From contig JAEOTA010000018.1 of NCBI GenBank assembly GCA_016840085.1, positions 32,001 through 96,000 of the forward strand: 64,000 nucleotides of DNA. Reading direction: 5' to 3'. Origin of the DNA: Promethearchaeota archaeon (GTDB lineage Archaea; Asgardarchaeota; Lokiarchaeia; Sigyniarchaeales; SOKP01). The notes under the pieces are model-generated. The model searched no databases, was not told the DNA's origin, and saw nothing but the letters and a program-made list of their open reading frames with translations. This document shows, piece after piece, positions 1-64,000 of this stretch. Position 1 is the first letter of the stretch. Every line of letters begins with the position of its first letter. The position numbers were made by a program, and so were the translations under genes.

Positions 1-1
1 A

Positions 2-415
2 AGGCATGATTTTGTTAATTTTTCAAAAAAAGATAAAGAATTACAATTAACTGTACGAGATATGGAATCAGTTAAATTAACAATAAATAATGGTTTTTTA
101 ATTTTCCATTTTAAAAGTAGAGCATTCTTAAGGCAACAAGTTCGAAGAATGGTTAAAAAGCTTTTAGAAATAGGAGAGGGCAAGATTGAGTATGAAGATT
201 TTCTCCAATTATTTGATTCCTCTAAGTTTATTTCATATCAACCAGCTAATCCAAATGGATTGATTTTATGGGATATAATTTTTGATGAAAAAATTAAATT
301 TAATGAAGATCTAAAATCAAAAGAAAGAATGGACAGATTTTTCCGGAATAAAGAACTTTTATTTAATTTTAAAAATCAATTATTCAAAATCTTGCAACAT
401 AACAATTTTAGCTAA
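2..415 (+). CDS. truA: tRNA pseudouridine(38-40) synthase TruA, C-terminal part (5' end outside window)
   Basis: Frame is open from base 2: RHDFVNFSKK...FKSRAFLRQQVRRMV...PANPNGLILWDI, the TruA C-terminal motifs. Confidence 0.9.
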   Translation, partial: RHDFVNFSKKDKELQLTVRDMESVKLTINNGFLIFHFKSRAFLRQQVRRMVKKLLEIGEGKIEYEDFLQLFDSSKFISYQPANPNGLILWDIIFDEKIKFNEDLKSKERMDRFFRNKELLFNFKNQLFKILQHNNFS

Positions 416-1351
416 TAATGCTTGTAGTTGTATTACCTCTGTTCCACCTTGACTTAAACGGAATTCAAATTCAGCTAAAAGTTTTGTCAACCCAATTTTT
501 AATACTTCAGAAATCTCAAGATCATAAATTTCTCTATGAATGTTTTTTATGATATTTAGTCCTGAAAGCCCATAATCATTAATTAAATCATTTAAAAGCT
601 TTATTGATAGTTGTAACTGGCTTTTTAAGGCAGCATCTAAAATTTCTTTTATTTTTTCTGGAGGAACTTCTCCAGCAACGCGAAAGACGAGTTCCTCATC
701 TATTTTTTTGGAAATTGTTCCACATGATTGCAAATAATTAATTGCTCTTCTACAATCTCCCCTAGCAACTTCAACCAAAGCGTTTAAGCCACCATTGGTT
801 GGTGATATTGATTCTATTTGAGCTATATATTTTATTCTTTTTTTTATATCTTCATTATTTAAGCTAGAGAATCTAAATACAACACATCTAGACTGAATAG
901 GAGGAATAATCTTATTTGAATAGTTACATATCAATATCATTCGACAATTCCTTGTATATTTTTCCATAGTTCTCCTTAATGCTTGTTGCGCTGGAGCTGT
1001 CATATTATCAGCTTCATCTAAAATTAATATTTTAAATGGAATATCTATTGGTGGTCTTGCTTTTGCAAAATCTTTAATATATGTTCTAATTACGTCAATT
1101 CCTCTAGCATCACTGGCATTTAGTTCTAAATATGTTCTATTCACTGCCATTTTTCTCCCATATAATTCTCGGACCATTGCTAATGCCGATGTGGTTTTTC
1201 CTGTTCCAGCAGGACCTGCAAAAATAAGATGGGGCATAGATTTATCTTTTATAAATTGCTTTAAACGCTTGATAATACCTTCCTGATTGACAATATCATC
1301 TAAATGCCTTGGCCGATATTTTTCTACGAAAGGCCTATTCTCAACTGACAT
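380..1351 (-). CDS. rfcS: Replication factor C small subunit
   Basis: PFVEKYRP, Walker A GPAGTGKT, ELNASDARGIDVIR, LDEAD, SRC motif. Confidence 0.97.
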   Translation of the reverse strand: MSVENRPFVEKYRPRHLDDIVNQEGIIKRLKQFIKDKSMPHLIFAGPAGTGKTTSALAMVRELYGRKMAVNRTYLELNASDARGIDVIRTYIKDFAKARPPIDIPFKILILDEADNMTAPAQQALRRTMEKYTRNCRMILICNYSNKIIPPIQSRCVVFRFSSLNNEDIKKRIKYIAQIESISPTNGGLNALVEVARGDCRRAINYLQSCGTISKKIDEELVFRVAGEVPPEKIKEILDAALKSQLQLSIKLLNDLINDYGLSGLNIIKNIHREIYDLEISEVLKIGLTKLLAEFEFRLSQGGTEVIQLQALLAKIVMLQDFE

Positions 1352-1455
1352 TTTTATTTAAGAACGAAATTTAAATTTTTTAGTATTATATATATTAAGA
1401 ATTAAATTTTCTTAATTCTTTATTAATATTCATATCCATAAAAAAAAACTAAAAG

Positions 1456-2769
1456 ATGTTTATGACTGATTTCAAAATAACGAAAATAAAATCACGTTGG
1501 ATTTTAGATTCACGAGGGAATCCTACGGTAGAAACCGATGTATTTGCTGATAATATCTATTCAAGGGCAGCAGTTCCATCTGGTGCTTCAACTGGTGTAT
1601 TGGAAGCACTTGAACTCAGAGATGGTGGAAAAGAATTTTCAGGTAAACATGTGTTAAAAGCGATTTCAAATGTAAATGATATTATTGGAAGAAAATTAAT
1701 TGGTTTTGATGTAAGAGAACAAAATAAAATTGATGAAGAAATGATATCTCTTGATGGGACTGACAATAAAAGTAAATTAGGTGCTAATGCAGTATTATCA
1801 GTATCCTTAGCAGTCGCAAAATTAGCAGCAAAGTTATCAGAAACACCTTTGTTTGCATATCTTCATAGCTTAGCTTATAATAATACAAGACAAGATTTTT
1901 TACTACCTTTACCGTGCTGTAATATTATAAATGGAGGAGAACATGCTGGTAATAATTTAGCAATACAGGAATTCATGGTATTGCCTATAGGTGCTGCATC
2001 TTTCTCTCAAGCAATACAAAATGCTGCTGAAGTATATCATACATTAAAAAAGTTATTAGCGAAAAAGTATGGATCTTCTGCAATAAATATTGGTGATGAA
2101 GGAGGTTTTGCTCCAAACCTTTCCTTAACATCAGAAGCAGTTGATATAATAATTGAAGCAATAGAATCTGCTGGATTCTTAGTAGGTGCTGATTTTGTCT
2201 TAGGAATGGATGCTGCTGCGAGTGAATTTTATGAAGATGGAGTATATAATATAGATGGGAAGAAATTAAACGAAGAAGAGTTATTAGAATATTATCTGGA
2301 TTTAATTCATGATTATCCCTTTAAATCAATCGAAGATCCTTTTGATGAACAGGATTTTAGAAATTTCTCAAATATTACCGCAAAAGTCGATAAATCTATC
2401 CAAATTGTTGATGACGATCTTACAGTAACCAATATTAAAATTCTTGAAAGAGCTATCAAAGAAAAAGCTGGAAATGCATTATTACTTAAAGTTAATCAAA
2501 TAGGTTCATTAACTGAAGCAATTGAAGCTGCAAAATTAGCTTTTAAAAATGGCTTTAATGTTATGGTCTCACATCGCTCTGGAGAAACTGAAGATACTTT
2601 TATTGCAGATTTAGCAGTTGGTCTTTGTACGGGACAATTAAAGACAGGTGCCACAGCAAGATCTGATCGGAATTGTAAATATAACCAGCTATTAAGAATC
2701 GAAGAACTTTTAGGAGATGATGCAAAATATCCTAAGAATCTAGATTCTTGGAAACAATTTCAATACTAA
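1456..2769 (+). CDS. eno: Enolase
   Basis: [44 protein letters not shown]. Confidence 0.98.
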
Positions 2770-2784
2770 TTCATTAGCTCATTA

Positions 2785-3444
2785 TCATGTGTTCTCTGTT
2801 GTATTTTTGATAAATCTATATACATCTACATCAATTTTTTTTGTTTTTTTAGTATGAAAGGGAAAAGATTTCTCTAAAATCATATTATATGGAAGTATAT
2901 TATCAATTTTCCATTTAAATCTATTAACATAATTAGTAATAAAATTTTGAATCTTTTCACCAGCTAAATGAATAGAATAAACCACGTCTGAAAATGTAAA
3001 AGCCGCCTCTAAAAAAGCTCTATCAGCCGATCTAGTTTTTACACCAAAAGGTGGATTCATGATAGTGGTAATTCTTATGTTCTTAGGAAGGTTTTTATTT
3101 GAAATTTGAAAATATTTGATATCAGAACATATTGGGAAGATTAAATGATCTAAATCAAGTGATCTCACATTTCTTTTAAGAATTTTCAATGCTTCTCGGT
3201 CGATGTCAACACTTAGGATAAAAGCCGCCTCTAAAAAAGCACTAGCTAAAGATAACCTGCCAGTTCCAGCTCCTAAATCAACAACTATAGCATTGCAAAT
3301 ATCATTAAATTCAAAACCAGCAAAATAGATAATATCAACAGCACATTTCGCATCAATGCAATATTGTTCTAATTCGATATTAGGATTTTTAAACGTTTCG
3401 GTGTTTTGTATTATAGAAATCAATTTCTTTTTGCTAAAATTCAT
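2785..3444 (-). CDS. METTL5-family N6-adenine RNA methyltransferase
   Basis: PNIELEQY, DLGAGTGRL SAM motif, NPPFG catalytic motif, FPFH C-terminal motif. Confidence 0.9.
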   Translation of the reverse strand: MNFSKKKLISIIQNTETFKNPNIELEQYCIDAKCAVDIIYFAGFEFNDICNAIVVDLGAGTGRLSLASAFLEAAFILSVDIDREALKILKRNVRSLDLDHLIFPICSDIKYFQISNKNLPKNIRITTIMNPPFGVKTRSADRAFLEAAFTFSDVVYSIHLAGEKIQNFITNYVNRFKWKIDNILPYNMILEKSFPFHTKKTKKIDVDVYRFIKNTTENT

Positions 3445-3558
3445 CCGAAAAAATGTTTTCTCTTTTAAAATTAATACATTAAATTTAATTATTTTATTTA
3501 ATAATATGTACTTAAATTAGAAAGAGATTGAGAAATTAAAAGATTATTGTTGATATTT

Positions 3559-4158
3559 ATGAGTAAGAAATCTAAAGAAAATGATGATATTATATTAACT
3601 GGTCAGTATCTTGGTGTTGTCGAAGAATATCTCCCTGATAAACAATCCACATATATCAGAGATGGGCAAATTTATGCAACTAAATCTGGTTTGATTACCC
3701 TTGATAATAAAAAAAAACAAATTGAAATTAAAACACATCAAGAAAAAGACAGAAAGATTGTTAAAATTGGAGATATTGTCATTGGTACTGTATTATTTTT
3801 ACGACAATACTCTATTGGAATAAATTTCTATACAATAAATCGAAAAATACATTTTAATTCATATTATTTTGGAAATATTCATGTATCTCAAATTGCTGAT
3901 AGATATGTAGAAAAAATCAGTGAAGCATTCCAGATAACAGATATACTCCGCGCTCGTGTAATAAAACAAAAATATAATGAGTTTGAATTAACAACAGCTG
4001 ATAAAAATCTAGGGGTTATTTATGCTGATTGTGTAATTTGTGGAACGCCTCTCGACAAAATCGGATATAATAAATTAAGATGCCAAAGATGTGGAAACCA
4101 AGAATCTAGAAAGTTATCTTCTGATTATAGGAATATTTCTGAGGTTTTAAGATTTTAA
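3559..4158 (+). CDS. csl4: Exosome RNA-binding subunit Csl4
   Basis: GQYLGVVEEY N-terminal domain, S1 domain (IHVSQI), C-terminal Zn ribbon CVIC..CQRC..ESRKLS; ATG at 3559 preferred. Confidence 0.92.
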   Translation: MSKKSKENDDIILTGQYLGVVEEYLPDKQSTYIRDGQIYATKSGLITLDNKKKQIEIKTHQEKDRKIVKIGDIVIGTVLFLRQYSIGINFYTINRKIHFNSYYFGNIHVSQIADRYVEKISEAFQITDILRARVIKQKYNEFELTTADKNLGVIYADCVICGTPLDKIGYNKLRCQRCGNQESRKLSSDYRNISEVLRF

Positions 4159-4234
4159 CAATTTTTTTCAAATAAATAAATATTTAATAAATATTAATTA
4201 CATTCAAAAAATTATTGTATAACGGGATTTAAAT

Positions 4235-4453
4235 TTGAAGAAACACGGGAAAAGAGTTATTCATTTTTATAATACTAAAGGTTCAATTGATAATGTAATT
4301 AATTTTCTCGAAAATATTCAAAAAAAGATAGATTACATTAATTTAAATGTATCTGTCGAGGGAAAAACTATAAAAGTCACTTTATTTGGTTCACGAGATC
4401 TCCAATTTCTAGCAATTGAAAGATTAAAAAATTTAGCTCAACAGTATTTATGA
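4235..4453 (+). CDS. Small hypothetical protein
   Basis: 72-aa ORF, co-oriented within the csl4-rpoL block; TTG start. Confidence 0.6.
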   Translation: MKKHGKRVIHFYNTKGSIDNVINFLENIQKKIDYINLNVSVEGKTIKVTLFGSRDLQFLAIERLKNLAQQYL

Positions 4454-4548
4454 TAATTTATTGGCTTTAACAAAAGCATAAAAAATTTATTTTATTTTAC
4501 ATATTTTTATTTAAGATTTTCAAATTTTCATAGTTAAGAGTATTAATA

Positions 4549-5043
4549 ATGGCGAAGAAAAAAGTAGTCAAACCAGAAGAAAATGAAGAGGAGGAATTAG
4601 AAGAATTAGAGGATGATTTATTCGGGGATCATGAAATTGACATTGAATATCCTAAAGTAAAAGAAGATTTATCAAGTTCTCCATCGATTGAAGAAGATGA
4701 TACAGTATCAGAAGAAGAAGAATTTGAACTAGAAGAAGAAGCTAGGTTTCCTGAGTATAAACACTTAGATTTAAGTATAAATAAAAGTGCGGGCAAAAAT
4801 GATTATGAATTGTCAATAGAAGGCCAATCTCACGGTTTCTGTAACATCCTTGTTAATCATTTGCTAAATATAGAGGGCGTTAAAGTTGCAGCTTATAAGG
4901 TAACAAAAATAGAACCCTCAAAATTATTTATTCGTCTAGAAGACTCAAAAAAATTTAAAATTAAGGATATTTTGCTTAAAGCTATTGAATCTTTAAGGGC
5001 AGAAGTTCTAGATGTTCAAAAGCTCTTCCAAAAGCTTATTTAA
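4549..5043 (+). CDS. rpoL: RNA polymerase subunit L (Rpo11) with long acidic N-terminal extension
   Basis: IEGQSHGFCNILVNHLLNIEGVKVAAY matches the RpoL/Rpb11 motif; located next to csl4 as in other archaea. Confidence 0.85.
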   Translation: MAKKKVVKPEENEEEELEELEDDLFGDHEIDIEYPKVKEDLSSSPSIEEDDTVSEEEEFELEEEARFPEYKHLDLSINKSAGKNDYELSIEGQSHGFCNILVNHLLNIEGVKVAAYKVTKIEPSKLFIRLEDSKKFKIKDILLKAIESLRAEVLDVQKLFQKLI

Positions 5044-5100
5044 ATCATGATTCTCATTATATATGAAAATTTATAAGAACTTAAAATTCATCTTATAATA

Positions 5101-5553
5101 ATGGATTATGAGTTTTTAATTAAGGATATAAATCTTAATAGATCTCAAAAAAAAATTGGGACGGATAAAGGTTTAGCTAAAATTGGAGATGGAATTGTAA
5201 ATCTTACATATAGTATTGCTAAATCAGTATTTTTGACTAAAAACAGCTCAAATGAAAAGATTGTAAGAACAGGTGTTAAAGTTAACAAAAAAATATTAGC
5301 AAATGCATTAAAAAATGCTAATATGAAAAATTTTGCAAAAACTAGAGCTGATGCACATGATCTCGCTGATACTACCGAAGCTTTAGTTGCTTATGTATGG
5401 CTTAGTAACCACATATCTTTATATGAACTTATTGATTTCTTATCCAGTAGTTTATCGGGAGATCTTACTCTTAGAAATGAGGAAATAGAAAGTGCTACAG
5501 AAGCTTTTACTAATCTACTTAATTATATTAAGCAATTTCTACCAGAGAGCTAA
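5101..5553 (+). CDS. Archaeal ribonuclease III-domain protein
   Basis: DKGLAKIGDGIVNLTYS and ADTTEALVAYVW RNase III-like signatures. Confidence 0.8.
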   Translation: MDYEFLIKDINLNRSQKKIGTDKGLAKIGDGIVNLTYSIAKSVFLTKNSSNEKIVRTGVKVNKKILANALKNANMKNFAKTRADAHDLADTTEALVAYVWLSNHISLYELIDFLSSSLSGDLTLRNEEIESATEAFTNLLNYIKQFLPES

Positions 5554-5556
5554 AAT

Positions 5557-6117
5557 ATGAAAAATAACCCCATTACTATTGGATTTGATGATGCGACCTT
5601 CGAATTGCACTCAGAGAAAAAATACACTCAATTAATTGGGGTTATCTGTCAAGGAACACGTATGGTACGTGTTATACGAGAAAAAATCATGATTGACGGG
5701 TATGATGCTACTGAAAAATTAATACATCTGGTTAAACAAAATGTAAAGCATATACAATATGTTATCACCCATACCATAACTTTTGGTGGTTTTAATCTTA
5801 TTAATCTAAATGAAATTTATTCGGAGACACAAAAACCCATTATTGCTCTAACAGAAAAAGAAGTGGATTTTGATGCTGTAAAAAAAGCTCTGCAGAATAA
5901 GTTTCCAGATACTTATAAAAGTAAGTTGAATAATATTATTGATGCTGGAAATTTGTATGAAACAGAAATTGAAACAGCAGGGGGGATCTCAAAATTATAT
6001 TTTCATCGTAAAGGTATATCAATTGAGGAAGTAGAGTCTCTTTTAAAAAAAGTCTGTATTGATTCCAAACTACCAGAATCGGTGAGAATGGCCCATTTAA
6101 TAGGGAAAATATTTTAA
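5557..6117 (+). CDS. DUF99 family (endonuclease V-like / endonuclease dU) protein
   Basis: IGFDDA, IDGYDATE, ITFGGFNLI, KLPESVRMAHLIG. Confidence 0.88.
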   Translation: MKNNPITIGFDDATFELHSEKKYTQLIGVICQGTRMVRVIREKIMIDGYDATEKLIHLVKQNVKHIQYVITHTITFGGFNLINLNEIYSETQKPIIALTEKEVDFDAVKKALQNKFPDTYKSKLNNIIDAGNLYETEIETAGGISKLYFHRKGISIEEVESLLKKVCIDSKLPESVRMAHLIGKIF

Positions 6118-6133
6118 AATAATAAGATTCTTT

Positions 6134-6607
6134 TTAATCTGTATCTATTTCGTATTCTAGTATTTTTTGTATTCTGTCTCTTAAATCTAACCTTATTGCC
6201 GACATCCCATAAGTACGAATTCCTAATTCTTTTTGAACTTGTTTAGCACTTAACACATCCGGAAGATCTTGTTTATTCGCTATGGCAATAATTTTAGAGT
6301 TTAAATAATGCGAAAATTTATCACATATCTCTTTTGTCTTCTCAACATTATCTTCGGTAGAATCACATACTACAACAGCTAAACCAGCCCCTCTTAAAAA
6401 ATCTGACCACATAAACCTATATCTCTCTTGCCCCCCAAAGTCCCAAATATTAACTTTCCTCCCGTTAAGGGCCGAATCCTCAATTTCTAATCCCACTGTT
6501 GGATTTTTTTCTTTTTTTACTTCTCGACCTTGAAGCAAGGATACCAATGACGATTTGCCGACCCCAGAAACCCCTAAAAGGCAAATTTTTTGTTTTGTTG
6601 TATAAAC
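6134..6607 (-). CDS. Arf-like small GTPase; true start lies upstream of the ORF-track start and is non-canonical (GTT at 6607 proposed)
   Basis: In-frame upstream extension KICLLGVSGVGKSS supplies the P-loop; NPTVG, WDFGGQ, NKQD, SA motifs; in-frame TGA at 6616-6614 bounds the frame. Confidence 0.85.
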   Translation of the reverse strand, partial: VYTTKQKICLLGVSGVGKSSLVSLLQGREVKKEKNPTVGLEIEDSALNGRKVNIWDFGGQERYRFMWSDFLRGAGLAVVVCDSTEDNVEKTKEICDKFSHYLNSKIIAIANKQDLPDVLSAKQVQKELGIRTYGMSAIRLDLRDRIQKILEYEIDTD

Positions 6608-6861
6608 TTTATGTCAACCCTTTCTAATGCTAAATTACGTTAATTAGAAAAGGCAAAAATATGTTCAAAAATTAAAATAATATTGACATGACATGGGAAT
6701 TTTATAAGTAAAATTCTAATAAATCAAATCTACTAATGGTATCGAGAAAAAATCCGCCCATATATTTCTCATATAGTCGTATAATATTTAAAAAGGAGAT
6801 CAAAAAATAAATTTTAAATATAATTGTAATCAAAAGAAAAAAATCAAAAAATAAAAACTAT

Positions 6862-8160
6862 TTAAGCCCCAGTTTCAATGTCTTTAACAATACCAACGGC
6901 CACGGTTCTTCCCATGTCCCGTACTGCAAAACGACCCATTTCTGGAATCTCTTCGTACTTTTCAAGACACATTTTCTTAATTGGTTGTAACTCAACTATT
7001 GCAGCTTCATTTCTCTTAAGAAACTTTGGATTATCTTCAATCACAGCACTAGTCTTTTGATCTAATTTTTTAGATAAAGCAGTAAATTTTGCAGCGATTT
7101 GAGCTGTGTGCGCATGAATTACAGGTGTATATCCTTGGGCTATTACTGTTGGATGCCAAATAACTATTATCTGACCTGTCCATTTTCCTTTTGGTGTAAT
7201 AACGGTTGGTGGATTTTTAGGATGCCCTAAACAATCACCACGCCCTGCATCTTGCAACGTGATACCTCTAATAGCAAAACCTATATTATCTCCCGGCACT
7301 GCTTGAGGAATCTCTTCATGATGCATTTCAATACTTCGGATTTCTCCTGTAAAACCAGTTGGCATTATGATGACTTGGTCGCCTTTCTTTAGCACTCCAG
7401 TTTCAACTCTACCAACAGGTACAACTCCAGTACCTTTTATCCTATAGGAATCTTGAATTGGTAATCTCAGTGGCTTATCAAGAGGTTTTTCAGGAACAAC
7501 GAACTTATCAATTGCATCAATTAATGTGGGACCATCATACCAAGGCGTTTTATCACTTTTCTTTGATAAGTTCTCCATTGCCATTCCACTCGTTGGCACA
7601 AAGGGCACATCTTTTAGCTTGAAACCGATATTTCTTAAGAGATCTCCAACTGACTCTTTGCATTCATTAAACCTATCCTCAGAGTAATCGTAAATATCAG
7701 CTTTATTCACAGCTACAACTATTTGTTTTACACCTAATGTTTGTGCTAAATATGCATGCTCTCGAGTTTGTCCATTGGCAGCAATTCCAACTTCCATTTC
7801 ACCTTTCTTACCAGAAACGACGAGAATAGCAGCATCAGCTTGAGACGCGCCAGTAATCATGTTCTTGACGAAGTCTGCGTGGCCTGGTGCATCAATAATG
7901 GTAAAATACCTATTTGGCGTTTCAAATTTTCTAAATGCGAGATCAATTGTAATCCCACGTTGTCTTTCTTCTTTTAATTTATCAAAGACGAAAGCATAAG
8001 ACCATGACTCTCTGTCGTATTCTTTAGCGAGTTTCTCTAACTCTCGAGCCTCTCTATCTGTTACTGCTCCTGTCTCAATGAGGAGCGCCCCCATCATGGT
8101 ACTCTTTCCGTGGTCAATGTGTCCAATAATTACCAAATTTAAATGGTCTTTTTCGGCCAT
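6862..8160 (-). CDS. tuf: Translation elongation factor EF-1alpha
   Basis: GHIDHGKST, RGITIDL, DAPGH, NKAD, GRFAVRDMGRTVAVG. Confidence 0.98.
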   Translation of the reverse strand: MAEKDHLNLVIIGHIDHGKSTMMGALLIETGAVTDREARELEKLAKEYDRESWSYAFVFDKLKEERQRGITIDLAFRKFETPNRYFTIIDAPGHADFVKNMITGASQADAAILVVSGKKGEMEVGIAANGQTREHAYLAQTLGVKQIVVAVNKADIYDYSEDRFNECKESVGDLLRNIGFKLKDVPFVPTSGMAMENLSKKSDKTPWYDGPTLIDAIDKFVVPEKPLDKPLRLPIQDSYRIKGTGVVPVGRVETGVLKKGDQVIIMPTGFTGEIRSIEMHHEEIPQAVPGDNIGFAIRGITLQDAGRGDCLGHPKNPPTVITPKGKWTGQIIVIWHPTVIAQGYTPVIHAHTAQIAAKFTALSKKLDQKTSAVIEDNPKFLKRNEAAIVELQPIKKMCLEKYEEIPEMGRFAVRDMGRTVAVGIVKDIETGA

Positions 8161-8401
8161 TTTCATCAATTTCTTTAATTTATTTTGAATAAAATTTTCT
8201 AATTTTTAATTATCAAATAAAATTATTTTTATTAGATGTTAATTTTAAATGTTGATGAGTTTATATTTTTTACTATAATTTATGGTGAATTTTTAGAGTT
8301 ATAGGTATTGACCTATATATTTAATATTATAATACTTTCTATTGGTTAAACCAAAAGAATTTTGGGTAGCTCTTTTTTCGAGTTTTTAATGTTATTACAT
8401 T

Positions 8402-8830
8402 TTAACTTTTTATATCGTACAACAGCTCTTGTTTATTTCTTCTTATTAATTGGAAGATTTGGTTAAGTTCTTCTTTAAAATTTACGTCTTTTCCTTCTGA
8501 ATCTGTAATACTAAATGGAATTTTATCTTCTAGAAATTTTTCAAACACAAGCTCAATATCATTAATATCGACGTAAGTCTCTTTAAAGAAATCTAATAAA
8601 TGATGTAAAAATAGAGCTTTAATATAATTATTATTTCTCTTACCTTTTCCATAAAAAAATTTTAATTGCTTAAAGATTAAATTATCATTATTTTCCTCGG
8701 CTTTAATATCTTTTTCTTCATTAAACATCCAATTAAATCCATAATCTACTGCTCTATTAACTAAATTAGCAATATCTTCTGAGATCCCTGCTTTTTTGGC
8801 CCATTTATTATGAATAAACCAATTTGGAAT
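8402..8830 (-). CDS. Hypothetical protein; N-terminus extends to a proposed ATT start (MPNWFIHNKWAKKAGI...)
   Basis: Frame stays open 34 codons upstream of ATG 8728 with a conserved-looking PxWxxHxKWA..GI segment; HHLLD motif downstream; in-frame TGA at 8842-8840 lies within an AAGTGA SD-like motif. Confidence 0.7.
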   Translation of the reverse strand: MPNWFIHNKWAKKAGISEDIANLVNRAVDYGFNWMFNEEKDIKAEENNDNLIFKQLKFFYGKGKRNNNYIKALFLHHLLDFFKETYVDINDIELVFEKFLEDKIPFSITDSEGKDVNFKEELNQIFQLIRRNKQELLYDIKS

Positions 8831-8955
8831 TTTACGAAATCACTTTAAATATATTTTCTTAGTTAAAAAGATAGTAAAAATAAAAAATTATAGATCTTTA
8901 ATTAAACAAAGGATTCGAAAAAAGAATTAAAATTCACAATAGATTAATTATTATT

Positions 8956-9777
8956 ATGGTCAAAACTAAAACAAAATTACCCAAGGAAGGAGAATTTGTA
9001 GTTGCTAAGGTAACTGAAATTCAAAATCAATATGTTTATGTAGATTTAATAGATTTTGAAGGTTTAGAATCTGAGGAATGTGCTAGAGGGATGATACACA
9101 TATCAGAAATTAGTTCTAGATGGATTAAGAATATCCGAAACTATGTTAGAATTGGACAAAGAATTGTATTACGAGTATTAAGAGTAGATCCTTCCAAAGG
9201 CCATGTAGATTTATCATTAAGAAGAGTAAATTCTGCACAGAGAGAAAACCGATTAAAGGAATGGAAGTATGCTGTGAAATACGAAATGCTCTTACAGTTT
9301 TTAACAGAAACAGAAGCCGTTAACATGACACTTGATGAAGCATATAATTTAATTGGATTTCCTATATTGGAATATTTTGATTCATATCAAGAAGCTATTG
9401 AAAGTTTAAAAGAAGCAGGAGAAGAAATTTTAAGTAATTTAAAAGATCTATCAGATCAGGTTAAATCAGCATTTTTAAAAATTGTAGATGAAAATGTAGA
9501 GATTTCCACAGTTAGTATTTCAGGAAAAGTGAAATTATCATTTAATGCAGAAAACGGGATAGATTATATTAAAGAATCATTATTAGAAGCTTTAAAAGTT
9601 ATTGAACCAAAAAAAACTCGCAATATTAACATAAATTATATAGCTGCTCCATTTTATAGATTAGAGATTGTATCTAAGGATTATTTGGATGCTGAAAATA
9701 TCTTATCAGATGCATTAGAAATTATTGAGCAAAAAACGGATGAATATAACGGTACTTGTGAGTTTATAAGGGAGTAG
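8956..9777 (+). CDS. eif2a: Translation initiation factor aIF2 alpha subunit
   Basis: LPKEGEFVVAKV S1 domain, IHISEISSRWIKNIR, KGHVDLSLRRV, YIAAPFYR. Confidence 0.96.
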   Translation: MVKTKTKLPKEGEFVVAKVTEIQNQYVYVDLIDFEGLESEECARGMIHISEISSRWIKNIRNYVRIGQRIVLRVLRVDPSKGHVDLSLRRVNSAQRENRLKEWKYAVKYEMLLQFLTETEAVNMTLDEAYNLIGFPILEYFDSYQEAIESLKEAGEEILSNLKDLSDQVKSAFLKIVDENVEISTVSISGKVKLSFNAENGIDYIKESLLEALKVIEPKKTRNININYIAAPFYRLEIVSKDYLDAENILSDALEIIEQKTDEYNGTCEFIRE

Positions 9778-9781
9778 AAAA

Positions 9782-9967
9782 ATGCCTAAATACCTCATGA
9801 AGTGTAAGGAATGTAATCGATACGGATTACTGAATTCTAAATCAAAATGTCGTTATTGTGGAGGACAATTAATAAATCCAAGACCTCCTAAATTTTCTTT
9901 AACAGATAAGTACGGTAAGTATCGTTTACAATACTTTAAGGAGGAATTTGATAAAAAATTTGAGTAA
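9782..9967 (+). CDS. nop10: H/ACA RNP protein Nop10
   Basis: CKEC...CRYCG Zn ribbon, PPKFSLTDKYGKYR; follows aIF2alpha. Confidence 0.93.
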   Translation: MPKYLMKCKECNRYGLLNSKSKCRYCGGQLINPRPPKFSLTDKYGKYRLQYFKEEFDKKFE

Positions 9968-9969
9968 AT

Positions 9970-10638
9970 TTAAGACAGCTCTATTTTTTCAGCAAACTTT
10001 TCATTCACAAGGATTATAGCATTCTGATAAGGAAGACATGCGATATCTTCTTCCGCAAAAGGTCCATAATTTAAAAGATCAATACCAACTAAAGGGGGAG
10101 TTTCCTTTAGAAATCGTACCACTATATATTCAATTTCGTCTTTTTTTTCTAAAATAAATTTATCTGAAATAACAGAAACATCTTCCTTGATAGATAAAGT
10201 AGCATTTTCGACCTTAATTTTCTCATCAGATTTAGTTTCTAATGGTTTTAAATCTTCTGAACTATCAATTTCCCCATAAATTGCGCCAGCTTTTACTTTT
10301 TTATAACCTTTAATAGAACTTATTAGATTTTGATAAAGGAGTTTCTCAGGCTCTATTACATCATTCAAATCTATTTCTTTTAGCACTAAAGCACAATTTA
10401 TTATTTTTCGTTCTCGAATCTTTAAAAGATCATTAAAAAGATAGTCAATGTTAGCTTTATATGATTCAAATATCTTTTCTTTTAAATCATCCTTTTGCCC
10501 TTCTTTGTAATTATTAATAAAACTAACAAATTTTTTATAATGATTGAATAACTCTTGGTTTAATTTTGTGAGTTCTGATTGTAGAAATTCTTTAACCCAA
10601 TGTTGATAAAGGTTCTCATAATCTGTTTTTAAGTCCAT
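9970..10638 (-). CDS. GINS complex subunit (Gins15/Gins51)
   Basis: Helical A domain (R.RKII) plus C-terminal B domain VRFLKETPPLVGIDLLNYGPF; downstream of priS. Confidence 0.85.
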   Translation of the reverse strand: MDLKTDYENLYQHWVKEFLQSELTKLNQELFNHYKKFVSFINNYKEGQKDDLKEKIFESYKANIDYLFNDLLKIRERKIINCALVLKEIDLNDVIEPEKLLYQNLISSIKGYKKVKAGAIYGEIDSSEDLKPLETKSDEKIKVENATLSIKEDVSVISDKFILEKKDEIEYIVVRFLKETPPLVGIDLLNYGPFAEEDIACLPYQNAIILVNEKFAEKIELS

Positions 10639-10699
10639 GAGTATCGAATCTAGTCACATTAATATTATTAACAAGTGTTTATGTTATTAAATTTTTAAC

Positions 10700-11974
10700 T
10701 CATATAGTTTTTGCTACTTCTCTACATAATAAAAACACCGCAATATGATGAGGAACTTCGATTATTTCACCTTTATTGTAAGGGCCAAATTCCTCTCCCT
10801 TTATTTTAGTCATTGGTACTTTAGTTTCTGTAATTTCTAATTTTTGAGATTTATTACTTTTAAACACAATTGGATCACACTTTTCATTTTTTTCATCTAA
10901 GGGATTAAAATCGTCAAATTCATCTGGGAATATCTCCTGAACTTTAAATCCTGTCTTGCCATGCAATGATCCTGGATATCTAATAAGTCTATGAATATCA
11001 ATCGTTACTGGTGTGTCAATTTCTATTCCAATCTCATGAACTATACCTGTTAAAAATTTATTCCATAAAGTTAATCCAAAACCTTCAATTGTCCATATAT
11101 TTTTATTATTTCTATTAATAATTTTTAAGAAATCATTTTTAAAACTAAGAAAACTTGTTATTAATTTTTGATTAAAATGAAATTTTCTTTTATCTAACAA
11201 TAAATTTTGAATTTCTAAATCAGGTTTTGTTAAGATCTCTTCAATTTTTTGAATAATTTTTTGACTCCATCCAATATTTTGTTTTGAAAAGCCAAATATA
11301 TTACCTCCTTTCTCTTGGAGACCTAAAATTTCAAATGATACATTTTCTCCTGTAAGGTAATCTGTGATTTCTCTTCTTTCTTCTGTAGATAAAGTTCTAA
11401 TCTTTTCATTTTCAATCTTTAAATGATATCCTCGATGACCAGAGAATGTAATTTTCATCTGATCTATGTCAATTCCAAAGTCTGGAATTAAGAAATTATA
11501 AATTAATCTCAGAATTTCATTCTTAGCTATCTTTAAACATTCTTCACATATCCAATTTAATCTACTTATTTTTAATTTATCACAGTATGGACACTTTCTT
11601 GGCATTCCCATCCCGGTTTTTCCACATTCTTTACAAGCCCAGAGATCATGATCTTCCTTACAAGGAGTATAAAAATGATCAACATCAATATCAATGATTA
11701 AATCACATCCTTGATAACCTTTGGATTCCATATTTTGATTTTCTGGTTGTGTATATATAGAACCACTCATATACGCATGACGTGGAGAATTACTTGTAAA
11801 ATAATTTCTTAGTGTTTCTTGAGAATTAAAACCGATATGCCTAATCATAAAGAATTTTTCCCAAGGGATAAAACCATACTCTCGCTGCTCAAAAAGGTTA
11901 ACTATAGGAATCTCAGATTGCTTTTCTTTATAATAAGCTTGAAATAAGCGTCTTAAATACGTTCTATCAATCAT
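10700..11974 (-). CDS. priS: DNA primase catalytic subunit PriS
   Basis: REYGF, DLIIDIDVD, FSGHRGYH, IDTPVTIDIHRLIRYPGSLHGKTG. Confidence 0.96.
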   Translation of the reverse strand: MIDRTYLRRLFQAYYKEKQSEIPIVNLFEQREYGFIPWEKFFMIRHIGFNSQETLRNYFTSNSPRHAYMSGSIYTQPENQNMESKGYQGCDLIIDIDVDHFYTPCKEDHDLWACKECGKTGMGMPRKCPYCDKLKISRLNWICEECLKIAKNEILRLIYNFLIPDFGIDIDQMKITFSGHRGYHLKIENEKIRTLSTEERREITDYLTGENVSFEILGLQEKGGNIFGFSKQNIGWSQKIIQKIEEILTKPDLEIQNLLLDKRKFHFNQKLITSFLSFKNDFLKIINRNNKNIWTIEGFGLTLWNKFLTGIVHEIGIEIDTPVTIDIHRLIRYPGSLHGKTGFKVQEIFPDEFDDFNPLDEKNEKCDPIVFKSNKSQKLEITETKVPMTKIKGEEFGPYNKGEIIEVPHHIAVFLLCREVAKTI

Positions 11975-13155
11975 TTTTTCTTTCGGGATTCATTTTTTAT
12001 AAAATTTTTTTTCGAAGATTTAAATTGATTAAATTGAACATAAAATAAAGGATGTGAAATCTGTTTTTGGACTGCTAGTTTTTTAGAAAAATATCCTTCT
12101 AAACAGAGAGTATCCTTATATTGTTTTGCCATGCATAAATTCATAGATTTTAAAGATTGACATGAATAGGGAGTATAACCCTTTTTAATTGCATATCTAA
12201 CTTGATAAGCTGTTTTATCTCTATCAAAATCAGGGAGTGATGAAAAAACGTTAATTATCTCATCTTCAGGATATTTAAGAGCATTTAAAAACCAAGTTAA
12301 AAAAAGTCGCTCAGTGTGTATTAGATTTTGTCCTTCTTTTATTTTAGTATGAATCTCTTTAATACAAGGAGGAAAATCTTTTGAAATATCCTTTCCTTTT
12401 TTAAATCCAACTTCAAAAGAATATTCAAATTCTTCTTTCATTAAATCCCATTTTGCATTTATCTTCTCAAAAATAGTTTTAAAATTTTGATTTTTGAATA
12501 ATTTATCTTTAAACCTACTTAAATTACGATTATCTCTCTTATTATTCATTATAAATTTATTTCGGACGTATTCTTGAATCAATCTATTAAGACTTTTAGA
12601 GGGGATAATTACATAACCATTAGATACAGGATTATTAACTAATTTTCGGAATTCATCTTTTAAACGAGATGATAATTTCAAATAATCAATAAAGTGAATT
12701 TTGAAATTTGTATCTTTTATTTCTATTTGATCTTTTAATATAATTTTCTTGTAAATGATTGGTTCTTGCTCATAAATAACATCTAAATTCAAATCTTGGT
12801 AAATATAATATAAATTATAATCACTTTCTTTATTCAATTCATTATAAGTAGTTTTTGAGTATATATTGGCAACTCTGTTAGTAATAACTTTATTATCTAA
12901 AACATATAATAGAATTCTTAACGATAAGTATAAGTAAATATTTATATCATCTTGGGTATAGTTAGGAAAAATTTCTACATTTTCAAAAGATAATTCGAAT
13001 ATATTTAAGATTCTTTTATTTACATCATAATGATTATCAGATGAGAATACTTCGTTTATAAAGTCGACGGGGTCTTTTGCTTCTATATCAGAATAATATT
13101 CTTTTAAAGAAGGGAGCCAAGGATAATGTTTAACTAATTCAAAAAGACCACTCAT
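11971..13155 (-). CDS. priL: DNA primase large subunit PriL
   Basis: FPPCIK, HTERLFL, PDFDRDKTAYQV, YSCQSL Fe-S domain. Confidence 0.93.
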   Translation of the reverse strand: MSGLFELVKHYPWLPSLKEYYSDIEAKDPVDFINEVFSSDNHYDVNKRILNIFELSFENVEIFPNYTQDDINIYLYLSLRILLYVLDNKVITNRVANIYSKTTYNELNKESDYNLYYIYQDLNLDVIYEQEPIIYKKIILKDQIEIKDTNFKIHFIDYLKLSSRLKDEFRKLVNNPVSNGYVIIPSKSLNRLIQEYVRNKFIMNNKRDNRNLSRFKDKLFKNQNFKTIFEKINAKWDLMKEEFEYSFEVGFKKGKDISKDFPPCIKEIHTKIKEGQNLIHTERLFLTWFLNALKYPEDEIINVFSSLPDFDRDKTAYQVRYAIKKGYTPYSCQSLKSMNLCMAKQYKDTLCLEGYFSKKLAVQKQISHPLFYVQFNQFKSSKKNFIKNESRKKK

Positions 13156-13308
13156 TGTTCAATAAAATTACTAAATTTAAGAATTATTATTTAGCTTCTA
13201 AAAAATTTGATGCTATTAAACTTTAATAAATTAAGAGTAAAAAGATTTAATGATAATTTTAATGAAACTATTAATTATGTAATAATTGAAAAGTAAAGAA
13301 AAAAACGA

Positions 13309-14112
13309 TTAGAATTCATCCATATCTTCATCTTCGTTAAATTCTTCTTCTTCTACTCGTGGTGCAAGGAAGTAATTTAATTCACCACCCTCAAGAAGAT
13401 CAAAATCCATCTTTAATGGATGATCAGTCTTTAATGATATCTCTAACTTTTCGGTAATTGAAGCAATCTTTAAAATGGCTTTTAGAAAAGTCAATGAATA
13501 TGCTCCTGTGCTAGTGTCGCTCAGGTTGCTTTCGATTAAATCATCTTCATTAAGATCATAGACCATTTCCCCTATTTGACCTGAGGAGCTAAAAACTAAC
13601 CCTTGTCCTTCGGTTGCATTTATATTGAGAATTTCCGAATAAATCTCTGCATCTTTAATAGCTTCAACTAAAAAGTTAGGTTCTATTACCCATTTTGAGG
13701 GATATTCTATTTCTAATAATCTATCCATGGGAATTTCCTCAATATCTATATCCAATAGAGCTAAGCTAAAAGTTCTAGTTCGAGAAACTCCTTCTCTTTG
13801 CATTTTTATTTTTATTTTTTGATCTACCTCTTTAAAATCAATTTCAACTGAATCATTAAGAGCACTTCTTTTTAGAATTTTATCTAAATCATCCAAATTC
13901 AGACCAACTTTAGAGTCTTTACTGCATTTATACTCATCGAAATTTTCTTTTTTAATTGAGAGTTTGAGTAAACATATTCGACTTGGATCCATTGCTGATA
14001 TTGTAAATTCTTTAGGAGTAACTCGAAATTCTGTTTCATCTATAATACTCGCAAGAGTTTCTACAATTCCTTTCAATATCCGACTATTTTCCAACTTTAA
14101 CGTAAAACTCAT
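13309..14112 (-). CDS. pcn: DNA sliding clamp PCNA
   Basis: AMDPSRICL, YSLTFL, YFLAPRVEEE. Confidence 0.97.
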   Translation of the reverse strand: MSFTLKLENSRILKGIVETLASIIDETEFRVTPKEFTISAMDPSRICLLKLSIKKENFDEYKCSKDSKVGLNLDDLDKILKRSALNDSVEIDFKEVDQKIKIKMQREGVSRTRTFSLALLDIDIEEIPMDRLLEIEYPSKWVIEPNFLVEAIKDAEIYSEILNINATEGQGLVFSSSGQIGEMVYDLNEDDLIESNLSDTSTGAYSLTFLKAILKIASITEKLEISLKTDHPLKMDFDLLEGGELNYFLAPRVEEEEFNEDEDMDEF

Positions 14113-14283
14113 ATTCTTTCAGCAAATATATTCAATAATAATTAAGATAATTATGTTTTATTGCCATTATTAATAATATTTAATATTAGTGTTTTAATAA
14201 TACTTATGTTTGGTATTAAATCAATTATTTATACTTATCTTAAATTTTCACATTTATATTAATGATTTTTATATAAAGAAAAA

Positions 14284-14604
14284 ATGTCAAATCAATACGC
14301 AAAGCAAAGAACGATAAAAGATATCGAAAATAATGACGAAAGGATCCAAGTTACAGGATATATTAAGGATAAAACTAATAATGAGAATATAATAATCGAT
14401 GATAAAACGGGAATAATCAAAGTAAAGATAACTGAAATTGAAAAGTTTACTTATGATGTAAATGATTTAATTAATGTTATCGGGGATTTGGAACTACACA
14501 CAGACGGAGAAAAAGTAATCGTTGCCCAGTTTATTCAAGATATGAATAAATTGAACTTTGAATATTATCAGAAATTATATGAACTTAAAAAAGAACTTGA
14601 GTAA
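14284..14604 (+). CDS. Small OB-fold protein, RPA3/RPA14-like
   Basis: IQVTGYI...IIDDKTG...VIG OB-fold pattern plus C-terminal helix LNFEYYQKLYEL; divergent from PCNA. Confidence 0.7.
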   Translation: MSNQYAKQRTIKDIENNDERIQVTGYIKDKTNNENIIIDDKTGIIKVKITEIEKFTYDVNDLINVIGDLELHTDGEKVIVAQFIQDMNKLNFEYYQKLYELKKELE

Positions 14605-14617
14605 TGGAGTATAAAGT

Positions 14618-14956
14618 ATGGCTGATTTTTGTCCTGAGTGTGATAATTTACTCCGAAAGAAAAATGAAAATGGGAAAATATATTTGGTATGCAAATGCGG
14701 TTTTCAAAAAGAGCTAGAACAGAATAGTGAGAAACTTAATTCATCCATTCAAAAGAAAAAAATAGATTTAGAAAAAAATCTTATCATCATTTCAGAGGAA
14801 GATAAAGTTTCCGTGAATCTTAAGACTAAAAAAAATTGTCCTAAATGCGGTTTCACGGAGGCTGAAACCTGGCAAGTTCAAATAAGAGGTGCCGATGAGC
14901 CAATGACTCATTTTTTTAAATGTTTAAAATGTAAATATACATGGCGTGAAAATTAA
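14618..14956 (+). CDS. tfs: Transcription cleavage factor TFS (RpoM/TFIIS-like)
   Basis: FCPECDNLL...CKCG and CPKCG...QIRGADEPMTHFFKCLKC. Confidence 0.93.
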   Translation: MADFCPECDNLLRKKNENGKIYLVCKCGFQKELEQNSEKLNSSIQKKKIDLEKNLIIISEEDKVSVNLKTKKNCPKCGFTEAETWQVQIRGADEPMTHFFKCLKCKYTWREN

Positions 14957-15117
14957 AAACTTCTGTTTTAATAAGATTATATTACCCTGTATAGTTAAAT
15001 TATCGTGAAAGGATGGTTTTACGAAGATCGAAGATATTTATTTCTATAATTTAATTAACAAAATCTGATTTCAGGATAATACTTCTGAAGTTATTTAGTG
15101 TTTTCGTGAAAGATTAC

Positions 15118-16581
15118 TTATATCTCTTTTTTAGGCAATCTATTTCTGAAACCTACTGACTTTAGTTTTTGAAAACCAAAAAAGATAATTAATGGAATAA
15201 TGTTCAATATAACAAAAAAAATAAAAATTTCAGGATGAAATATAACTATATCAGGACCAATATTTCTCTCTATTATTATGACTTTCATATCTTCAGGTAT
15301 AATATTACATAAACATAAAATAAGATAAAAATAAATAGTTAACAAAAAAATCACGATATACAATATTAAATTGTTTAATTTTGATAGCTTTCTTTTTTTA
15401 ATTTTTACAATGAAAGACAAATTCTTCTGGATTAAATCATGTCTATCTTCTTTAAAGCCATATATTATGAGGGATAAAATGACTAACAGGAATATTGGGT
15501 ACAAAACTAATAAAAATATTGAAAATTCTTGAAAAATTAATATAATAATATCATCTCCATAGAAGATACATTTAATCAGAGCATAAATCAATAAAATTGC
15601 TATAATACTTTCTAATATTTTTAATAAATGAATTATTTTTGATACTCTGCTTATTTTATGTTCTAAAAACACTTCCTTAAGAGAAATAGGAGCTTTTTCA
15701 AAAAATATAAAACTAAAAATTAGTAATATCAAAATTATTTCAAAAAAGAAGAAATGGGTAATAGTTAATCCAATATCCCAATGTAAAAAATATTTTAAAG
15801 AAAGAAATAATCTTAGTAGAATCATAACAAAATAAATAATTAAAAATGATGGAATTAACGACTTGTATTGATTTTTCGGACTTAAAATCGTAATAGAAAA
15901 CATTACTATAGTTATTAAAATCAAAGAAACTTCGGGATCTGCAATAATGTAAGGATAAAGAGATATTTTAAAATGAATAAAATATATTATGATCGCGGTT
16001 AAAAGTAGTATTGAATAAAGAGAGAAAGAATTTATTTCACCTATTCTTTGGTTTCTGCTTTTTTTTAGCGTTTTTTCATATAAAAAAAATCCTAAAAAAG
16101 AAACACCAATCATAAATAAAATAAGTATTATTGCTATCAAATTTAGGTAATACCCAATTAAATATTGTATATCTGTAATATATACTTCCGGAATACCTAT
16201 ACAAGGAGGACGTGGATATCTATGAAACCTAATTATATATTCAATTATGATAGAGAAACTTAGGATTCCAAAAATTATTAAAGATGAAAAAGTTTGAGCT
16301 TTTTTTTCTTTCCAAGAGAAAATCGATATTATTACCATTAGCAATCCATAGATGCCACCAAATAATAGAGAATAGTAAGTATAATAGTAATAACCATTTA
16401 GGTTAAAAGGATAATAAATAAATCTATCTTTACGAACAAAACCTCCTAATTTTACTAAATACCATGGAAAAAATAATGAAAGTATTGAAAGGGAAAATCC
16501 AATTACTCCTGCAATTAAGGAAGTAATTGTAATAACTTGTTTGATCAATATACTTGATTTTAATATATTTCTGATGGACAT
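15118..16581 (-). CDS. Hypothetical polytopic membrane protein
   Basis: 487-aa highly hydrophobic ORF, no recognisable motif. Confidence 0.7.
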   Translation of the reverse strand: MSIRNILKSSILIKQVITITSLIAGVIGFSLSILSLFFPWYLVKLGGFVRKDRFIYYPFNLNGYYYYTYYSLLFGGIYGLLMVIISIFSWKEKKAQTFSSLIIFGILSFSIIIEYIIRFHRYPRPPCIGIPEVYITDIQYLIGYYLNLIAIILILFMIGVSFLGFFLYEKTLKKSRNQRIGEINSFSLYSILLLTAIIIYFIHFKISLYPYIIADPEVSLILITIVMFSITILSPKNQYKSLIPSFLIIYFVMILLRLFLSLKYFLHWDIGLTITHFFFFEIILILLIFSFIFFEKAPISLKEVFLEHKISRVSKIIHLLKILESIIAILLIYALIKCIFYGDDIIILIFQEFSIFLLVLYPIFLLVILSLIIYGFKEDRHDLIQKNLSFIVKIKKRKLSKLNNLILYIVIFLLTIYFYLILCLCNIIPEDMKVIIIERNIGPDIVIFHPEIFIFFVILNIIPLIIFFGFQKLKSVGFRNRLPKKEI

Positions 16582-16764
16582 AAAATCTAATTTCTTTCAA
16601 TAGAATCTTTAAAATAAAAGTTGATAATGTGCTATATAAAATTAATCTTAAATGAAAGAAAATTTCATATTATTGAATAACCAAATGTTATAGAATTGAT
16701 CCAATTAAGATTATACAAAAAAAGTATAAATCTAATAGTCATTCTTAAAAACTTTTAATAACTT

Positions 16765-16971
16765 TTAAGAAAGAACTTCTAAGATTTTAGTAAGAATTCG
16801 CGCTTTACCGCCAGTTGACTGGAGTAAAGTCTTTCCACATACCAAACATTCTACATCTGTTGCAGCACACCCAAAAATAATTTGTTGATTCCCACAATTT
16901 AAACATTTTACTCGTAAAAATCTGCTTTTTGGTTGTGGAATAAGTTCTTTTGGTTTTTTATAATGGGGCAT
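16765..16971 (-). CDS. rps27e: Ribosomal protein eS27
   Basis: [20 protein letters not shown]...CLVCG...TGGKA. Confidence 0.97.
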
Positions 16972-16994
16972 TTATACTTCCTTTTTAATTATAA

Positions 16995-17276
16995 TTATAC
17001 TTCTTGTAATTCAAAACGTTTTACACGATAAGATTTGGCATACTGTTTATTACCACATTCAGTACATTCTAAAATGGGAAGGCTCTTCTTATTAATTTTT
17101 GCATTCTTATGAAAAATTTCTTTAGGGAAACTTCCGTAACCTTTCTTATGACGTTCTACCCTTCTACGGCCTTGATTTAACATCCGTTCTTTTCCCTTTT
17201 TGTACAATGATACATTATGAATTTGATGAGAACGACATTTAGGGCAGTACCGTCGTATAGTCCGCGGGAATTTCAA
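16995..17276 (-). CDS. rpl44e: Ribosomal protein eL42 (L44e)
   Basis: RRYCPKCRSHQIH...KGYG...LECTECG; TTG start after GGTGG. Confidence 0.96.
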   Translation of the reverse strand: MKFPRTIRRYCPKCRSHQIHNVSLYKKGKERMLNQGRRRVERHKKGYGSFPKEIFHKNAKINKKSLPILECTECGNKQYAKSYRVKRFELQEV

Positions 17277-17434
17277 TTTTTCAAACCACCAATATCTAAT
17301 TACCTTATGTAATTATTTATAAATTATAAATTTTATTAGTTCTGCTTCTTTCTTTGAATAACCTTGGTTTAATAAAAAACCATTTAAATCTTATATTCAT
17401 AATGTTAATAAAAACATGTTCAATTAGAATTCAA

Positions 17435-18352
17435 ATGTTCAAAGAGAAATTTAACGAAGGAATAATAAGTGCCAAGCAATTTGATAGGGAAGATATTGAA
17501 TATATCTTAAATAAAGGTAAAGAAATGATTCATATTAAAAATTCAAATCTTCTAAGGGGAAAAATTCTATCTACATTATTTTTCGAACCATCAACTCGTA
17601 CTCGTCTAAGTTTTGAATCTGCCATGTATAGACTAGGAGGTAATGTAATAGGCTTTCATTCTGGGAATGTGTCTTCTATTAAAAAGGGAGAAAGTATTGC
17701 AGATACAATTAGAACAGTAGAAAACTATAGTGATTGTATTGTGATCAGACATTCGCTAGAAGGCGCCGCTACAATGGCTGCTAAATTTGCAAAAGTTCCG
17801 ATAATCAATGCTGGATCTGGAAGTGGAGAGCATCCTACACAAGCATTATTAGACTTACTCACAATAAATGAGGAAGTTGGCTCACTAGATGGATTAAATA
17901 TAGGTTTAATGGGAGATCTTAAGTATGGCAGAACTGTACATTCTCTTTCGATTCTATTATCAAATTTTGATGTAAATATTTACTTCATAAGCCCCTTAGA
18001 ATTAACAATGAGAAATCGGGATAAAGATTTTTTACTCACCCGGCAGGTTAAATATAAGGAAATTACAAATTATCGTAAAATTTTGAACATATTAGATGTT
18101 CTATATATGACTAGGATCCAAAAGGAGAGATTCATTGATTTAGAGGAGTATGAAAAAGTTAAAGATTTCTATAATTTTAGAGAAGATGATCTTGAAGATA
18201 CAAAAGATAATTTTAGATTATTGCACCCTCTTCCGAGAATTACCGAAATTTCTCCTGAAGTAGATAATTCTGAGAAAGCTATTTATTTCAAACAAACATA
18301 CTACGGCATCCCTATGAGAAAAGCAATTTTGGCAGAGTTGATGACGGATTAA
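17435..18352 (+). CDS. pyrB: Aspartate carbamoyltransferase catalytic subunit
   Basis: FFEPSTRTRLSFE, HPTQALLD, GDLKYGRTVHSL, TRIQKERF, HPLPR; ATG at 17435 preferred over TTG 17354. Confidence 0.97.
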   Translation: MFKEKFNEGIISAKQFDREDIEYILNKGKEMIHIKNSNLLRGKILSTLFFEPSTRTRLSFESAMYRLGGNVIGFHSGNVSSIKKGESIADTIRTVENYSDCIVIRHSLEGAATMAAKFAKVPIINAGSGSGEHPTQALLDLLTINEEVGSLDGLNIGLMGDLKYGRTVHSLSILLSNFDVNIYFISPLELTMRNRDKDFLLTRQVKYKEITNYRKILNILDVLYMTRIQKERFIDLEEYEKVKDFYNFREDDLEDTKDNFRLLHPLPRITEISPEVDNSEKAIYFKQTYYGIPMRKAILAELMTD

Positions 18353-18386
18353 AATTAATGATTCTCTTAATTCTTGATTAAATTTA

Positions 18387-20372
18387 TTACACAGAATAAT
18401 TATTCAATGTAAACGCACTTATTTTTGAATCTATTAATTTGCTGAAGACTTTAGTTAATGAAATTTCATCAATATTGAAATGATTGTTAAAAACTATTCC
18501 ACCATTCAGTATTGTTTCGAATTTTTTGAATAGGACGATCTTCTTATCTAATGATAAGGGGGAATTTTTTCGAATAATTGTTGAAGAATATGATTTGATT
18601 TTTTCTTCATTTAGAGTTATTCCATTATACCATGAGTCTTTTAAATACATATCGTTGTGAGGTTGACTGAGAATATAATAATCATTATCCTTTTCATTAT
18701 TTTCATTAATAATTTGTCTTATAAGAGATAATATTTTTAAGGCGAATGATGTACTATTTTTAGTTCTATCAAGTTCTATTCCACAATGATTTAAAATTGC
18801 TTTATTTAAGCCGAAAAAACTAATTGATTTTACAGCCTGACTATATATTTCTTCTTCAGATTTCTCAAAAATCTGTGAGGTTAGGGAATTCCACTCCCTA
18901 ATAGATTTTAATTTCTTTCTTACCAGTGATTCTTTAAACTTAAATAATTCAAAAATAGAAACTAATTTTTCTTGTAATAATTCAAAAAATAAGTCGTCAT
19001 TGTGGTTTGATTCAACTGAAATCATATGTAAATTTATTAAAATCTTATCTAGTATAATCCTATTTTCTTTAGGATTCTCTATTTTAATTAAGGTCGAATT
19101 TAATAAATCAGAAGAAGTTTTATGATAAAATATTAAATTTTGTTCAAATAATTTTGAAAGATAGTTTTTAACAGAACTATTTTCTAAATCTGATTGAGCT
19201 ATTTTGGCATAATCAAACAATATTAAGGGTTTATTATGGATATTTTTTTGTTTAGTTAAGGAATTAAGAATATTATTATTAATTTTAAAATGAAGAGAAC
19301 TCTCATTAAATGAATCCGCGTTAGAACAAAATTCTAACGATAAATGAATTTTATTATCATCAAGAAAATTATTAAATCCAAACATTTGGAAGGCTAATAA
19401 GTCGAAAAAATATAATTTGTGTTCTGGTAGATCAAAATGTGAAAGAAATTGGTTGTTAAAATCACCTAATAAAAGATCTTCAGAAAAAAATTGTTTTAAT
19501 TGATATAAAAGATGGAAAAATTTAAGGAGTAGATATGAATAATCTCTACTTTTTTCTATTTTAGTAGGGAGAATAGAATTTTTCTTAAAAAGAAAAGACA
19601 TTAGATTTTTAGTATTTAGATACAAACTTAAGGGTCTTAGACTCCAGTAGTTCAAATTTAAAAGCGCAATCTCTCCTGTCAAGTATAAATCTGCTAGGTT
19701 TTTTGGAAGGAGATTTAAGAGTAAAAACTGCTCAGACACATCGGAACCCAATCTAGTAATAAAATTCTCAGGAGTGATCTTGGTAATGTTCGAATCAAAT
19801 AATTGAAATGCTTCGGATGGAGGTGTTCCTAATCGAGTAAGTTTATGTCTAACTTCTTCTAAACCATTTTCTAAAAGAATTGCATTAATATATTCACGCA
19901 TTAATGGTGCTGTCATATAATCTATATTAGTCTTTGAAAGACGTTCTTCTACTTCATGGACAATTTGTTTAGCTAAATAACGCTCTAGTTCACCCTCGTT
20001 TACTAAGTATTCTTCAATTTTCTTTATATCAAACTTTTCTTTAGAATATTTTGAAGTTCTAATCATTCTTACTTTGTTTTGATTAATAAGAATTTGCTCA
20101 ATCGATAAAATATTATTTAAAATTTGCTCTCCCAATAAAGATATTAAATATCCTTCTTCAGAGGATTGAATTAATTTGCTCCTTTTTAAGGTTTTTAAAT
20201 GGAAAGACAAATTAACAGAAGAAAGATTAATTCCTAAAACTTCCTTCTGAAGCTTTGAAAATGGGATTGGTATTTGAGTATTTTTTAATTTTTTTAAAAT
20301 GTCAATCCTAACCTTTTGGCCTAATGTTTTTAATTGTTTTTCTAAAAGGGTTTGGTTTTTGTCGGTATCCAC
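18387..20372 (-). CDS. ArsR-type wHTH + ATP-cone + degenerate class III ribonucleotide reductase (NrdD-like) fusion protein
   Basis: RIDILKKL...LSFHLKTL wHTH; IRTS...FDIKKI...TAPLMREYINAILLENG ATP cone; TRLG, SISFFGLN, LNGG NrdD remnants; no glycyl-radical loop. Confidence 0.8.
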   Translation of the reverse strand: MDTDKNQTLLEKQLKTLGQKVRIDILKKLKNTQIPIPFSKLQKEVLGINLSSVNLSFHLKTLKRSKLIQSSEEGYLISLLGEQILNNILSIEQILINQNKVRMIRTSKYSKEKFDIKKIEEYLVNEGELERYLAKQIVHEVEERLSKTNIDYMTAPLMREYINAILLENGLEEVRHKLTRLGTPPSEAFQLFDSNITKITPENFITRLGSDVSEQFLLLNLLPKNLADLYLTGEIALLNLNYWSLRPLSLYLNTKNLMSFLFKKNSILPTKIEKSRDYSYLLLKFFHLLYQLKQFFSEDLLLGDFNNQFLSHFDLPEHKLYFFDLLAFQMFGFNNFLDDNKIHLSLEFCSNADSFNESSLHFKINNNILNSLTKQKNIHNKPLILFDYAKIAQSDLENSSVKNYLSKLFEQNLIFYHKTSSDLLNSTLIKIENPKENRIILDKILINLHMISVESNHNDDLFFELLQEKLVSIFELFKFKESLVRKKLKSIREWNSLTSQIFEKSEEEIYSQAVKSISFFGLNKAILNHCGIELDRTKNSTSFALKILSLIRQIINENNEKDNDYYILSQPHNDMYLKDSWYNGITLNEEKIKSYSSTIIRKNSPLSLDKKIVLFKKFETILNGGIVFNNHFNIDEISLTKVFSKLIDSKISAFTLNNYSV

Positions 20373-20687
20373 TTTTCTTTTTGAAATTATATTCTTTCTT
20401 TAAATATGCTTATCTAAATAATATGTTTAATAATTATATAAAAATTTAGGAATTTTCTAAATAGTCAATGATTTTAGATAATATGTGGGTGATATGAACC
20501 TTTCTTTTAAGAGATTAAACATTATAGTTAAATTATTTTCGTCAAAAAAATATTTAACTTCTAAATCTCATCTTTCCACATTATTGTAATTATAAAAATT
20601 GGACTCCTTTTTGATTAAATTTCTTTTTATGTATTAAAAAATTATAAAAATCATTTTTAAAATCTTTGATAAAAGCGTGAAGTTTAA

Positions 20688-22163
20688 ATGACAGATAAAA
20701 AGCAATCTACTGAATTAGTATTAGGAGAAAATGAAAAAGATATTCTGGAGGACAATAGTAAACACTATTTCCAAGTAGATTTTTTAAAAGCGGCGATGAT
20801 ATTTTTAGTTATTTTTGATCATATGGTATCTTGGGGTGTAAAGCGCGATATTGGTGTAACACTTTGGGAACGAATATCTATTCCCATATTTTTAGTGATA
20901 ATAGGATTTAATATGGGGCTTTCCTTTAAAGGGAAAGGGGATCTAACATTAAAGCAATTATATTCCAAAGAGTATTTCAAACGAAAGATTTTACGATACA
21001 TTGTCCCATTTCTTATTCTATATACAGTATCAACTTTTATAGGATTGTTTATGTATGGATTTGATATTATTGAAATGTATGATCGACAATTTTATCCCTC
21101 TCATGGGTTCATGAACTTATTTATAGGAATATTACCTTTTTGGGGTCCAGGAAATTGGTTCATACCTGTGATTTTGCAGTCGATTTTAATATTGCCTTTA
21201 CTTTATAAAGGGTTTACTAAAAAACCTGTTCTGACTTTAATTCTATGTTTTCTTGTGGAAATTGCTATGCAAACAACTGTGTTTTTCTTAATAGGAGAAA
21301 TTTCATCATGGGAAGAAATTCATATTTATAACATGTTTGCGACAAGTATTTTATTCTATCTTTCTGCTGTTGGATTAGGTATGTGGTTCTCATCTGGATA
21401 TAAGCTTGAAGAAAATAGAAACTTTTTTATGTGGTTTTTGTATCCGATTAGTTTAGCGTTTATTATTGCGTATCAATTCTTTGGTTTTAGATTCATGATT
21501 GGCAATGTTTCATTTTTAAGGGGAGATTACCATTTATTAATTTTTCCTTATTCTGCGTTTTTGTTTTTACTCGCCATGAGATTTTTACCGCAAAAATCAG
21601 AAAGGCGAATCTCACGAGCAATAACACTGATAGGGAAATCTACTTATCATATCTTACTCATACAAATTTTAGGATATGGCATGATTACTGCTTATTGGGG
21701 AACTCATTATGGGATAGATGTTGGTTTTGAGCCCGATGTAATATTGGACATGATAACTGCTTGGATCCTTTTCATCTCATTCGGAATCCTATGGTATAAA
21801 ATAGATCAAAACAAGGATATATCAAGACGTGTTCTTTATTATATAAATTTTTTCATCGTATTTACCTCACTATTATTTTTTTCTTTCTGGGCTCAAGGCT
21901 TCTGGATACCGATACCACTTCTAATCATCCTTGGCTATGCAGTTATAGCTTTAATTACTATCTCTATTATTAAAAAGCCACTTAAAACAAGGATTTTGGG
22001 ATACTGGAGTTTATTTTTATTGGTAACTTTCATAATGTTAGTTCTACAGGTATCAGTCTTTCAACGGAGCGAATTTTGGATCTCATTGATTCCTATTGGA
22101 GTTTGCCTTATTTTTGCGATATTAGGGACACTTTTGGTTTATTTTCCAATTAAAAAAAAATAA
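20688..22163 (+). CDS. Acyltransferase-3 (OafA-like) membrane acyltransferase with C-terminal extension
   Basis: QVDFLKAAMIFLVIFDH, IPIFLVIIG, NWFI, IGKSTYHILLIQ. Confidence 0.85.
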   Translation: MTDKKQSTELVLGENEKDILEDNSKHYFQVDFLKAAMIFLVIFDHMVSWGVKRDIGVTLWERISIPIFLVIIGFNMGLSFKGKGDLTLKQLYSKEYFKRKILRYIVPFLILYTVSTFIGLFMYGFDIIEMYDRQFYPSHGFMNLFIGILPFWGPGNWFIPVILQSILILPLLYKGFTKKPVLTLILCFLVEIAMQTTVFFLIGEISSWEEIHIYNMFATSILFYLSAVGLGMWFSSGYKLEENRNFFMWFLYPISLAFIIAYQFFGFRFMIGNVSFLRGDYHLLIFPYSAFLFLLAMRFLPQKSERRISRAITLIGKSTYHILLIQILGYGMITAYWGTHYGIDVGFEPDVILDMITAWILFISFGILWYKIDQNKDISRRVLYYINFFIVFTSLLFFSFWAQGFWIPIPLLIILGYAVIALITISIIKKPLKTRILGYWSLFLLVTFIMLVLQVSVFQRSEFWISLIPIGVCLIFAILGTLLVYFPIKKK

Positions 22164-22281
22164 TTTATAATTCTCTTTTTTTAATTATTAAAAACTGGAC
22201 TACTAATATCTTTAATAACAATTTATTATTTTTTTAAATATCAATTATTTTTAAATTACTAAGTTTGGAACGTGTTTTTTT

Positions 22282-22956
22282 ATGAGTATGAATGTAATTA
22301 AAAAAAAATTTAGTGTAGGAACTATAGGGTTATGGGCAATCTTCTTTATTGTCACTATTGTAATGGTAGGTCTACTAATAGGAGAAGTTTTCTTTGAATC
22401 TGATATTTGGATACCTATTATCCCAATTGGGGTTTTACTAGTTTTAGCAGTTATGGCTACTGCTGTAGAACTTAGATCTGAAAAGAGGGTTAAAATAGGT
22501 ATTATTGGAGCATGGACAATATTTTTAATAACCACAGTTGTAATGGCCGCTCTTATATTCGGAGAAATTTTCTCACCTGATGAGTTTTGGATTCCTATGA
22601 TTCCAGTCGGAACTTTATTTATTCTCGCAATTATCCCCACAATTTTACATTACATCTCAGGAGAAGTAAAATTTTGTCCTAAGTGTGGAAAAAAGTTTGA
22701 AAAAAAATGGGAATTTTGTCAAGAGTGTGGTAAGAGAGTGCTTATGGCCTGTCCATCTTGTGGTACGAAAGTTAAGGGAAATCCTAAATTCTGTCATAAA
22801 TGTGGAACAAATTTAAGCGAAGTTGAAATTGTACAAATTTTTCGACCTCCTACGAAACCAAAAGCTCAGAATCAAGCTAATTTTTGTCATCAATGTGGAG
22901 GCCCTGCAAATCCAGAAGCTAAGTTTTGCGGGTTTTGTGGTGCTCCCAAAACATAA
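22282..22956 (+). CDS. Membrane protein with two repeated TM hairpins and C-terminal double zinc ribbons
   Basis: Two ~57-aa hydrophobic repeats, then six CxxCG pairs. Confidence 0.85.
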   Translation: MSMNVIKKKFSVGTIGLWAIFFIVTIVMVGLLIGEVFFESDIWIPIIPIGVLLVLAVMATAVELRSEKRVKIGIIGAWTIFLITTVVMAALIFGEIFSPDEFWIPMIPVGTLFILAIIPTILHYISGEVKFCPKCGKKFEKKWEFCQECGKRVLMACPSCGTKVKGNPKFCHKCGTNLSEVEIVQIFRPPTKPKAQNQANFCHQCGGPANPEAKFCGFCGAPKT

Positions 22957-23024
22957 TTACTTTCTATTTTTTTATTGGTTTTAGAAAATTAGAATCAAGA
23001 AAATTAGGATTTTTAGTTAGAATT

Positions 23025-23642
23025 CTATCTTGCAGAAACAGCAATTCTCTCAATTTCATCTTTTCGCTTAACAGCTCGAGAATCTTGACTATTTCTACTT
23101 GCTAAAATTAATTCTTGTGCTATATTCTCTTCTAACATCCGTTCACTTATATGGGATCTTGCACCAATTGCTTGAACGATATATTTGATAGCTAAGTCAA
23201 CTCGTCGTTGGGGCGCGATATCTACTGCTGAAGCATAACTAATGCCCCCCATAGCGATCTTGGTGGTTTCTTCTCGAGGCGCAGTATTCACTATTGCGTC
23301 TATTAAGACTTGAATCGGATTTTGATCAGTATTCAATTCAATTAAAATAAAAGCATTTTTTATATTTCTTAATAATTTTGATTTCTTTCCTGAATGATAT
23401 GAGCTTTTATGACCCTTAATTCTACTTCCAATAAAACCTGGAGAAAGTAATCTATTTGTAAAACGCTCAATAACAGAGACTTTTGAACTTTTCCAAAATC
23501 TTCTATGCTCATGCCTCCCAGCAGAATGAGGAATAATGATAGGTTTTAAGTTGATATAGTTTTCAAGTGTTCTATCTTTTATTTCAATATTATCAAAAGA
23601 CCATCTATTAAATAGTTTTATTTCTTTTTTTGCTTTGCTCAT
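23025..23642 (-). CDS. rps7: Ribosomal protein uS7
   Basis: KLFNRWS, NPIQVLIDAIVN..PREETT, AVDIAPQRRVD, ERIAVSAR. Confidence 0.97.
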   Translation of the reverse strand: MSKAKKEIKLFNRWSFDNIEIKDRTLENYINLKPIIIPHSAGRHEHRRFWKSSKVSVIERFTNRLLSPGFIGSRIKGHKSSYHSGKKSKLLRNIKNAFILIELNTDQNPIQVLIDAIVNTAPREETTKIAMGGISYASAVDIAPQRRVDLAIKYIVQAIGARSHISERMLEENIAQELILASRNSQDSRAVKRKDEIERIAVSAR

Positions 23643-23660
23643 TTTTACTTACCTCTTAGA

Positions 23661-24089
23661 TTATCGTAAGGGTTTCTCCTTCTTTCCTTGAAGTAATGCC
23701 TCTAAGCTTACACCATTTACCTTAACTACCTTGTAACGAACACCAGGAAGATCTCCAATACTTCTCCCTTTTGCACCTCCAATCCCCTCAATTATAACCC
23801 GATCATGTTCTTCTATGAAGTTAAGCGCTCCATCTCCTGGAAGGAAGGCTGTTACACTTTTTCCATTCTTTTTCAATTGAACTCTTACACATTTTCTTAT
23901 CGCAGAATTAGGTTGTTTACTCTCTCTTCCCACCTTTTGTAATACGATGCCTAAAGCTTGGCATGCTCCTTCTAATGGATCTGCTTTTTGTTTTAGCTTG
24001 AGCTTCCTTCTTTTATATTTAGTTTTAGACCATTGAAATTTCTTTCGATTGGCTTTAAGTTTTCTCGCAGAGTAAAGTCCTTTTGGCAC
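23661..24089 (-). CDS. rps12: Ribosomal protein uS12
   Basis: [25 protein letters not shown]. Confidence 0.98.
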
Positions 24090-24189
24090 TTATTTTACCA
24101 CCAAAATTTAATTAATTATAATGTGAAAAAATACATCCTTAAACTTAAAATTTTTGTATAGAATTTAGTTTTATTATTTTTTTAGCATT

Positions 24190-25437
24190 TTATTCTACTC
24201 GTAAATCAAGACTTTTAATAGCATTATAACAAATATCAATGCAAGCATTTAGATTTGTTTTCGAGCATTTATCAGGAGTATCTCTTTTAGAATGAATATA
24301 TTTTACATCTTTATCTGATATAAAAGCGCTGACCTGAAAACCATCTTTCCCCGCTTTTTTAGCAAAAGTTTGAAAGACTTTATGATCACTGAAATTTCCT
24401 AAAACCATAGTTTCTTTTACAAATGATATTTTTTGATGAGTAGCTGATGCTTCTAAAATATTGTTTAAATTTGTATTTATTTTTTTCTTCTTAAATAATC
24501 CAGCGATATCTACTAGGCCTACGTACGTTCCCACCATGTCGATATTAATGTTATAAGATTTATCTAAATCATAGTCATGATTTAATTCTTCGAAATGTTT
24601 TAAACAATATTGTTTTGAGCCCATGTAGCCCATTTCCTCAGCTCCACACCAAATAAATATGACGTCAGTTTTCTCAAGCGGGTTTTTTTTAATTAATTTT
24701 GCTAATTCTAACAAAATTGCGATTCCACTTGCATTATCGATAGAACCTATTGATTCATCTAATTTTTTATTCTCAAGAATAACAATTATCATGATAAGAA
24801 GAGATCCTCCGATAATTAATGAGATATTTCTTAACAATAAAAAAATATTATCTATTTGAATGATAGAAAATAGAGCTAAAAGAGACCATATTGAAAGAAT
24901 TAAGGTTAAAATAAAATATGCTAAAAAGAGAATAAAAGTGGATATATATAGGACTATCTTCATTTTCATCGAATATCTTTGAGATAAAGTATCATGATGA
25001 GCTGAAAAAATAATAGCAGGTCTTCTTGGATATATGTCTTTAGCATTAATTGTGGCTATAACATTTTTAGACTCTTGTTCTCTGCCAAAATGTAAAATTC
25101 GTGTACTATCGAATAAAAATTTCACCCCGAAATAAATAATGATAATAAATAGAATATCCAGTGGCAAATAAATCCAAGCAATATTTGGGTAAAATGAAAT
25201 TATTCCACAAATAAAAATATAAATAAAGATAAATATAAATCCCAATTTTGTTAAAATTGTTAATGAAATATACCATTCAAAAGTTTCTACAGAAGTTTGA
25301 ATCTTCTCCTTATCTAGGTCCTGCATTATGTAATTTATACTTTTAGTTTCACCTTCTGTTGCTGCCCGTCTTTTAAAAGCAAGATTTTTTACATGATTTT
25401 GTGCTGCTTGCTCGTCATAGAGAGTTAAGGTCGACAT
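24190..25437 (-). CDS. Membrane-embedded M28 family metallopeptidase
   Basis: SAHHD, DNASG, AEEMG, NIDMVG, IHSKRD zinc-ligand motifs; several TM helices. Confidence 0.88.
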   Translation of the reverse strand: MSTLTLYDEQAAQNHVKNLAFKRRAATEGETKSINYIMQDLDKEKIQTSVETFEWYISLTILTKLGFIFIFIYIFICGIISFYPNIAWIYLPLDILFIIIIYFGVKFLFDSTRILHFGREQESKNVIATINAKDIYPRRPAIIFSAHHDTLSQRYSMKMKIVLYISTFILFLAYFILTLILSIWSLLALFSIIQIDNIFLLLRNISLIIGGSLLIMIIVILENKKLDESIGSIDNASGIAILLELAKLIKKNPLEKTDVIFIWCGAEEMGYMGSKQYCLKHFEELNHDYDLDKSYNINIDMVGTYVGLVDIAGLFKKKKINTNLNNILEASATHQKISFVKETMVLGNFSDHKVFQTFAKKAGKDGFQVSAFISDKDVKYIHSKRDTPDKCSKTNLNACIDICYNAIKSLDLRVE

Positions 25438-25570
25438 ATGAATTAATTTAAATATTAATTATTAGTAGAAAAAGGGGATTATTTTTATTTCTAATGGTTA
25501 AATTCTTATTTCGTTAGAAAAGTGATAAGAGACAAATAATTTAAAAGAGTTAAGGAAATTTTGAATGTAA

Positions 25571-26050
25571 TTAGATATTTTTAGTATTAATAATTACATT
25601 ATCGACTTCAAAATACCTTATAACCAATTCTTTTATTTTCCTTATCATAGAACCTTCTTTACCTATAGCCTTTCCACGATCTTGAGGCCGAACAGTTATA
25701 ATAACTGTTTTCTTTTGGTTTCGACTACTTTCCTTTATTTCAATATTTTGAACTACAATAGAATTTTTGGTAGTTTGCAAAATATTTTTTATGAATTGAG
25801 TAAGGTTTTCAGAGAAGGCTATTACATCTATCTTTTTTTGTAGTTTTGATTTTAAGTCTTTAACATGTTCCCCTGCTTTTCCTATAGCTTTTCCTACATC
25901 TTCATCTTTAACTAAAAAGATGATCACTTCTGCATTACTCTCAAGATTCTTAAATATCAGGCAATCTTTTATTATAGCACCAGAAATATTATTGAATAAT
26001 GAGATAAGTTCCATTGCCTCTCTATCGATTTTAATGTTTTTTTTTAGCAT
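25571..26050 (-). CDS. nusA: Archaeal NusA (two KH domains)
   Basis: GKAIGKAG and GKAIGKEG KH loops; lies between rpl30e and rps12. Confidence 0.93.
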   Translation of the reverse strand: MLKKNIKIDREAMELISLFNNISGAIIKDCLIFKNLESNAEVIIFLVKDEDVGKAIGKAGEHVKDLKSKLQKKIDVIAFSENLTQFIKNILQTTKNSIVVQNIEIKESSRNQKKTVIITVRPQDRGKAIGKEGSMIRKIKELVIRYFEVDNVIINTKNI

Positions 26051-26082
26051 TTTTAAATTACATTTAATTCTTAATTTTAATA

Positions 26083-26454
26083 TTATCTTCTCAAACTTAA
26101 CAAATCAGAGTCTCCTTCATCAAAAACAGCTATTACTGAGATCATATATGGTTTAGCACATGCTAATCCAAGATCCCAACTAGAACCCTTATATCTATGG
26201 ATATATATCTTATCTTTCATAAGAGCATTATAATGATTAAGTTGACTTTCTAAATTTTTGGGACAATTGTTAGCTATAATTAGCATCTTAATAGTCACAT
26301 CTTGCCTAAAATGTTTTAATATTCGATTTTTGCCATATACTATTTTTCCTGTTTTATAAGCAACTTTAATATTAGTATCAATGTCAAACTCTTTCGTCTT
26401 TTTACGAGATAAATCAAGTTTTTCTGCAACCTTTTTAGTTTTCTTCTTTGACAT
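26083..26454 (-). CDS. rpl30e: Ribosomal protein eL30
   Basis: KTGKIVYG, LIIANNCP, DLGLACAKPY, GDSDLL. Confidence 0.95.
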   Translation of the reverse strand: MSKKKTKKVAEKLDLSRKKTKEFDIDTNIKVAYKTGKIVYGKNRILKHFRQDVTIKMLIIANNCPKNLESQLNHYNALMKDKIYIHRYKGSSWDLGLACAKPYMISVIAVFDEGDSDLLSLRR

Positions 26455-26592
26455 GATCTTTTCAATACGTGTTTATATAATAAGTTATAATGATAAATTC
26501 ATTTTTAATTTTTTTTTGGATTCCTTAATTATTTGTTTTTATTATAAGTTTATGTTTTAAAATTATATATCAATCCAAGTTAACTAAATAGT

Positions 26593-27798
26593 TTATTCCG
26601 TATTTTTTTTCTTCTTTTTCAATATTAACAGATTTGCATCTAGATCAAACATTACACTTACGCGTCCTGAACCAATCGGACTTATTTGACCCACAATAAC
26701 ATTCTCGGGAATTCCTAGGAGACGTTCTTCCTCTCCGTATAACCCTGCATCTAGAAGCTGGTTTACAGTGACCTCAAAAGCAGCACGAGCAAAAACACTT
26801 GATTTTGAACCAGAGATCCCATGTCGTCCTATTGACTGGATTGAACCTGAATAGCACATTAAATCAGCTAAAATAAGTAGATGCCTTAAATCAACATCTA
26901 ATCCTTGTTGTTCAAGAACTTTTTGAGATTCTTGTATTATCATTTGCCGTGCAGCTTCTATGCCATATAATTTTTCAATTTCATGAATATGATTTGAAAC
27001 TGATCTTTTATAATCTACTCCCTCAATTTGAATTACTCCTTGCAAATTTGTCCCTTCTGTTTTAATTACCCATTCTGAACCATCATCTGAGGGAGTTAAT
27101 AAGCCTCTTTTTATGCCTCTAACACCTTTTACAACCTTTTTTAGAATTTTCTCTCTTAATTTTTGTAAACTCTGTAAATCTTCTATTCCGGGATCAATTA
27201 TAATAGAACTTCCCTCACGTTTAATTGTACCTTTTTTCTTATATCGCTTTAATACTTCAGGGATTTCATCTATATCTATTCCTTTCTTTTCGCAGATCTC
27301 AGGAATTAGATTAACAATAATTTGCCAGTTAACAAAATCAAGATCAACATCTGAAGTTATCTGCTCTATACGTATCTGTTCAATACGATTATGGACTTTA
27401 ATCGCTTGATCTTCCTCTTCCCGATATAAATCTTCTAAATATACCTCCATAGCAGGGGTTGATGGAAATCTCCTCGCATCTACTATTTCAATTAGACGCG
27501 GAAGGCCTTGAGTAACGCTGAACTCTTCAACTCCTGCGTAATGAAATGTTCTTAAAGTCATCTGGGTTCCAGGCTCACCAATAGATTGTGCAGCTATGGT
27601 TCCTACGGGTTCTGAAGTTTCTACAACAGCATTATTAAAGTTTATAAAAACTTTGTTAAGTAGATATTCTAATTGTTCTTCCTCTAAATCCTCATCTTTA
27701 ACCTTTTCTCGAATTTTACTTATTAAATCTCCTGGTATCCCATCATCTTGAAGCTCTGTTAATTTTTCCTCTAAAATTTGTTGATTTACTTTAACCAT
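26593..27798 (-). CDS. rpoA2: RNA polymerase subunit A'' (Rpo1C)
   Basis: [33 protein letters not shown]; ATG at 27798 follows an AGGAG SD. Confidence 0.97.
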
Positions 27799-27815
27799 AA
27801 TTCTACTACTCCTTT

Positions 27816-30746
27816 TTACATTCTTTGTTCTTTCCACTCTAAATATGCTTTTGTCTCTTTCCCTCGCCATATAGCGTTCTTACCTGTTTCTTCCTCGAAT
27901 TGCTTTTGTAAAGTCTCCTCATCAATAGGTTCTTCTGCTATTTTTTCTTTTTTGGGTTTCTCTTTAAATGGGGTTGTTTTCTTAGCTTTTACTTTTTTTG
28001 CTTTTGAAGGTGTTTTTTTAGGGATAGGTTGTTTTTCAATTTCTTCTCGAATTTGGTCTACATCAAGCGCTTTGGCTTTGAGGAGTAAAACATCTAAATT
28101 CACAGAAGAAGAGTGATCTGTACGCATCGGGTCTATGCCATCATCGCCAAAGCGAAACTGGATGACATTTTTATCTGAGTTTCTAACAGTTCCATCATTT
28201 TCTACGACCATATCTTGTAGGGCATTCACTAACCTACGTTGCATGTACCCAGAAGTACTGGTTCGGACTGCAGTATCCACAAGTCCTTCTCTGCCCCCCA
28301 TACTATGAAAGAAGAATTCTGCTGGCCGTAATCCGTTTCTGTAAGATGCCTCAACAAAACCCCTCGCAAGTGGCGTTAAATCATTTAATTTAAAATGTGG
28401 TAAGGTTCTACTACTATAGCCTCTATTAATTCTTTCACCTCTAATCGCTTGTTGCCCAACAAGCGCAGACATTTGCCCTAGATTTACTATATTTCCTCTA
28501 GCTCCTGACTTAGTCATAATAACAGAGTGAGCTTCATCTCCAATAAAGTCAGCAGCAGTTTCTTCAGCTTTTTTACGTGCTTCGGCTAAAACTTGTCGTA
28601 TTCGTAATTCTAATGTTTCTCTCATAGACCGTCCAGGTGCTCGTTTGAGAATCTTTGTATCATTTTCGTAAAATGCATTTATGAGTCTTCCAGACTCCTC
28701 ATCTGATTCTTTTAAGATCTTCTGGATTTCTTCATATGCATGACCGTGTACATAAACCTCATCTAAGCCCATGGTCATACCATTTTTTCTTATAATATAA
28801 AGTAGCATTTTAGTAGCACTGTCTAAAAATTGTCGTCCACGAGCATTGCCATGATCTTTAATAATGCGTTGTAAAATGCTATTAGATTGCATAGCTCCAA
28901 ATGAATTTTCATCAATAGTTCCGGTCACCAACTTTCCATTTTTAATGACAACATATGCATCATAAGGACAATCATCTTCTGTGCATACATCACATTTCTT
29001 GCAAAATTTCGACTTTACTTTAATATTTAAATCATCTGGAAATAGCGAACTAAATATTTGTTTTCCCGAATACATTGGCTCTGGTTCAGTAACTACAGGT
29101 TTCAATTGATCTAATTTAAAATCAGGTTTATTTTTGAAGATATCACCAGCATATAATAATTTTAACGTGTCTTTTTTATTATATATAGAATCTATACTTG
29201 TAAATTGAAATACACTTGATATAAAATCTTGGATACCTCCTAAGATTGGTCCTCCAAATCGAGGGGATAAAATATGTTCTTGCACTTTAAGCAGTAATTC
29301 TGCTTCTGTTCGAGCTTCCTCACTTTGAGGAACATGTAAATTCATTTCATCTCCATCAAAATCAGCATTATATGGAGGGCACACAGTTAAATTCAATCGA
29401 AAAGTTCTTCCATCCATAATTTTTACTTCATGAGCCATGATAGACATTCTATGAAGAGATGGTTGTCGATTGAATAATACTAGATCTCCGTCACTTAAAT
29501 GCCGTTCAACCGTGAATCCTGGAGCTAACATATCAGAGATAATTTTTCGATTTTTTACATACCGTAAGTCAATTCTTCTGCGATCATTACGAATAATATA
29601 ATTAGCTCCTGGATGTCTGAAGGGTCCATTCAAGACCATTTGTTTCATTTCTTCAATATTCCAATCATTAACATTAGTAGGAATAGTTAAAATTTTTGCT
29701 ATTTCTATTGGGACGCCTACGTCGTTAATGCTGATATATGGATTTGGTGAGATTACACTTCTTGCTGAAAAATCAACTCTCTTCCCACTTAAATTACTCC
29801 TAAATCTACCCTCCTTGCCTTTCAATCGTTGAGTTAAGGTCCTAAGTGCTCGACCTGAACGATGTCTGGCAGGTGGTATTCCTGATACTTGATTATCAAA
29901 ATAGGTTGTTATATGATATTGCAATAACTCCCAAAGATCTTCAACAATTAAATGAGGTGCGCCAGCATCAATATTTTCTCTTAATCTCTGGTTTATTCTG
30001 ATGACATCTACCAATTTATGAGTGAGATCATCTTCAGAACGGATACCGCTATCTAGAGTAATAGATGGTCTCGCGCATACAGGTGGTATAGGTAAGACTG
30101 TAAATATAACCCATTCGAGTCTTGCGTTTTCAGGTGAAATTCCCAAAATCCTAAGATCAACATCACTCATTTTTTTAAGACGTTCTATAATCTCTATAGG
30201 CGTTATTCTACGAGAACCCTTTCCTTCTTCTTCCTCATAAAAAGTAGTAGGTTTTTCTATAACTATTTTTTTTTTCATAGCGCCGCAAAATGGACATGTT
30301 TTGGTCTTTCTTGCCCTTTTGAATACTATTTTAGCGGCATCTTCATCACCTTCGAAAAACAATTTTCGATGCTTAATTTGATCTTGTCTGAATTTTTCTT
30401 TTTCTTCATCAGTAAGCAATAATCGAGAGCATTCAGGGCAAATTGATCGTAAAACTTTTAAAACTTTCTTTGCATAACCCACATGAATGACCGGGCGAGC
30501 AAGCTCAATGTGTCCGAAATGACCCATGCAATTGCTTACAAGATTGCCGCAAGTCTGACAACGTTGTCCTGGTTCTATTGTGCCTAATCTCTGGTCCATT
30601 AATCCGCTCGGTATCGGGAGACCATCCTCATCATAAGTATCAGCTGTAATTATTCTTGCGGCAGACATTTTTCTAATCTCATCTGGGCTTAATAACCCAA
30701 ATTTGATTTTCTCAATCATTTTATTTCGAGAAAATGAATAACTCAT
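27816..30746 (-). CDS. rpoA1: RNA polymerase subunit A' (Rpo1N)
   Basis: [11 protein letters not shown] active site, [22 protein letters not shown]. Confidence 0.99.
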
Positions 30747-31040
30747 AAGTTATATACCTCTATATTTATATTTTCAGTCAATTTCAGTGAAGAAGAAGGG
30801 TATGTCATAGGAGAAAACATCCTCTATAATGGTTATAATATACAATATTTAAAAAATAAGATAACAAGTCTTCCACTGTAAATAGGATAAGATAGCAAAT
30901 AATAAAAATTTTATTGTTTTCGGCTTATTTAATATTGTTATTAGCAATCTAAATCTAAATCAATAATTTGTTTTTTCAAAATAAACATTAATTCATGAAT
31001 ATTTAAATACTATTAAATTAAAGTATCCACTTGAGTAAAA

Positions 31041-31865
31041 ATGGGATCAAATAATGAAAAAGAAGAAATGATTGTTAAAAAATATCCGAAAACTCATAAA
31101 TTAATGTTTGATATGCTAGATTTAAGTTTACAACTCCATCATGTTCATGTGATTGCACAAGTCGATGTTGATTTAGTTTTAAGACTCTTAGAACAATATA
31201 AGGATAATCAAAATGAAAAGCTATCCTTTACAGGTTATCTCATTTATGTAATTTCTAGAGCAATCGAGAAATATAAGGATGCTCATGCTATACGAGTTGG
31301 TCTTAAGAGATATATTTTTAATGATGTAGATGTGCACATTATTATAGAAAGAGAAACAAAAGATGGTGAACTAGTTCCAACAAGTCATATTATTCGTCAA
31401 GCTAACCGTAAATCCCTCCTCGAAATTCATAATGAAATCCGAAATGCACAAGAGCAAAGTATTGAGGGGTTAGTAGGTCTTGGAACGAGAAGAGAGAAGC
31501 TGCAAAAGTTATTTAGTTCATTTCCTGGGTTTTTACGGAAAAAAATCTTAAAAAGAATGCTGAAAAAACCTAAAATGATGAAAAAAAATATAGGCACTGT
31601 TTGTGTTACTGCTGTAGGAATGTTAACTAAAGATATAAGGACTATTGGAATGCCAATTCCTGTCCAGCCGTGGCCCATCCAATTCTCAATAGGGTGTTTA
31701 GATAAAAGATTTAAGATGATAAATGGAAAAATGATTGAACGAGATGTTCTTAATGTATCGATTACTTTTGATCATGATGTTATACAGGGAGGTGTTATAA
31801 CGAGGTTCCTTACTGAAATTTATAATATGGTTGAATCTGGTTTTGGATTAAAACAAACACTCTGA
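31041..31865 (+). CDS. Stand-alone 2-oxoacid dehydrogenase acyltransferase (E2) catalytic-domain protein
   Basis: LSFTGYLI, GTVCVTAVG, SITFDHDVIQG; no lipoyl domain. Confidence 0.82.
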   Translation: MGSNNEKEEMIVKKYPKTHKLMFDMLDLSLQLHHVHVIAQVDVDLVLRLLEQYKDNQNEKLSFTGYLIYVISRAIEKYKDAHAIRVGLKRYIFNDVDVHIIIERETKDGELVPTSHIIRQANRKSLLEIHNEIRNAQEQSIEGLVGLGTRREKLQKLFSSFPGFLRKKILKRMLKKPKMMKKNIGTVCVTAVGMLTKDIRTIGMPIPVQPWPIQFSIGCLDKRFKMINGKMIERDVLNVSITFDHDVIQGGVITRFLTEIYNMVESGFGLKQTL

Positions 31866-31969
31866 AGTTTAGATATATTAGATTTTAAACCCTTAAAAAA
31901 GAATTTTGTAATTATTAAATTGTATCTCAAACAACGCTTTAATTAATTGATATATTTAATTACATAATA

Positions 31970-32590
31970 ATGAAGACAATAGATGTTTTTAGGAGTAAAA
32001 TTGTTATTTTTATTATTCAAATAGCAATTTTAAGTTTATTAATATATATATTTAATTATAGATTTGTGTTAAATCTTCAATTATATCCTCCTACCTCTGA
32101 TACTACAGAAGATCAAATCGCTATTATTGAGTTTTTAGCAGCCTATTTAATGTATGAAGACTTAACTGATGCATTTTTTATATATATATGCTGGTCCTTA
32201 ATTTCAATAATTCCTACTATTATTTATGATGATTATATAAAAGCTTTTAAGATGAATTTAATTACATTTCTATTTCTTAATTTCTTTTTTTATATTTTCT
32301 TATACAGGCATGTAAATTACTATTTTAGAGAAAATTTTTCAATTATATTTACAAAAACCTATATTACAGGAATAATAATTACAATTTTATCTATAGAGAT
32401 CTCTTTAATTTTAAAAAAATTCAGAAAACCTAAATCTGAAGAAGAATTAGAAGATTTACAAATTATTACAAATAAGATTAGAACAAAATGTCCAAATTGT
32501 GGAACTGAATTTAATTCTATTCCTCAATTTTGTTATAACTGTAATACAAGAATCATTAAAGACACAGAAAAAAATGTTAGAATCGAATAG
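31970..32590 (+). CDS. Membrane protein with C-terminal zinc ribbon
   Basis: About four TM segments, then CPNCG...FCYNC. Confidence 0.75.
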   Translation: MKTIDVFRSKIVIFIIQIAILSLLIYIFNYRFVLNLQLYPPTSDTTEDQIAIIEFLAAYLMYEDLTDAFFIYICWSLISIIPTIIYDDYIKAFKMNLITFLFLNFFFYIFLYRHVNYYFRENFSIIFTKTYITGIIITILSIEISLILKKFRKPKSEEELEDLQIITNKIRTKCPNCGTEFNSIPQFCYNCNTRIIKDTEKNVRIE

Positions 32591-34040
32591 AAATATACAG
32601 TCTTTAGAATTGTTGTTTAAACCTAGAAATGTAGTAATTTATAGAGTGAGCAAGGCGGTTGATTTTTTTGTAAAAGGATTTAAACGACAAGGATTTAACT
32701 TAGAAAAGTTATATTTGATATCCCCTAAGGAAGATTCATTTTTAGGGCTTAAATGTTATAAAACCTTTGATGAGATTCCAGTAGAAACGATTGACCTTGT
32801 TATATTATCTATTAGAAGAGACTTACTTATTCAAACTCTACAAGAGGTCCTTTCAAAAAAGAAGATACATTTCATTCATATCTTTACTGCGGGTACAGGG
32901 GAATTTGACGATATAGGTATGGAAATTGAAAGGAATTTAAAAAAGATATTAGAGGATTATAGCAATACCAGAAGTATTGGACCTAATTGTATGGGAATTT
33001 ATAGTCCACAAGGGAAAACCGCTTATTATTCCTCTTTTCCTGTAGAACCCGGAAATATTGGTTTAATCTTTCAATCTGGAGATTTACACTCAAAAATGAT
33101 TAAATTTGGTTCTCGTAGATATAATCTTTGCTTTTCTATTGGTGTAAGTATTGGTAATTGTGTGGATATTCAAATTTCTGAAATTTTGAGTTATTTGAAT
33201 GAAGATGATAATACTGATGTAATTTGCGTTTATTTTGAAGGGATATCTCCCTTTCATAAAAATGAAGGGAAAAAATTATTAGAAGTTTTAAGAAAAATAA
33301 AAAAACCCGTTCTATTTATGAGAGGTGGAAAGACTGAACGAGGACAGACTGCTGTTTTATCACATACAGGATCTATGGCAACAAAGAAGAATATCTGGAA
33401 CGCTATATATAAACAAACACCTATTATAGAAGTTCCTTCCTCATTAGACGATTTAATTGATATTGTTTATTTGTTTTCTAATTATTTTAATCGTTACAAG
33501 AAGCTTAAAAAAAAGATTGAATATCCTATTAATAAACGGTCATTAGTTATCCTTTGGTCAGGTGGTTTTGGAATATTAGCTACTGATATGCTAATAGAAT
33601 TAGGCTTAGAAGTACCTCATTTCAAAGGTGAAACTCTGAAAAAACTTAATGAGATCTATCCAATACGAGTAGGTAGTTTATCTAATCCTTTAGATCTACC
33701 TTTTGTAACATACCAAAAAGAACTTGTAGAAGTTACTAAAGCCGCTATCGATGAAAACATTAGTTTGGTATTACTAGAAACAGATGCTTGGAAGAATATA
33801 GAAGGTGAGCGTTTTAAAGGATATTATAAGAACCTATTAGAAATAAAAGATTATGTAGAAAACCAAAATAAAATTTTTGTTATCATCTTACATCAATATC
33901 CTAGCGAATCTCGAAAAATATTCAGTGATATGCTTCTTAAAGACAATTTTCTTGTTTACCCCTCCCTTGAAGCTGCGGCTAAATCATTTCTGAAATTATA
34001 TGAATATGGGGAAGAAGTAAGGAATTCGAAGAAATCTTAA
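32574..34040 (+). CDS. Acyl-CoA synthetase (ADP-forming) alpha-subunit-like, CoA-binding protein
   Basis: LFKPRNV, GPNCMG, QSG, GNCVD, SHTG phospho-His motif, NPLD; ATG at 32574 preferred. Confidence 0.85.
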   Translation: MLESNRNIQSLELLFKPRNVVIYRVSKAVDFFVKGFKRQGFNLEKLYLISPKEDSFLGLKCYKTFDEIPVETIDLVILSIRRDLLIQTLQEVLSKKKIHFIHIFTAGTGEFDDIGMEIERNLKKILEDYSNTRSIGPNCMGIYSPQGKTAYYSSFPVEPGNIGLIFQSGDLHSKMIKFGSRRYNLCFSIGVSIGNCVDIQISEILSYLNEDDNTDVICVYFEGISPFHKNEGKKLLEVLRKIKKPVLFMRGGKTERGQTAVLSHTGSMATKKNIWNAIYKQTPIIEVPSSLDDLIDIVYLFSNYFNRYKKLKKKIEYPINKRSLVILWSGGFGILATDMLIELGLEVPHFKGETLKKLNEIYPIRVGSLSNPLDLPFVTYQKELVEVTKAAIDENISLVLLETDAWKNIEGERFKGYYKNLLEIKDYVENQNKIFVIILHQYPSESRKIFSDMLLKDNFLVYPSLEAAAKSFLKLYEYGEEVRNSKKS

Positions 34041-34211
34041 GTAGAATTAAGGATTGAAATTTATAATTGTAGAATTTTTCTCTATGTTTTTAGAATATTT
34101 AATTTCAATTTAATTAGAGTTATATAGAATATAATCTAAAAATCTAAAATAAATGATTAATTTGAAAATAATTAAAATATCTTTCTAATAGACATAATAG
34201 TTGTATTGCTC

Positions 34212-35690
34212 ATGACTGAAGCTAGAGAGGGAAAATCTTTAGAATTTTTGTTCAAACCTAGAAATGTAGTTATATTTGAAGCAAAAGAGAAGTTAGGATA
34301 CTTTATAGGAGGTTTTAGATCACAAGGATACAATATGGATAACCTATATTTAATTTCCCCTTCCAAAGATGAATTATTTGGGATAAAGTGTTATAAATCT
34401 CTTGATGATATTCCTACTGACACAATTGATCTATTGATTTTAGCTATAAGAAGAGAGTTCCTAATTGAATCTTTGCAAGATATCACATCTAAGAAGAAGG
34501 TCAATTTTATTCATATTTTTACAGCTGGAACTGGGGAATTTGATGAAGTTGGATTAAATATTGAAACTCAATTGAAGGAATTTTTCGATAATCATGTTGA
34601 AATACGTGCTGTAGGTCCAAATTGCATGGGTATTTATTGTCCAACAGGGCATAGCGCATATCTACCTATGTTCCCTACAGATGATGGAAATATAGGCTTA
34701 ATATATCATTCTGGGGATTTACATTCTAGAGTTATTAGGTATGGGTATAGTAGATACCGTCTCACATTTTCGAAAGGAGCCAGCATAGGCAATTGTGTTA
34801 GTTTGCAAGTTGCAGATTTTTTAGATTATTATAATAAAGATGAAGATATTGATATTATAAGCATATATTTTGAAGGTTTCCCTAGATATCAAGAATATGA
34901 AGGGAGAAAATTATTTAATCTCGCGAAATCTATGCGAAAACCTATTTTATTCTTAAGAGGAGGAATAACAAAACGGGCACAAGCAGCTGTCTTATCACAT
35001 ACATGTTCTCTGGGAACAAGCGATAGAATTTGGAAGGCTGTATATGAACAAACTCCATTAATCGAAGTTGGAAGTTCTTTAGACGAAATGATCGATGATA
35101 TGTTTATTTTTCATAGTTTTTTTAAAAAGTATAGAGATTTGCCATTAAAAGAGCAAATTAAAAGATATCCGCAAGGGAAAGACGCTTTAGTTATTTTATG
35201 GTCAGGAGGATTGGGAATACTTGATACAGATACTTTAACTAAAATTGGGATTAATTTGCCTTTATTTGATGAAAACGCCATAGAAAGATTAAGAAAAGTT
35301 TATCCTATTAGTGTTGGTTCTCTAAATAATCCGCTAGATCTGCCTTGGGTTTCTCGATCTCAACAATATTTAGATTTATGTAAAGCTGTAATAACAGAAA
35401 ATGTAGATCTTGTAATATTGCATACTAATGCTTGGGGCGGAAGAAATAAAGAGAGATTTGAAAAACATTTTAATAATCTAAAGCAAATAAGAGATCATAC
35501 CGAATCTTTAGGCAAGATGCTAATCTTAATCTTAGCTGAAACACCACATCAGTATCGAAATGATTATTATGAGCTTCTTATCAATCATGATTTTATTGTC
35601 TATCCTACCCTTGAAAGAGGAGCGAAATCTTTTTTAAAATTATATGAATTTGGTAAGAGATTAGAAAGATTAAATAAAAAGGATAACTAA
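34212..35690 (+). CDS. Acyl-CoA synthetase (ADP-forming) alpha-subunit-like, paralog 2
   Basis: Same motifs (GPNCMG, SHTC, NPLD); clear tandem paralog of 32574..34040. Confidence 0.85.
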   Translation: MTEAREGKSLEFLFKPRNVVIFEAKEKLGYFIGGFRSQGYNMDNLYLISPSKDELFGIKCYKSLDDIPTDTIDLLILAIRREFLIESLQDITSKKKVNFIHIFTAGTGEFDEVGLNIETQLKEFFDNHVEIRAVGPNCMGIYCPTGHSAYLPMFPTDDGNIGLIYHSGDLHSRVIRYGYSRYRLTFSKGASIGNCVSLQVADFLDYYNKDEDIDIISIYFEGFPRYQEYEGRKLFNLAKSMRKPILFLRGGITKRAQAAVLSHTCSLGTSDRIWKAVYEQTPLIEVGSSLDEMIDDMFIFHSFFKKYRDLPLKEQIKRYPQGKDALVILWSGGLGILDTDTLTKIGINLPLFDENAIERLRKVYPISVGSLNNPLDLPWVSRSQQYLDLCKAVITENVDLVILHTNAWGGRNKERFEKHFNNLKQIRDHTESLGKMLILILAETPHQYRNDYYELLINHDFIVYPTLERGAKSFLKLYEFGKRLERLNKKDN

Positions 35691-35694
35691 TTCA

Positions 35695-36672
35695 ATGCTA
35701 GGAGAACTTATCGCGATTTTAGCTGTGCTGACATTTGTCGGATCTAATGTTATATTTCGCAAAACTGAGAAGGAAGTTAGTCCAACTTTTATAAACTTCT
35801 TTCGAACAGGTATAGGCACTTTAACATTTTTTCTTATAATTATCTTTTTGAACCAATTAAATCTTATTTTCATAATTCCATGGGAATTATGGTTTCTATT
35901 AATCTTGAGTTTCATCTTTGGTCAAGTGATCGGAGATACAGCTTATTTCACTGCTCAGAAAGAGCTTGGAACAACCATAACTCTTGCTATTTCAATGACA
36001 TTTCCCCTTTTTACCTTCATATTATCTTTAATTTTTCTTAAAAGTCCGTTTAAATTCAATTTGATTTTATCACTAATTTTGATTGGATTTGGAATAACTA
36101 TTATTGGAAGTTCCAAAATAAATTCTGAAAATTCAAAACAGGAAAAGAATCTTACCTTAAATAGCTCTATTAAAAATAGATTTCGAGACATTTTTAGGAA
36201 GGATGTAATCAAAGCAATAGGTTTTTGTTTTATAGCGTCTCTCGGGTGGGCAGTTGGGGCTGTTATAATTGAATTTGCAACTGCTCAAATAGATCAGATT
36301 ATTCATATTGAAGAACTAAGTTCTATTGTAGGAAATGTAATCAGATTCCCATTTGCACTATTAATCTTAGGCTCAATGGTGTTGAGAGAAAATTATTTAA
36401 ACAAAAATAATGAAATTTTATCTAATAAAAAGAAGTCTCTTCGCACCTGGATTTTATTGATAGTTGCCTCAATTATTGGGACTTCTTTGGGAGCATATCT
36501 ATATACTGAATCCGTACATATAGCAGGAGCAAATATTGTATCATTGATTGCTAGCGCGAGCCCTTTATTCGCACTCCCGTTGACATACTTAGTAAATAAG
36601 GAAAAAATTTCTAAATTTGGTTTTATTGGCGTAATTTTAACTATTGCAGGCGTATTAGTTATCTTGATATAA
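35695..36672 (+). CDS. DMT/EamA family transporter
   Basis: Two EamA repeats, about 10 TM helices, SPLFAL...KEKIS. Confidence 0.88.
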   Translation: MLGELIAILAVLTFVGSNVIFRKTEKEVSPTFINFFRTGIGTLTFFLIIIFLNQLNLIFIIPWELWFLLILSFIFGQVIGDTAYFTAQKELGTTITLAISMTFPLFTFILSLIFLKSPFKFNLILSLILIGFGITIIGSSKINSENSKQEKNLTLNSSIKNRFRDIFRKDVIKAIGFCFIASLGWAVGAVIIEFATAQIDQIIHIEELSSIVGNVIRFPFALLILGSMVLRENYLNKNNEILSNKKKSLRTWILLIVASIIGTSLGAYLYTESVHIAGANIVSLIASASPLFALPLTYLVNKEKISKFGFIGVILTIAGVLVILI

Positions 36673-36677
36673 ACCTA

Positions 36678-37757
36678 TTATATATAATATTGCTCAAAGA
36701 GTTTTATTTCATGCTCTATATCTTTAAGCGTCTCCAATTCTTCTTTAGTAGGAGATTCTTCTTCATAAATATCATATATCTTTAAATTTAAATTCTTTCT
36801 GACTAATTTTTCTAATTTATTAATCTTTTGTTTAGTAGCAAAAAATTTAATCATTTTAAATTTCAACTTTGTCATCTTTTTTTCCCATTCTTTTGTGAAC
36901 TCTCCATTTTGAATATTTTTTAAAATAGATTCCATCACTGGTTTTACAGGCAGCTTCCTAAATTTGATTCCTCTGCTCATTGCCCCATATTGACTTGTTT
37001 GCGAATGGAAATCGACTTGTTTTATTAATCCAACATCAGCCATTTTTTTATACGTATAGGACATTTCATTGCTCATATACATCTCAACTAATACTGCCTC
37101 AGGAGGATATCCAGCATCTATGAGCGTATAAATAGCTGATAATAGTACTCGACCAAATGCAGGCCCAAATCCTTGTTCATTAAATAAATCTAATTCTGCT
37201 TCTTGTTTAAAAGTCAATTCTATTGCTCCTTTCTTCAAAGTTCCGATTGCTTTAGCTAAAGCTAGTAAAATTTCTAATGCGTTTCCAGAAAAGTCTTTCT
37301 CAATAGCTATAAAACTAAAAAAACCATTTTTATTGAGATAATTTTCTCTAACACCTACACCAATCATTCTCGGAGCTAATAACAATATATCCACATCTTT
37401 AGGATGTTTAATTAGTTTAAATCCTATGTTATATCCACTAGCAAAAACTAAAGCACTCTGAGATTTCAAGTTTGGTCTAATCTGAGTTTCAAATACAACA
37501 TTCATAATTTCATCGGGAATAAGAAGAAAAGTTATATCACTCTTGTTGACAGCTTCCTCAATTGAGAATGTAGAAAATCCATCGTTTATTGCCATTTGTT
37601 TAAACCTATCCGATCTATTACCAATAATTACATTTAAACCAGAATCTCTTAAATTAAGTGCTTGGGCTCTTCCTTGATTGCCATAACCTATCATGGCAAT
37701 CGTTTTATCTTTTAAAAATGAAAGATTTCCATCATTCTCATGATATATATTTACCAT
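36678..37757 (-). CDS. ilvC: Ketol-acid reductoisomerase
   Basis: IGYGNQGRAQALNLRDSG, LLIPDE, DLFNEQ, HSQTSQYG. Confidence 0.93.
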   Translation of the reverse strand: MVNIYHENDGNLSFLKDKTIAMIGYGNQGRAQALNLRDSGLNVIIGNRSDRFKQMAINDGFSTFSIEEAVNKSDITFLLIPDEIMNVVFETQIRPNLKSQSALVFASGYNIGFKLIKHPKDVDILLLAPRMIGVGVRENYLNKNGFFSFIAIEKDFSGNALEILLALAKAIGTLKKGAIELTFKQEAELDLFNEQGFGPAFGRVLLSAIYTLIDAGYPPEAVLVEMYMSNEMSYTYKKMADVGLIKQVDFHSQTSQYGAMSRGIKFRKLPVKPVMESILKNIQNGEFTKEWEKKMTKLKFKMIKFFATKQKINKLEKLVRKNLNLKIYDIYEEESPTKEELETLKDIEHEIKLFEQYYI

Positions 37758-37832
37758 TCTAATAAACCTCTAATATAAAGAGTATCTTGAAAAATATCTC
37801 CGAAAAAATAATAACTCGATTACATAACTTTA

Positions 37833-38438
37833 TTAAATTTTGTCGTAATCCAAATTATTTTTCTCTAAAATCTTAGTAACTAATTCTTTAAAAATAAGAT
37901 CGATATTATAATTCTCTTTTGAAGATGTCTTATAAAAATCTGCTTCTTTATGTCGTTTCATAAATCGATTTACAACTAAGTCATCTACTCTTGTTTTCTC
38001 ATCAGCAATTTTAACAAGATCATATTTAGTACCAACACACATCCTTGATGTCTCACCATGATTATATTCGCCTAATCTCTCATACCACCAATCCAATCTT
38101 AAGAGAGTTTGAAGATCTACTAAATCAAAAACCATAAATATTCCATTTGCACCATTAATATAATATGGAAACAGCTTTTTAAATTGTTCACGTCCACCAA
38201 AATCCCAAATACTAATTCTCACATATGTTTCTTCGCCATTTACTATTATTGGAAGATCATATGTGTAAAACTCGATTCCTAATGTTTCTTTTGTATTAAC
38301 ATCAAATGTATCGAAACATAATCGTTTTGCAATACATGTTTTCCCTACTCTTTCTTGCCCCAAAATGACGATCTTAAAAATATAGATTGGTTTCTTCCTA
38401 TTTTCAACGCTAGAGAGTGGGTTTTCTTCTGCGGTCAT
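37833..38438 (-). CDS. Rab-like small GTPase
   Basis: FKIVILGQERVGKT, TLG, WDFGGR, TKYD, SSK. Confidence 0.92.
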   Translation of the reverse strand: MTAEENPLSSVENRKKPIYIFKIVILGQERVGKTCIAKRLCFDTFDVNTKETLGIEFYTYDLPIIVNGEETYVRISIWDFGGREQFKKLFPYYINGANGIFMVFDLVDLQTLLRLDWWYERLGEYNHGETSRMCVGTKYDLVKIADEKTRVDDLVVNRFMKRHKEADFYKTSSKENYNIDLIFKELVTKILEKNNLDYDKI

Positions 38439-38632
38439 AAAAAAATTTAATAGTGTGTTAATTAATAAATTTTAAACTTTATAATAAAAAAACAATAAGG
38501 GATTTATAAATTTTTAACATTCTAATTTAAATTATTATTTTTTTCACTTAGTTTTTAAATCTTTTAATAATATTTTTAGACTATATCTAGAAATTATTTT
38601 TTATTAAAATTTTCTGTAATTAATGATTCTAT

Positions 38633-39409
38633 GTGATGGATGTGAAAAACGAAGATTTGCTCAATTTTTTCATATCTGAAGCTGACCACCCGTTCTCAGG
38701 GTGGGATTTTTCCTATATTAGCGACAGAGTTGTAAATACACCTTTAACTTGGAGTTATACAAGTAATATATTACCACAAATAAGGAAGGTAGATTCTCTT
38801 TTAGATATAGGGACAGGTGGTGGAGAATATTTATCTTCATTTGTACCTCTACCAAATCATACATGCGCAACTGAAGGATATAAACCCAATGTACCTATAG
38901 CAAGAAATCAATTAGAACCATTAGGGGTGAAAGTGGTATACTGTAAAGATGATGAGAATCTTCCCTTTAATGATGGAGAATTTGATTTAGTCATTAATCG
39001 GCATGAATCCTATTCCCCCAAGGAAGTTTATAGAATCCTTAAGTCTGAAGGAGTGTTTATTACCCAACAAGTTGGAGATAAAAATGATTCAAAACTCCGA
39101 CTTGTGTTAACCGGTAAAGAAGAATTAGAAGTCTTTATAGAATGGAATTTGGATTTCGCATCAAAAGAATTAGAACAAATTGGTTTCCAAATAATAGAAG
39201 GTTATGAAGATATAACATCGACGCGAATCTTTGATGTCGGAGCCATAGTGTTTTATTTTAAAGCTATACCCTGGGAATTACCTGACTTCTCCGTAAAGAA
39301 ATATTATAATAAATTGATTGAAATTCATAACCATATTGCTGATAAGGGATACTTAGATTTAGACGATAATAATCACAGATTTTTAATAAAAGCAAAAAAA
39401 CCTAAATAA
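38633..39409 (+). CDS. Class I SAM-dependent methyltransferase
   Basis: FSGWDFSY, LDIGTGGGE, FDLVINRHE, FITQQVG. Confidence 0.9.
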   Translation: MMDVKNEDLLNFFISEADHPFSGWDFSYISDRVVNTPLTWSYTSNILPQIRKVDSLLDIGTGGGEYLSSFVPLPNHTCATEGYKPNVPIARNQLEPLGVKVVYCKDDENLPFNDGEFDLVINRHESYSPKEVYRILKSEGVFITQQVGDKNDSKLRLVLTGKEELEVFIEWNLDFASKELEQIGFQIIEGYEDITSTRIFDVGAIVFYFKAIPWELPDFSVKKYYNKLIEIHNHIADKGYLDLDDNNHRFLIKAKKPK

Positions 39410-39423
39410 GAGTGTCGATCTAA

Positions 39424-40485
39424 TTATGATTTTTCTAAAGATTTTAAATTAATTTTTCCCTTGTGGAGAATTTCTGCATAAGAAGGTTGTATGTGTTGCC
39501 AAGCTCCATCATTTATTATTTCTATTTGTTGAGTGTTAATAGTTATATTGGATATTCCCTTGTGATGAGAATGCCCATATATAACATGATTTACTTTTGA
39601 AAAATCATATTCTTCATCCACTAAGAACTCTTTTATTTCATCAAGATAATAATCAGGTTTACTCGCACGTTCCCATTTTTTCATTATTCGCATGTTCGCT
39701 TTAATTAAATTAAATTCTAAAATGCTAAGCTCCGAAAAAAGTGCATCAATTGATTCTGAAGATACCTTTTTTAATCTTGCTAATTCTTCTTTCATTTCTT
39801 CGAATCTAATAGGTTTTATTTTTCTCCCATTCTTAATTACTTCGTTCCAGAAATAATCATAAGTCTCTTTTACTTCAAACTTATTATTAGAAATTAATGA
39901 TTTCCATATTTGTCCTACAAAAAATCGGTATATATTACTATCAAACTGATAGCCATGTGTCATTAAACACTTGTAATCACTGTCTAAATCAAGTCCCTCA
40001 ACTTTTACTTTCTTAAGTGGTTTATTTTCAATTTGATCTCGCGAATTGTACATTAAGAGCATGTCTTCATTATTCCACTTTGTTAGTATTATGTATTGAT
40101 AGAATAACTCACCGTTAAACAATTCAAAGAAATTACTGTGCTTAAATTTATTTAAAAACTTTTTTTTTCTGCGTTCAAATTTCTCATCGTAGTCTCCGGT
40201 AACAGGAATTTCATGATTTCCAAGAACAAAAATTAGGTTCATATTATTTTTAATCTGAAGTATTAGTGTAAAAATTTCTTGAATTTTTTCCCTTTTTAAA
40301 ATTGCTATAGGCGTATCAGTACATAAATCAATAAAATCTCCTAATATTATAAGAACTTGCAAATCATTCCCGAACTCTCCATTAATAATATCACTTAAAA
40401 ATTGAATAAATAAATCTCTTTCACTATCTAAGGAACCTAAATGTATGTCTGACACAACTAATATTTTAGGATTCATTTCACTCAT
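39424..40485 (-). CDS. Calcineurin-like metallophosphoesterase
   Basis: SDIHLG, GDFID, GNHE, THG, GHSH, NDGAW. Confidence 0.9.
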   Translation of the reverse strand: MSEMNPKILVVSDIHLGSLDSERDLFIQFLSDIINGEFGNDLQVLIILGDFIDLCTDTPIAILKREKIQEIFTLILQIKNNMNLIFVLGNHEIPVTGDYDEKFERRKKKFLNKFKHSNFFELFNGELFYQYIILTKWNNEDMLLMYNSRDQIENKPLKKVKVEGLDLDSDYKCLMTHGYQFDSNIYRFFVGQIWKSLISNNKFEVKETYDYFWNEVIKNGRKIKPIRFEEMKEELARLKKVSSESIDALFSELSILEFNLIKANMRIMKKWERASKPDYYLDEIKEFLVDEEYDFSKVNHVIYGHSHHKGISNITINTQQIEIINDGAWQHIQPSYAEILHKGKINLKSLEKS

Positions 40486-41050
40486 TTTTTAATGCTCCAC
40501 TTTTAGTTAAATTATTTTAATATTATTAAAATAAAATTTAATCGAATTATTAAGAAGTTTGCCTAATTTTTAAATTAGTGTAAAAAAAAAAAATAAAAGA
40601 AATTAAGAAAAATTCTAATCATTGCTTCAAAAATGTTTTGTTGTAGATTTTTGAAATTATAAATACTTTAATCTTTTATCTCCCATAATATTTACCATAA
40701 AAGCGTCAATAGATTTCACCTTATCCTAGAGTTTTACTTTTTCAACTTACTAAAACATGCTCATCTGAAATCAAAAATTGATCATTTCCAATTAACTGAA
40801 CTCACTAGTAAAAAATTTGTTAATTATTTTCATCAATTTTTTTTGTCGACCATATTTGATTGATCACATTTATCGAATTAATCATAATCAACCAACACAT
40901 TTAAATATAAGAAATAACAATTTAGTTATAAATACATCAGTTTTTATTAAATTTATTACAAAATTAAAAATTAAAATCCTTACTCCTTTCATAAAAAAGG
41001 TTAAGGAAATTAACCAAAATTAAGAATTCGTGGAGGATTGAAAAAATATC

Positions 41051-41257
41051 ATGGCAGCATTCGCTTGGTCTCCTTTGCGCGCTTTAATGAAGAAAGCAGG
41101 GGCTGAAATCGTAAGTCGCGCAGCGGTTGACAAATTAATGGATTTCTTAGAAGAGTACGCAAAAAATCTTACAGGATGCGCACTCGATATTGCTAAGCAT
41201 TCCGGAAGAAAGAAAGTAACTGCAGCAGATATGAAAATCGCTATTGGATTAGTTTAA
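41051..41257 (+). CDS. Archaeal histone (HMf-type histone fold, tailless)
   Basis: SPLRALMKKAGAEIVSRAA...AKHSGRKKVTAADM; GGAGG SD upstream. Confidence 0.95.
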   Translation: MAAFAWSPLRALMKKAGAEIVSRAAVDKLMDFLEEYAKNLTGCALDIAKHSGRKKVTAADMKIAIGLV

Positions 41258-41275
41258 AGCGATTATCTGCTATTC

Positions 41276-41297
41276 TTTCGGGTTGCTTAACTCGAAA
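41276..41297. terminator. 9-bp hairpin between the convergent histone and 41300..41656 genes
   Basis: TTTCGGGTT-GCTT-AACTCGAAA inverted repeat with one G-U pair on the + strand. Confidence 0.4.
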
Positions 41298-41299
41298 AA

Positions 41300-41656
41300 T
41301 TAAATAATTTCTTTTTTTTTTTTATTTTCTTTTATACTATCTAAACAGTCGACACATATCCAACACTTGCCACTAGGAACATAATCCATATCCTTTATAC
41401 TAGAACTACAAACAGCACATAAACATATTGAATGTGTTAAAGCTCTATATAACATGTATCTCTCTTCCCTGACAGCTTTGAACCTTTTCATTTGAGAATT
41501 AGTCAAATTTATCTTAGAAAGATAAATATTACATAAAGAAGTAAGACGATTATACTCGTTCTCTGTAAATATTAAAAACAACTTTCTAAGATTATCTCTT
41601 ACTTTTCTTAACTTAGGATCTCTTATAACAACTAATTTACTAAAAATTGTTTCCAT
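41300..41656 (-). CDS. Hypothetical protein with C-terminal Cys cluster (probable Zn finger)
   Basis: SICLCAVC...DM...WICVDC. Confidence 0.75.
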   Translation of the reverse strand: METIFSKLVVIRDPKLRKVRDNLRKLFLIFTENEYNRLTSLCNIYLSKINLTNSQMKRFKAVREERYMLYRALTHSICLCAVCSSSIKDMDYVPSGKCWICVDCLDSIKENKKKKEII

Positions 41657-41808
41657 TCTCTTTTATTCCCTAATTCTTCTTCATTTACAATCTGAATAGG
41701 ATGGCCAGAATGTAATGAATCAAACATTTCCAATTTTTCTTTATTGATATAATTATCCTCAAGAATCGGTACATATTCATGACATTTAAAACATACTTTT
41801 AGCCTTAT
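41632..41808 (-). CDS. Small CxxC/HxxH putative Zn-binding protein with proposed ATA start (not in ORF track)
   Basis: 58 aa (I/M)RLKVCFKCHEYVPIL...LHSGHPIQIV...; GGAAGTGA SD 5 nt upstream; in-frame TAA immediately before the ATA; overlaps the next gene. Confidence 0.7.
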   Translation of the reverse strand: MRLKVCFKCHEYVPILEDNYINKEKLEMFDSLHSGHPIQIVNEEELGNKREWKQFLVN

Positions 41809-41963
41809 TTAAGTCACTTCCTTTCTTTATATTAATATTTGTACTCATGCTTATATATCGACACAGTTATAAAATAAATTTCCAAAAAGTAGTATGGAGA
41901 ATATATTAACACCATATCCTGATTTACTTAAATTTAATTTTTATTATTTACCTAAATTCTGAC

Positions 41964-42105
41964 ATAAAGAGAAGGGAAGAGAAAAGAAATCTGAGCAATC
42001 ATAAAAAAATCAGGGAGAGATTAAACTCAATAGAGTTTAATAGAGGGCGAAATCCAATGTATAGCTCACATTATCTTTGAATAAATTTCTCTTCCCTATT
42101 TTTAT
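41964..42105 (+). ncRNA. Candidate structured non-coding RNA, family unknown
   Basis: 12-bp perfect closing stem 41973-41984/42086-42097, internal 9-bp hairpin 42020-42041, 5-bp hairpin 42056-42072; G-U pairs favour the + strand. Confidence 0.5.
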
Positions 42106-42259
42106 AGATACATTCAAATATACAAACATTTACATTTTTCTGAACGTGACTCAATAAGTTGCTATTTTATTCTTCTTAAAATATTTACTAAAATTTTTGA
42201 AAAATCAATAATTATTCAGAAACAATGAGAGAAAATTAAATTGACTTACATTTAAGTAA

Positions 42260-42523
42260 TTACTCTTCTTCTTTTTCTTCCTCTTTCTCTTCTTTCTCTT
42301 CTTCCTTTTCTTCTTCTTTCTCTTGTTCCTTTACTTCTTCCTTTACTTCTTCTTTCTCTTCTTCCTTTACTTCTTCCTTTTCTTCTTCTTTCTCTTGTTC
42401 CTTTACTTCTTCCTTTTCTTCTTCTTTCTCTTGTTCCTCCTCTTCTTTCTCTTCTTCCTTCTCTTCTTGCTTCACTTTCTTTTTCTTTTCTTTCTTTTTC
42501 TTTTCTTTCTTTTTCTTAACCAT
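42260..42523 (-). CDS. Lys/Glu-rich low-complexity protein (basic head, acidic repeat tail)
   Basis: GAGG SD before ATG; composition almost entirely K/E/V/Q. Confidence 0.55.
   Translation of the reverse strand: MVKKKKEKKKKEKKKKVKQEEKEEEKEEEEQEKEEEKEEVKEQEKEEEKEEVKEEEKEEVKEEVKEQEKEEEKEEEKEEKEEEKEEE
42301..42438. repeat. 36-bp tandem repeat built of 12-bp subunits, inside the K/E-rich ORF
   Basis: cttccttttcttcttctttctcttgttcctttactt at 42301 and 42373, partial copy at 42409, degenerate copy at 42337. Confidence 0.85.
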
Positions 42524-42828
42524 TTATTTACCTCTTTATTTTTAATTGCTTTTTATACACTTTTTAGGAATAATCTTTATTTTTGTTCATTGAATATTTA
42601 GAGAGAACAACATTTAAATCTTTACTTTGATGTCCAAAATGATCAATTTTAACTAATTTTTGTAAGAAAAAGAAAAAAAAAGTGAATCAAAAGTATCTAA
42701 ACCAACCAAAATTTCAAATCTTTACTTTTACTTCTAATCACCTTTCTCTCTATTAAAAAAAATAATTATTTTAATTTAGAATAAAGATCTTCAAAATTTT
42801 ACCAAAAAATAAAAAAAGAAGTAAATTT

Positions 42829-43494
42829 TTATTTCTTTTCCTGATTTTTTCCAACTGGACAAGATCCAATACATTTATTGCACCAAATAACAGTATAATC
42901 CGAAAGTGCTTTCCAATTAGCGTAATTATATTCAAGACATAACTCCTTATTATATTTTCCTTCAGGAAATGCTTTTGCTGGACAGGAATGAATACAAATA
43001 TTACATTCTTTACAATATTCACTTTCATATATAGGTTTTCCACAAATTAAGGGTGCGGATGTTGCAAGTGCCCTTAATCTTACTTGAGAGCCATATTTTT
43101 TAGTTATTAATAGATTGTTTTTACCAATAGGTCCTACTCCCGCCAAAGCAGCACAATCTTTTAAATATAATCCCGGGTTATAGGAAATGATTTTAGATTC
43201 ATATCCTTGCTTATCGAGAAATTTATTAATTGAATGACAAAAATTTACTAAAATTGAATCAGCAAACTGGAAATTTTTTCCATTTTCCTCATTCTTACTC
43301 CATGCATCCAATGTTATATCGTATAAATGGATTCCTATTATAATAACTGTCTTTGTTTTTGGTAAAAATGCAAATGGTTGATTTTCTTCAAGAAATCGAT
43401 CAAATAAATTTGGATCAGCGAACCCTATGATATCTATACCTATTTTATTACTATACTCAATTAATTTATCGGTTAATTCTTTATGTTGATCCAT
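42829..43494 (-). CDS. Epoxyqueuosine reductase (QueG)-like Fe-S/cobalamin protein
   Basis: LKDCAALAGVGPIGKNNLL..YGSQVRL, CKECNICIHSCP, WCNKCIGSCP. Confidence 0.82.
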   Translation of the reverse strand: MDQHKELTDKLIEYSNKIGIDIIGFADPNLFDRFLEENQPFAFLPKTKTVIIIGIHLYDITLDAWSKNEENGKNFQFADSILVNFCHSINKFLDKQGYESKIISYNPGLYLKDCAALAGVGPIGKNNLLITKKYGSQVRLRALATSAPLICGKPIYESEYCKECNICIHSCPAKAFPEGKYNKELCLEYNYANWKALSDYTVIWCNKCIGSCPVGKNQEKK

Positions 43495-43545
43495 TGAGTT
43501 TTCATTACGGTTTATTAAATTGAAAAAAAGAATTATTTTCTACTT

Positions 43546-45204
43546 TTATTTTTTTTTCTTTTCCATTCTCTTCTTTAAAGCATTCGATGATATTCTTGCT
43601 CTTTGCTGCCCCTTTGCTGCCCAATAACTCTTTGCTGGTGCTTGTGCGACTTCTTTTTCTTCCATTTCGATTTCTTCTAATTCGTCGTCTAAATAAGATA
43701 AGCCCTCTGTAAAATCTTGTTCAGCGAAAGACATATTTACTGATCGTAAGCGATTTAACTCATTCATCATTTCTTTTTTCAACCCTGTTAATCGGTTTTT
43801 CGATTCAGAAGCTTTTCCTGCATAATATCCAGTTCCAGCAGCTTGAATGTTCATCATTACGTTAAGTTTTTGGTCATATTCTGCCGTAAATTCATCCTCA
43901 TCTTTAGTAACCTTTACTTTATCGTTTATAACTCTCATTCTTTTTCGACCTTCAGTATCGAGATATTCTACTTGGAATTGAACAGGGATTTCTTCATGTT
44001 CTCTCAATTCCTTACTTGAATCTAGTTCTAAAAATAATTCTCTATCTTCTGTAATTGCTCCTAAATTTATTACTGATCCATCAATAGTACCTTTCGAACT
44101 ATAAGCCCCTGTAATGTTTTTTATCATTATGGTTGGTGGAGTGATAATTTTTACTTTAACATCTTTACCTATATATCTCATTTGTCTCATCTCTGAGAAA
44201 ATAGCCTCCATCTCTGAGCTTGAAATTAAATACAACATTCCCCCTGTCTTATCTGTGAGTTTTCCTAGAGTTTCAAGACCCATTTCATTATTATCTCCAG
44301 AAACTGATACTCCTACCACATCCACAATAATTTTAAATTCATTACATAAATCAGCCATATCCTCGTAAAATTTTTCTGCTCCAGGGCTTGTTCCTGAAAG
44401 ATTACCTATTCCTTGGTTTGCAAGACCATCAGTTAACAATGTTATTCTTCCAGTATATTTGAAAATTTCAAAAGAAACGATAGCAAAATATAATGCAGGA
44501 CCTAATGCTGTCATATCCATAGATCTAAGGTCTTCAACTGTTCTTATCCAACCATCAGCAAATTCGCTAATGGATCCTAAAAACTTTTCTTTCTTTGTGG
44601 ATTTTTTTAATTGGGCTTTCATACCTTCTAAAGAAAATAGTAATTCACCACTAAAATTTAATGGATTTTTATCGTATCTTAGATAATAATAAACTGAACT
44701 CTCAAATGCTATTAAAATATATTTAGTTGAAGGCGAGTTAATCTTAAAATCTTTTAAAGTTTGAACTAGAGATTTTTTTACGGCCTCAATTTTAGCCCCA
44801 CTCATACTCCCCGAGATGTCAATCACAGAAATATAGAGATCTCCCGCTGTAACATCCATTTTTGTTATTTTTTCTTCTTCTTTTGATTTTTTAGTTAAAG
44901 CTTCTATTAAAATAAAATCAATATCATTAGGTAATTTCTCCTTTACTTTAGATTTATCTACTATATTAATTGTCCCACAAAATTCACATATATAGTAAGA
45001 TCCTTTTTGTGTATCTACCTGAATTAAATCTATATCAGTAAAAATAGCACCACATGAATTACATTTAATAGGTTCATCTTTTGTCTCATATTTTGGTTTT
45101 CCAAGTTCTCTAAAAGCAATGGAATATAAATAGGGATATAATTCTTTTTTAGATGGTTTTTTAGAAAGAAATTTTTTAAATGCTCTATTAAACATAAATT
45201 TCAC
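43546..45204 (-). CDS. Sec23/Sec24-like protein: Zn finger + vWA + beta-sandwich + helical domain
   Basis: PIKCNSCGA...YICEFCGTIN zinc finger, VIDISGSMSG MIDAS, TALGPAL, LLTDGLANQGIG, TGG. Confidence 0.8.
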   Translation of the reverse strand: MKFMFNRAFKKFLSKKPSKKELYPYLYSIAFRELGKPKYETKDEPIKCNSCGAIFTDIDLIQVDTQKGSYYICEFCGTINIVDKSKVKEKLPNDIDFILIEALTKKSKEEEKITKMDVTAGDLYISVIDISGSMSGAKIEAVKKSLVQTLKDFKINSPSTKYILIAFESSVYYYLRYDKNPLNFSGELLFSLEGMKAQLKKSTKKEKFLGSISEFADGWIRTVEDLRSMDMTALGPALYFAIVSFEIFKYTGRITLLTDGLANQGIGNLSGTSPGAEKFYEDMADLCNEFKIIVDVVGVSVSGDNNEMGLETLGKLTDKTGGMLYLISSSEMEAIFSEMRQMRYIGKDVKVKIITPPTIMIKNITGAYSSKGTIDGSVINLGAITEDRELFLELDSSKELREHEEIPVQFQVEYLDTEGRKRMRVINDKVKVTKDEDEFTAEYDQKLNVMMNIQAAGTGYYAGKASESKNRLTGLKKEMMNELNRLRSVNMSFAEQDFTEGLSYLDDELEEIEMEEKEVAQAPAKSYWAAKGQQRARISSNALKKRMEKKKK

Positions 45205-45303
45205 TAATTTAGAAGTTTAAATTGTTAATAAAAAATGGATAATAAATAATTTTGTAAGGTTTAAATAAAAAAGAATCTTAATCCCAAAACCTTTGCTAGG
45301 CAG

Positions 45304-45338
45304 TCTTCGAACGTCTCATTTTTTTACATGCGAATCAT
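45304..45338 (-). promoter_or_regulatory. Eukaryote-type SECIS element (AUGA-AA-GA)
   Basis: AUGA-UUCGCAUGU-AAAAAAAUGAG-ACGUUCGAA-GA beginning just after the stop codon; 8 of 9 upper-stem positions pair. Confidence 0.8.
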
Positions 45339-45340
45339 TC

Positions 45341-45873
45341 TTATTTGGGATTTATTAAATATTTATCAATAATTTTAATCATCATTTCTATTGTAGGTCT
45401 ATCTGTCTTATCTTTACCAATATATTTCCAAATAATTTTACCATCTTTATTAATTAAGAACTTACTAGGCACAGCTTGTTTTATCTTATAATCTAAGCCC
45501 GCAACAGGGGCAAACCAGTATGCATCATATTGTTTAGCAATTTTAGCTCCACGATCGGAAATAATATCAACATTAAACTCGTTATCTTCTTTGAATTTTG
45601 TCAAAAGTCTAGCACTATCGCTTGCTATCGATATTAACTTAATCTTTCGCTTGTTAAATTCAGAAATATGTTCCGTTAATAGTTTTAAATGTGCTTTGCA
45701 ATGACTTCACCAATTTCCTCTAAAAAAGTCGATTAGTACACCATTAAACTTTTTGAGAAGGTCATTAAGATTTATAGGATTATCGTATATATTTACAGTA
45801 TCTATCAAGGGAGCTTTAGTCTCTATATCTAATCTTTAGGTCTTGGAGGTTCTTCAGCATTCATTTTACTCAT
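45341..45873 (-). CDS. Peroxiredoxin-like (AhpC/TSA) selenoprotein, UxxC; apparent 1-nt frameshift near the 5' end
   Basis: Frame upstream of the ORF-track start reads KAPLIDT...GVLIDFFRGNW[TGA 45709-45707]SHCKAHL...SIASD...IISD...PSKFLINKDGKIIWKYIG; the ATG at 45873 is in a different frame. Confidence 0.85.
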
Positions 45874-46063
45874 CTCTTTCTTTTTACATATAATTTTTAC
45901 GAATATAAGATGCAGATACAATCAGAAATTATAAATATACGTCTTTAAAAATATAATCTTTCTCCCCGAAGTTTGTAATTCTAAGCAAACAACTCTAAAA
46001 ACTGCCTCAATTTAAGTTTTACTTAAATCTAAGAGAGTGAACTAAAAAAGTCTATATTTATTT

Positions 46064-46597
46064 TTATTTAGAGTATCTTTCAAAAAGGATTTCTGTCATA
46101 TCATAGAACGATTTCTCAACATTTTCTCCTGTTTTCGAAGATAATTCAATAAAAGAAGTAAGATTATATTTTTTGGTCGCTAATATGCCATCTTCGGTTG
46201 GTACTGCTCTAAACTCATCCAAGTCTAATTTTGAGCCAATTAACATTATTGGAATATCACCTGCATTCTCTCTAACTATTTGGGTCCAATCAGGGAGATG
46301 ATCTAATGAAATTTGATTAGTAATGTCAAATAAGAAGAAAGCACCATTTGCTCCCTTACAATATTGAGATAGCAAGAATCGAAATCTCTCTTCACCACCA
46401 AAATCCCAAATTTGCAGTTTAACTTTATTATCAATGAAATCAATTGTCTTACTATAGAAATCAACCCCTATAGTTAACTTTAGATCCTCCATAAAAAATC
46501 CAGAAATATATCTAAGGGTGAGTGACGTTTTCCCAACAGAAGCATCTCCTAACATCAAGATTTTATAAGTAAAATCGTAACTGGTCATTTTTTTCAA
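46064..46597 (-). CDS. Rab-like small GTPase
   Basis: GDASVGKT, TIGVDF, WDFGGEERFR, SKLD, SSK. Confidence 0.95.
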   Translation of the reverse strand: MKKMTSYDFTYKILMLGDASVGKTSLTLRYISGFFMEDLKLTIGVDFYSKTIDFIDNKVKLQIWDFGGEERFRFLLSQYCKGANGAFFLFDITNQISLDHLPDWTQIVRENAGDIPIMLIGSKLDLDEFRAVPTEDGILATKKYNLTSFIELSSKTGENVEKSFYDMTEILFERYSK

Positions 46598-46734
46598 TGG
46601 ATAGGCAGCGAAATAATTTCTAATTATATTATAAAATTTTAGAAAAATTCACTTTAAAAATATAATATTATTATAACCTTATTATAATTAATTTTTGCTA
46701 AATTTAAATGTATTATTTTCAAATAAAGCAGATA

Positions 46735-47376
46735 TTATAGAATTAAAATAAGAATATTAAAACAAGAATGTGCAATTGAACAAGGAATTAATGAATAATC
46801 AAAATAGACAAAAATCGTTGCCAATAAGATGCCAAATGAAAAATAATAACCAAAATAAGTCATAATGGTTGTGAACGGCACTAAAAACAGAGGAACATGG
46901 TAAAAAGAAAAAAAAAATGATGAAATAATGATTGAGAGACTAATTTTTATTTTTTGATTTAATTTCTTTATTAAAAAGCCTCTAAAAAAAGCTTCTTCAC
47001 AAGGACCTATTATTAATAATTGTAAACTTATCAAAATTATTATTTGACCTATATTAGGGTGTGTAGGAGTTGTACTTATCGCGCTTTCTTGCCCCTCTTG
47101 TACAAACTGAGCACCAAAAATATTTTCAACTATAATATTTCTAAAAAAAAACATAAGATACACTGAGGAGAAGAAAAATAAAATTCCAAATCCTAATCCC
47201 GCGATTACCTTTATAAAAATATCTTCATTTTTTTGAAATCCCATCTCAACTATAACTTCTTTAAAACGTTTTTTTTCAATTTTACTCGAAATAAAGGCAG
47301 GTAATAGAACAAATAAAATTTCAAGGCATGTTAAGACGATTAAAATCCATGGATTTTCTCCTAAATTAATGGTCAT
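46735..47376 (-). CDS. CPBP (CAAX protease-like) intramembrane metalloprotease
   Basis: EEAFFRG, FSFYH, AHSCFN; ATG at 47376 preferred. Confidence 0.88.
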   Translation of the reverse strand: MTINLGENPWILIVLTCLEILFVLLPAFISSKIEKKRFKEVIVEMGFQKNEDIFIKVIAGLGFGILFFFSSVYLMFFFRNIIVENIFGAQFVQEGQESAISTTPTHPNIGQIIILISLQLLIIGPCEEAFFRGFLIKKLNQKIKISLSIIISSFFFSFYHVPLFLVPFTTIMTYFGYYFSFGILLATIFVYFDYSLIPCSIAHSCFNILILIL

Positions 47377-47468
47377 AATAGTTTGATAACTTTTCTTTAA
47401 ACTTCTAAAAATCAAAAAATTGAATATCTCATTATTATTATTTTTATCTCTAATTTTTTGTTCTTTTA

Positions 47469-48749
47469 ATGACAATTCGAAACAACTTTATTGACATTGA
47501 AAATAAAGATTTAAATTTTCTTTCAAGAGAAAAAAAAGTAAAAAACAATTTCGGATTTACAAAAGAACAGCTTCTACTTAATAATTTAAAAGCTCTAGCC
47601 AAAGAATATAAAGAGCTTGAAAAATTGAAAAATGATTTTTCTAAAATTATTTTAAAAAATTTAAGGAATTTAGATTTTTCGAGATTAATAGATTATCCAA
47701 GGTTTTATATTAAAGAGAAATTTCTGAAAAAAGCAGTTACAGCCTCTAACATCACAGGATTAAATGTTATTAGTGTTGATGGAAGCTCAGTCTCGAAAAA
47801 GTTTATGAATGTAGATTTCTCATTTTTAAAAGCTATTGCGGTTAAATATTATTTCAAAAAAAATACAGTTGCTAACATCAAATACTATCCTGATTTAAAT
47901 GGTTTCAATAATTATTTTGTTCAAGGAAATTTCTTTAATCGAGATGAAAATGCGGTAGATACTAAGATCTCAATGGATATGAGACATATGGAAATTAATT
48001 TGTTAAATAATGTAATTGAAAGATCTTCTGATACTGATGTGATTATTATTGATGGACCAATCGTTATTACTCCCATTAATTTATTATTTTCAAAAGATCC
48101 TGAAATTTCTAAAAGATATGATGATTTATTAAAAGAATATCATAAATTATACTCATTTTGTAAGGATGAAGGAATAATTTTAATTGGCTCAATTAAAGAT
48201 ACGAGAACATCAGCTTTATCAAATCTTTTATCTGAAGCAATTCAATTATTAAAATCTAATCATTCCAATTTAGCAGATTTCATCAAACTTAATTATCGGC
48301 ATATAATCGAATTTTTCTCTGATATAGATTTGTTTAATCGATTATTAGAAAATAACGAGAGAAGCTGTATTTTTAATTGTAAAAATGAAATTGATAAGAT
48401 CAGAGATACAGGCATTAAAAAAGAAATCCCTTATTATTTTCCTCTCTCCTTTTATGCCTTTTATCTGAAAACCGCAAGATACGACACTCCTTGCAGAATA
48501 GAGTTTTTTATGGACGAAACTCATTCGATTAAAAAAGCTTCTGAAAAAGCTGACCTAATTACTTCAATATTACTACCAATATCAAGTCTAAATGAGCACT
48601 ACGGCTTACCAATTCCCCAAATCGAAGCTCATAAGCGAGCTGTATTTAAAAAAAATGAAGTAGATCTTTTATTCAATAATTTAATCAGAACTTTGAGTAA
48701 GTATGGTATTACACTATTAGAGAAAAGAAGAAATAGAAGACCATTTTAG
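47469..48749 (+). CDS. nurA: NurA-family 5'-3' nuclease
   Basis: SVDGSS, IIIDGP, GSIKD, YGLPIPQIEAHKRA. Confidence 0.85.
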   Translation: MTIRNNFIDIENKDLNFLSREKKVKNNFGFTKEQLLLNNLKALAKEYKELEKLKNDFSKIILKNLRNLDFSRLIDYPRFYIKEKFLKKAVTASNITGLNVISVDGSSVSKKFMNVDFSFLKAIAVKYYFKKNTVANIKYYPDLNGFNNYFVQGNFFNRDENAVDTKISMDMRHMEINLLNNVIERSSDTDVIIIDGPIVITPINLLFSKDPEISKRYDDLLKEYHKLYSFCKDEGIILIGSIKDTRTSALSNLLSEAIQLLKSNHSNLADFIKLNYRHIIEFFSDIDLFNRLLENNERSCIFNCKNEIDKIRDTGIKKEIPYYFPLSFYAFYLKTARYDTPCRIEFFMDETHSIKKASEKADLITSILLPISSLNEHYGLPIPQIEAHKRAVFKKNEVDLLFNNLIRTLSKYGITLLEKRRNRRPF

Positions 48750-49441
48750 CTTTTAAGACATTTTAATCTGTGTAAAAAAATATCTTCAAAGAAATAATGT
48801 TTTTTTTCTATTATTTCGTTATTATATCCTAATTTCATGATTTTTTTACTTAAATCCTCAATTATAGTTCTGCTAGAGCTTAAGCAATATATATAATGTT
48901 CTTTACCTAAGTTTAGAAACTCTTTTGCTTCTTTAAGGAACTGTATTAATATTTCAAATCCTTTTAATCCACCATCCCAACTATAATCAATAAGTTGTTT
49001 ATTTTTTCTATTTTTAATATATTCTGAGGAGGGTAAATATGGTGGATTAAAAATAATTATGTTAAAAGATGATTTCAATTTATCAGGAAAAGATTTAAAT
49101 AAATCTGATTGCAAAAATATAATTTCATTGTTGAAGTTATTTAGCATTTCATTTTCTTTAGCACACGTTATTGCATCTTCTAAAATATCAGATGCAAATA
49201 TCCTTGGATTAAAGTTTTGGTTTTGAGATTTTATCAATTGAAGAAAAATAGCTATAATTCCAGTTCCAGTACCCAGATCTAAAACATTCTCAATTTCACT
49301 TAATTCAATTCCATCAAAATAATTATCATTAATCTTTTTTTTGAAATACTCAATCAATAAAAAGGAATCCTGTGAAGGATAATATACCTTCTCATGATCA
49401 CATTCGATTAAAGGATCCGTTATAAAATAAAAAGTGATCAT
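48746..49441 (-). CDS. HemK2/Mtq2 release-factor glutamine methyltransferase
   Basis: VYYPSQDSFLL, DLGTGTG, FNPPYLP, WDGG. Confidence 0.92.
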   Translation of the reverse strand: MITFYFITDPLIECDHEKVYYPSQDSFLLIEYFKKKINDNYFDGIELSEIENVLDLGTGTGIIAIFLQLIKSQNQNFNPRIFASDILEDAITCAKENEMLNNFNNEIIFLQSDLFKSFPDKLKSSFNIIIFNPPYLPSSEYIKNRKNKQLIDYSWDGGLKGFEILIQFLKEAKEFLNLGKEHYIYCLSSSRTIIEDLSKKIMKLGYNNEIIEKKHYFFEDIFLHRLKCLKS

Positions 49442-49458
49442 CTCGTTTTAATAATTTT

Positions 49459-50295
49459 TTAAGTATAAAAGAGGCTGCTTATGTCTATTAAGTCTTCTAT
49501 GGGGTAACTGAAAATTTTTTTGTTTCCGTAGTTTTTTTCTTGCAATATGCTTGAAATTCTTTCTTTGTTATAATTATTATCATTAATCGCTTTAAAAAAC
49601 ATTACTAATGCATTTACGATATTTTTATTTTTGTAGGGCATGATCCCCGCTATAAATTTTAAGAAGAAAGAAGCTCTTTTTTTTTCTAATAAAAATGTAT
49701 GTAATTCTTCCTTTGGAACTAATTTAATTAGATTTAAATCGATTTTTGGAGCAGGATAAAAGCTATTTCGGGAAACGTCATGCTTTAATACTGGTTTCAA
49801 GTAGGCATTCACACCAACGCTAATTCTAGAAAATTCTTTATAACTTCCAGTTAAAAAGATTCGATTTGTGATACTTTTTTCAATAATCAATACTCCTTGG
49901 GAGGGAGCTTGGTTGAAAAATACTTTCTCAAAGAGAGGACCCGTGATTGTATATGGAATATTCGATATCACTTTATTATGTGAAGGAATATCCATTTTTA
50001 AGATATCACAGTTTATAATTTCACAGTTGTTATATACCGAAAATTTTTCTGAGAGAAATTTATAAAGAATAGAGTCAATTTCAATAGCATATACTTTTTT
50101 GGCTTTTTTAATTAAGGGTTCGGTTAAGGCGCCTAAACCGGGTCCAATTTCTAAAATAGTATCATCTTTTGAGACTTCAGATAATAAAATTATTTTTTTT
50201 AATAAATTATCATCAATTAAAAAATTTTGACTTAGATGCTTTTTAGGTCGTAAATTTAATTTGTTTAGAGTAAGCTTTACTTCTGTATAATTCAT
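49459..50295 (-). CDS. rsmA: 16S rRNA adenine dimethyltransferase KsgA/Dim1
   Basis: KKHLSQNFL, LEIGPGLGALT, NIPYTIT, FYPAPKID. Confidence 0.95.
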   Translation of the reverse strand: MNYTEVKLTLNKLNLRPKKHLSQNFLIDDNLLKKIILLSEVSKDDTILEIGPGLGALTEPLIKKAKKVYAIEIDSILYKFLSEKFSVYNNCEIINCDILKMDIPSHNKVISNIPYTITGPLFEKVFFNQAPSQGVLIIEKSITNRIFLTGSYKEFSRISVGVNAYLKPVLKHDVSRNSFYPAPKIDLNLIKLVPKEELHTFLLEKKRASFFLKFIAGIMPYKNKNIVNALVMFFKAINDNNYNKERISSILQEKNYGNKKIFSYPIEDLIDISSLFYT

Positions 50296-50300
50296 TTTAA

Positions 50301-50951
50301 TTATTCATATTTCTGAGTTTTACTGAACAGGTAATATTTTACATCTCTCGAAAGTTCTTTAATAATTCTTTGTGCGATAAGTTTAGTAGGGTGAGAAATA
50401 CTTGTTCTATCAGCAATATCTTGAAAGTTACCAAATTTTTGTCTTTCTCTTGCCTCAAGAAGCTCCCACATATGCTTTTGTCCAATCCCAGGCAATAATT
50501 TTAAAGCATGCATCCGAGGAGTAATAGAAGTGGAATTGTTGAAGAAATTGATGAACTCTTCTTCAAATTTTAATACTTCTTTTTCTAGAATTGGTTGAAT
50601 AAGTGCTTTTGAAGTGGTAGTTAGATCATTATAATTAATCTTTTTCAAAACGTCTCTTAATTTATCTTCATTTAAGAATTCTTCATACGTTTTTTGTTCT
50701 TGGACTTGAATATCAGAGTTTTTATTTACCTTTACCTCATAAAGAACAAAATCTGGAAAAGTTAGAACTTGAGCTATTGGTGTTTTTGCCCAACTAGGCT
50801 TATCTTCTTCGGGATGACCATGAATTAATACATCTAATATAACAACATCCCGAAATTTTTTTATAAATTGTTTTTTTTTCTTTGGACCTCCTCGATAGGG
50901 TCTTCTCCGGGGAGGACCTCTGTACCGCTCTCTTCTTTCCATCTTTACCAA
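50301..50951 (-). CDS. DUF655 putative RNA-binding protein
   Basis: FFNNSTSITPRMHALKLLPGIGQK HhH motif; conserved position between rpoF and ksgA. Confidence 0.9.
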   Translation of the reverse strand: MVKMERRERYRGPPRRRPYRGGPKKKKQFIKKFRDVVILDVLIHGHPEEDKPSWAKTPIAQVLTFPDFVLYEVKVNKNSDIQVQEQKTYEEFLNEDKLRDVLKKINYNDLTTTSKALIQPILEKEVLKFEEEFINFFNNSTSITPRMHALKLLPGIGQKHMWELLEARERQKFGNFQDIADRTSISHPTKLIAQRIIKELSRDVKYYLFSKTQKYE

Positions 50952-51088
50952 TTATCTTCCTTTCTACTTTTCCAATAACCATTTCAAAATTTTAATTTTT
51001 ATAAACTAACTCTATGAGTAAGGATAGCTCATTGAATTTAAAACAATTTAGACTTATTAATTTTACTATAAAGAAATTATAATTATAG

Positions 51089-51454
51089 TTAAGATGTTTT
51101 TATATCTTCTATACTCTCCAATATCACTTCTAATTGTTCGTCATCTAACGTTTTTCCAACAAAGGATTTCTCTAATATCATTCTTAACTCTGGAACGGAT
51201 TGCGGGTCTATGTTTACGATGTTAATTGCGTAGATTTCCTCAATTTCATAATCATTTATCAAAAATTTTATAATTTTTTTTGCTGTTCGAGCATCAATCT
51301 TTGCGAACTTGTTTACATAATTATACGTAATTTCTTGAAAGTGCGACATTCCCTCCTCAGAATCAATTTCTAGCATTTTTTCTTTTACATATTCCATAAT
51401 CTCCTTTACTTCTGGAATAGAAACTGTTCTCTCGTCTTTCTTTCTTCCTGACAT
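51089..51454 (-). CDS. rpoF: RNA polymerase subunit F (Rpo4)
   Basis: VSIPEVKEI...YVNKFAK...IVNIDPQSVPELR; operon context. Confidence 0.9.
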   Translation of the reverse strand: MSGRKKDERTVSIPEVKEIMEYVKEKMLEIDSEEGMSHFQEITYNYVNKFAKIDARTAKKIIKFLINDYEIEEIYAINIVNIDPQSVPELRMILEKSFVGKTLDDEQLEVILESIEDIKTS

Positions 51455-51475
51455 ATTTGTGCTACCTATTGAGAT

Positions 51476-51787
51476 TTATTCTTTATTTACAGAAATAGGA
51501 TTTAATCTTAAATGATCTTTCCCAATTATTAAGGTTTTTTTTGATCTCCCCAATTTAAGTTCCACCAAATAACAACGCCCTCTTTGACCTATAACTGTCC
51601 CTGTGCGACCATGATATCTGGAATGAGGCATTCCACGCACATGAACAGAGGGATCGGTAATTATATCTACTTTATCATTGATTTTGTAATCTATCAGATA
51701 TTTTTCAACTGAACCTAACCCTCTTTTGCGAACATTTTTCCTGTGCTTGTGTCTAGTCTTTTTTCTATACCCTTTATGGAGAGTAAT
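51476..51787 (-). CDS. rpl21e: Ribosomal protein eL21 with non-canonical ATT start (not in ORF track)
   Basis: HKGYRKKTRH...DKVDIITDPSVHVRGMPHSRYHGRTGTVIGQRGRCY...HLRL; lies between pus10 and rpoF. Confidence 0.95.
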   Translation of the reverse strand: MTLHKGYRKKTRHKHRKNVRKRGLGSVEKYLIDYKINDKVDIITDPSVHVRGMPHSRYHGRTGTVIGQRGRCYLVELKLGRSKKTLIIGKDHLRLNPISVNKE

Positions 51788-51879
51788 AATAATACACCAA
51801 ATATTTAGTTTAATAGAAGTATGAATAATAGTTTATTTATTTTTTGATTTTATATCTATGTAAATATCAAAAACAGAAC

Positions 51880-53244
51880 TTAAAGAAGGATTTTTAATAC
51901 ATCTAATTCTTTACATAATAAATCTGTTTTAAAGATTTCAGAAAATGATGGAGAAGTGCGTCCTTCATCACCATTAATGAGTTCTTTTATATAAGTGCCC
52001 CCTTGAGTTTCGATTGTAAATTCAAATAAATTCGACTTAAGATACTTTCCTTCAATTTTAAAAACAAATTTTTCTCTAATTCTATCACTACGACGATGAG
52101 ATACGCGATAAGGTGTTCTTTGTTTGATTTCTTGATTTTCAAATATTCGTTTCAGTTCATTTACTTTTTCTTCAAAAATCTCCTTAGATATCTTATCTTG
52201 AGTACTTACTAATGCTCTATAAATCTTTCTTATATTCTTTGATTCTGCTTTAAGTAAGATTACTTCTTTTTTATTGGTATATCTTAAATCATGAATTTTT
52301 ATTTTTTTTTTACTCTTTTTATTAATTTTTTTTTCACTTTTAACTAAATCAAGATTTCTGATTTTAGGATTTCTTAATTCTAAAATAAAAGGCCTCCCTG
52401 TACCCAACATTCTAACATCTATATCTTCTCTTCCAGCACCATGAAATTTAGAACTCGATGCTTTTGATTCTTTAAGGAATTCTGGACTAATTAACTCTTC
52501 CACACTCGTTAAATATTGTTTCCCCGTAAAATTACATAATTTACATCCGTTTCCCATACAATTTTTACAAAACCAATGAGTTTGGGGTATTCCTCGAATA
52601 AGTTTATTATATTTTCCAAATATGAAAAGAGATTTTAGTTTTAATTCTATATCAAATGAATCGAAACTCAGAGAAAAAATAATTAATATATCTGGATTGT
52701 TAAATTCAGGAGGCTTTTCAATTGAAATCATCAATTCCTTTCCTAAAACACGATTAAAATGACTCTTAAAAGATTCAGCTTCTAAAATATTGAATTCTGT
52801 TTTAAAATTATCTGCTTGATTTACTATTTGAGCTAGGGGTCTTGTACCAACCAAAAAGGTTTCAAATTCAATTTCTTTAAGCTTTTGTTTTGTTTTTTCA
52901 ATAAACTCATCAATATGTGAAAAAATATTATGACATAAATAACAAATAGGATTTAAATCATTCTTTTCATATTCAAATCCTTCGTTTTGTAACACTTTTT
53001 GAGCAGGTAAAAAATTCGCATTCTCAGCTAATAATTTCAAACTTTCCAATGCTTTTTCTTGTTCTGTTTCGTTATTAGATAAAAATTTTCTATGATTTTC
53101 CATAGTTAATGAGAGTAATAATGAACTACCTCTTTCTTGGTTCGTGGTATGAGACCCTAGAAGAGAAAACTGTCGACCTAAACACGCAGGACATATGAAG
53201 TATTTTTGGTAGATCTTTAAAACTTTGTCAAAAATCATGTTCAC
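51880..53244 (-). CDS. pus10: tRNA pseudouridine(54/55) synthase Pus10
   Basis: CPACLGRQF, RGIPQTHW, FHGAGREDIDVRMLGTGRPF, GGTYIKELI. Confidence 0.96.
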   Translation of the reverse strand: MNMIFDKVLKIYQKYFICPACLGRQFSLLGSHTTNQERGSSLLLSLTMENHRKFLSNNETEQEKALESLKLLAENANFLPAQKVLQNEGFEYEKNDLNPICYLCHNIFSHIDEFIEKTKQKLKEIEFETFLVGTRPLAQIVNQADNFKTEFNILEAESFKSHFNRVLGKELMISIEKPPEFNNPDILIIFSLSFDSFDIELKLKSLFIFGKYNKLIRGIPQTHWFCKNCMGNGCKLCNFTGKQYLTSVEELISPEFLKESKASSSKFHGAGREDIDVRMLGTGRPFILELRNPKIRNLDLVKSEKKINKKSKKKIKIHDLRYTNKKEVILLKAESKNIRKIYRALVSTQDKISKEIFEEKVNELKRIFENQEIKQRTPYRVSHRRSDRIREKFVFKIEGKYLKSNLFEFTIETQGGTYIKELINGDEGRTSPSFSEIFKTDLLCKELDVLKILL

Positions 53245-53429
53245 ATAAAATAAATTGTTTATTCTTTATTGATTTTATTTAATTTTAAGAGAAAATGTGT
53301 TTTAAAAAAATTTTAAAAGAAAAATTTATTTTCCTATATAATTTTAATTTACAATACCTATAGGAAATAAAACAATACTATTTACGCTAATTTTATATTA
53401 TTTTAATAATCAATATTGGAGAATATTAA

Positions 53430-53663
53430 ATGTCTAAAAGGATGAGAGGGATTGTTAAGTGGTTTGCCGCAAAGAAGGGCTATGGGTTCATAACTGTTGA
53501 GGGTCAAGAAGATATTTTTGTACATTTTTCTAATATCGATATGGACAGTTTTAAAAAACTTGATATGGGGGATGAAGTAGAATTTGAAATCAAGGATTCT
53601 AAAGAAGGAAAAGGACCTGAGGCATTAAACGTTAAAATAGTATCAAAAGATAGGAGATATTAA
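53430..53663 (+). CDS. Cold-shock domain protein
   Basis: GIVKWF..KKGYGFI, DIFVHFS, GPEALNV. Confidence 0.95.
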
Positions 53664-53770
53664 ATTTTCCTGTAAATTATCAAGTAAGTCAATTTCACTC
53701 TTTTTATTTTATAAGGCCTAAGCTATAAAGAGATAAAAATTAAAAAAAAAAAAAAAGAAATTAGTTTTGT

Positions 53771-55153
53771 TTATTCAATTTTTCGTTCTTTTTTCTCCCA
53801 ATCAAAATCCAATTTAACATATTTTTTTGTATAGAGGTAAGATACAAGTAAAATGATAGAGACGATAGGGCCAAATATGGCTAAACCTATTGAATATTCT
53901 GCGTCCACAGCTCCTGTGGGATTAACAAGTGGTAATGACAAAATAGAACCGATGAAAAATGCGCCTGCAGCTTGAAAGAGATTAAGTATAATTGAAGGAA
54001 ATCCTGCATATATTCCTGCTTTTAATTCTCCTGTAGTTTTTTCATCATCTTCTGCTACATCAGCATATACAATATAAGGGAATAAGAACCACCCTCCTAG
54101 AATTGCACCTATACCAATAATAAAAATTATACCCAACACTAAATATGATTCCATTGGGATTAATCCTAACAAAGAGATTGGCATAAAAACTACTGCTGCA
54201 ATAAAAACATATAATAGAGTCTGTTTCTTTCCCCTTTTTTGTATTAATCTTCTCCATAAATATAGAAATATGAAAATGGATAGAAGAAGAGCTACAGCGG
54301 CAATAATGTAATCCATAGTACCCATACTTAAGGCATCTTGAAGATATTTTAACATAGTTGTAGCTACCATAGACCAACCTAAACCCGATATACCAACCAT
54401 AAGAACAATCAACATAAAATTCTTGTTTTTTACAATGATCTTCAAATTTTCAATTAAGTTTGATTTGATTTCATAGTAGGGTTCAGTTGGCATCTTAAAA
54501 GCAATGATATAAAATAAGACAATCGTTAAAATACCAAATCCAAAGATAGAAATACTTATACTTGATGGAATTGGAATGTTTAGATCTACTGCTCCGTCTA
54601 AAGCATCAATATAACTTGTAAGAACAATCATTGAGAAAAGAGCCATTATCCCATTTCCAAGATAATTAAAAGTATTTTGAAATTGAGAGACTTTTGGGCG
54701 TTCTTCTACAGGGAATTCTTCTGCCATCCAAGCTTGATAAGGTGTTGTGACTGCATAACTAGCTCTAAAAATTATCTCCCATATTAGCATCCATATAAAT
54801 AGTGTTCCTGTATCGTTTAAATCAAGTACTAATCCGGGTAAGATTAAGAAAATAATTGAAATTCCTAATAGAGGGGCAAAAACTATTATATATGGTTTTC
54901 GTCTACCCCATTTCGTATATTTAGCATCACTAATCCATCCTAATAAAAACTGTGAGAGAGCAATAGTTAAATAACCCATGGCAATGGCAAATCCGGCGAG
55001 AAAAGGGTGTAATCCATAGCCACTTGTATAGAGTGTAAGTAGTGCCCATCCTTCTATCCCCAATACTATAGAAGTGCCTATTCTTGGAGATCCAAAGAGT
55101 ACTTTCCTACCACGGCTTGTTTCTTCCCTCCTAATTTCTTCTGATTCACTCAT
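53771..55153 (-). CDS. MFS transporter, GPH/MelB-like
   Basis: GWISD..TKWGRRKPY, PYQAWMAE, ADVAE; about 12 TM helices. Confidence 0.9.
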   Translation of the reverse strand: MSESEEIRREETSRGRKVLFGSPRIGTSIVLGIEGWALLTLYTSGYGLHPFLAGFAIAMGYLTIALSQFLLGWISDAKYTKWGRRKPYIIVFAPLLGISIIFLILPGLVLDLNDTGTLFIWMLIWEIIFRASYAVTTPYQAWMAEEFPVEERPKVSQFQNTFNYLGNGIMALFSMIVLTSYIDALDGAVDLNIPIPSSISISIFGFGILTIVLFYIIAFKMPTEPYYEIKSNLIENLKIIVKNKNFMLIVLMVGISGLGWSMVATTMLKYLQDALSMGTMDYIIAAVALLLSIFIFLYLWRRLIQKRGKKQTLLYVFIAAVVFMPISLLGLIPMESYLVLGIIFIIGIGAILGGWFLFPYIVYADVAEDDEKTTGELKAGIYAGFPSIILNLFQAAGAFFIGSILSLPLVNPTGAVDAEYSIGLAIFGPIVSIILLVSYLYTKKYVKLDFDWEKKERKIE

Positions 55154-55325
55154 TTCATTTCACGATTATTTTAATTTTTAGAATTTTTAAGTATAATTTT
55201 GATTATGTATAGATTAGAGAAAACCTTATTTAAAAGTTTTTAACGATATAAAGATGAATATATAAAATCTACTTAAAAACAATACATAGAATGAATTTTG
55301 AAATTATCTTTGCTAATATTAAATT

Positions 55326-56321
55326 TTAATCTTCTTCTTCATCCCATCCAAGGTCTTTTAATACAGAGCCCAATGCCTCCGATTCTTCTTCTAATACAAA
55401 TTCAGTATCATATTCAGAAGCTGAAAATTCTGTATCAAAATCTGGAGGTGACAATTCATCCAATGAGGGGAGGGGAGTTCCTGAAGGAGTTAATTCCTCA
55501 GTAGGAGTAGGTAGTTCTTCAGTAGGTGTAGGTTGTTCAGAAACCGGTTCTTCTTCGATTTCCATAGGTGTGTAATCTTCGAGGGGGATTGGGGGCACTT
55601 CATCATCATACACCTTAAATTCGAGATGTGTTTCATCAACGGAACTTTCAGAAATTTGTGGAATAGCAGGTACCGCTGCTGCTTTTACTTCTTTATCAAT
55701 TCCAAGTCCAATAGACTTTGGAATTGAGACAATGCCACTTTCAGTCGAAGCTTCAAGTTCTTCAAATTCAACACCTTCTTTTTCCCAATCGTCTAAAAAG
55801 CCTAATAAATCATCTAAAGCAGCTTTATCTTGTTCAACTGAGGGTTTTATTATAGCTTTAGCTTCTTCCATTTCTTTTTGCTCTTGAATTTTTTCTAGCT
55901 CTCTTGTTTCTAATGAAAGCATCATTTCAGTTTCTTTATCTCCAGAAAGAAGTCTGTTTAACTTTCTAGCTAATTCTCTCAAATATCCTAAATAATAACC
56001 AATTCGATAAATAGCTCTTAATCCTCCAAAAACTATGAAATCATCATTTATAGCCATTAAAATACTATATCCAGAAGTATTATGTAAAATAATTTCTGTT
56101 AGAGCTCCATGGTCAGTGGCTTGATTTAATCTTAACCCTAAGTCAATTAAAGCTGTGCTAGAGGCGGAAGTTGCATCAGCATCTTCTTCTGAAGTGACAG
56201 CACTAACTATTTTAGTTCCTATTCTTGATAAAACAGCTAAATTCTCCAAATCTGTTTTATCTTCTTCTTCTTTTAAGGTATACATCATTTTCTGTCGTAT
56301 GTCACCAGGAATTGTCGACAT
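55326..56321 (-). CDS. Roadblock/LC7-domain protein with long acidic disordered tail
   Basis: N-terminal ~120 aa roadblock pattern (AVLSRIG...SASSTALIDLG...GALTEIIL..GYSILM...IG), then an E/P-rich tail. Confidence 0.75.
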   Translation of the reverse strand: MSTIPGDIRQKMMYTLKEEEDKTDLENLAVLSRIGTKIVSAVTSEEDADATSASSTALIDLGLRLNQATDHGALTEIILHNTSGYSILMAINDDFIVFGGLRAIYRIGYYLGYLRELARKLNRLLSGDKETEMMLSLETRELEKIQEQKEMEEAKAIIKPSVEQDKAALDDLLGFLDDWEKEGVEFEELEASTESGIVSIPKSIGLGIDKEVKAAAVPAIPQISESSVDETHLEFKVYDDEVPPIPLEDYTPMEIEEEPVSEQPTPTEELPTPTEELTPSGTPLPSLDELSPPDFDTEFSASEYDTEFVLEEESEALGSVLKDLGWDEEED

Positions 56322-56419
56322 TTTTAATACCTCAATAATGTATAATAAAATTGAACAAGATTCTTTGTAAAGATTTATGTATTAATAGAATGTCTGTTTT
56401 AATATATTTTATCATTATC

Positions 56420-57136
56420 TTATTTTAGGAACTTTTTTAAGTTCATTTGAGTAGTAGAAGGCTGTTTTATTTTTTCAAAAGTATATCCAGATAAATCAGT
56501 AAGAATTTTCTTAATTTTATTAATAATTTCTTCTAAAGCTAACTCATTTGTGTCAATTGTAAACACATTTTTTCGAGTTGAAAAATATTGTTCATAGAAA
56601 GAGAGAATTTTCAATAAATATTTTTTATCATCTTCATTCCATTCTCTTCTAATTCGCTCTAATGAGCCTCTTTGAATTATCCGTTTCAATATAGTATCAG
56701 GTTCTGCAGTTAAAAATATAGTATAATCTTCTTTCCATATAATAGAATTATAAGTATCTAAAATGAGATTAAAATCTTTCTCCTTCAAATTCAAGCTTTT
56801 TGAATATATAAGCACACATATAGGAGTTCTATCCAAGATAATGATTCTTCCATTATATCTATTATCAAAATTCATAATATTTTGATTTCTTTTAATAAAT
56901 TGTTGAAGGAAATGAAGTTCACTCCTAAAACTAATCTGTTTATTAGATGATCCAAAAGGAAAAGGAGGTTTTTTCACATATCTTTCAGGAAAAAATTTAA
57001 ATTTATTATTATCTTTAATCATCTTGGAATTTCTAATAAGATTGAATACAGTTGTTTTTCCTACTCCATGCGCACCGGCAAGGGAAATAACAATATTGTC
57101 CTTACTTCCCTTATTTCTATAAAAGGTTTTACTCAA
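56420..57136 (-). CDS. Deoxynucleoside/thymidylate kinase-family P-loop protein
   Basis: GAHGVGKTT, ILDRTP, RIIQRG lid. Confidence 0.8.
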   Translation of the reverse strand: MSKTFYRNKGSKDNIVISLAGAHGVGKTTVFNLIRNSKMIKDNNKFKFFPERYVKKPPFPFGSSNKQISFRSELHFLQQFIKRNQNIMNFDNRYNGRIIILDRTPICVLIYSKSLNLKEKDFNLILDTYNSIIWKEDYTIFLTAEPDTILKRIIQRGSLERIRREWNEDDKKYLLKILSFYEQYFSTRKNVFTIDTNELALEEIINKIKKILTDLSGYTFEKIKQPSTTQMNLKKFLK

Positions 57137-57266
57137 TCCTATATACTCCTAATCGATGAAGCTTTATCGTGTAAAACAAATAATAGTATTTAATATTAAT
57201 TCTAGAGAGATTATTGATTTTCTTATTATTAAAATTTTATATTTAAGGTATAATGAAAAGTTAAAA

Positions 57267-58337
57267 TTAAAGATAAATAAATAAAATTAAAAGAATATTA
57301 TATGAAATATTTGCTATGATAGTGCTAATAATGTTTCTATTCGTTAATTCAAAGATTGCTCCTAATACTATAAATGCTAAGAAATTCAGCAGGAAAAAAC
57401 TCGGATAATAAAATAATAACATTAACGCAGAATAAGCTAACGCTACTATAAGAATCACATATGGGTCTTTATTAAACTTTTGTTTCAATGCATTATGCAA
57501 TACCCCTCTAAATACGATTTCAGAAGAAGCTGCTCCAATACAGAGTAAAACTACTAGTAGGATTACCCAAATTAAATCAGCATCTCTAATAACTTGATTC
57601 TGTTCAGCTATATTTGTTTCAATATCAAAAAGATCTAACCCTATATCAGAGAAAAAAGTAATTATAGAATTAGAAAAGAAATTAACTAATACTAAAAGAG
57701 CTGCTCCTAATATTCCAAATATGACAGAGAGTAAGATTTTTTTTGAAGCGAAATCAAATCCTATTTTTTTAAAACTATGTTTTTTAGAATAGATATACCA
57801 AATTGGATATATAGCAAATAATAATTCGGGAAGTTGACTTAATAGGAACATGTGAATAGTTAATTCTACTGAAGTTGAACCACCTTGAAATGTTAGAATA
57901 GTAAAAAGTAAGAAAAAAACAATTACGTAGACATAGACACTCGTTACAGAAACATTTATGCCTTCTCTCAAATTCCATGTGTCCTTTTTTAATATAAATT
58001 TAGTTTCAAGTTCAAGTTTTTTATTTGTAAATATTAATCCAGGCTTTTTTTGAATTGCTATTTTCTTTGCTTCAGAAATCTTTTCTAATACCGTATTACA
58101 TATTGGACACTGGTCTAAAATCGTAGATGTAATAATAGATCCGCAACCAGGACATTTTCGTGAGATTGTCATCTTTTCCGGGGCGATGACTCTGGGTTTT
58201 GTCTCTAATTGAGTCGATTCTTTACTCGGTTGTAATTTAATAATTAATTTACCGCAATTAGGACAGTAGATCTCATCCTTAGGAACATTCGCTCCGCAAT
58301 ATACACAATACTTAATTTTTCCTTCGTTATTTGACAT
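57267..58337 (-). CDS. Double zinc ribbon + CPBP-like membrane protein (probably degenerate protease)
   Basis: CVYCG..CPNCG, CPGCG..CPIC, SEIVFRG; the His ligands of CPBP appear to be missing. Confidence 0.8.
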   Translation of the reverse strand: MSNNEGKIKYCVYCGANVPKDEIYCPNCGKLIIKLQPSKESTQLETKPRVIAPEKMTISRKCPGCGSIITSTILDQCPICNTVLEKISEAKKIAIQKKPGLIFTNKKLELETKFILKKDTWNLREGINVSVTSVYVYVIVFFLLFTILTFQGGSTSVELTIHMFLLSQLPELLFAIYPIWYIYSKKHSFKKIGFDFASKKILLSVIFGILGAALLVLVNFFSNSIITFFSDIGLDLFDIETNIAEQNQVIRDADLIWVILLVVLLCIGAASSEIVFRGVLHNALKQKFNKDPYVILIVALAYSALMLLFYYPSFFLLNFLAFIVLGAIFELTNRNIISTIIANISYNILLILFIYL

Positions 58338-58500
58338 TTTTTAACAATTATATTAAAAACACTATTACGCCAGAAATTAGTAAAAGGCTTTTTAATTTTA
58401 TAATTTTGTTTAATATATTAACAAGGGATTAAATAATTTTTGTTTATATTTTTATTAGTAATCAATAACCAAGTTTAATTAGATTTTCTTTGAACCGTAA

Positions 58501-58583
58501 GGAAAGAGTATGAAGAGCATTTCATTTCGAAAAACCTGACTGTGTTCCAATGTCTTGTATGAGATTGAGTACTGATTTTTTCC
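58501..58583 (+). ncRNA. Candidate box C/D small RNA
   Basis: C box-like ATGAAGA 58510-58516, CTGA 58536-58539, TGTATGA C'-like, D box CTGA 58572-58575, terminal stem GGAAAGAG/TTTTTTCC. Confidence 0.45.
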
Positions 58584-58716
58584 CTATTACACAATTTCCA
58601 CTCCAGAAATGGCAACCTAAAATTTTTCCACCTCATATTCCTGTAAATTCAATTGGAAAACTACTATATAGTGGAATAACGTTCTTAATATTTGAATTTC
58701 AAAAAGTAAATATTAG

Positions 58717-59994
58717 TCACGTATTTTTATTCAGATTAAAGTTTTTTAAATTTTTTTTTGTAATGTTGTATAATTCCATAAGTAAAAGCCCATGATAATA
58801 AGAGATTGAATCAAAATATCCTTCTCCTAAATCTGATTTGCCAGCATGAACTAAAGCCATTTGAGCATTAAGTGCTGCTCTCATTAGTAATTCCACTCCC
58901 TTATAAATCAAATTGGGACTCCATATGCCACTTTGTGGATTCGACCACCAAACTGGGCAAGAATAAATACCTTGATCATAAAAATACCTAGCTGTGTTAT
59001 AATAATTTTCTACTTCCCAATCTAAGGTTAAATCTATCTTATCTGCTAAGTTCATCAAATTATTAAGACTTTTCATAAGTTTCCAATAATATTTATGAAC
59101 ATTATTATCTGGATGTTTCCATAATGGATAAGGAATCCCTGCCTGAATATCTTCATAGGTAGTACTCCAACTTGATTCCCGGGGTATGATTTTTTTATCA
59201 CTTATTGGAAAATGTTGATCAAGCTCTGAAATAAATAGCATGTTAATTTTTTCTTCCTCATAAATAAGATCTAACACTTTCTTTAGAAAGGTTTTTTCAT
59301 AATTTTTAATATGATGTCCGAAAGTTTCTGCGTCCATTCCAGTAATTACATATCTATCAATTTGTGTGGTTGATTTACTCTTTTCTTTTTTTTCTGGCTG
59401 GAAAATTTCTTTAATTGTTTTTACAAATTCTTTGGGTTTTATACTCTTAAAAGCGATCTTATTACTGAGAATATCGTCTCTAAAGAAAAGCTGTAATCCA
59501 TTAGGGGAGCAATAGATTTGATCATAAGGCCAATCGACTGGACAAGCGATACCGCTCATTATGACCCATTTGTATCCTAACTTCCGAATATATTTAGCAA
59601 CGCCTCCAGAGATTGCCATTTCTGGTGGAAAAAAGCCTTTTCTCTCCCAACGACCAAATTCTCTTCTGTTTATCTCTTCATTCATCTGAATTTGATGCTG
59701 AGTTTCTTTTTCAGGAATTAAAGGGAGGATTGGATGATATTTTGCTGTTCCCATTATTTCGATCTTACTTTCAGACACTAAATTCTTCAGTAATTCCATA
59801 GTATCTGATAATCCAAATTTATAAAACAATTCAATTAGAACTCCGTTAATATTTACACAAAATTTAGCATTCTCGTATTCCTCAAGTAGAGAAAATAAAG
59901 GTTTGTAGCATTCATTATCGATTCTTCTTAAAATTGTAAAATCCTGAGTGGGGGGTTGGTAGATGTGGAGACAGAAGCAAAGATAAGTTGTCAT
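58717..59994 (-). CDS. Glycoside hydrolase family 57 (amylase/amylopullulanase-like)
   Basis: HIYQP, YHPILPL, FFPPEM (nucleophile Glu), MDAETFGHH (acid/base Asp). Confidence 0.9.
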   Translation of the reverse strand: MTTYLCFCLHIYQPPTQDFTILRRIDNECYKPLFSLLEEYENAKFCVNINGVLIELFYKFGLSDTMELLKNLVSESKIEIMGTAKYHPILPLIPEKETQHQIQMNEEINRREFGRWERKGFFPPEMAISGGVAKYIRKLGYKWVIMSGIACPVDWPYDQIYCSPNGLQLFFRDDILSNKIAFKSIKPKEFVKTIKEIFQPEKKEKSKSTTQIDRYVITGMDAETFGHHIKNYEKTFLKKVLDLIYEEEKINMLFISELDQHFPISDKKIIPRESSWSTTYEDIQAGIPYPLWKHPDNNVHKYYWKLMKSLNNLMNLADKIDLTLDWEVENYYNTARYFYDQGIYSCPVWWSNPQSGIWSPNLIYKGVELLMRAALNAQMALVHAGKSDLGEGYFDSISYYHGLLLMELYNITKKNLKNFNLNKNT

Positions 59995-60117
59995 ATAACT
60001 TAATAACCTAGCTTAGAAATATATCTTTTTAATTATCAATAATATTAAATTAAAATTAGAATTATTCTAATAATATTTTTTCGTAAAATCTTACAGTTTT
60101 AATTTTAGTGATAAATA

Positions 60118-61236
60118 ATGAGTGAAATAAAATTTGGTCATCAATTATATTATCTTCATTCTTATGATTTTTTCCGAAAGAAAGTTTTAGCGGCAAGTAA
60201 AGAAAATTGGGATTCCCTTTGGCTTCCTGATCATCTAACTGGTATGGGTGGCACATTAATCGACGATTATTTAAGCCCTTGGGCACTATTTGGTGCAATG
60301 GCAGAATTAGTTAAAGGAAAAACTTTTGGAACCGCGGTTTCAGATCCTCATAGAATTCATCCCGCAGTCCTTGCACAGATATGTACCTCAATTAATCACC
60401 TCACAGACGGAAATTTTATTTTAGGGATTGGAGCAGGTGAAGCGATGAATTTAAAGGCTTATGGTATTCCGTCTGATCATGCACTTTCAAAAATGAGGGA
60501 ATCAATTAATTTTATGAAATTATTTTGGGAGAAAGGTAGAAATATTTCGTTTAAAGGACAACACTACAATGCAGAAAAAGCGATGCTAACCCCAAAACCC
60601 GTATCAGATATTCCTGTATGGATCGGAGCTAATAGTCCTAAAACATTAAATTTAACTGGAGAAATTGCGGATGGATGGATGCCTGTTGGAATTGATCACA
60701 TTACTTATAAACGAAAAAAGGAAAAAATTGTTACAGTATTGAAAAAAAAGGGAAGAGATTTGGATAAATTCTCATTCGGGTTGTTTCATTTTATTTTTAT
60801 AAATGATGATGAAAAAATAATCAACCAAAGAATACAAGGTAATAAATATGAATTATTGACGAATCCCCGAAGAATAAAGGAATTAGGATATTGGAAAGAT
60901 GAATATGAGGAATTATATCAAGATGTAACAGGATATAGAAGTGATGAAGTGAACATTTTAAAGATTGATCGAAATGATGTCGCGAGTTTTGATATTAGAA
61001 AATTAGATCCTATAATAAATGAAATTCCAGATGAGTTAATTCGTGAAAGTTTGATGATTGGAACAAAAGATCAAATTATTGAAAGAATTCGGAATTATGT
61101 AGATGCTGGTGCTGATCATTTTATATTTTCATCTCTTAATGGAGCTTCGAGTAAAAACGCACCATTTACTTACTGGGACGCTTCAAGAATAATAAGTGAA
61201 GAAATTATACCACTATTTAAAAATTCTAATGTCTAA
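60118..61236 (+). CDS. LLM-class (luciferase-like, possibly F420-dependent) oxidoreductase
   Basis: WLPDHL, HPAVLAQ, LGIGAGE, PVWIGA, ADGWMP. Confidence 0.9.
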   Translation: MSEIKFGHQLYYLHSYDFFRKKVLAASKENWDSLWLPDHLTGMGGTLIDDYLSPWALFGAMAELVKGKTFGTAVSDPHRIHPAVLAQICTSINHLTDGNFILGIGAGEAMNLKAYGIPSDHALSKMRESINFMKLFWEKGRNISFKGQHYNAEKAMLTPKPVSDIPVWIGANSPKTLNLTGEIADGWMPVGIDHITYKRKKEKIVTVLKKKGRDLDKFSFGLFHFIFINDDEKIINQRIQGNKYELLTNPRRIKELGYWKDEYEELYQDVTGYRSDEVNILKIDRNDVASFDIRKLDPIINEIPDELIRESLMIGTKDQIIERIRNYVDAGADHFIFSSLNGASSKNAPFTYWDASRIISEEIIPLFKNSNV

Positions 61237-61260
61237 AAATCGTTAATTTTTTTACCTTAT

Positions 61261-62376
61261 TTATTTTTCTATTATAGTTTCTTTTATTACTGTACCAAAA
61301 TGAGTTGCCCCAGGTCCTATGTGAATTAAAACCTCATCTCCAACTTTAATATCGACGACAGGTTTAGCTTTACCATCTGCTCCTACTAGACGAATCGTTT
61401 CTGCATTTTGACAAATGCAACTTATCGGTATTATTTTATCTCCTTTTGAAACTTCCAATTCGAATCTCAACATTGGTCGAGTTTCAATTTTCACCCTTCC
61501 AATTGATACTATTCTAGCTTCACCTTTGTTAGTAACTGCTAAAACTTTATCTCCACCTTTCAACTCACTAAGATACTTTGTGCGATATAATTTTCCAGGA
61601 TCATCATCAGGTACCAATATATAGGCAGAGACATCTCCTGCATTAACCCTAAATGGTCTAGATGATACAAACTGGGTTTCAAATGTTTCAGAATGAATTA
61701 AACAAAATCCTGCAGCTGTTGATCCTACCAGTAACCCTTCTCCAATATGTAGAAGTGAAGAGGTGTCAACACAGACTCTTTCTGCTTCAGGTATATTCTG
61801 AATGTTGAGTACTTTTGCTTTGATAAGTTCAATATGAAAGGTGGTATGTACCAGTTTTTTAAGCTCTACAATATCATTCACCTTCTTTGGTGTAAAAAGA
61901 ATTCCATCTACTCCAATTTCTAAAGTTTTCAACATCAATTCAGCTTCTTTAGCATTATTTACTGTGGCAATTAATTCAGTATCGTTATCATGCATTTCTG
62001 CTATAAGATTTTCAAAAGGGATTATTTTCCAATCCTTAGCAGAGACAATAATAAAATCAACTTGTCTACTTTTTGAAAGCTCAACAATATCTTTCTCATC
62101 ATCTTTTGACTGTAGTTCTTTATAATATCCGATGAAGCATTCTGAATATTTTTTATTAGATAGTAATTCTTTCAGTTTCTCTTTATTATCAATTATAAAA
62201 TTATTAGCTGGAATATCCAGATATTTTGTAAATAGATTTATACGTTCAATTTGTTTAAACTCAGTATAAGTATCCGTTGAAACTAAAAAATTTAAAATAT
62301 CTTTATTGAACGCTTCTTGAACTAATTCTTTTAAATTTACACTTTTATTCTCAAAATTTAAGATTATTTTTTTCAT
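61261..62376 (-). CDS. aroB': 3-dehydroquinate synthase II (archaeal AroB')
   Basis: DWKIIPFENL, RVCVDT, SRPFRVNAG, TKYLSEL, GRVKIETRP, QNAETIRL. Confidence 0.93.
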   Translation of the reverse strand: MKKIILNFENKSVNLKELVQEAFNKDILNFLVSTDTYTEFKQIERINLFTKYLDIPANNFIIDNKEKLKELLSNKKYSECFIGYYKELQSKDDEKDIVELSKSRQVDFIIVSAKDWKIIPFENLIAEMHDNDTELIATVNNAKEAELMLKTLEIGVDGILFTPKKVNDIVELKKLVHTTFHIELIKAKVLNIQNIPEAERVCVDTSSLLHIGEGLLVGSTAAGFCLIHSETFETQFVSSRPFRVNAGDVSAYILVPDDDPGKLYRTKYLSELKGGDKVLAVTNKGEARIVSIGRVKIETRPMLRFELEVSKGDKIIPISCICQNAETIRLVGADGKAKPVVDIKVGDEVLIHIGPGATHFGTVIKETIIEK

Positions 62377-62534
62377 AACATCAAATTGCTAGATTTTGGA
62401 CTATGAAAGTTTTTTTTTTAAGTAATTATTTTATTATTTTGTATTAGTTTATTATTAAATTTTTAAGTTAGTAAATTCATATTATTCATAATATAGGAAA
62501 TTAAAATATAACTTCTAAGTAGAGTGGAGTTAAA

Positions 62535-63182
62535 ATGGGTTTAAAAAAGAAGCTGTTCCCCAGAAAAGGAAAGGAAAAAGATGACTTAGTTGCTAAAGCA
62601 AAAGCTCATATTCACAAATTAAATGTAATGAATAGAAATTATACAAAACGCGCCGAGATAAGCCGAAAAAATGCAAAAATTGCTTTGAAACGGGGTGAAA
62701 AAGATCGAGCAAAGAATTATCTTATCCAGTACAAGTCATACAACGCAAAGGTTGATAGATCAAACAATATTAGAGGAAAAATAGAACGCCAAATTCAAGC
62801 AATTGAAGAAGGACAATTAATAAGTTCCACAGGGGATATCTTCGGGGGAATACGAGATGAATTAGAGTATATCGCTACAAAAGCGTCCCCCGCGAAAGTA
62901 GCGGAAATAGCGGAAGACTCTGAAGTATATGTTGCTGAAATTGAAGAAGCTGCAGATATTTTAGCAGGTGATCCTGAAATTGATCTTGCAATCGATGTTA
63001 CAGAAGAATTGAATCAGTTAGAAACAGAAATGCTCCTTGATCAAGGAGGTGCAATGCCTGAAGTTCCTTCAGATGAGCTACAATATATACCTGACTACGA
63101 GATTGAAGAGGAACCTGAGGTTAAATCGAAGGAAAAACTCCAAGATGAAATTGAAAAGCTAAGAAAAGAATTAGAAGGTTAA
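62535..63182 (+). CDS. ESCRT-III / Snf7-family protein
   Basis: Basic helical hairpin (AKIALKRGEKDRAKNYL), acidic C-terminal half, MPEVP motif and terminal helix EIEKLRKEL. Confidence 0.82.
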   Translation: MGLKKKLFPRKGKEKDDLVAKAKAHIHKLNVMNRNYTKRAEISRKNAKIALKRGEKDRAKNYLIQYKSYNAKVDRSNNIRGKIERQIQAIEEGQLISSTGDIFGGIRDELEYIATKASPAKVAEIAEDSEVYVAEIEEAADILAGDPEIDLAIDVTEELNQLETEMLLDQGGAMPEVPSDELQYIPDYEIEEEPEVKSKEKLQDEIEKLRKELEG

Positions 63183-63243
63183 ACCTTTTTCAATGAATTT
63201 CTTTTTCTTTTACGATTAAATAATATTGATTTAGATACTTTAA

Positions 63244-63999
63244 CTATTGTTTTAATTCATTTAGAGCTTTAACCATATTTTTTACTTTTTTAATAGCTAT
63301 TTCATAACCACCTTTCTCTCCAAAAGAATCTTTTAAAGGTAGAAAGCCACAATCAGGTTTTATAATTAAATTTTCTCCACCATATTGTTCTATTGCTTCT
63401 TTTATGTAATTTTTAAGAAAATCAACTCCTTCGATATAGTCATTAATTTTTTTTCCATTTACAGGTAAAAACTTTGATTTAACAGTTCCAAGAGCTAAAA
63501 ATTTATCATTTTTTTCGAAATGTTCTCTTTTGTAAATTTCAAAATTATCCTCATTTGTTGCAAATTCATGATCCAATATTTTTATATCTGTTTGGAGAAG
63601 TAGATCACGGCATTTAGGACTTATCCTTCCACATACATGAATTGAGGATAATGATTTTATTTCGGATACCGATTTATTCAGAATGTCTATAAGAAAATCT
63701 TCAGAATGGAATAATGGCTTTCTTCCTATTAGAAATCCTAATATTGGTTCATCGACGGAAATTATATTTATGCTCATATCATTATATGTTTTTGCCAATT
63801 GTTTTATGATTTCAGCAAGTTTTTCTACAATCCAATCCAACATTACTGCTCTAGGTTCAGAAAATACTCTGGGTTTGATACCTTTAGCGATTTCTCCTTT
63901 CAAAATTATTTCGCTAGCCAAAGTTAAAGGTCCTGTTATACAAGCTTTTGTTCCCTTGACTTGTTCTAAAAGATGAGGTCGTTCCATAAAAAAATTTTT
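63244..63999 (-). CDS. Cobalamin-independent methionine synthase catalytic-domain (MetE-core-like) protein, 5' end outside window
   Basis: KACITGPLTL, SVDEP, IHVCG, DHEF, KPDCG; frame open to the window end. Confidence 0.85.
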   Translation of the reverse strand, partial: KNFFMERPHLLEQVKGTKACITGPLTLASEIILKGEIAKGIKPRVFSEPRAVMLDWIVEKLAEIIKQLAKTYNDMSINIISVDEPILGFLIGRKPLFHSEDFLIDILNKSVSEIKSLSSIHVCGRISPKCRDLLLQTDIKILDHEFATNEDNFEIYKREHFEKNDKFLALGTVKSKFLPVNGKKINDYIEGVDFLKNYIKEAIEQYGGENLIIKPDCGFLPLKDSFGEKGGYEIAIKKVKNMVKALNELKQ

Positions 64000-64000
64000 G

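Follow-up and report, generated by a model that had tools for sequence, protein, structure and literature searches.

Near-cognate start codons have so far been described from only 2-4 genes per bacterium. AUU starts in E. coli are confirmed in only two genes, infC and pcnB (10.1101/063800; PMC2830850). The likeness to the archaeal genome described here is that a near-cognate codon stands behind an SD, and that the proofreading factor's own gene starts with AUU, as aIF1 does here; the differences are that two confirmed genes compare with an estimated 150-300, and IF3/IF2 with aIF1/aIF2. The infC, ccpN, citZ (AUA) and cvfC1 (AUU) genes of S. aureus carry an extended SD that likewise supports a weak codon (PMC13009471), and their conserved non-canonical starts limit expression (PMC13009471), a likeness that we propose for the starts here; the free codon switching of our eL21 gene and the far larger number of genes set the two apart. 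For the GTT start of an Arf-like GTPase the closest precedent is Streptomyces sigR, which starts at GTC and is repressed by IF3 (PMC5472188); both are regulatory genes whose conserved GTN start differs from AUG at two positions, one encoding a sigma factor of a high-GC bacterium and the other a small GTPase with a hairpin covering its SD. These systems rest on translational autoregulation of IF3 in E. coli, ribosome profiling and reporters for four genes in S. aureus and a tested mechanism for sigR, whereas here the starts and the hairpin are predicted from DNA and the feedback is a proposal.

Core genes with near-cognate starts, including one for a ribosomal protein, are also known from Deinococcus, where dnaA (ATC) and rpsL (CTG) are among four such genes (PMC2830850); both are backed by peptides and the codon is conserved, whereas that of eL21 here changes repeatedly. 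Eukaryotic eIF1, as far as its autoregulation is outlined in a paper that cites it (PMC6237735), is an orthologous factor with a deliberately weak start, there a poor-context AUG reached by scanning and here a non-AUG codon behind an SD. Archaeal ribosomes are able to start at near-cognate codons in Haloferax volcanii (PMC7261190), though the sites were novel or alternative peaks, which its authors left aside, rather than the sole start of conserved genes. Reviews that draw on one genome describe SD motifs as rare in Lokiarchaea (PMC7531240, PMC12993045), whereas about 60% of genes in our genome have an SD-like motif. The literature searched, with most subscription papers outside its reach, held no report on Asgard start codons.

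Start positions of four genes and their orthologs

The window, a 64-kb stretch of DNA from a Lokiarchaeia genome, holds four genes on its minus strand for which starts at ATT, ATA or GTT behind SD-like motifs had been predicted. All four motif and codon strings were found at the following positions:

51476..51787, minus strand: ribosomal protein eL21 gene, 103 codons, start ATT at 51787; PF01157 match, NF003303 above cut-off
51794..51798, minus strand: SD-like GGTGT of eL21, 6 nt before ATT; GGTG kept in most orthologs
41632..41808, minus strand: small CxxC (Zn) protein gene, 58 codons, start ATA immediately 3' of an in-frame TAA
41814..41821, minus strand: SD-like GGAAGTGA of the Zn protein, 5 nt before ATA
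8402..8830, minus strand: hypothetical protein gene, 142 codons, start ATT at 8830
8840..8845, minus strand: SD-like AAGTGA of the hypothetical protein, 9 nt before ATT; frame closed by the TGA of the motif
6134..6607, minus strand: Arf-like small GTPase gene, 157 codons, start GTT at 6607
6614..6621, minus strand: SD-like AGGGTTGA of the Arf-like gene, 6 nt before GTT; frame closed by the TGA of the motif
6617..6654, minus strand: RNA hairpin in the Arf leader, 10-bp stem with arms 6654-6645 and 6626-6617; 3' arm overlaps the SD

Frames, N-terminal boundaries and start-position codons are read directly from the DNA. As predicted, none of the four genes has an in-frame ATG, GTG or TTG ahead of its conserved N-terminus: the upstream in-frame stop lies 15 (eL21), 3 (hypothetical), 0 (Zn) or 2 (Arf-like) codons before the proposed start, and the first such codon inside the gene is codon 50, 35, 26 or 21, respectively. 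The Pfam match begins at residue 3 in eL21 and residue 4 in the Arf-like protein, whose P-loop lies upstream of the gene's first TTG; Pfam and NCBIfam searches gave no match for the Zn protein. In eL21, the ATT at 51787 is the last of three in tandem and was chosen by ortholog position. SD spacing of 5-9 nt resembles that of local starts, with comparable SD contexts at the rps12 GTG (24089) and a TTG (17276), and lies within the range seen genome-wide, where the peak is at 5-7 nt.

Orthologs carry the same or interchangeable start-type codons at these positions in all four genes. The eL21 gene, present in one copy in the genome, starts across 30 genus orthologs with ATA (12), ATC (6), ATT (4), TTG (4), CTG (3) or ATG (1); the number of codon switches was left uncounted, as the eL21 tree is poorly resolved, and we do not take the rarity of ATG (1/30) as selection against it, since AT-biased drift gives the same result. 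The position is ATA in six loci and ATG in six for the Zn protein, which has three paralogs in the genome (two ATA starts, one ATG), and ATT in 22 and ATA in four for the hypothetical protein, two further loci of which have ATC/ATA one codon upstream. The Arf-like gene has GTT in 30/30 genus loci, while sister orthologs carry TTG, GTG or GTA exactly there, and database orthologs start at this position. Among Leu codons at internal Met sites TTA is the most frequent, yet it never occurs at the start positions of the four genes.

Most likely, then, all four are intact genes whose translation would begin at a near-cognate codon behind an SD. Such a start leads gene finders to cut these genes short, and the window's Arf-like protein stands in the database as a 137-aa form without the P-loop. 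The window yielded no confirmed fifth case: calls of the start model described below at 46642 and 32454 were dropped as false positives, and a candidate at 45700 was rejected as a Sec-type TGA.

Frequency in the genome and competing explanations

The wider claim, that this lineage has relaxed, SD-positioned start selection, draws support from the orthologs above and from three genome-wide tests. In a model-free test, in-frame near-cognate codons 4-9 nt behind SD cores numbered 83 against 11.4 expected, and those at a control spacing of 14-19 nt numbered 30 against 28.4; the SD distance peaks at 6 nt for ATH (ATT, ATA, ATC) and 6-7 nt for ATG. An EM start model with equal priors for every non-NTG codon learned start frequencies of 5% ATT, 3.5% ATA, 1.6% ATC and 0.7% CTG; its 1429 confident SD-led calls included ATT 33, ATA 25, ATC 12, CTG 11, ACG 4 and 7 others, although the model yields false positives and its top call was wrong for two of the four window starts. 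By the same criteria, near-cognate codons were assigned to 208 genes and control codon sets to 11, 5 and 5. Finally, a start other than NTG is required in 29 of 486 orthologous genes, and 23 of these are called at ATH. Since comparing SD strength between start classes is circular for near-cognate calls, it was kept out of the evidence. ATG remains preferred overall (65-73% of starts), and we estimate that about 4-7% of genes start at ATT, ATA, ATC, CTG or GTT. This amounts to some 150-300 proteins per genome in this family that callers of ATG/GTG/TTG probably truncate or miss, in line with the predicted damage to annotations; among them are aIF1, ribosomal proteins and eukaryote-like GTPases whose P-loop is lost, with consequences for Asgard gene inventories and structure work.

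We give a probability of roughly 0.8 to the overall reading, in which intact genes are translated from near-cognate codons through SD-positioned, low-stringency initiation. The alternative that survives best, though we consider it rather unlikely, is the ordinary leak of prokaryotes in weakly expressed genes, at a similar rate elsewhere and with no lineage-specific relaxation. Published rates of 1-2% in E. coli (10.1101/063800) and 10-30% in S. aureus when the SD is long (PMC13009471) speak for it, as do the near-cognate share of about 30% among novel H. volcanii initiation peaks (PMC7261190) and a few cases in the sister family and a Thorarchaeon. However, bacterial surveys found only 2-4 genes per genome, single-copy eL21 varies among six start codons within the genus, and an ATT/ATC start is required for eS26-like and uL16-like genes as well. 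In 200-400 kb segments of related genomes, strict SD-led starts were near-cognate in 19/189 cases for this family against 5/169 (about 10% versus 3%; Fisher p = 0.01, with kin not independent), an estimated threefold excess over the sister family and a Thorarchaeon from small samples.

An improbable alternative is that a wobble modification of the initiator tRNA, of which the 5-formyl-C of animal mitochondria is an example, widens decoding to AUN, in place of relaxed proofreading. ATT, ATA and ATC do make up about 88% of near-cognate calls, but CTG, ACG and GTT/GTA would be left unexplained, and the rank order of codons is that of a generic near-cognate set weighted by AT bias. The one initiator tRNA found is standard (A1-U72, three G-C pairs, CAU anticodon); no second initiator-like tRNA turned up in a tRNA set that is incomplete owing to introns. 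At internal Met sites ATA (123) is not commoner than TTA (127) or ATT (101), which gives no hint of AUA being read as Met within genes; tRNA modifications are invisible in DNA.

For the Arf-like gene only, an upstream TTG start with TGA readthrough, or a start at the ATT of codon 8, is conceivable at low odds. A few orthologs have an open 16-codon extension, the genome carries a Sec-type TGA gene, and several NCBI proteins begin at codon 8. Against this, many orthologs and this genome have extra stops or indels upstream, the conservation there is explained by the hairpin, codons 2-7 are conserved at the protein level with synonymous change, and TTG/GTG of the sister orthologs falls precisely at the GTT position. 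More remote still is a start at a GTG/TTG within the SD motif, ending after a few codons and followed by reinitiation at the adjacent weak codon. Such mini-frames precede the Zn, hypothetical and Arf genes, but a nearby stop follows such a codon at 34% of near-cognate and 35% of ATG starts (p = 0.92). Sequencing or assembly errors and pseudogenes are negligible explanations: although the genome comes from a metagenome bin contaminated at 7.6%, up to 30 independent genomes per gene carry an identical or interchangeable codon, and the frames are intact with freely variable synonymous sites. A-to-I editing was rejected, as it could convert only ATA.

Initiation machinery, aIF1 and the Arf leader

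Under the preferred reading of SD-positioned, low-stringency initiation, an AAGGTGA-type SD would position the small subunit with its P site over a codon 5-9 nt downstream; this pairing rests on the learned motif because the 16S rRNA is absent from the assembly. The single CAU initiator tRNA would be accepted with one mismatch from AUG (AUU, AUA, AUC, CUG, ACG) or from GUG (GUU, GUA), so that the protein starts with Met. With stringency low in this Lokiarchaeia family, AT-biased mutation may have turned ATG into ATT, ATA or ATC in about 4-7% of genes with a good SD, and such drift would reach ribosomal proteins too. A ribosomal protein run from interchangeable AUA, AUC, AUU and CUG would imply that close relatives of eukaryotes proofread the P site unusually loosely.

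No defect was found among the parts inspected: the aIF1 basic loop and QGDH motif, the uS9 C-terminal Arg, Sua5, aIF1A, aIF2 and aIF5B are present. As aIF1, Sua5, the uS9 tail and the initiator tRNA all look normal, no lesion accounts for the low stringency. The initiation factors, to which the original prediction had pointed, likewise look ordinary, and aIF1 alone among them starts at ATT: aIF1A (two copies), aIF2 alpha/beta/gamma and aIF5B start with ATG. This ATT occurs in 21/21 genus loci, with ATT/ATC/ATA in five further genera of the same family; several other Asgard families have CTG or ATA, two relatives from the sister family, in which near-cognate starts are less frequent, have TTG/ATG, and 58/66 loci without an Asgard label have ATG. 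In P. abyssi and S. solfataricus, aIF1 works as a fidelity factor (PMC6237735), and the ATT start of its gene here suggests feedback like that of infC or eIF1. More aIF1 would mean rejection of its own AUU start, settling at a level where AUU initiation still works. We lean slightly towards aIF1, through this start, as what sets the stringency. It is possible, but doubtful, that aIF1 acts as a stringency rheostat repressing its own AUU start and that the genes with fixed near-cognate codons, eukaryote-like GTPases included, form an aIF1-tuned regulon. If true, the rheostat would represent an SD-based precursor of the control that eukaryotic eIF1 exerts over non-AUG initiation. An aIF1 gene with an AUU start puts the origin of eIF1 autoregulation within reach of experiment. 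A figure of 5% does not follow from feedback alone, since E. coli has the infC feedback but only two confirmed AUU genes.

The suggestion that such starts may be regulatory is only partly borne out. The start codon is more fixed than synonymous sites of the same gene in aIF1 and the Arf-like gene, part of a minority in which a fixed weak start may hold expression down. In the hypothetical protein the start codon varies as much as a synonymous site does, and in eL21 it varies more, which suggests tolerance. Folding of the Arf leader is stronger than that of its shuffled versions (z = -3.18, 0/200), and its consensus stem across 35 loci shows G-U-tolerant changes and a few double changes; no Rfam match was found. 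An extended stem may pair the GTT too, so this codon could be constrained by the conserved hairpin as well. Leader structure as a general feature was rejected, as only the Arf leader beats shuffles. In Thorarchaeia, aIF1 starts at CTG, yet hardly any other cases occur in the segment examined.

Four frames without a canonical start codon

The window genome is a metagenome bin of 4.68 Mb and 29.5% GC, in which four genes of the window were predicted to start at near-cognate codons behind Shine-Dalgarno-like (SD) motifs. All four motif and codon strings were found on the minus strand exactly as proposed. The features discussed here are:

51787, minus strand: eL21, ATT start; in-frame stop 15 codons upstream, earliest in-frame ATG/GTG/TTG (NTG) at codon 50
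41808, minus strand: 58-residue CxxC (Zn) protein, ATA start; stop 0 codons upstream, earliest NTG at codon 26
8830, minus strand: hypothetical protein, ATT start; stop 3 codons upstream, earliest NTG at codon 35
6607, minus strand: Arf-like GTPase, GTT start; stop 2 codons upstream, earliest NTG at codon 21
6617-6654, minus strand: hairpin in the Arf-like leader
41051-41257, plus strand: gene for an archaeal histone, close to the Zn protein gene
45341-45800, minus strand: AhpC/TSA-type redoxin

These stop and first-NTG positions agree with the claim that no NTG lies between the upstream stop and the conserved N-terminus. Pfam matches begin at residue 3 in eL21 and residue 4 in the Arf-like GTPase, whose P-loop is lost under standard gene calling and whose database homologs are mostly labelled Promethearchaeota, one being Loki_b32. 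By these labels the window comes from an Asgard archaeon of Lokiarchaeia type. The Zn protein has three more copies in this genome (L070, L071 and L072) and a match in only 8 of 45 genus genomes.

In orthologs of the four genes, start-type codons are kept at the same positions. Across 30 genus genomes eL21 begins with ATA (12), ATC (6), ATT (4), TTG (4), CTG (3) or ATG (1), usually preceded by GGTG and often with in-frame stops upstream. TTA, the commonest substitute for internal Met codons, is absent there, which marks a start position and not a hydrophobic residue. The Zn protein has ATA at six loci and ATG at six, and the hypothetical protein ATT at 22 and ATA at four, with ATC/ATA one codon earlier at two further loci. 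The Arf-like start, GTT in 30/30 genus loci, is TTG, TTG, GTG, TTG and GTA in more distant syntenic orthologs and coincides with the start of many database orthologs. Sequencing errors, already thought unlikely in the original prediction, and pseudogenes are excluded by these codons as the cause of the missing NTG.

Probable near-cognate starts across the genome

A start-site model was fitted genome-wide by EM with equal priors for every non-NTG codon. It learned an AAGGTGA motif at 5-7 nt spacing for ~60% of genes, whereas Lokiarchaea are described in reviews as rarely having an SD (PMC7531240, PMC12993045); motifs of this type also occur in sister-family genomes. Start use was ATG 65-67%, TTG 10%, ATT 5%, ATA 3.5%, GTG 3%, ATC 1.6% and CTG 0.7%, and 1429 confident SD-led starts included 85 at ATT/ATA/ATC/CTG/ACG and 7 at other non-NTG codons. 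Near-cognate genes numbered 208 at posterior > 0.6 (144 with strict criteria), against 11, 5 and 5 for control codon sets. A model-free test took 90 long frames that have an SD core near the edge and whose first 20 codons are free of NTG. In-frame near-cognates 4-9 nt after the core numbered 83, with 11.4 expected from other frames; at a control spacing of 14-19 nt the observed and expected figures were 30 and 28.4.

In a comparison with orthologs from three genus genomes, conservation of the N-terminus began before the first NTG in 29/486 genes; 23 of these were called at ATT/ATA/ATC, and Sec genes or frameshifts account for a few. Genes needing non-NTG starts include ones that we take, from their sequences, to be eS26-like and uL16-like. 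Where a relative starts at ATG, the same position here is ATG 196 times, TTG 8, GTG 4, ATT 3 and other codons 0, with 46 shifted starts set apart. Orthologs of near-cognate starts are mostly non-ATG (near-cognate 18/26, GTG/TTG 3, ATG 1).

In the redoxin, a TGA codon (45709-45707) lies in frame and opens a CxxC-like motif; the called ORF begins at TTG 45604. Three orthologs retain this TGA, so the redoxin is probably a selenoprotein with a truncated called ORF.

The pattern of near-cognate starts in this genome is real, conserved and genome-wide, as the EM model, the spacing test and the ortholog N-termini all indicate; together with the orthologs of the four genes, these tests support the proposed relaxed, SD-driven start selection. 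Such starts are estimated at 4-7% of genes, with an EM mixture upper figure near 10%. Judged from sequence, initiation at such codons is very probable, and the full explanation we prefer, intact genes translated from SD-placed near-cognate codons under low stringency, would have a probability of about 0.8.

Lineage range and known systems

Near-cognates make up 7-16% of strict SD-led starts in five genomes of the family and 2-5% in three sister-family genomes and one Thorarchaeon, therefore the habit is enriched in the family and also present outside it. With the window genome left out, the contrast is 19/189 vs 5/169 (p = 0.01), from small segments and non-independent kin. Our literature search turned up no publication on the start codons of Asgards; in Haloferax volcanii profiling, near-cognate peaks were seen and then set aside (PMC7261190). 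The starts resemble bacterial SD-directed near-cognate initiation of infC and pcnB (10.1101/063800), four S. aureus genes (PMC13009471), sigR with its GTC start (PMC5472188), and Deinococcus dnaA and rpsL (PMC2830850). At the level of sequence the features of this bacterial class are present, but the window genome differs in scale, domain and free codon switching on a ribosomal protein.

Fixed and variable starts, and the initiation machinery

The start codon of eL21 has a diversity of 0.78, higher than that of the gene's synonymous sites; for the hypothetical protein the value is 0.41, matching its Ile sites, and for both the Arf-like gene and aIF1 it is 0. The suggestion that such starts may be regulatory has partial support: the fixed Arf-like and aIF1 starts look to be under selection, whereas those of eL21 and the hypothetical protein look like tolerated drift.

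The Arf-like leader, downstream of the aEF1A gene, holds a conserved 10-bp hairpin (z = -3.18) whose 3' arm overlaps the SD, with G-U-tolerant base changes across 35 loci and no Rfam match. GTT invariance may be partly structural because the extended stem can pair the GTT. TGA read-through from an upstream frame is unlikely, since the hairpin explains the apparent frame, which is broken in many orthologs.

The genome has one standard initiator tRNA and encodes aIF1, two aIF1A, aIF2 alpha/beta/gamma, aIF5B, Sua5 and a uS9 with its C-terminal Arg. All of these look ordinary, among them aIF1, aIF1A and aIF2, for which inspection was originally proposed. The aIF1/SUI1 gene (contig C81, L129:1426-1740) has a stop two codons upstream and reaches its zinc knuckle without any NTG; the other initiation factors start at ATG. 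Its start is ATT in 21/21 readable genus loci, which alone is suggestive of selection, not decisive, because 1 of 8 conserved Ile codons in the gene is equally invariant. It is ATT, ATC or ATA in the family's other genera, often CTG in Thorarchaeia, and ATA in Baldrarchaeum and some other families; non-ATG starts recur in many Asgard families, and one Hadarchaeota locus (L372) has CTG. ATG is used by the leader types that lack a clear SD, and by 58/66 loci not labelled Asgard.

As archaeal aIF1 has a proofreading role (PMC6237735) and its own gene starts at ATT, feedback on its own start, like that of infC or eIF1, seems by analogy slightly favoured. Such feedback alone would leave the high near-cognate rate unexplained, and a regulon tuned by aIF1 appears rather unlikely.

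Both aIF1A paralogs (L323, contig C60; L324, contig C43) are full-length with long basic N-terminal tails, and aIF2 gamma (L326, contig C60) has an N-terminal extension of ~110 residues before the GTPase domain, resembling a helix-hairpin-helix domain with a Lys/Pro-rich linker. At L322 (contig C22, about 50200-51800), the initiator tRNA gene contains an intron and shares its strand with aIF2 beta, which follows ~1 kb downstream.

Follow-up and report, generated by a model that had tools for sequence, protein, structure and literature searches.

The window, by which we mean the whole 64-kb stretch of lokiarchaeal DNA analysed here, contains a gene that joins a winged helix-turn-helix domain and an ATP-cone to the barrel of a class III ribonucleotide reductase (RNR, NrdD). 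We call it the fusion gene in what follows. Its features and those of its surroundings are listed below in window coordinates.

17354..18352 (+): pyrB, the convergent neighbour, 34 nt away; synteny conserved, candidate operator absent
18387..20372 (-): fusion CDS with GTG start, 661 aa; winged helix, ATP-cone and dead class III RNR barrel
18399..19778 (-): class III RNR barrel, residues 199-658; Z 30.4, rmsd 3.1 Å, 436 residues aligned to 8P27
19821..20072 (-): ATP-cone, residues ~101-184; the variant found in active archaeal NrdD cones; dN/dS 0.10
20079..20345 (-): winged helix-turn-helix domain, residues ~10-98; Pfam DUF7347; HxlR/ArsR/MarR-type folds at Z 11-12; dN/dS 0.17
20357..20365 (-): candidate operator CCGACAAAA over fusion codons 3-6; also 5′ of nrdD and nrdJ
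20436..20444 (-): TATA-like element, 72 nt before the start codon; position almost constant among orthologs; putative promoter
20477..20495 (-): second conserved element with TATCAC core, ~120 nt upstream; in 32/36 orthologs, absent at nrdD and nrdJ

Domains and fold of the fusion protein

Pfam finds the DUF7347 winged helix at residues 14-87 (E 1.3e-8), an ATP-cone at 103-174 (E 2.3e-4, slightly below the curated cut-off) and a partial NRDD domain at 442-648 (E 3.5e-14). The NrdD equivalog model TIGR02487 gives the 661-aa protein 56.7 bits, where its cut-off is 326. A PDB sequence search with the fusion returned no useful match. Class III RNRs are the top structural matches of its AlphaFold2 model (mean pLDDT 86.5), in which residues 199-658 superpose on residues 120-675 of P. 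copri NrdD (8P27) with the values listed above. The 10-stranded alpha/beta barrel is present entire, and the chain stops at its final strand. In P. copri NrdD the glycyl-radical domain occupies residues 676-739 (PMC11226230); the fusion is without this domain, since its chain ends where the domain would begin. Pfam and the superposition bear out an earlier note on this DNA, made from the sequence, which had read the gene as a winged helix, ATP-cone and dead NrdD; the NrdD remnant motifs it listed are there and line up with NrdD landmarks.

A model of residues 1-190 places the head among HxlR/ArsR/MarR-type winged helices, with Z 11.8 to CzrA and SmtB, level with the HxlR and MarR types. The ArsR model NF033788 gives 26.3 bits, and its cut-off of 55 is missed. 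The head is thus ArsR/HxlR/MarR-like by fold and no ArsR member by score; the description 'ArsR-like' in the earlier note stands for the fold and falls for the family. The modelled ATP-cone matches the cone of NrdB 5OLK (Z 11.6) and that of NrdR 7P37 (Z 11.2), with NrdD 9D3X within 11.2-11.6, and its residues are near-invariant and identical in kind to those of active archaeal NrdD cones. Profile searches reported no NrdR family match for the protein; its N-terminus is a winged helix without CxxC, and the NrdR-type Zn-ribbon with its RRRR motif is absent.

A complex model of residues 1-440 gave a homodimer score of 0.66 (best control 0.00), passing a mark that 20 of 30 solved homodimers attain, against 1 of 23 single chains, though the pass may stem from likeness to solved NrdD dimers. 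Dimer runs showed contact agreement of at least 94% and pLDDT of at least 74. The modelled interface, made by the cone and residues 177-221, has a conservation of 0.78 versus 0.54 elsewhere, and the winged helix takes no part in forming the dimer, which uses cone and barrel.

Loss of catalysis and age of the family

Alignment to intact archaeal NrdD shows that the finger-loop QCC segment is absent from the fusion, that the RPFC cysteine has become Ser249, and that the substrate-holding NxN flap, the HxH motif and the Glu of PAES are all lost. The Ser249 column holds Cys in 7/7 intact NrdD, whereas in 95 fusion rows none of its common residues is Cys. No radical loop or Zn pair occurs in 121 close homologues, nor any intact radical loop or RPFC-type cysteine motif in 114 helix-fused representatives of 50% clusters. 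Other lineages have longer orthologs (~710-780 aa), in which the Zn CxxC pairs are often retained; the Zn domain has been lost stepwise within the fusion family. These longer proteins were considered as intact enzymes with a fused helix and rejected as such, since their radical loop is degenerate and their finger loop is missing. A split gene supplying the missing RNR part was likewise rejected: the next gene is the convergent pyrB, and the intact nrdD stands by itself, complete, on a different contig. The fusion is a catalytically dead pseudoenzyme. This is what the earlier note had proposed on seeing no finger-loop cysteine and a chain that ends before the glycyl-radical loop; a catalytic Cys or Gly loop, sought by structural alignment and in a split gene, was not found.

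Orthologs are present in 57 of the class's 61 genomes and, within the phylum sample, in five more families. The fusion family also reaches Bathyarchaeia and Nitrososphaerota, where its gene is often the one immediately ahead of nrdD or nrdJ. In a quick tree, drawn midpoint and run without a bacterial outgroup or one-clade test, all 40 fusions and one probably truncated row split from all intact NrdD with SH-aLRT 98. The fusions are one old family. The recognition helix comes in two lineage types, N[LF]S[FY]HL and AG[KR]F. An 89% identical ortholog in a close genome (L012:6001-7671; L, G, C, P, f and g labels are our own handles) stops at 556 aa, possibly through a frameshift or assembly error.

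From 11 close pairs, dN/dS is 0.12 for residues 185-250 (the cone linker), 0.39 for 251-435, 0.18 for 436-575 and 0.39 for the C-terminus; with the values listed above for winged helix and cone, every domain is under purifying selection, including the winged helix that the earlier note had expected to be conserved. The tree and these ratios reject a recent decay of the local nrdD. The specificity site is probably lost in the Lokiarchaeia lineage, because its elements sit in the relaxed half of the barrel and its motifs are gone; the suggestion that the protein may keep this allosteric site is accordingly unlikely here, that half being the least constrained.

The constraint on the second barrel half (0.18), together with Cys530, which is invariant in the 120 closest homologues, could speak for a barrel newly used for catalysis or ligand binding that has nothing to do with nucleotide reduction, in a gene that does not regulate nrd genes. 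Yet Cys530 aligns to a non-catalytic Thr column of NrdD and is not retained in the longer orthologs, the Zn domain was shed in steps, and no new conserved active-site set was seen. We give this reading the lowest probability of those weighed here.

Other NrdD-like proteins have also lost their chemistry. A second dead NrdD of 602 aa lies on contig C24 of the same genome (G000; L009:6120-7928, +). It consists of ATP-cone and barrel without winged helix, cysteines or radical loop, is conserved in many genomes of the family, and branches in the tree as the sister of the local intact NrdD; the candidate site is found in only 2 of its 14 5′ regions. Its inactivation was a separate and later event. 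Several more NrdD-like proteins that have neither winged helix nor radical loop fall in separate clades (P0201, P0215, P0230, P0233, P0236, P0242, P0243, P0245, P0252, P0257 and P0259), and NrdD seems to have been inactivated and retained more than once in archaea. Stand-alone ATP-cone proteins of 138-190 aa are encoded in this genome and in f2 genomes (L010:858-1274, +; L234-L236).

Genome context and the candidate operator

The genome encodes an intact nrdD, with an intein, and an NrdG2 activase above cut-off, each on another contig, and a class II RNR (nrdJ) elsewhere. We had looked for a separate intact nrdD and nrdG, and both are there; radical-SAM matches are absent from the window, in agreement with the earlier remark that no NrdG lies nearby. 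No match to NrdR was found in this genome, which is 98.8% complete. Both working reductases carry long in-frame intein-like insertions (L008:6193-9753 and L011:5915-9652), that of nrdD at the RPFC cysteine.

Adjacency of pyrB and the fusion gene is common to many Asgard lineages, in varying orientation. One relative has the gene row fusion-nrdD-thioredoxin, with the fusion gene directly upstream of nrdD and the row convergent on pyrB. Nitrososphaerota copies lie directly upstream of a class II RNR, and no pyrB is near the copies examined. The fusion gene is convergent with nrdD in G067, and in some relatives it is not adjacent to any reductase. Most simply, the pyrB adjacency is a remnant of an older fusion-nrdD-trx-pyrB block. 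Two further observations concern neighbouring DNA. Genes for an acyltransferase-3, a membrane/zinc-ribbon protein and a peptidase-like protein (window 20688-22956 and 24190-25437) split the rpoA-L30e-nusA-S12-S7 block, which in other relatives runs uninterrupted into the fusion gene. The word AACGATTAY is common to 3/3 Nitrososphaerota spacers between fusion and class II RNR genes (L112, L115, L122), three sequences only.

Retention of the entire barrel and of a modelled NrdD-like dimer surface, and the presence of a second dead NrdD without DNA-binding head in the same genomes, would suit a role at the protein level, in which an inactive subunit heterodimerises with NrdD or buffers dATP and DNA binding is secondary. 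The fusion gene is nevertheless kept where no intact NrdD was found: in G055, a single-contig genome with fusion and class II RNR, in other f2 genomes and in G003/G037. It also stands beside a class II RNR in Nitrososphaerota, and its winged helix is strongly conserved. We consider such a role improbable; the binding of active NrdD as a core function, raised in the earlier note, is excluded by G055, where no class III enzyme was found.

The fusion gene of this family carries CCGACAAAA at its own 5′ end in 35 of 36 orthologs with aligned 5′ regions. Of 29 family genomes, 27 have the same 9-mer ahead of nrdD, at a distance of 60-90 nt. At nrdJ, 12 of 30 genomes have a CCGATAAAA or CCGACAAAA variant no further than 60 nt from the start; over 300 nt, 17 of 29 have the site in one form or another, and ~40% of nrdJ 5′ regions are without one. 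An inverted relaxed copy precedes nrdJ in 4/4 f2 genomes, two g3 and two g2, and f2 and g3 have such a copy ahead of the fusion gene too; the site is found in either orientation. Relaxed sites number 37/37 at the fusion gene, 25/27 at nrdD and 22/29 at nrdJ versus ~3 in dinucleotide shuffles, the loci being kin and these operator counts not independent events. Control 5′ regions gave 0/35 for pyrB, 0/24 for rpS7 and 0/26 for nrdG.

Because the site overlaps fusion codons, we considered the motif as a protein constraint; codon usage rejects this. Codon 3 ends in C in every case although it encodes T, A, S, P, V or F (background 8-16%, and 8-12% for the listed residues tested), and GAC is the only Asp codon seen in the operator (background 16%). 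Three orthologs have a stop codon after the site, which hence lies outside the coding frame there. The operator is conserved at the nucleotide level. A genome-wide repeat was rejected too: counts equal those of a reversed control, without enrichment, and no more than 0.8% of the genes in this genome have the strict site close to the start. Among its intergenic copies are some that form repeated, IS-like ends.

The site goes with the protein's recognition helix: lineages with N[LF]S[FY]HL show it strongly, those with AG[KR]F only weakly (8/24 relaxed, shuffles 2.7). The few 5′ regions examined from lineages with the other recognition helix yielded no equivalent site. As a non-palindromic 9-mer, CCGACAAAA is short for a dimer; in G039 and G055 the sites form outward-facing pairs 25-51 nt apart, which would fit a dimer with two distant winged helices.

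The earlier note had linked the gene to pyrimidine synthesis, having seen it converge on a pyrB without adjacent pyrI. That arrangement is as described, pyrI lying on another contig, and adjacency to pyrB in many Asgard lineages would be expected if the protein regulated pyrB and pyrI, not reductases. The link itself fails at the pyrB 5′ regions, none of which has the operator; the orientation of the pair varies, loss of nrdD from a fusion-nrdD-trx block convergent on pyrB explains the adjacency, and pyrB is missing near the Nitrososphaerota copies examined. A pyrimidine regulator is very improbable.

The site also occurs at genes other than reductases. It lies between a divergent RHH gene and a gene for a 216-aa protein in 15 of 29 genomes, and also in G033; it stands ahead of a TBP-containing operon in G039; and a small orthologous gene of G039 and G055 (L309:2999-3298, L311:1768-2085) lies downstream of the outward-facing site pairs. 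Either reductases are not the whole regulon or the site has a different binder. The divergent pair itself (L238; G000 C51:22777-24079), RHH/CopG-like plus 216 aa, is present in 39/41 family genomes; the 216-aa product looks cyclin-box-like by eye, and the spacer holds a TGCATC/GATGCA palindrome. Two other candidate members were dropped, a TFB-like gene on C69 (site conserved in only 3/28) and an ORF at C85:39964 (no homologues found).

These loci, with the site conserved at the RHH/216-aa pair, at the small gene in two f2 genomes and at the TBP-containing operon in one, are what would be seen if CCGACAAAA belonged to a broader factor, such as a growth or cell-cycle regulator, that co-regulates the fusion gene, the reductases and others, the fusion being a nucleotide-sensing DNA binder with its own targets elsewhere. 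However, the query used did not find the RHH candidate in four f2 genomes where both nrdJ and the fusion gene retain the site. The site follows lineages with one recognition-helix type and shows no genome-wide enrichment, and reductase adjacency in other lineages points independently to nrd targets. We hold a broader factor to be unlikely.

Predicted role and relation to known systems

On sequence and modelling grounds we favour, with fair confidence, a dimeric, ATP/dATP-sensing and autoregulated regulator of RNR genes that is NrdR-like without being a member of NrdR. Synteny and the shared site support the NrdR-like control of reductase genes that the earlier note had envisaged. The protein would descend from an old class III RNR duplicate that gave up radical chemistry, acquired a winged helix and turned into a transcription factor for RNR genes. 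It would form an NrdD-like homodimer with the barrel as dimer scaffold; binding of ATP or dATP in the cone would set a cone state that repositions the two winged helices, and these would bind CCGACAAAA half-sites at nrdD, nrdJ and the protein's own gene. The most likely outcome is repression, by roadblock, because in this family 73-81 nt separate the site from the TATA-like box upstream of it. High dATP would then lower reductase expression and limit synthesis of the regulator itself. The regulon probably includes a few more genes.

A wider claim can be made only tentatively: that many Asgard and TACK archaea rely chiefly on the dead-RNR family to sense dNTP status for transcriptional control, the family acting in Lokiarchaeia through spaced CCGACAAAA half-sites on a regulon that extends to the RHH protein and a TBP paralogue and so ties dNTP pools to wider programmes.

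NrdR, the bacterial RNR repressor built of Zn-ribbon and ATP-cone, is rare in archaea (PMC9110341). The fusion family is a direct candidate for fitting reductase expression to the demand for dNTPs in Asgard and TACK archaea. If the proposal is right, an RNR has been reused as a regulator of its own genes, convergently with NrdR. What is new here is the candidate operator, apparently common to the fusion gene, nrdD and many nrdJ. In Lokiarchaeia it matters because regulator and targets are not neighbours, and with a 9-bp site the idea becomes cheaply testable by binding. Annotation is also affected: databases label the fusions anaerobic RNRs, so that class III counts can be inflated, including in genomes where no class III enzyme was found. 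No description of the fusion family was found in the literature searched, which left out most subscription journals, nor any described case of a regulator built from an RNR or glycyl-radical barrel.

Other enzyme folds have been turned into transcription factors, as in archaeal ThiR and B. subtilis PurR. NrtR joins a Nudix domain to an HTH in the same way (PMC2330246). The fusion resembles all three in reusing an enzyme fold as an effector domain beside an HTH and in being annotated as an enzyme by databases; the folds and pathways are different. With ArsR/SmtB, HxlR and MarR proteins it shares the fold of residues 1-100, but it falls below the ArsR cut-offs, and its modelled dimer forms via cone and barrel, not winged helix. 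With NrdD (P. copri 8P27/8P23, T4 1H7B, T. maritima 4COJ) it shares the ATP-cone, the full barrel and probably the homodimer. It differs from NrdD in lacking the thiyl Cys, the second Cys, the glycyl-radical loop, the Zn site (in this lineage) and the substrate-binding motifs, in its extra N-terminal winged helix, and in branching separately from all intact NrdD. A functional parallel that we propose is NrdR, in which an ATP-cone is likewise joined to a DNA-binding domain; like it, the fusion is predicted to control several RNR classes and itself. The DNA-binding domain of the fusion is a winged helix, not a Zn-ribbon, with a dead barrel of 460 aa attached, and its candidate site is a non-palindromic 9-mer at nrdD and nrdJ, whereas NrdR uses paired palindromic 16-bp boxes.
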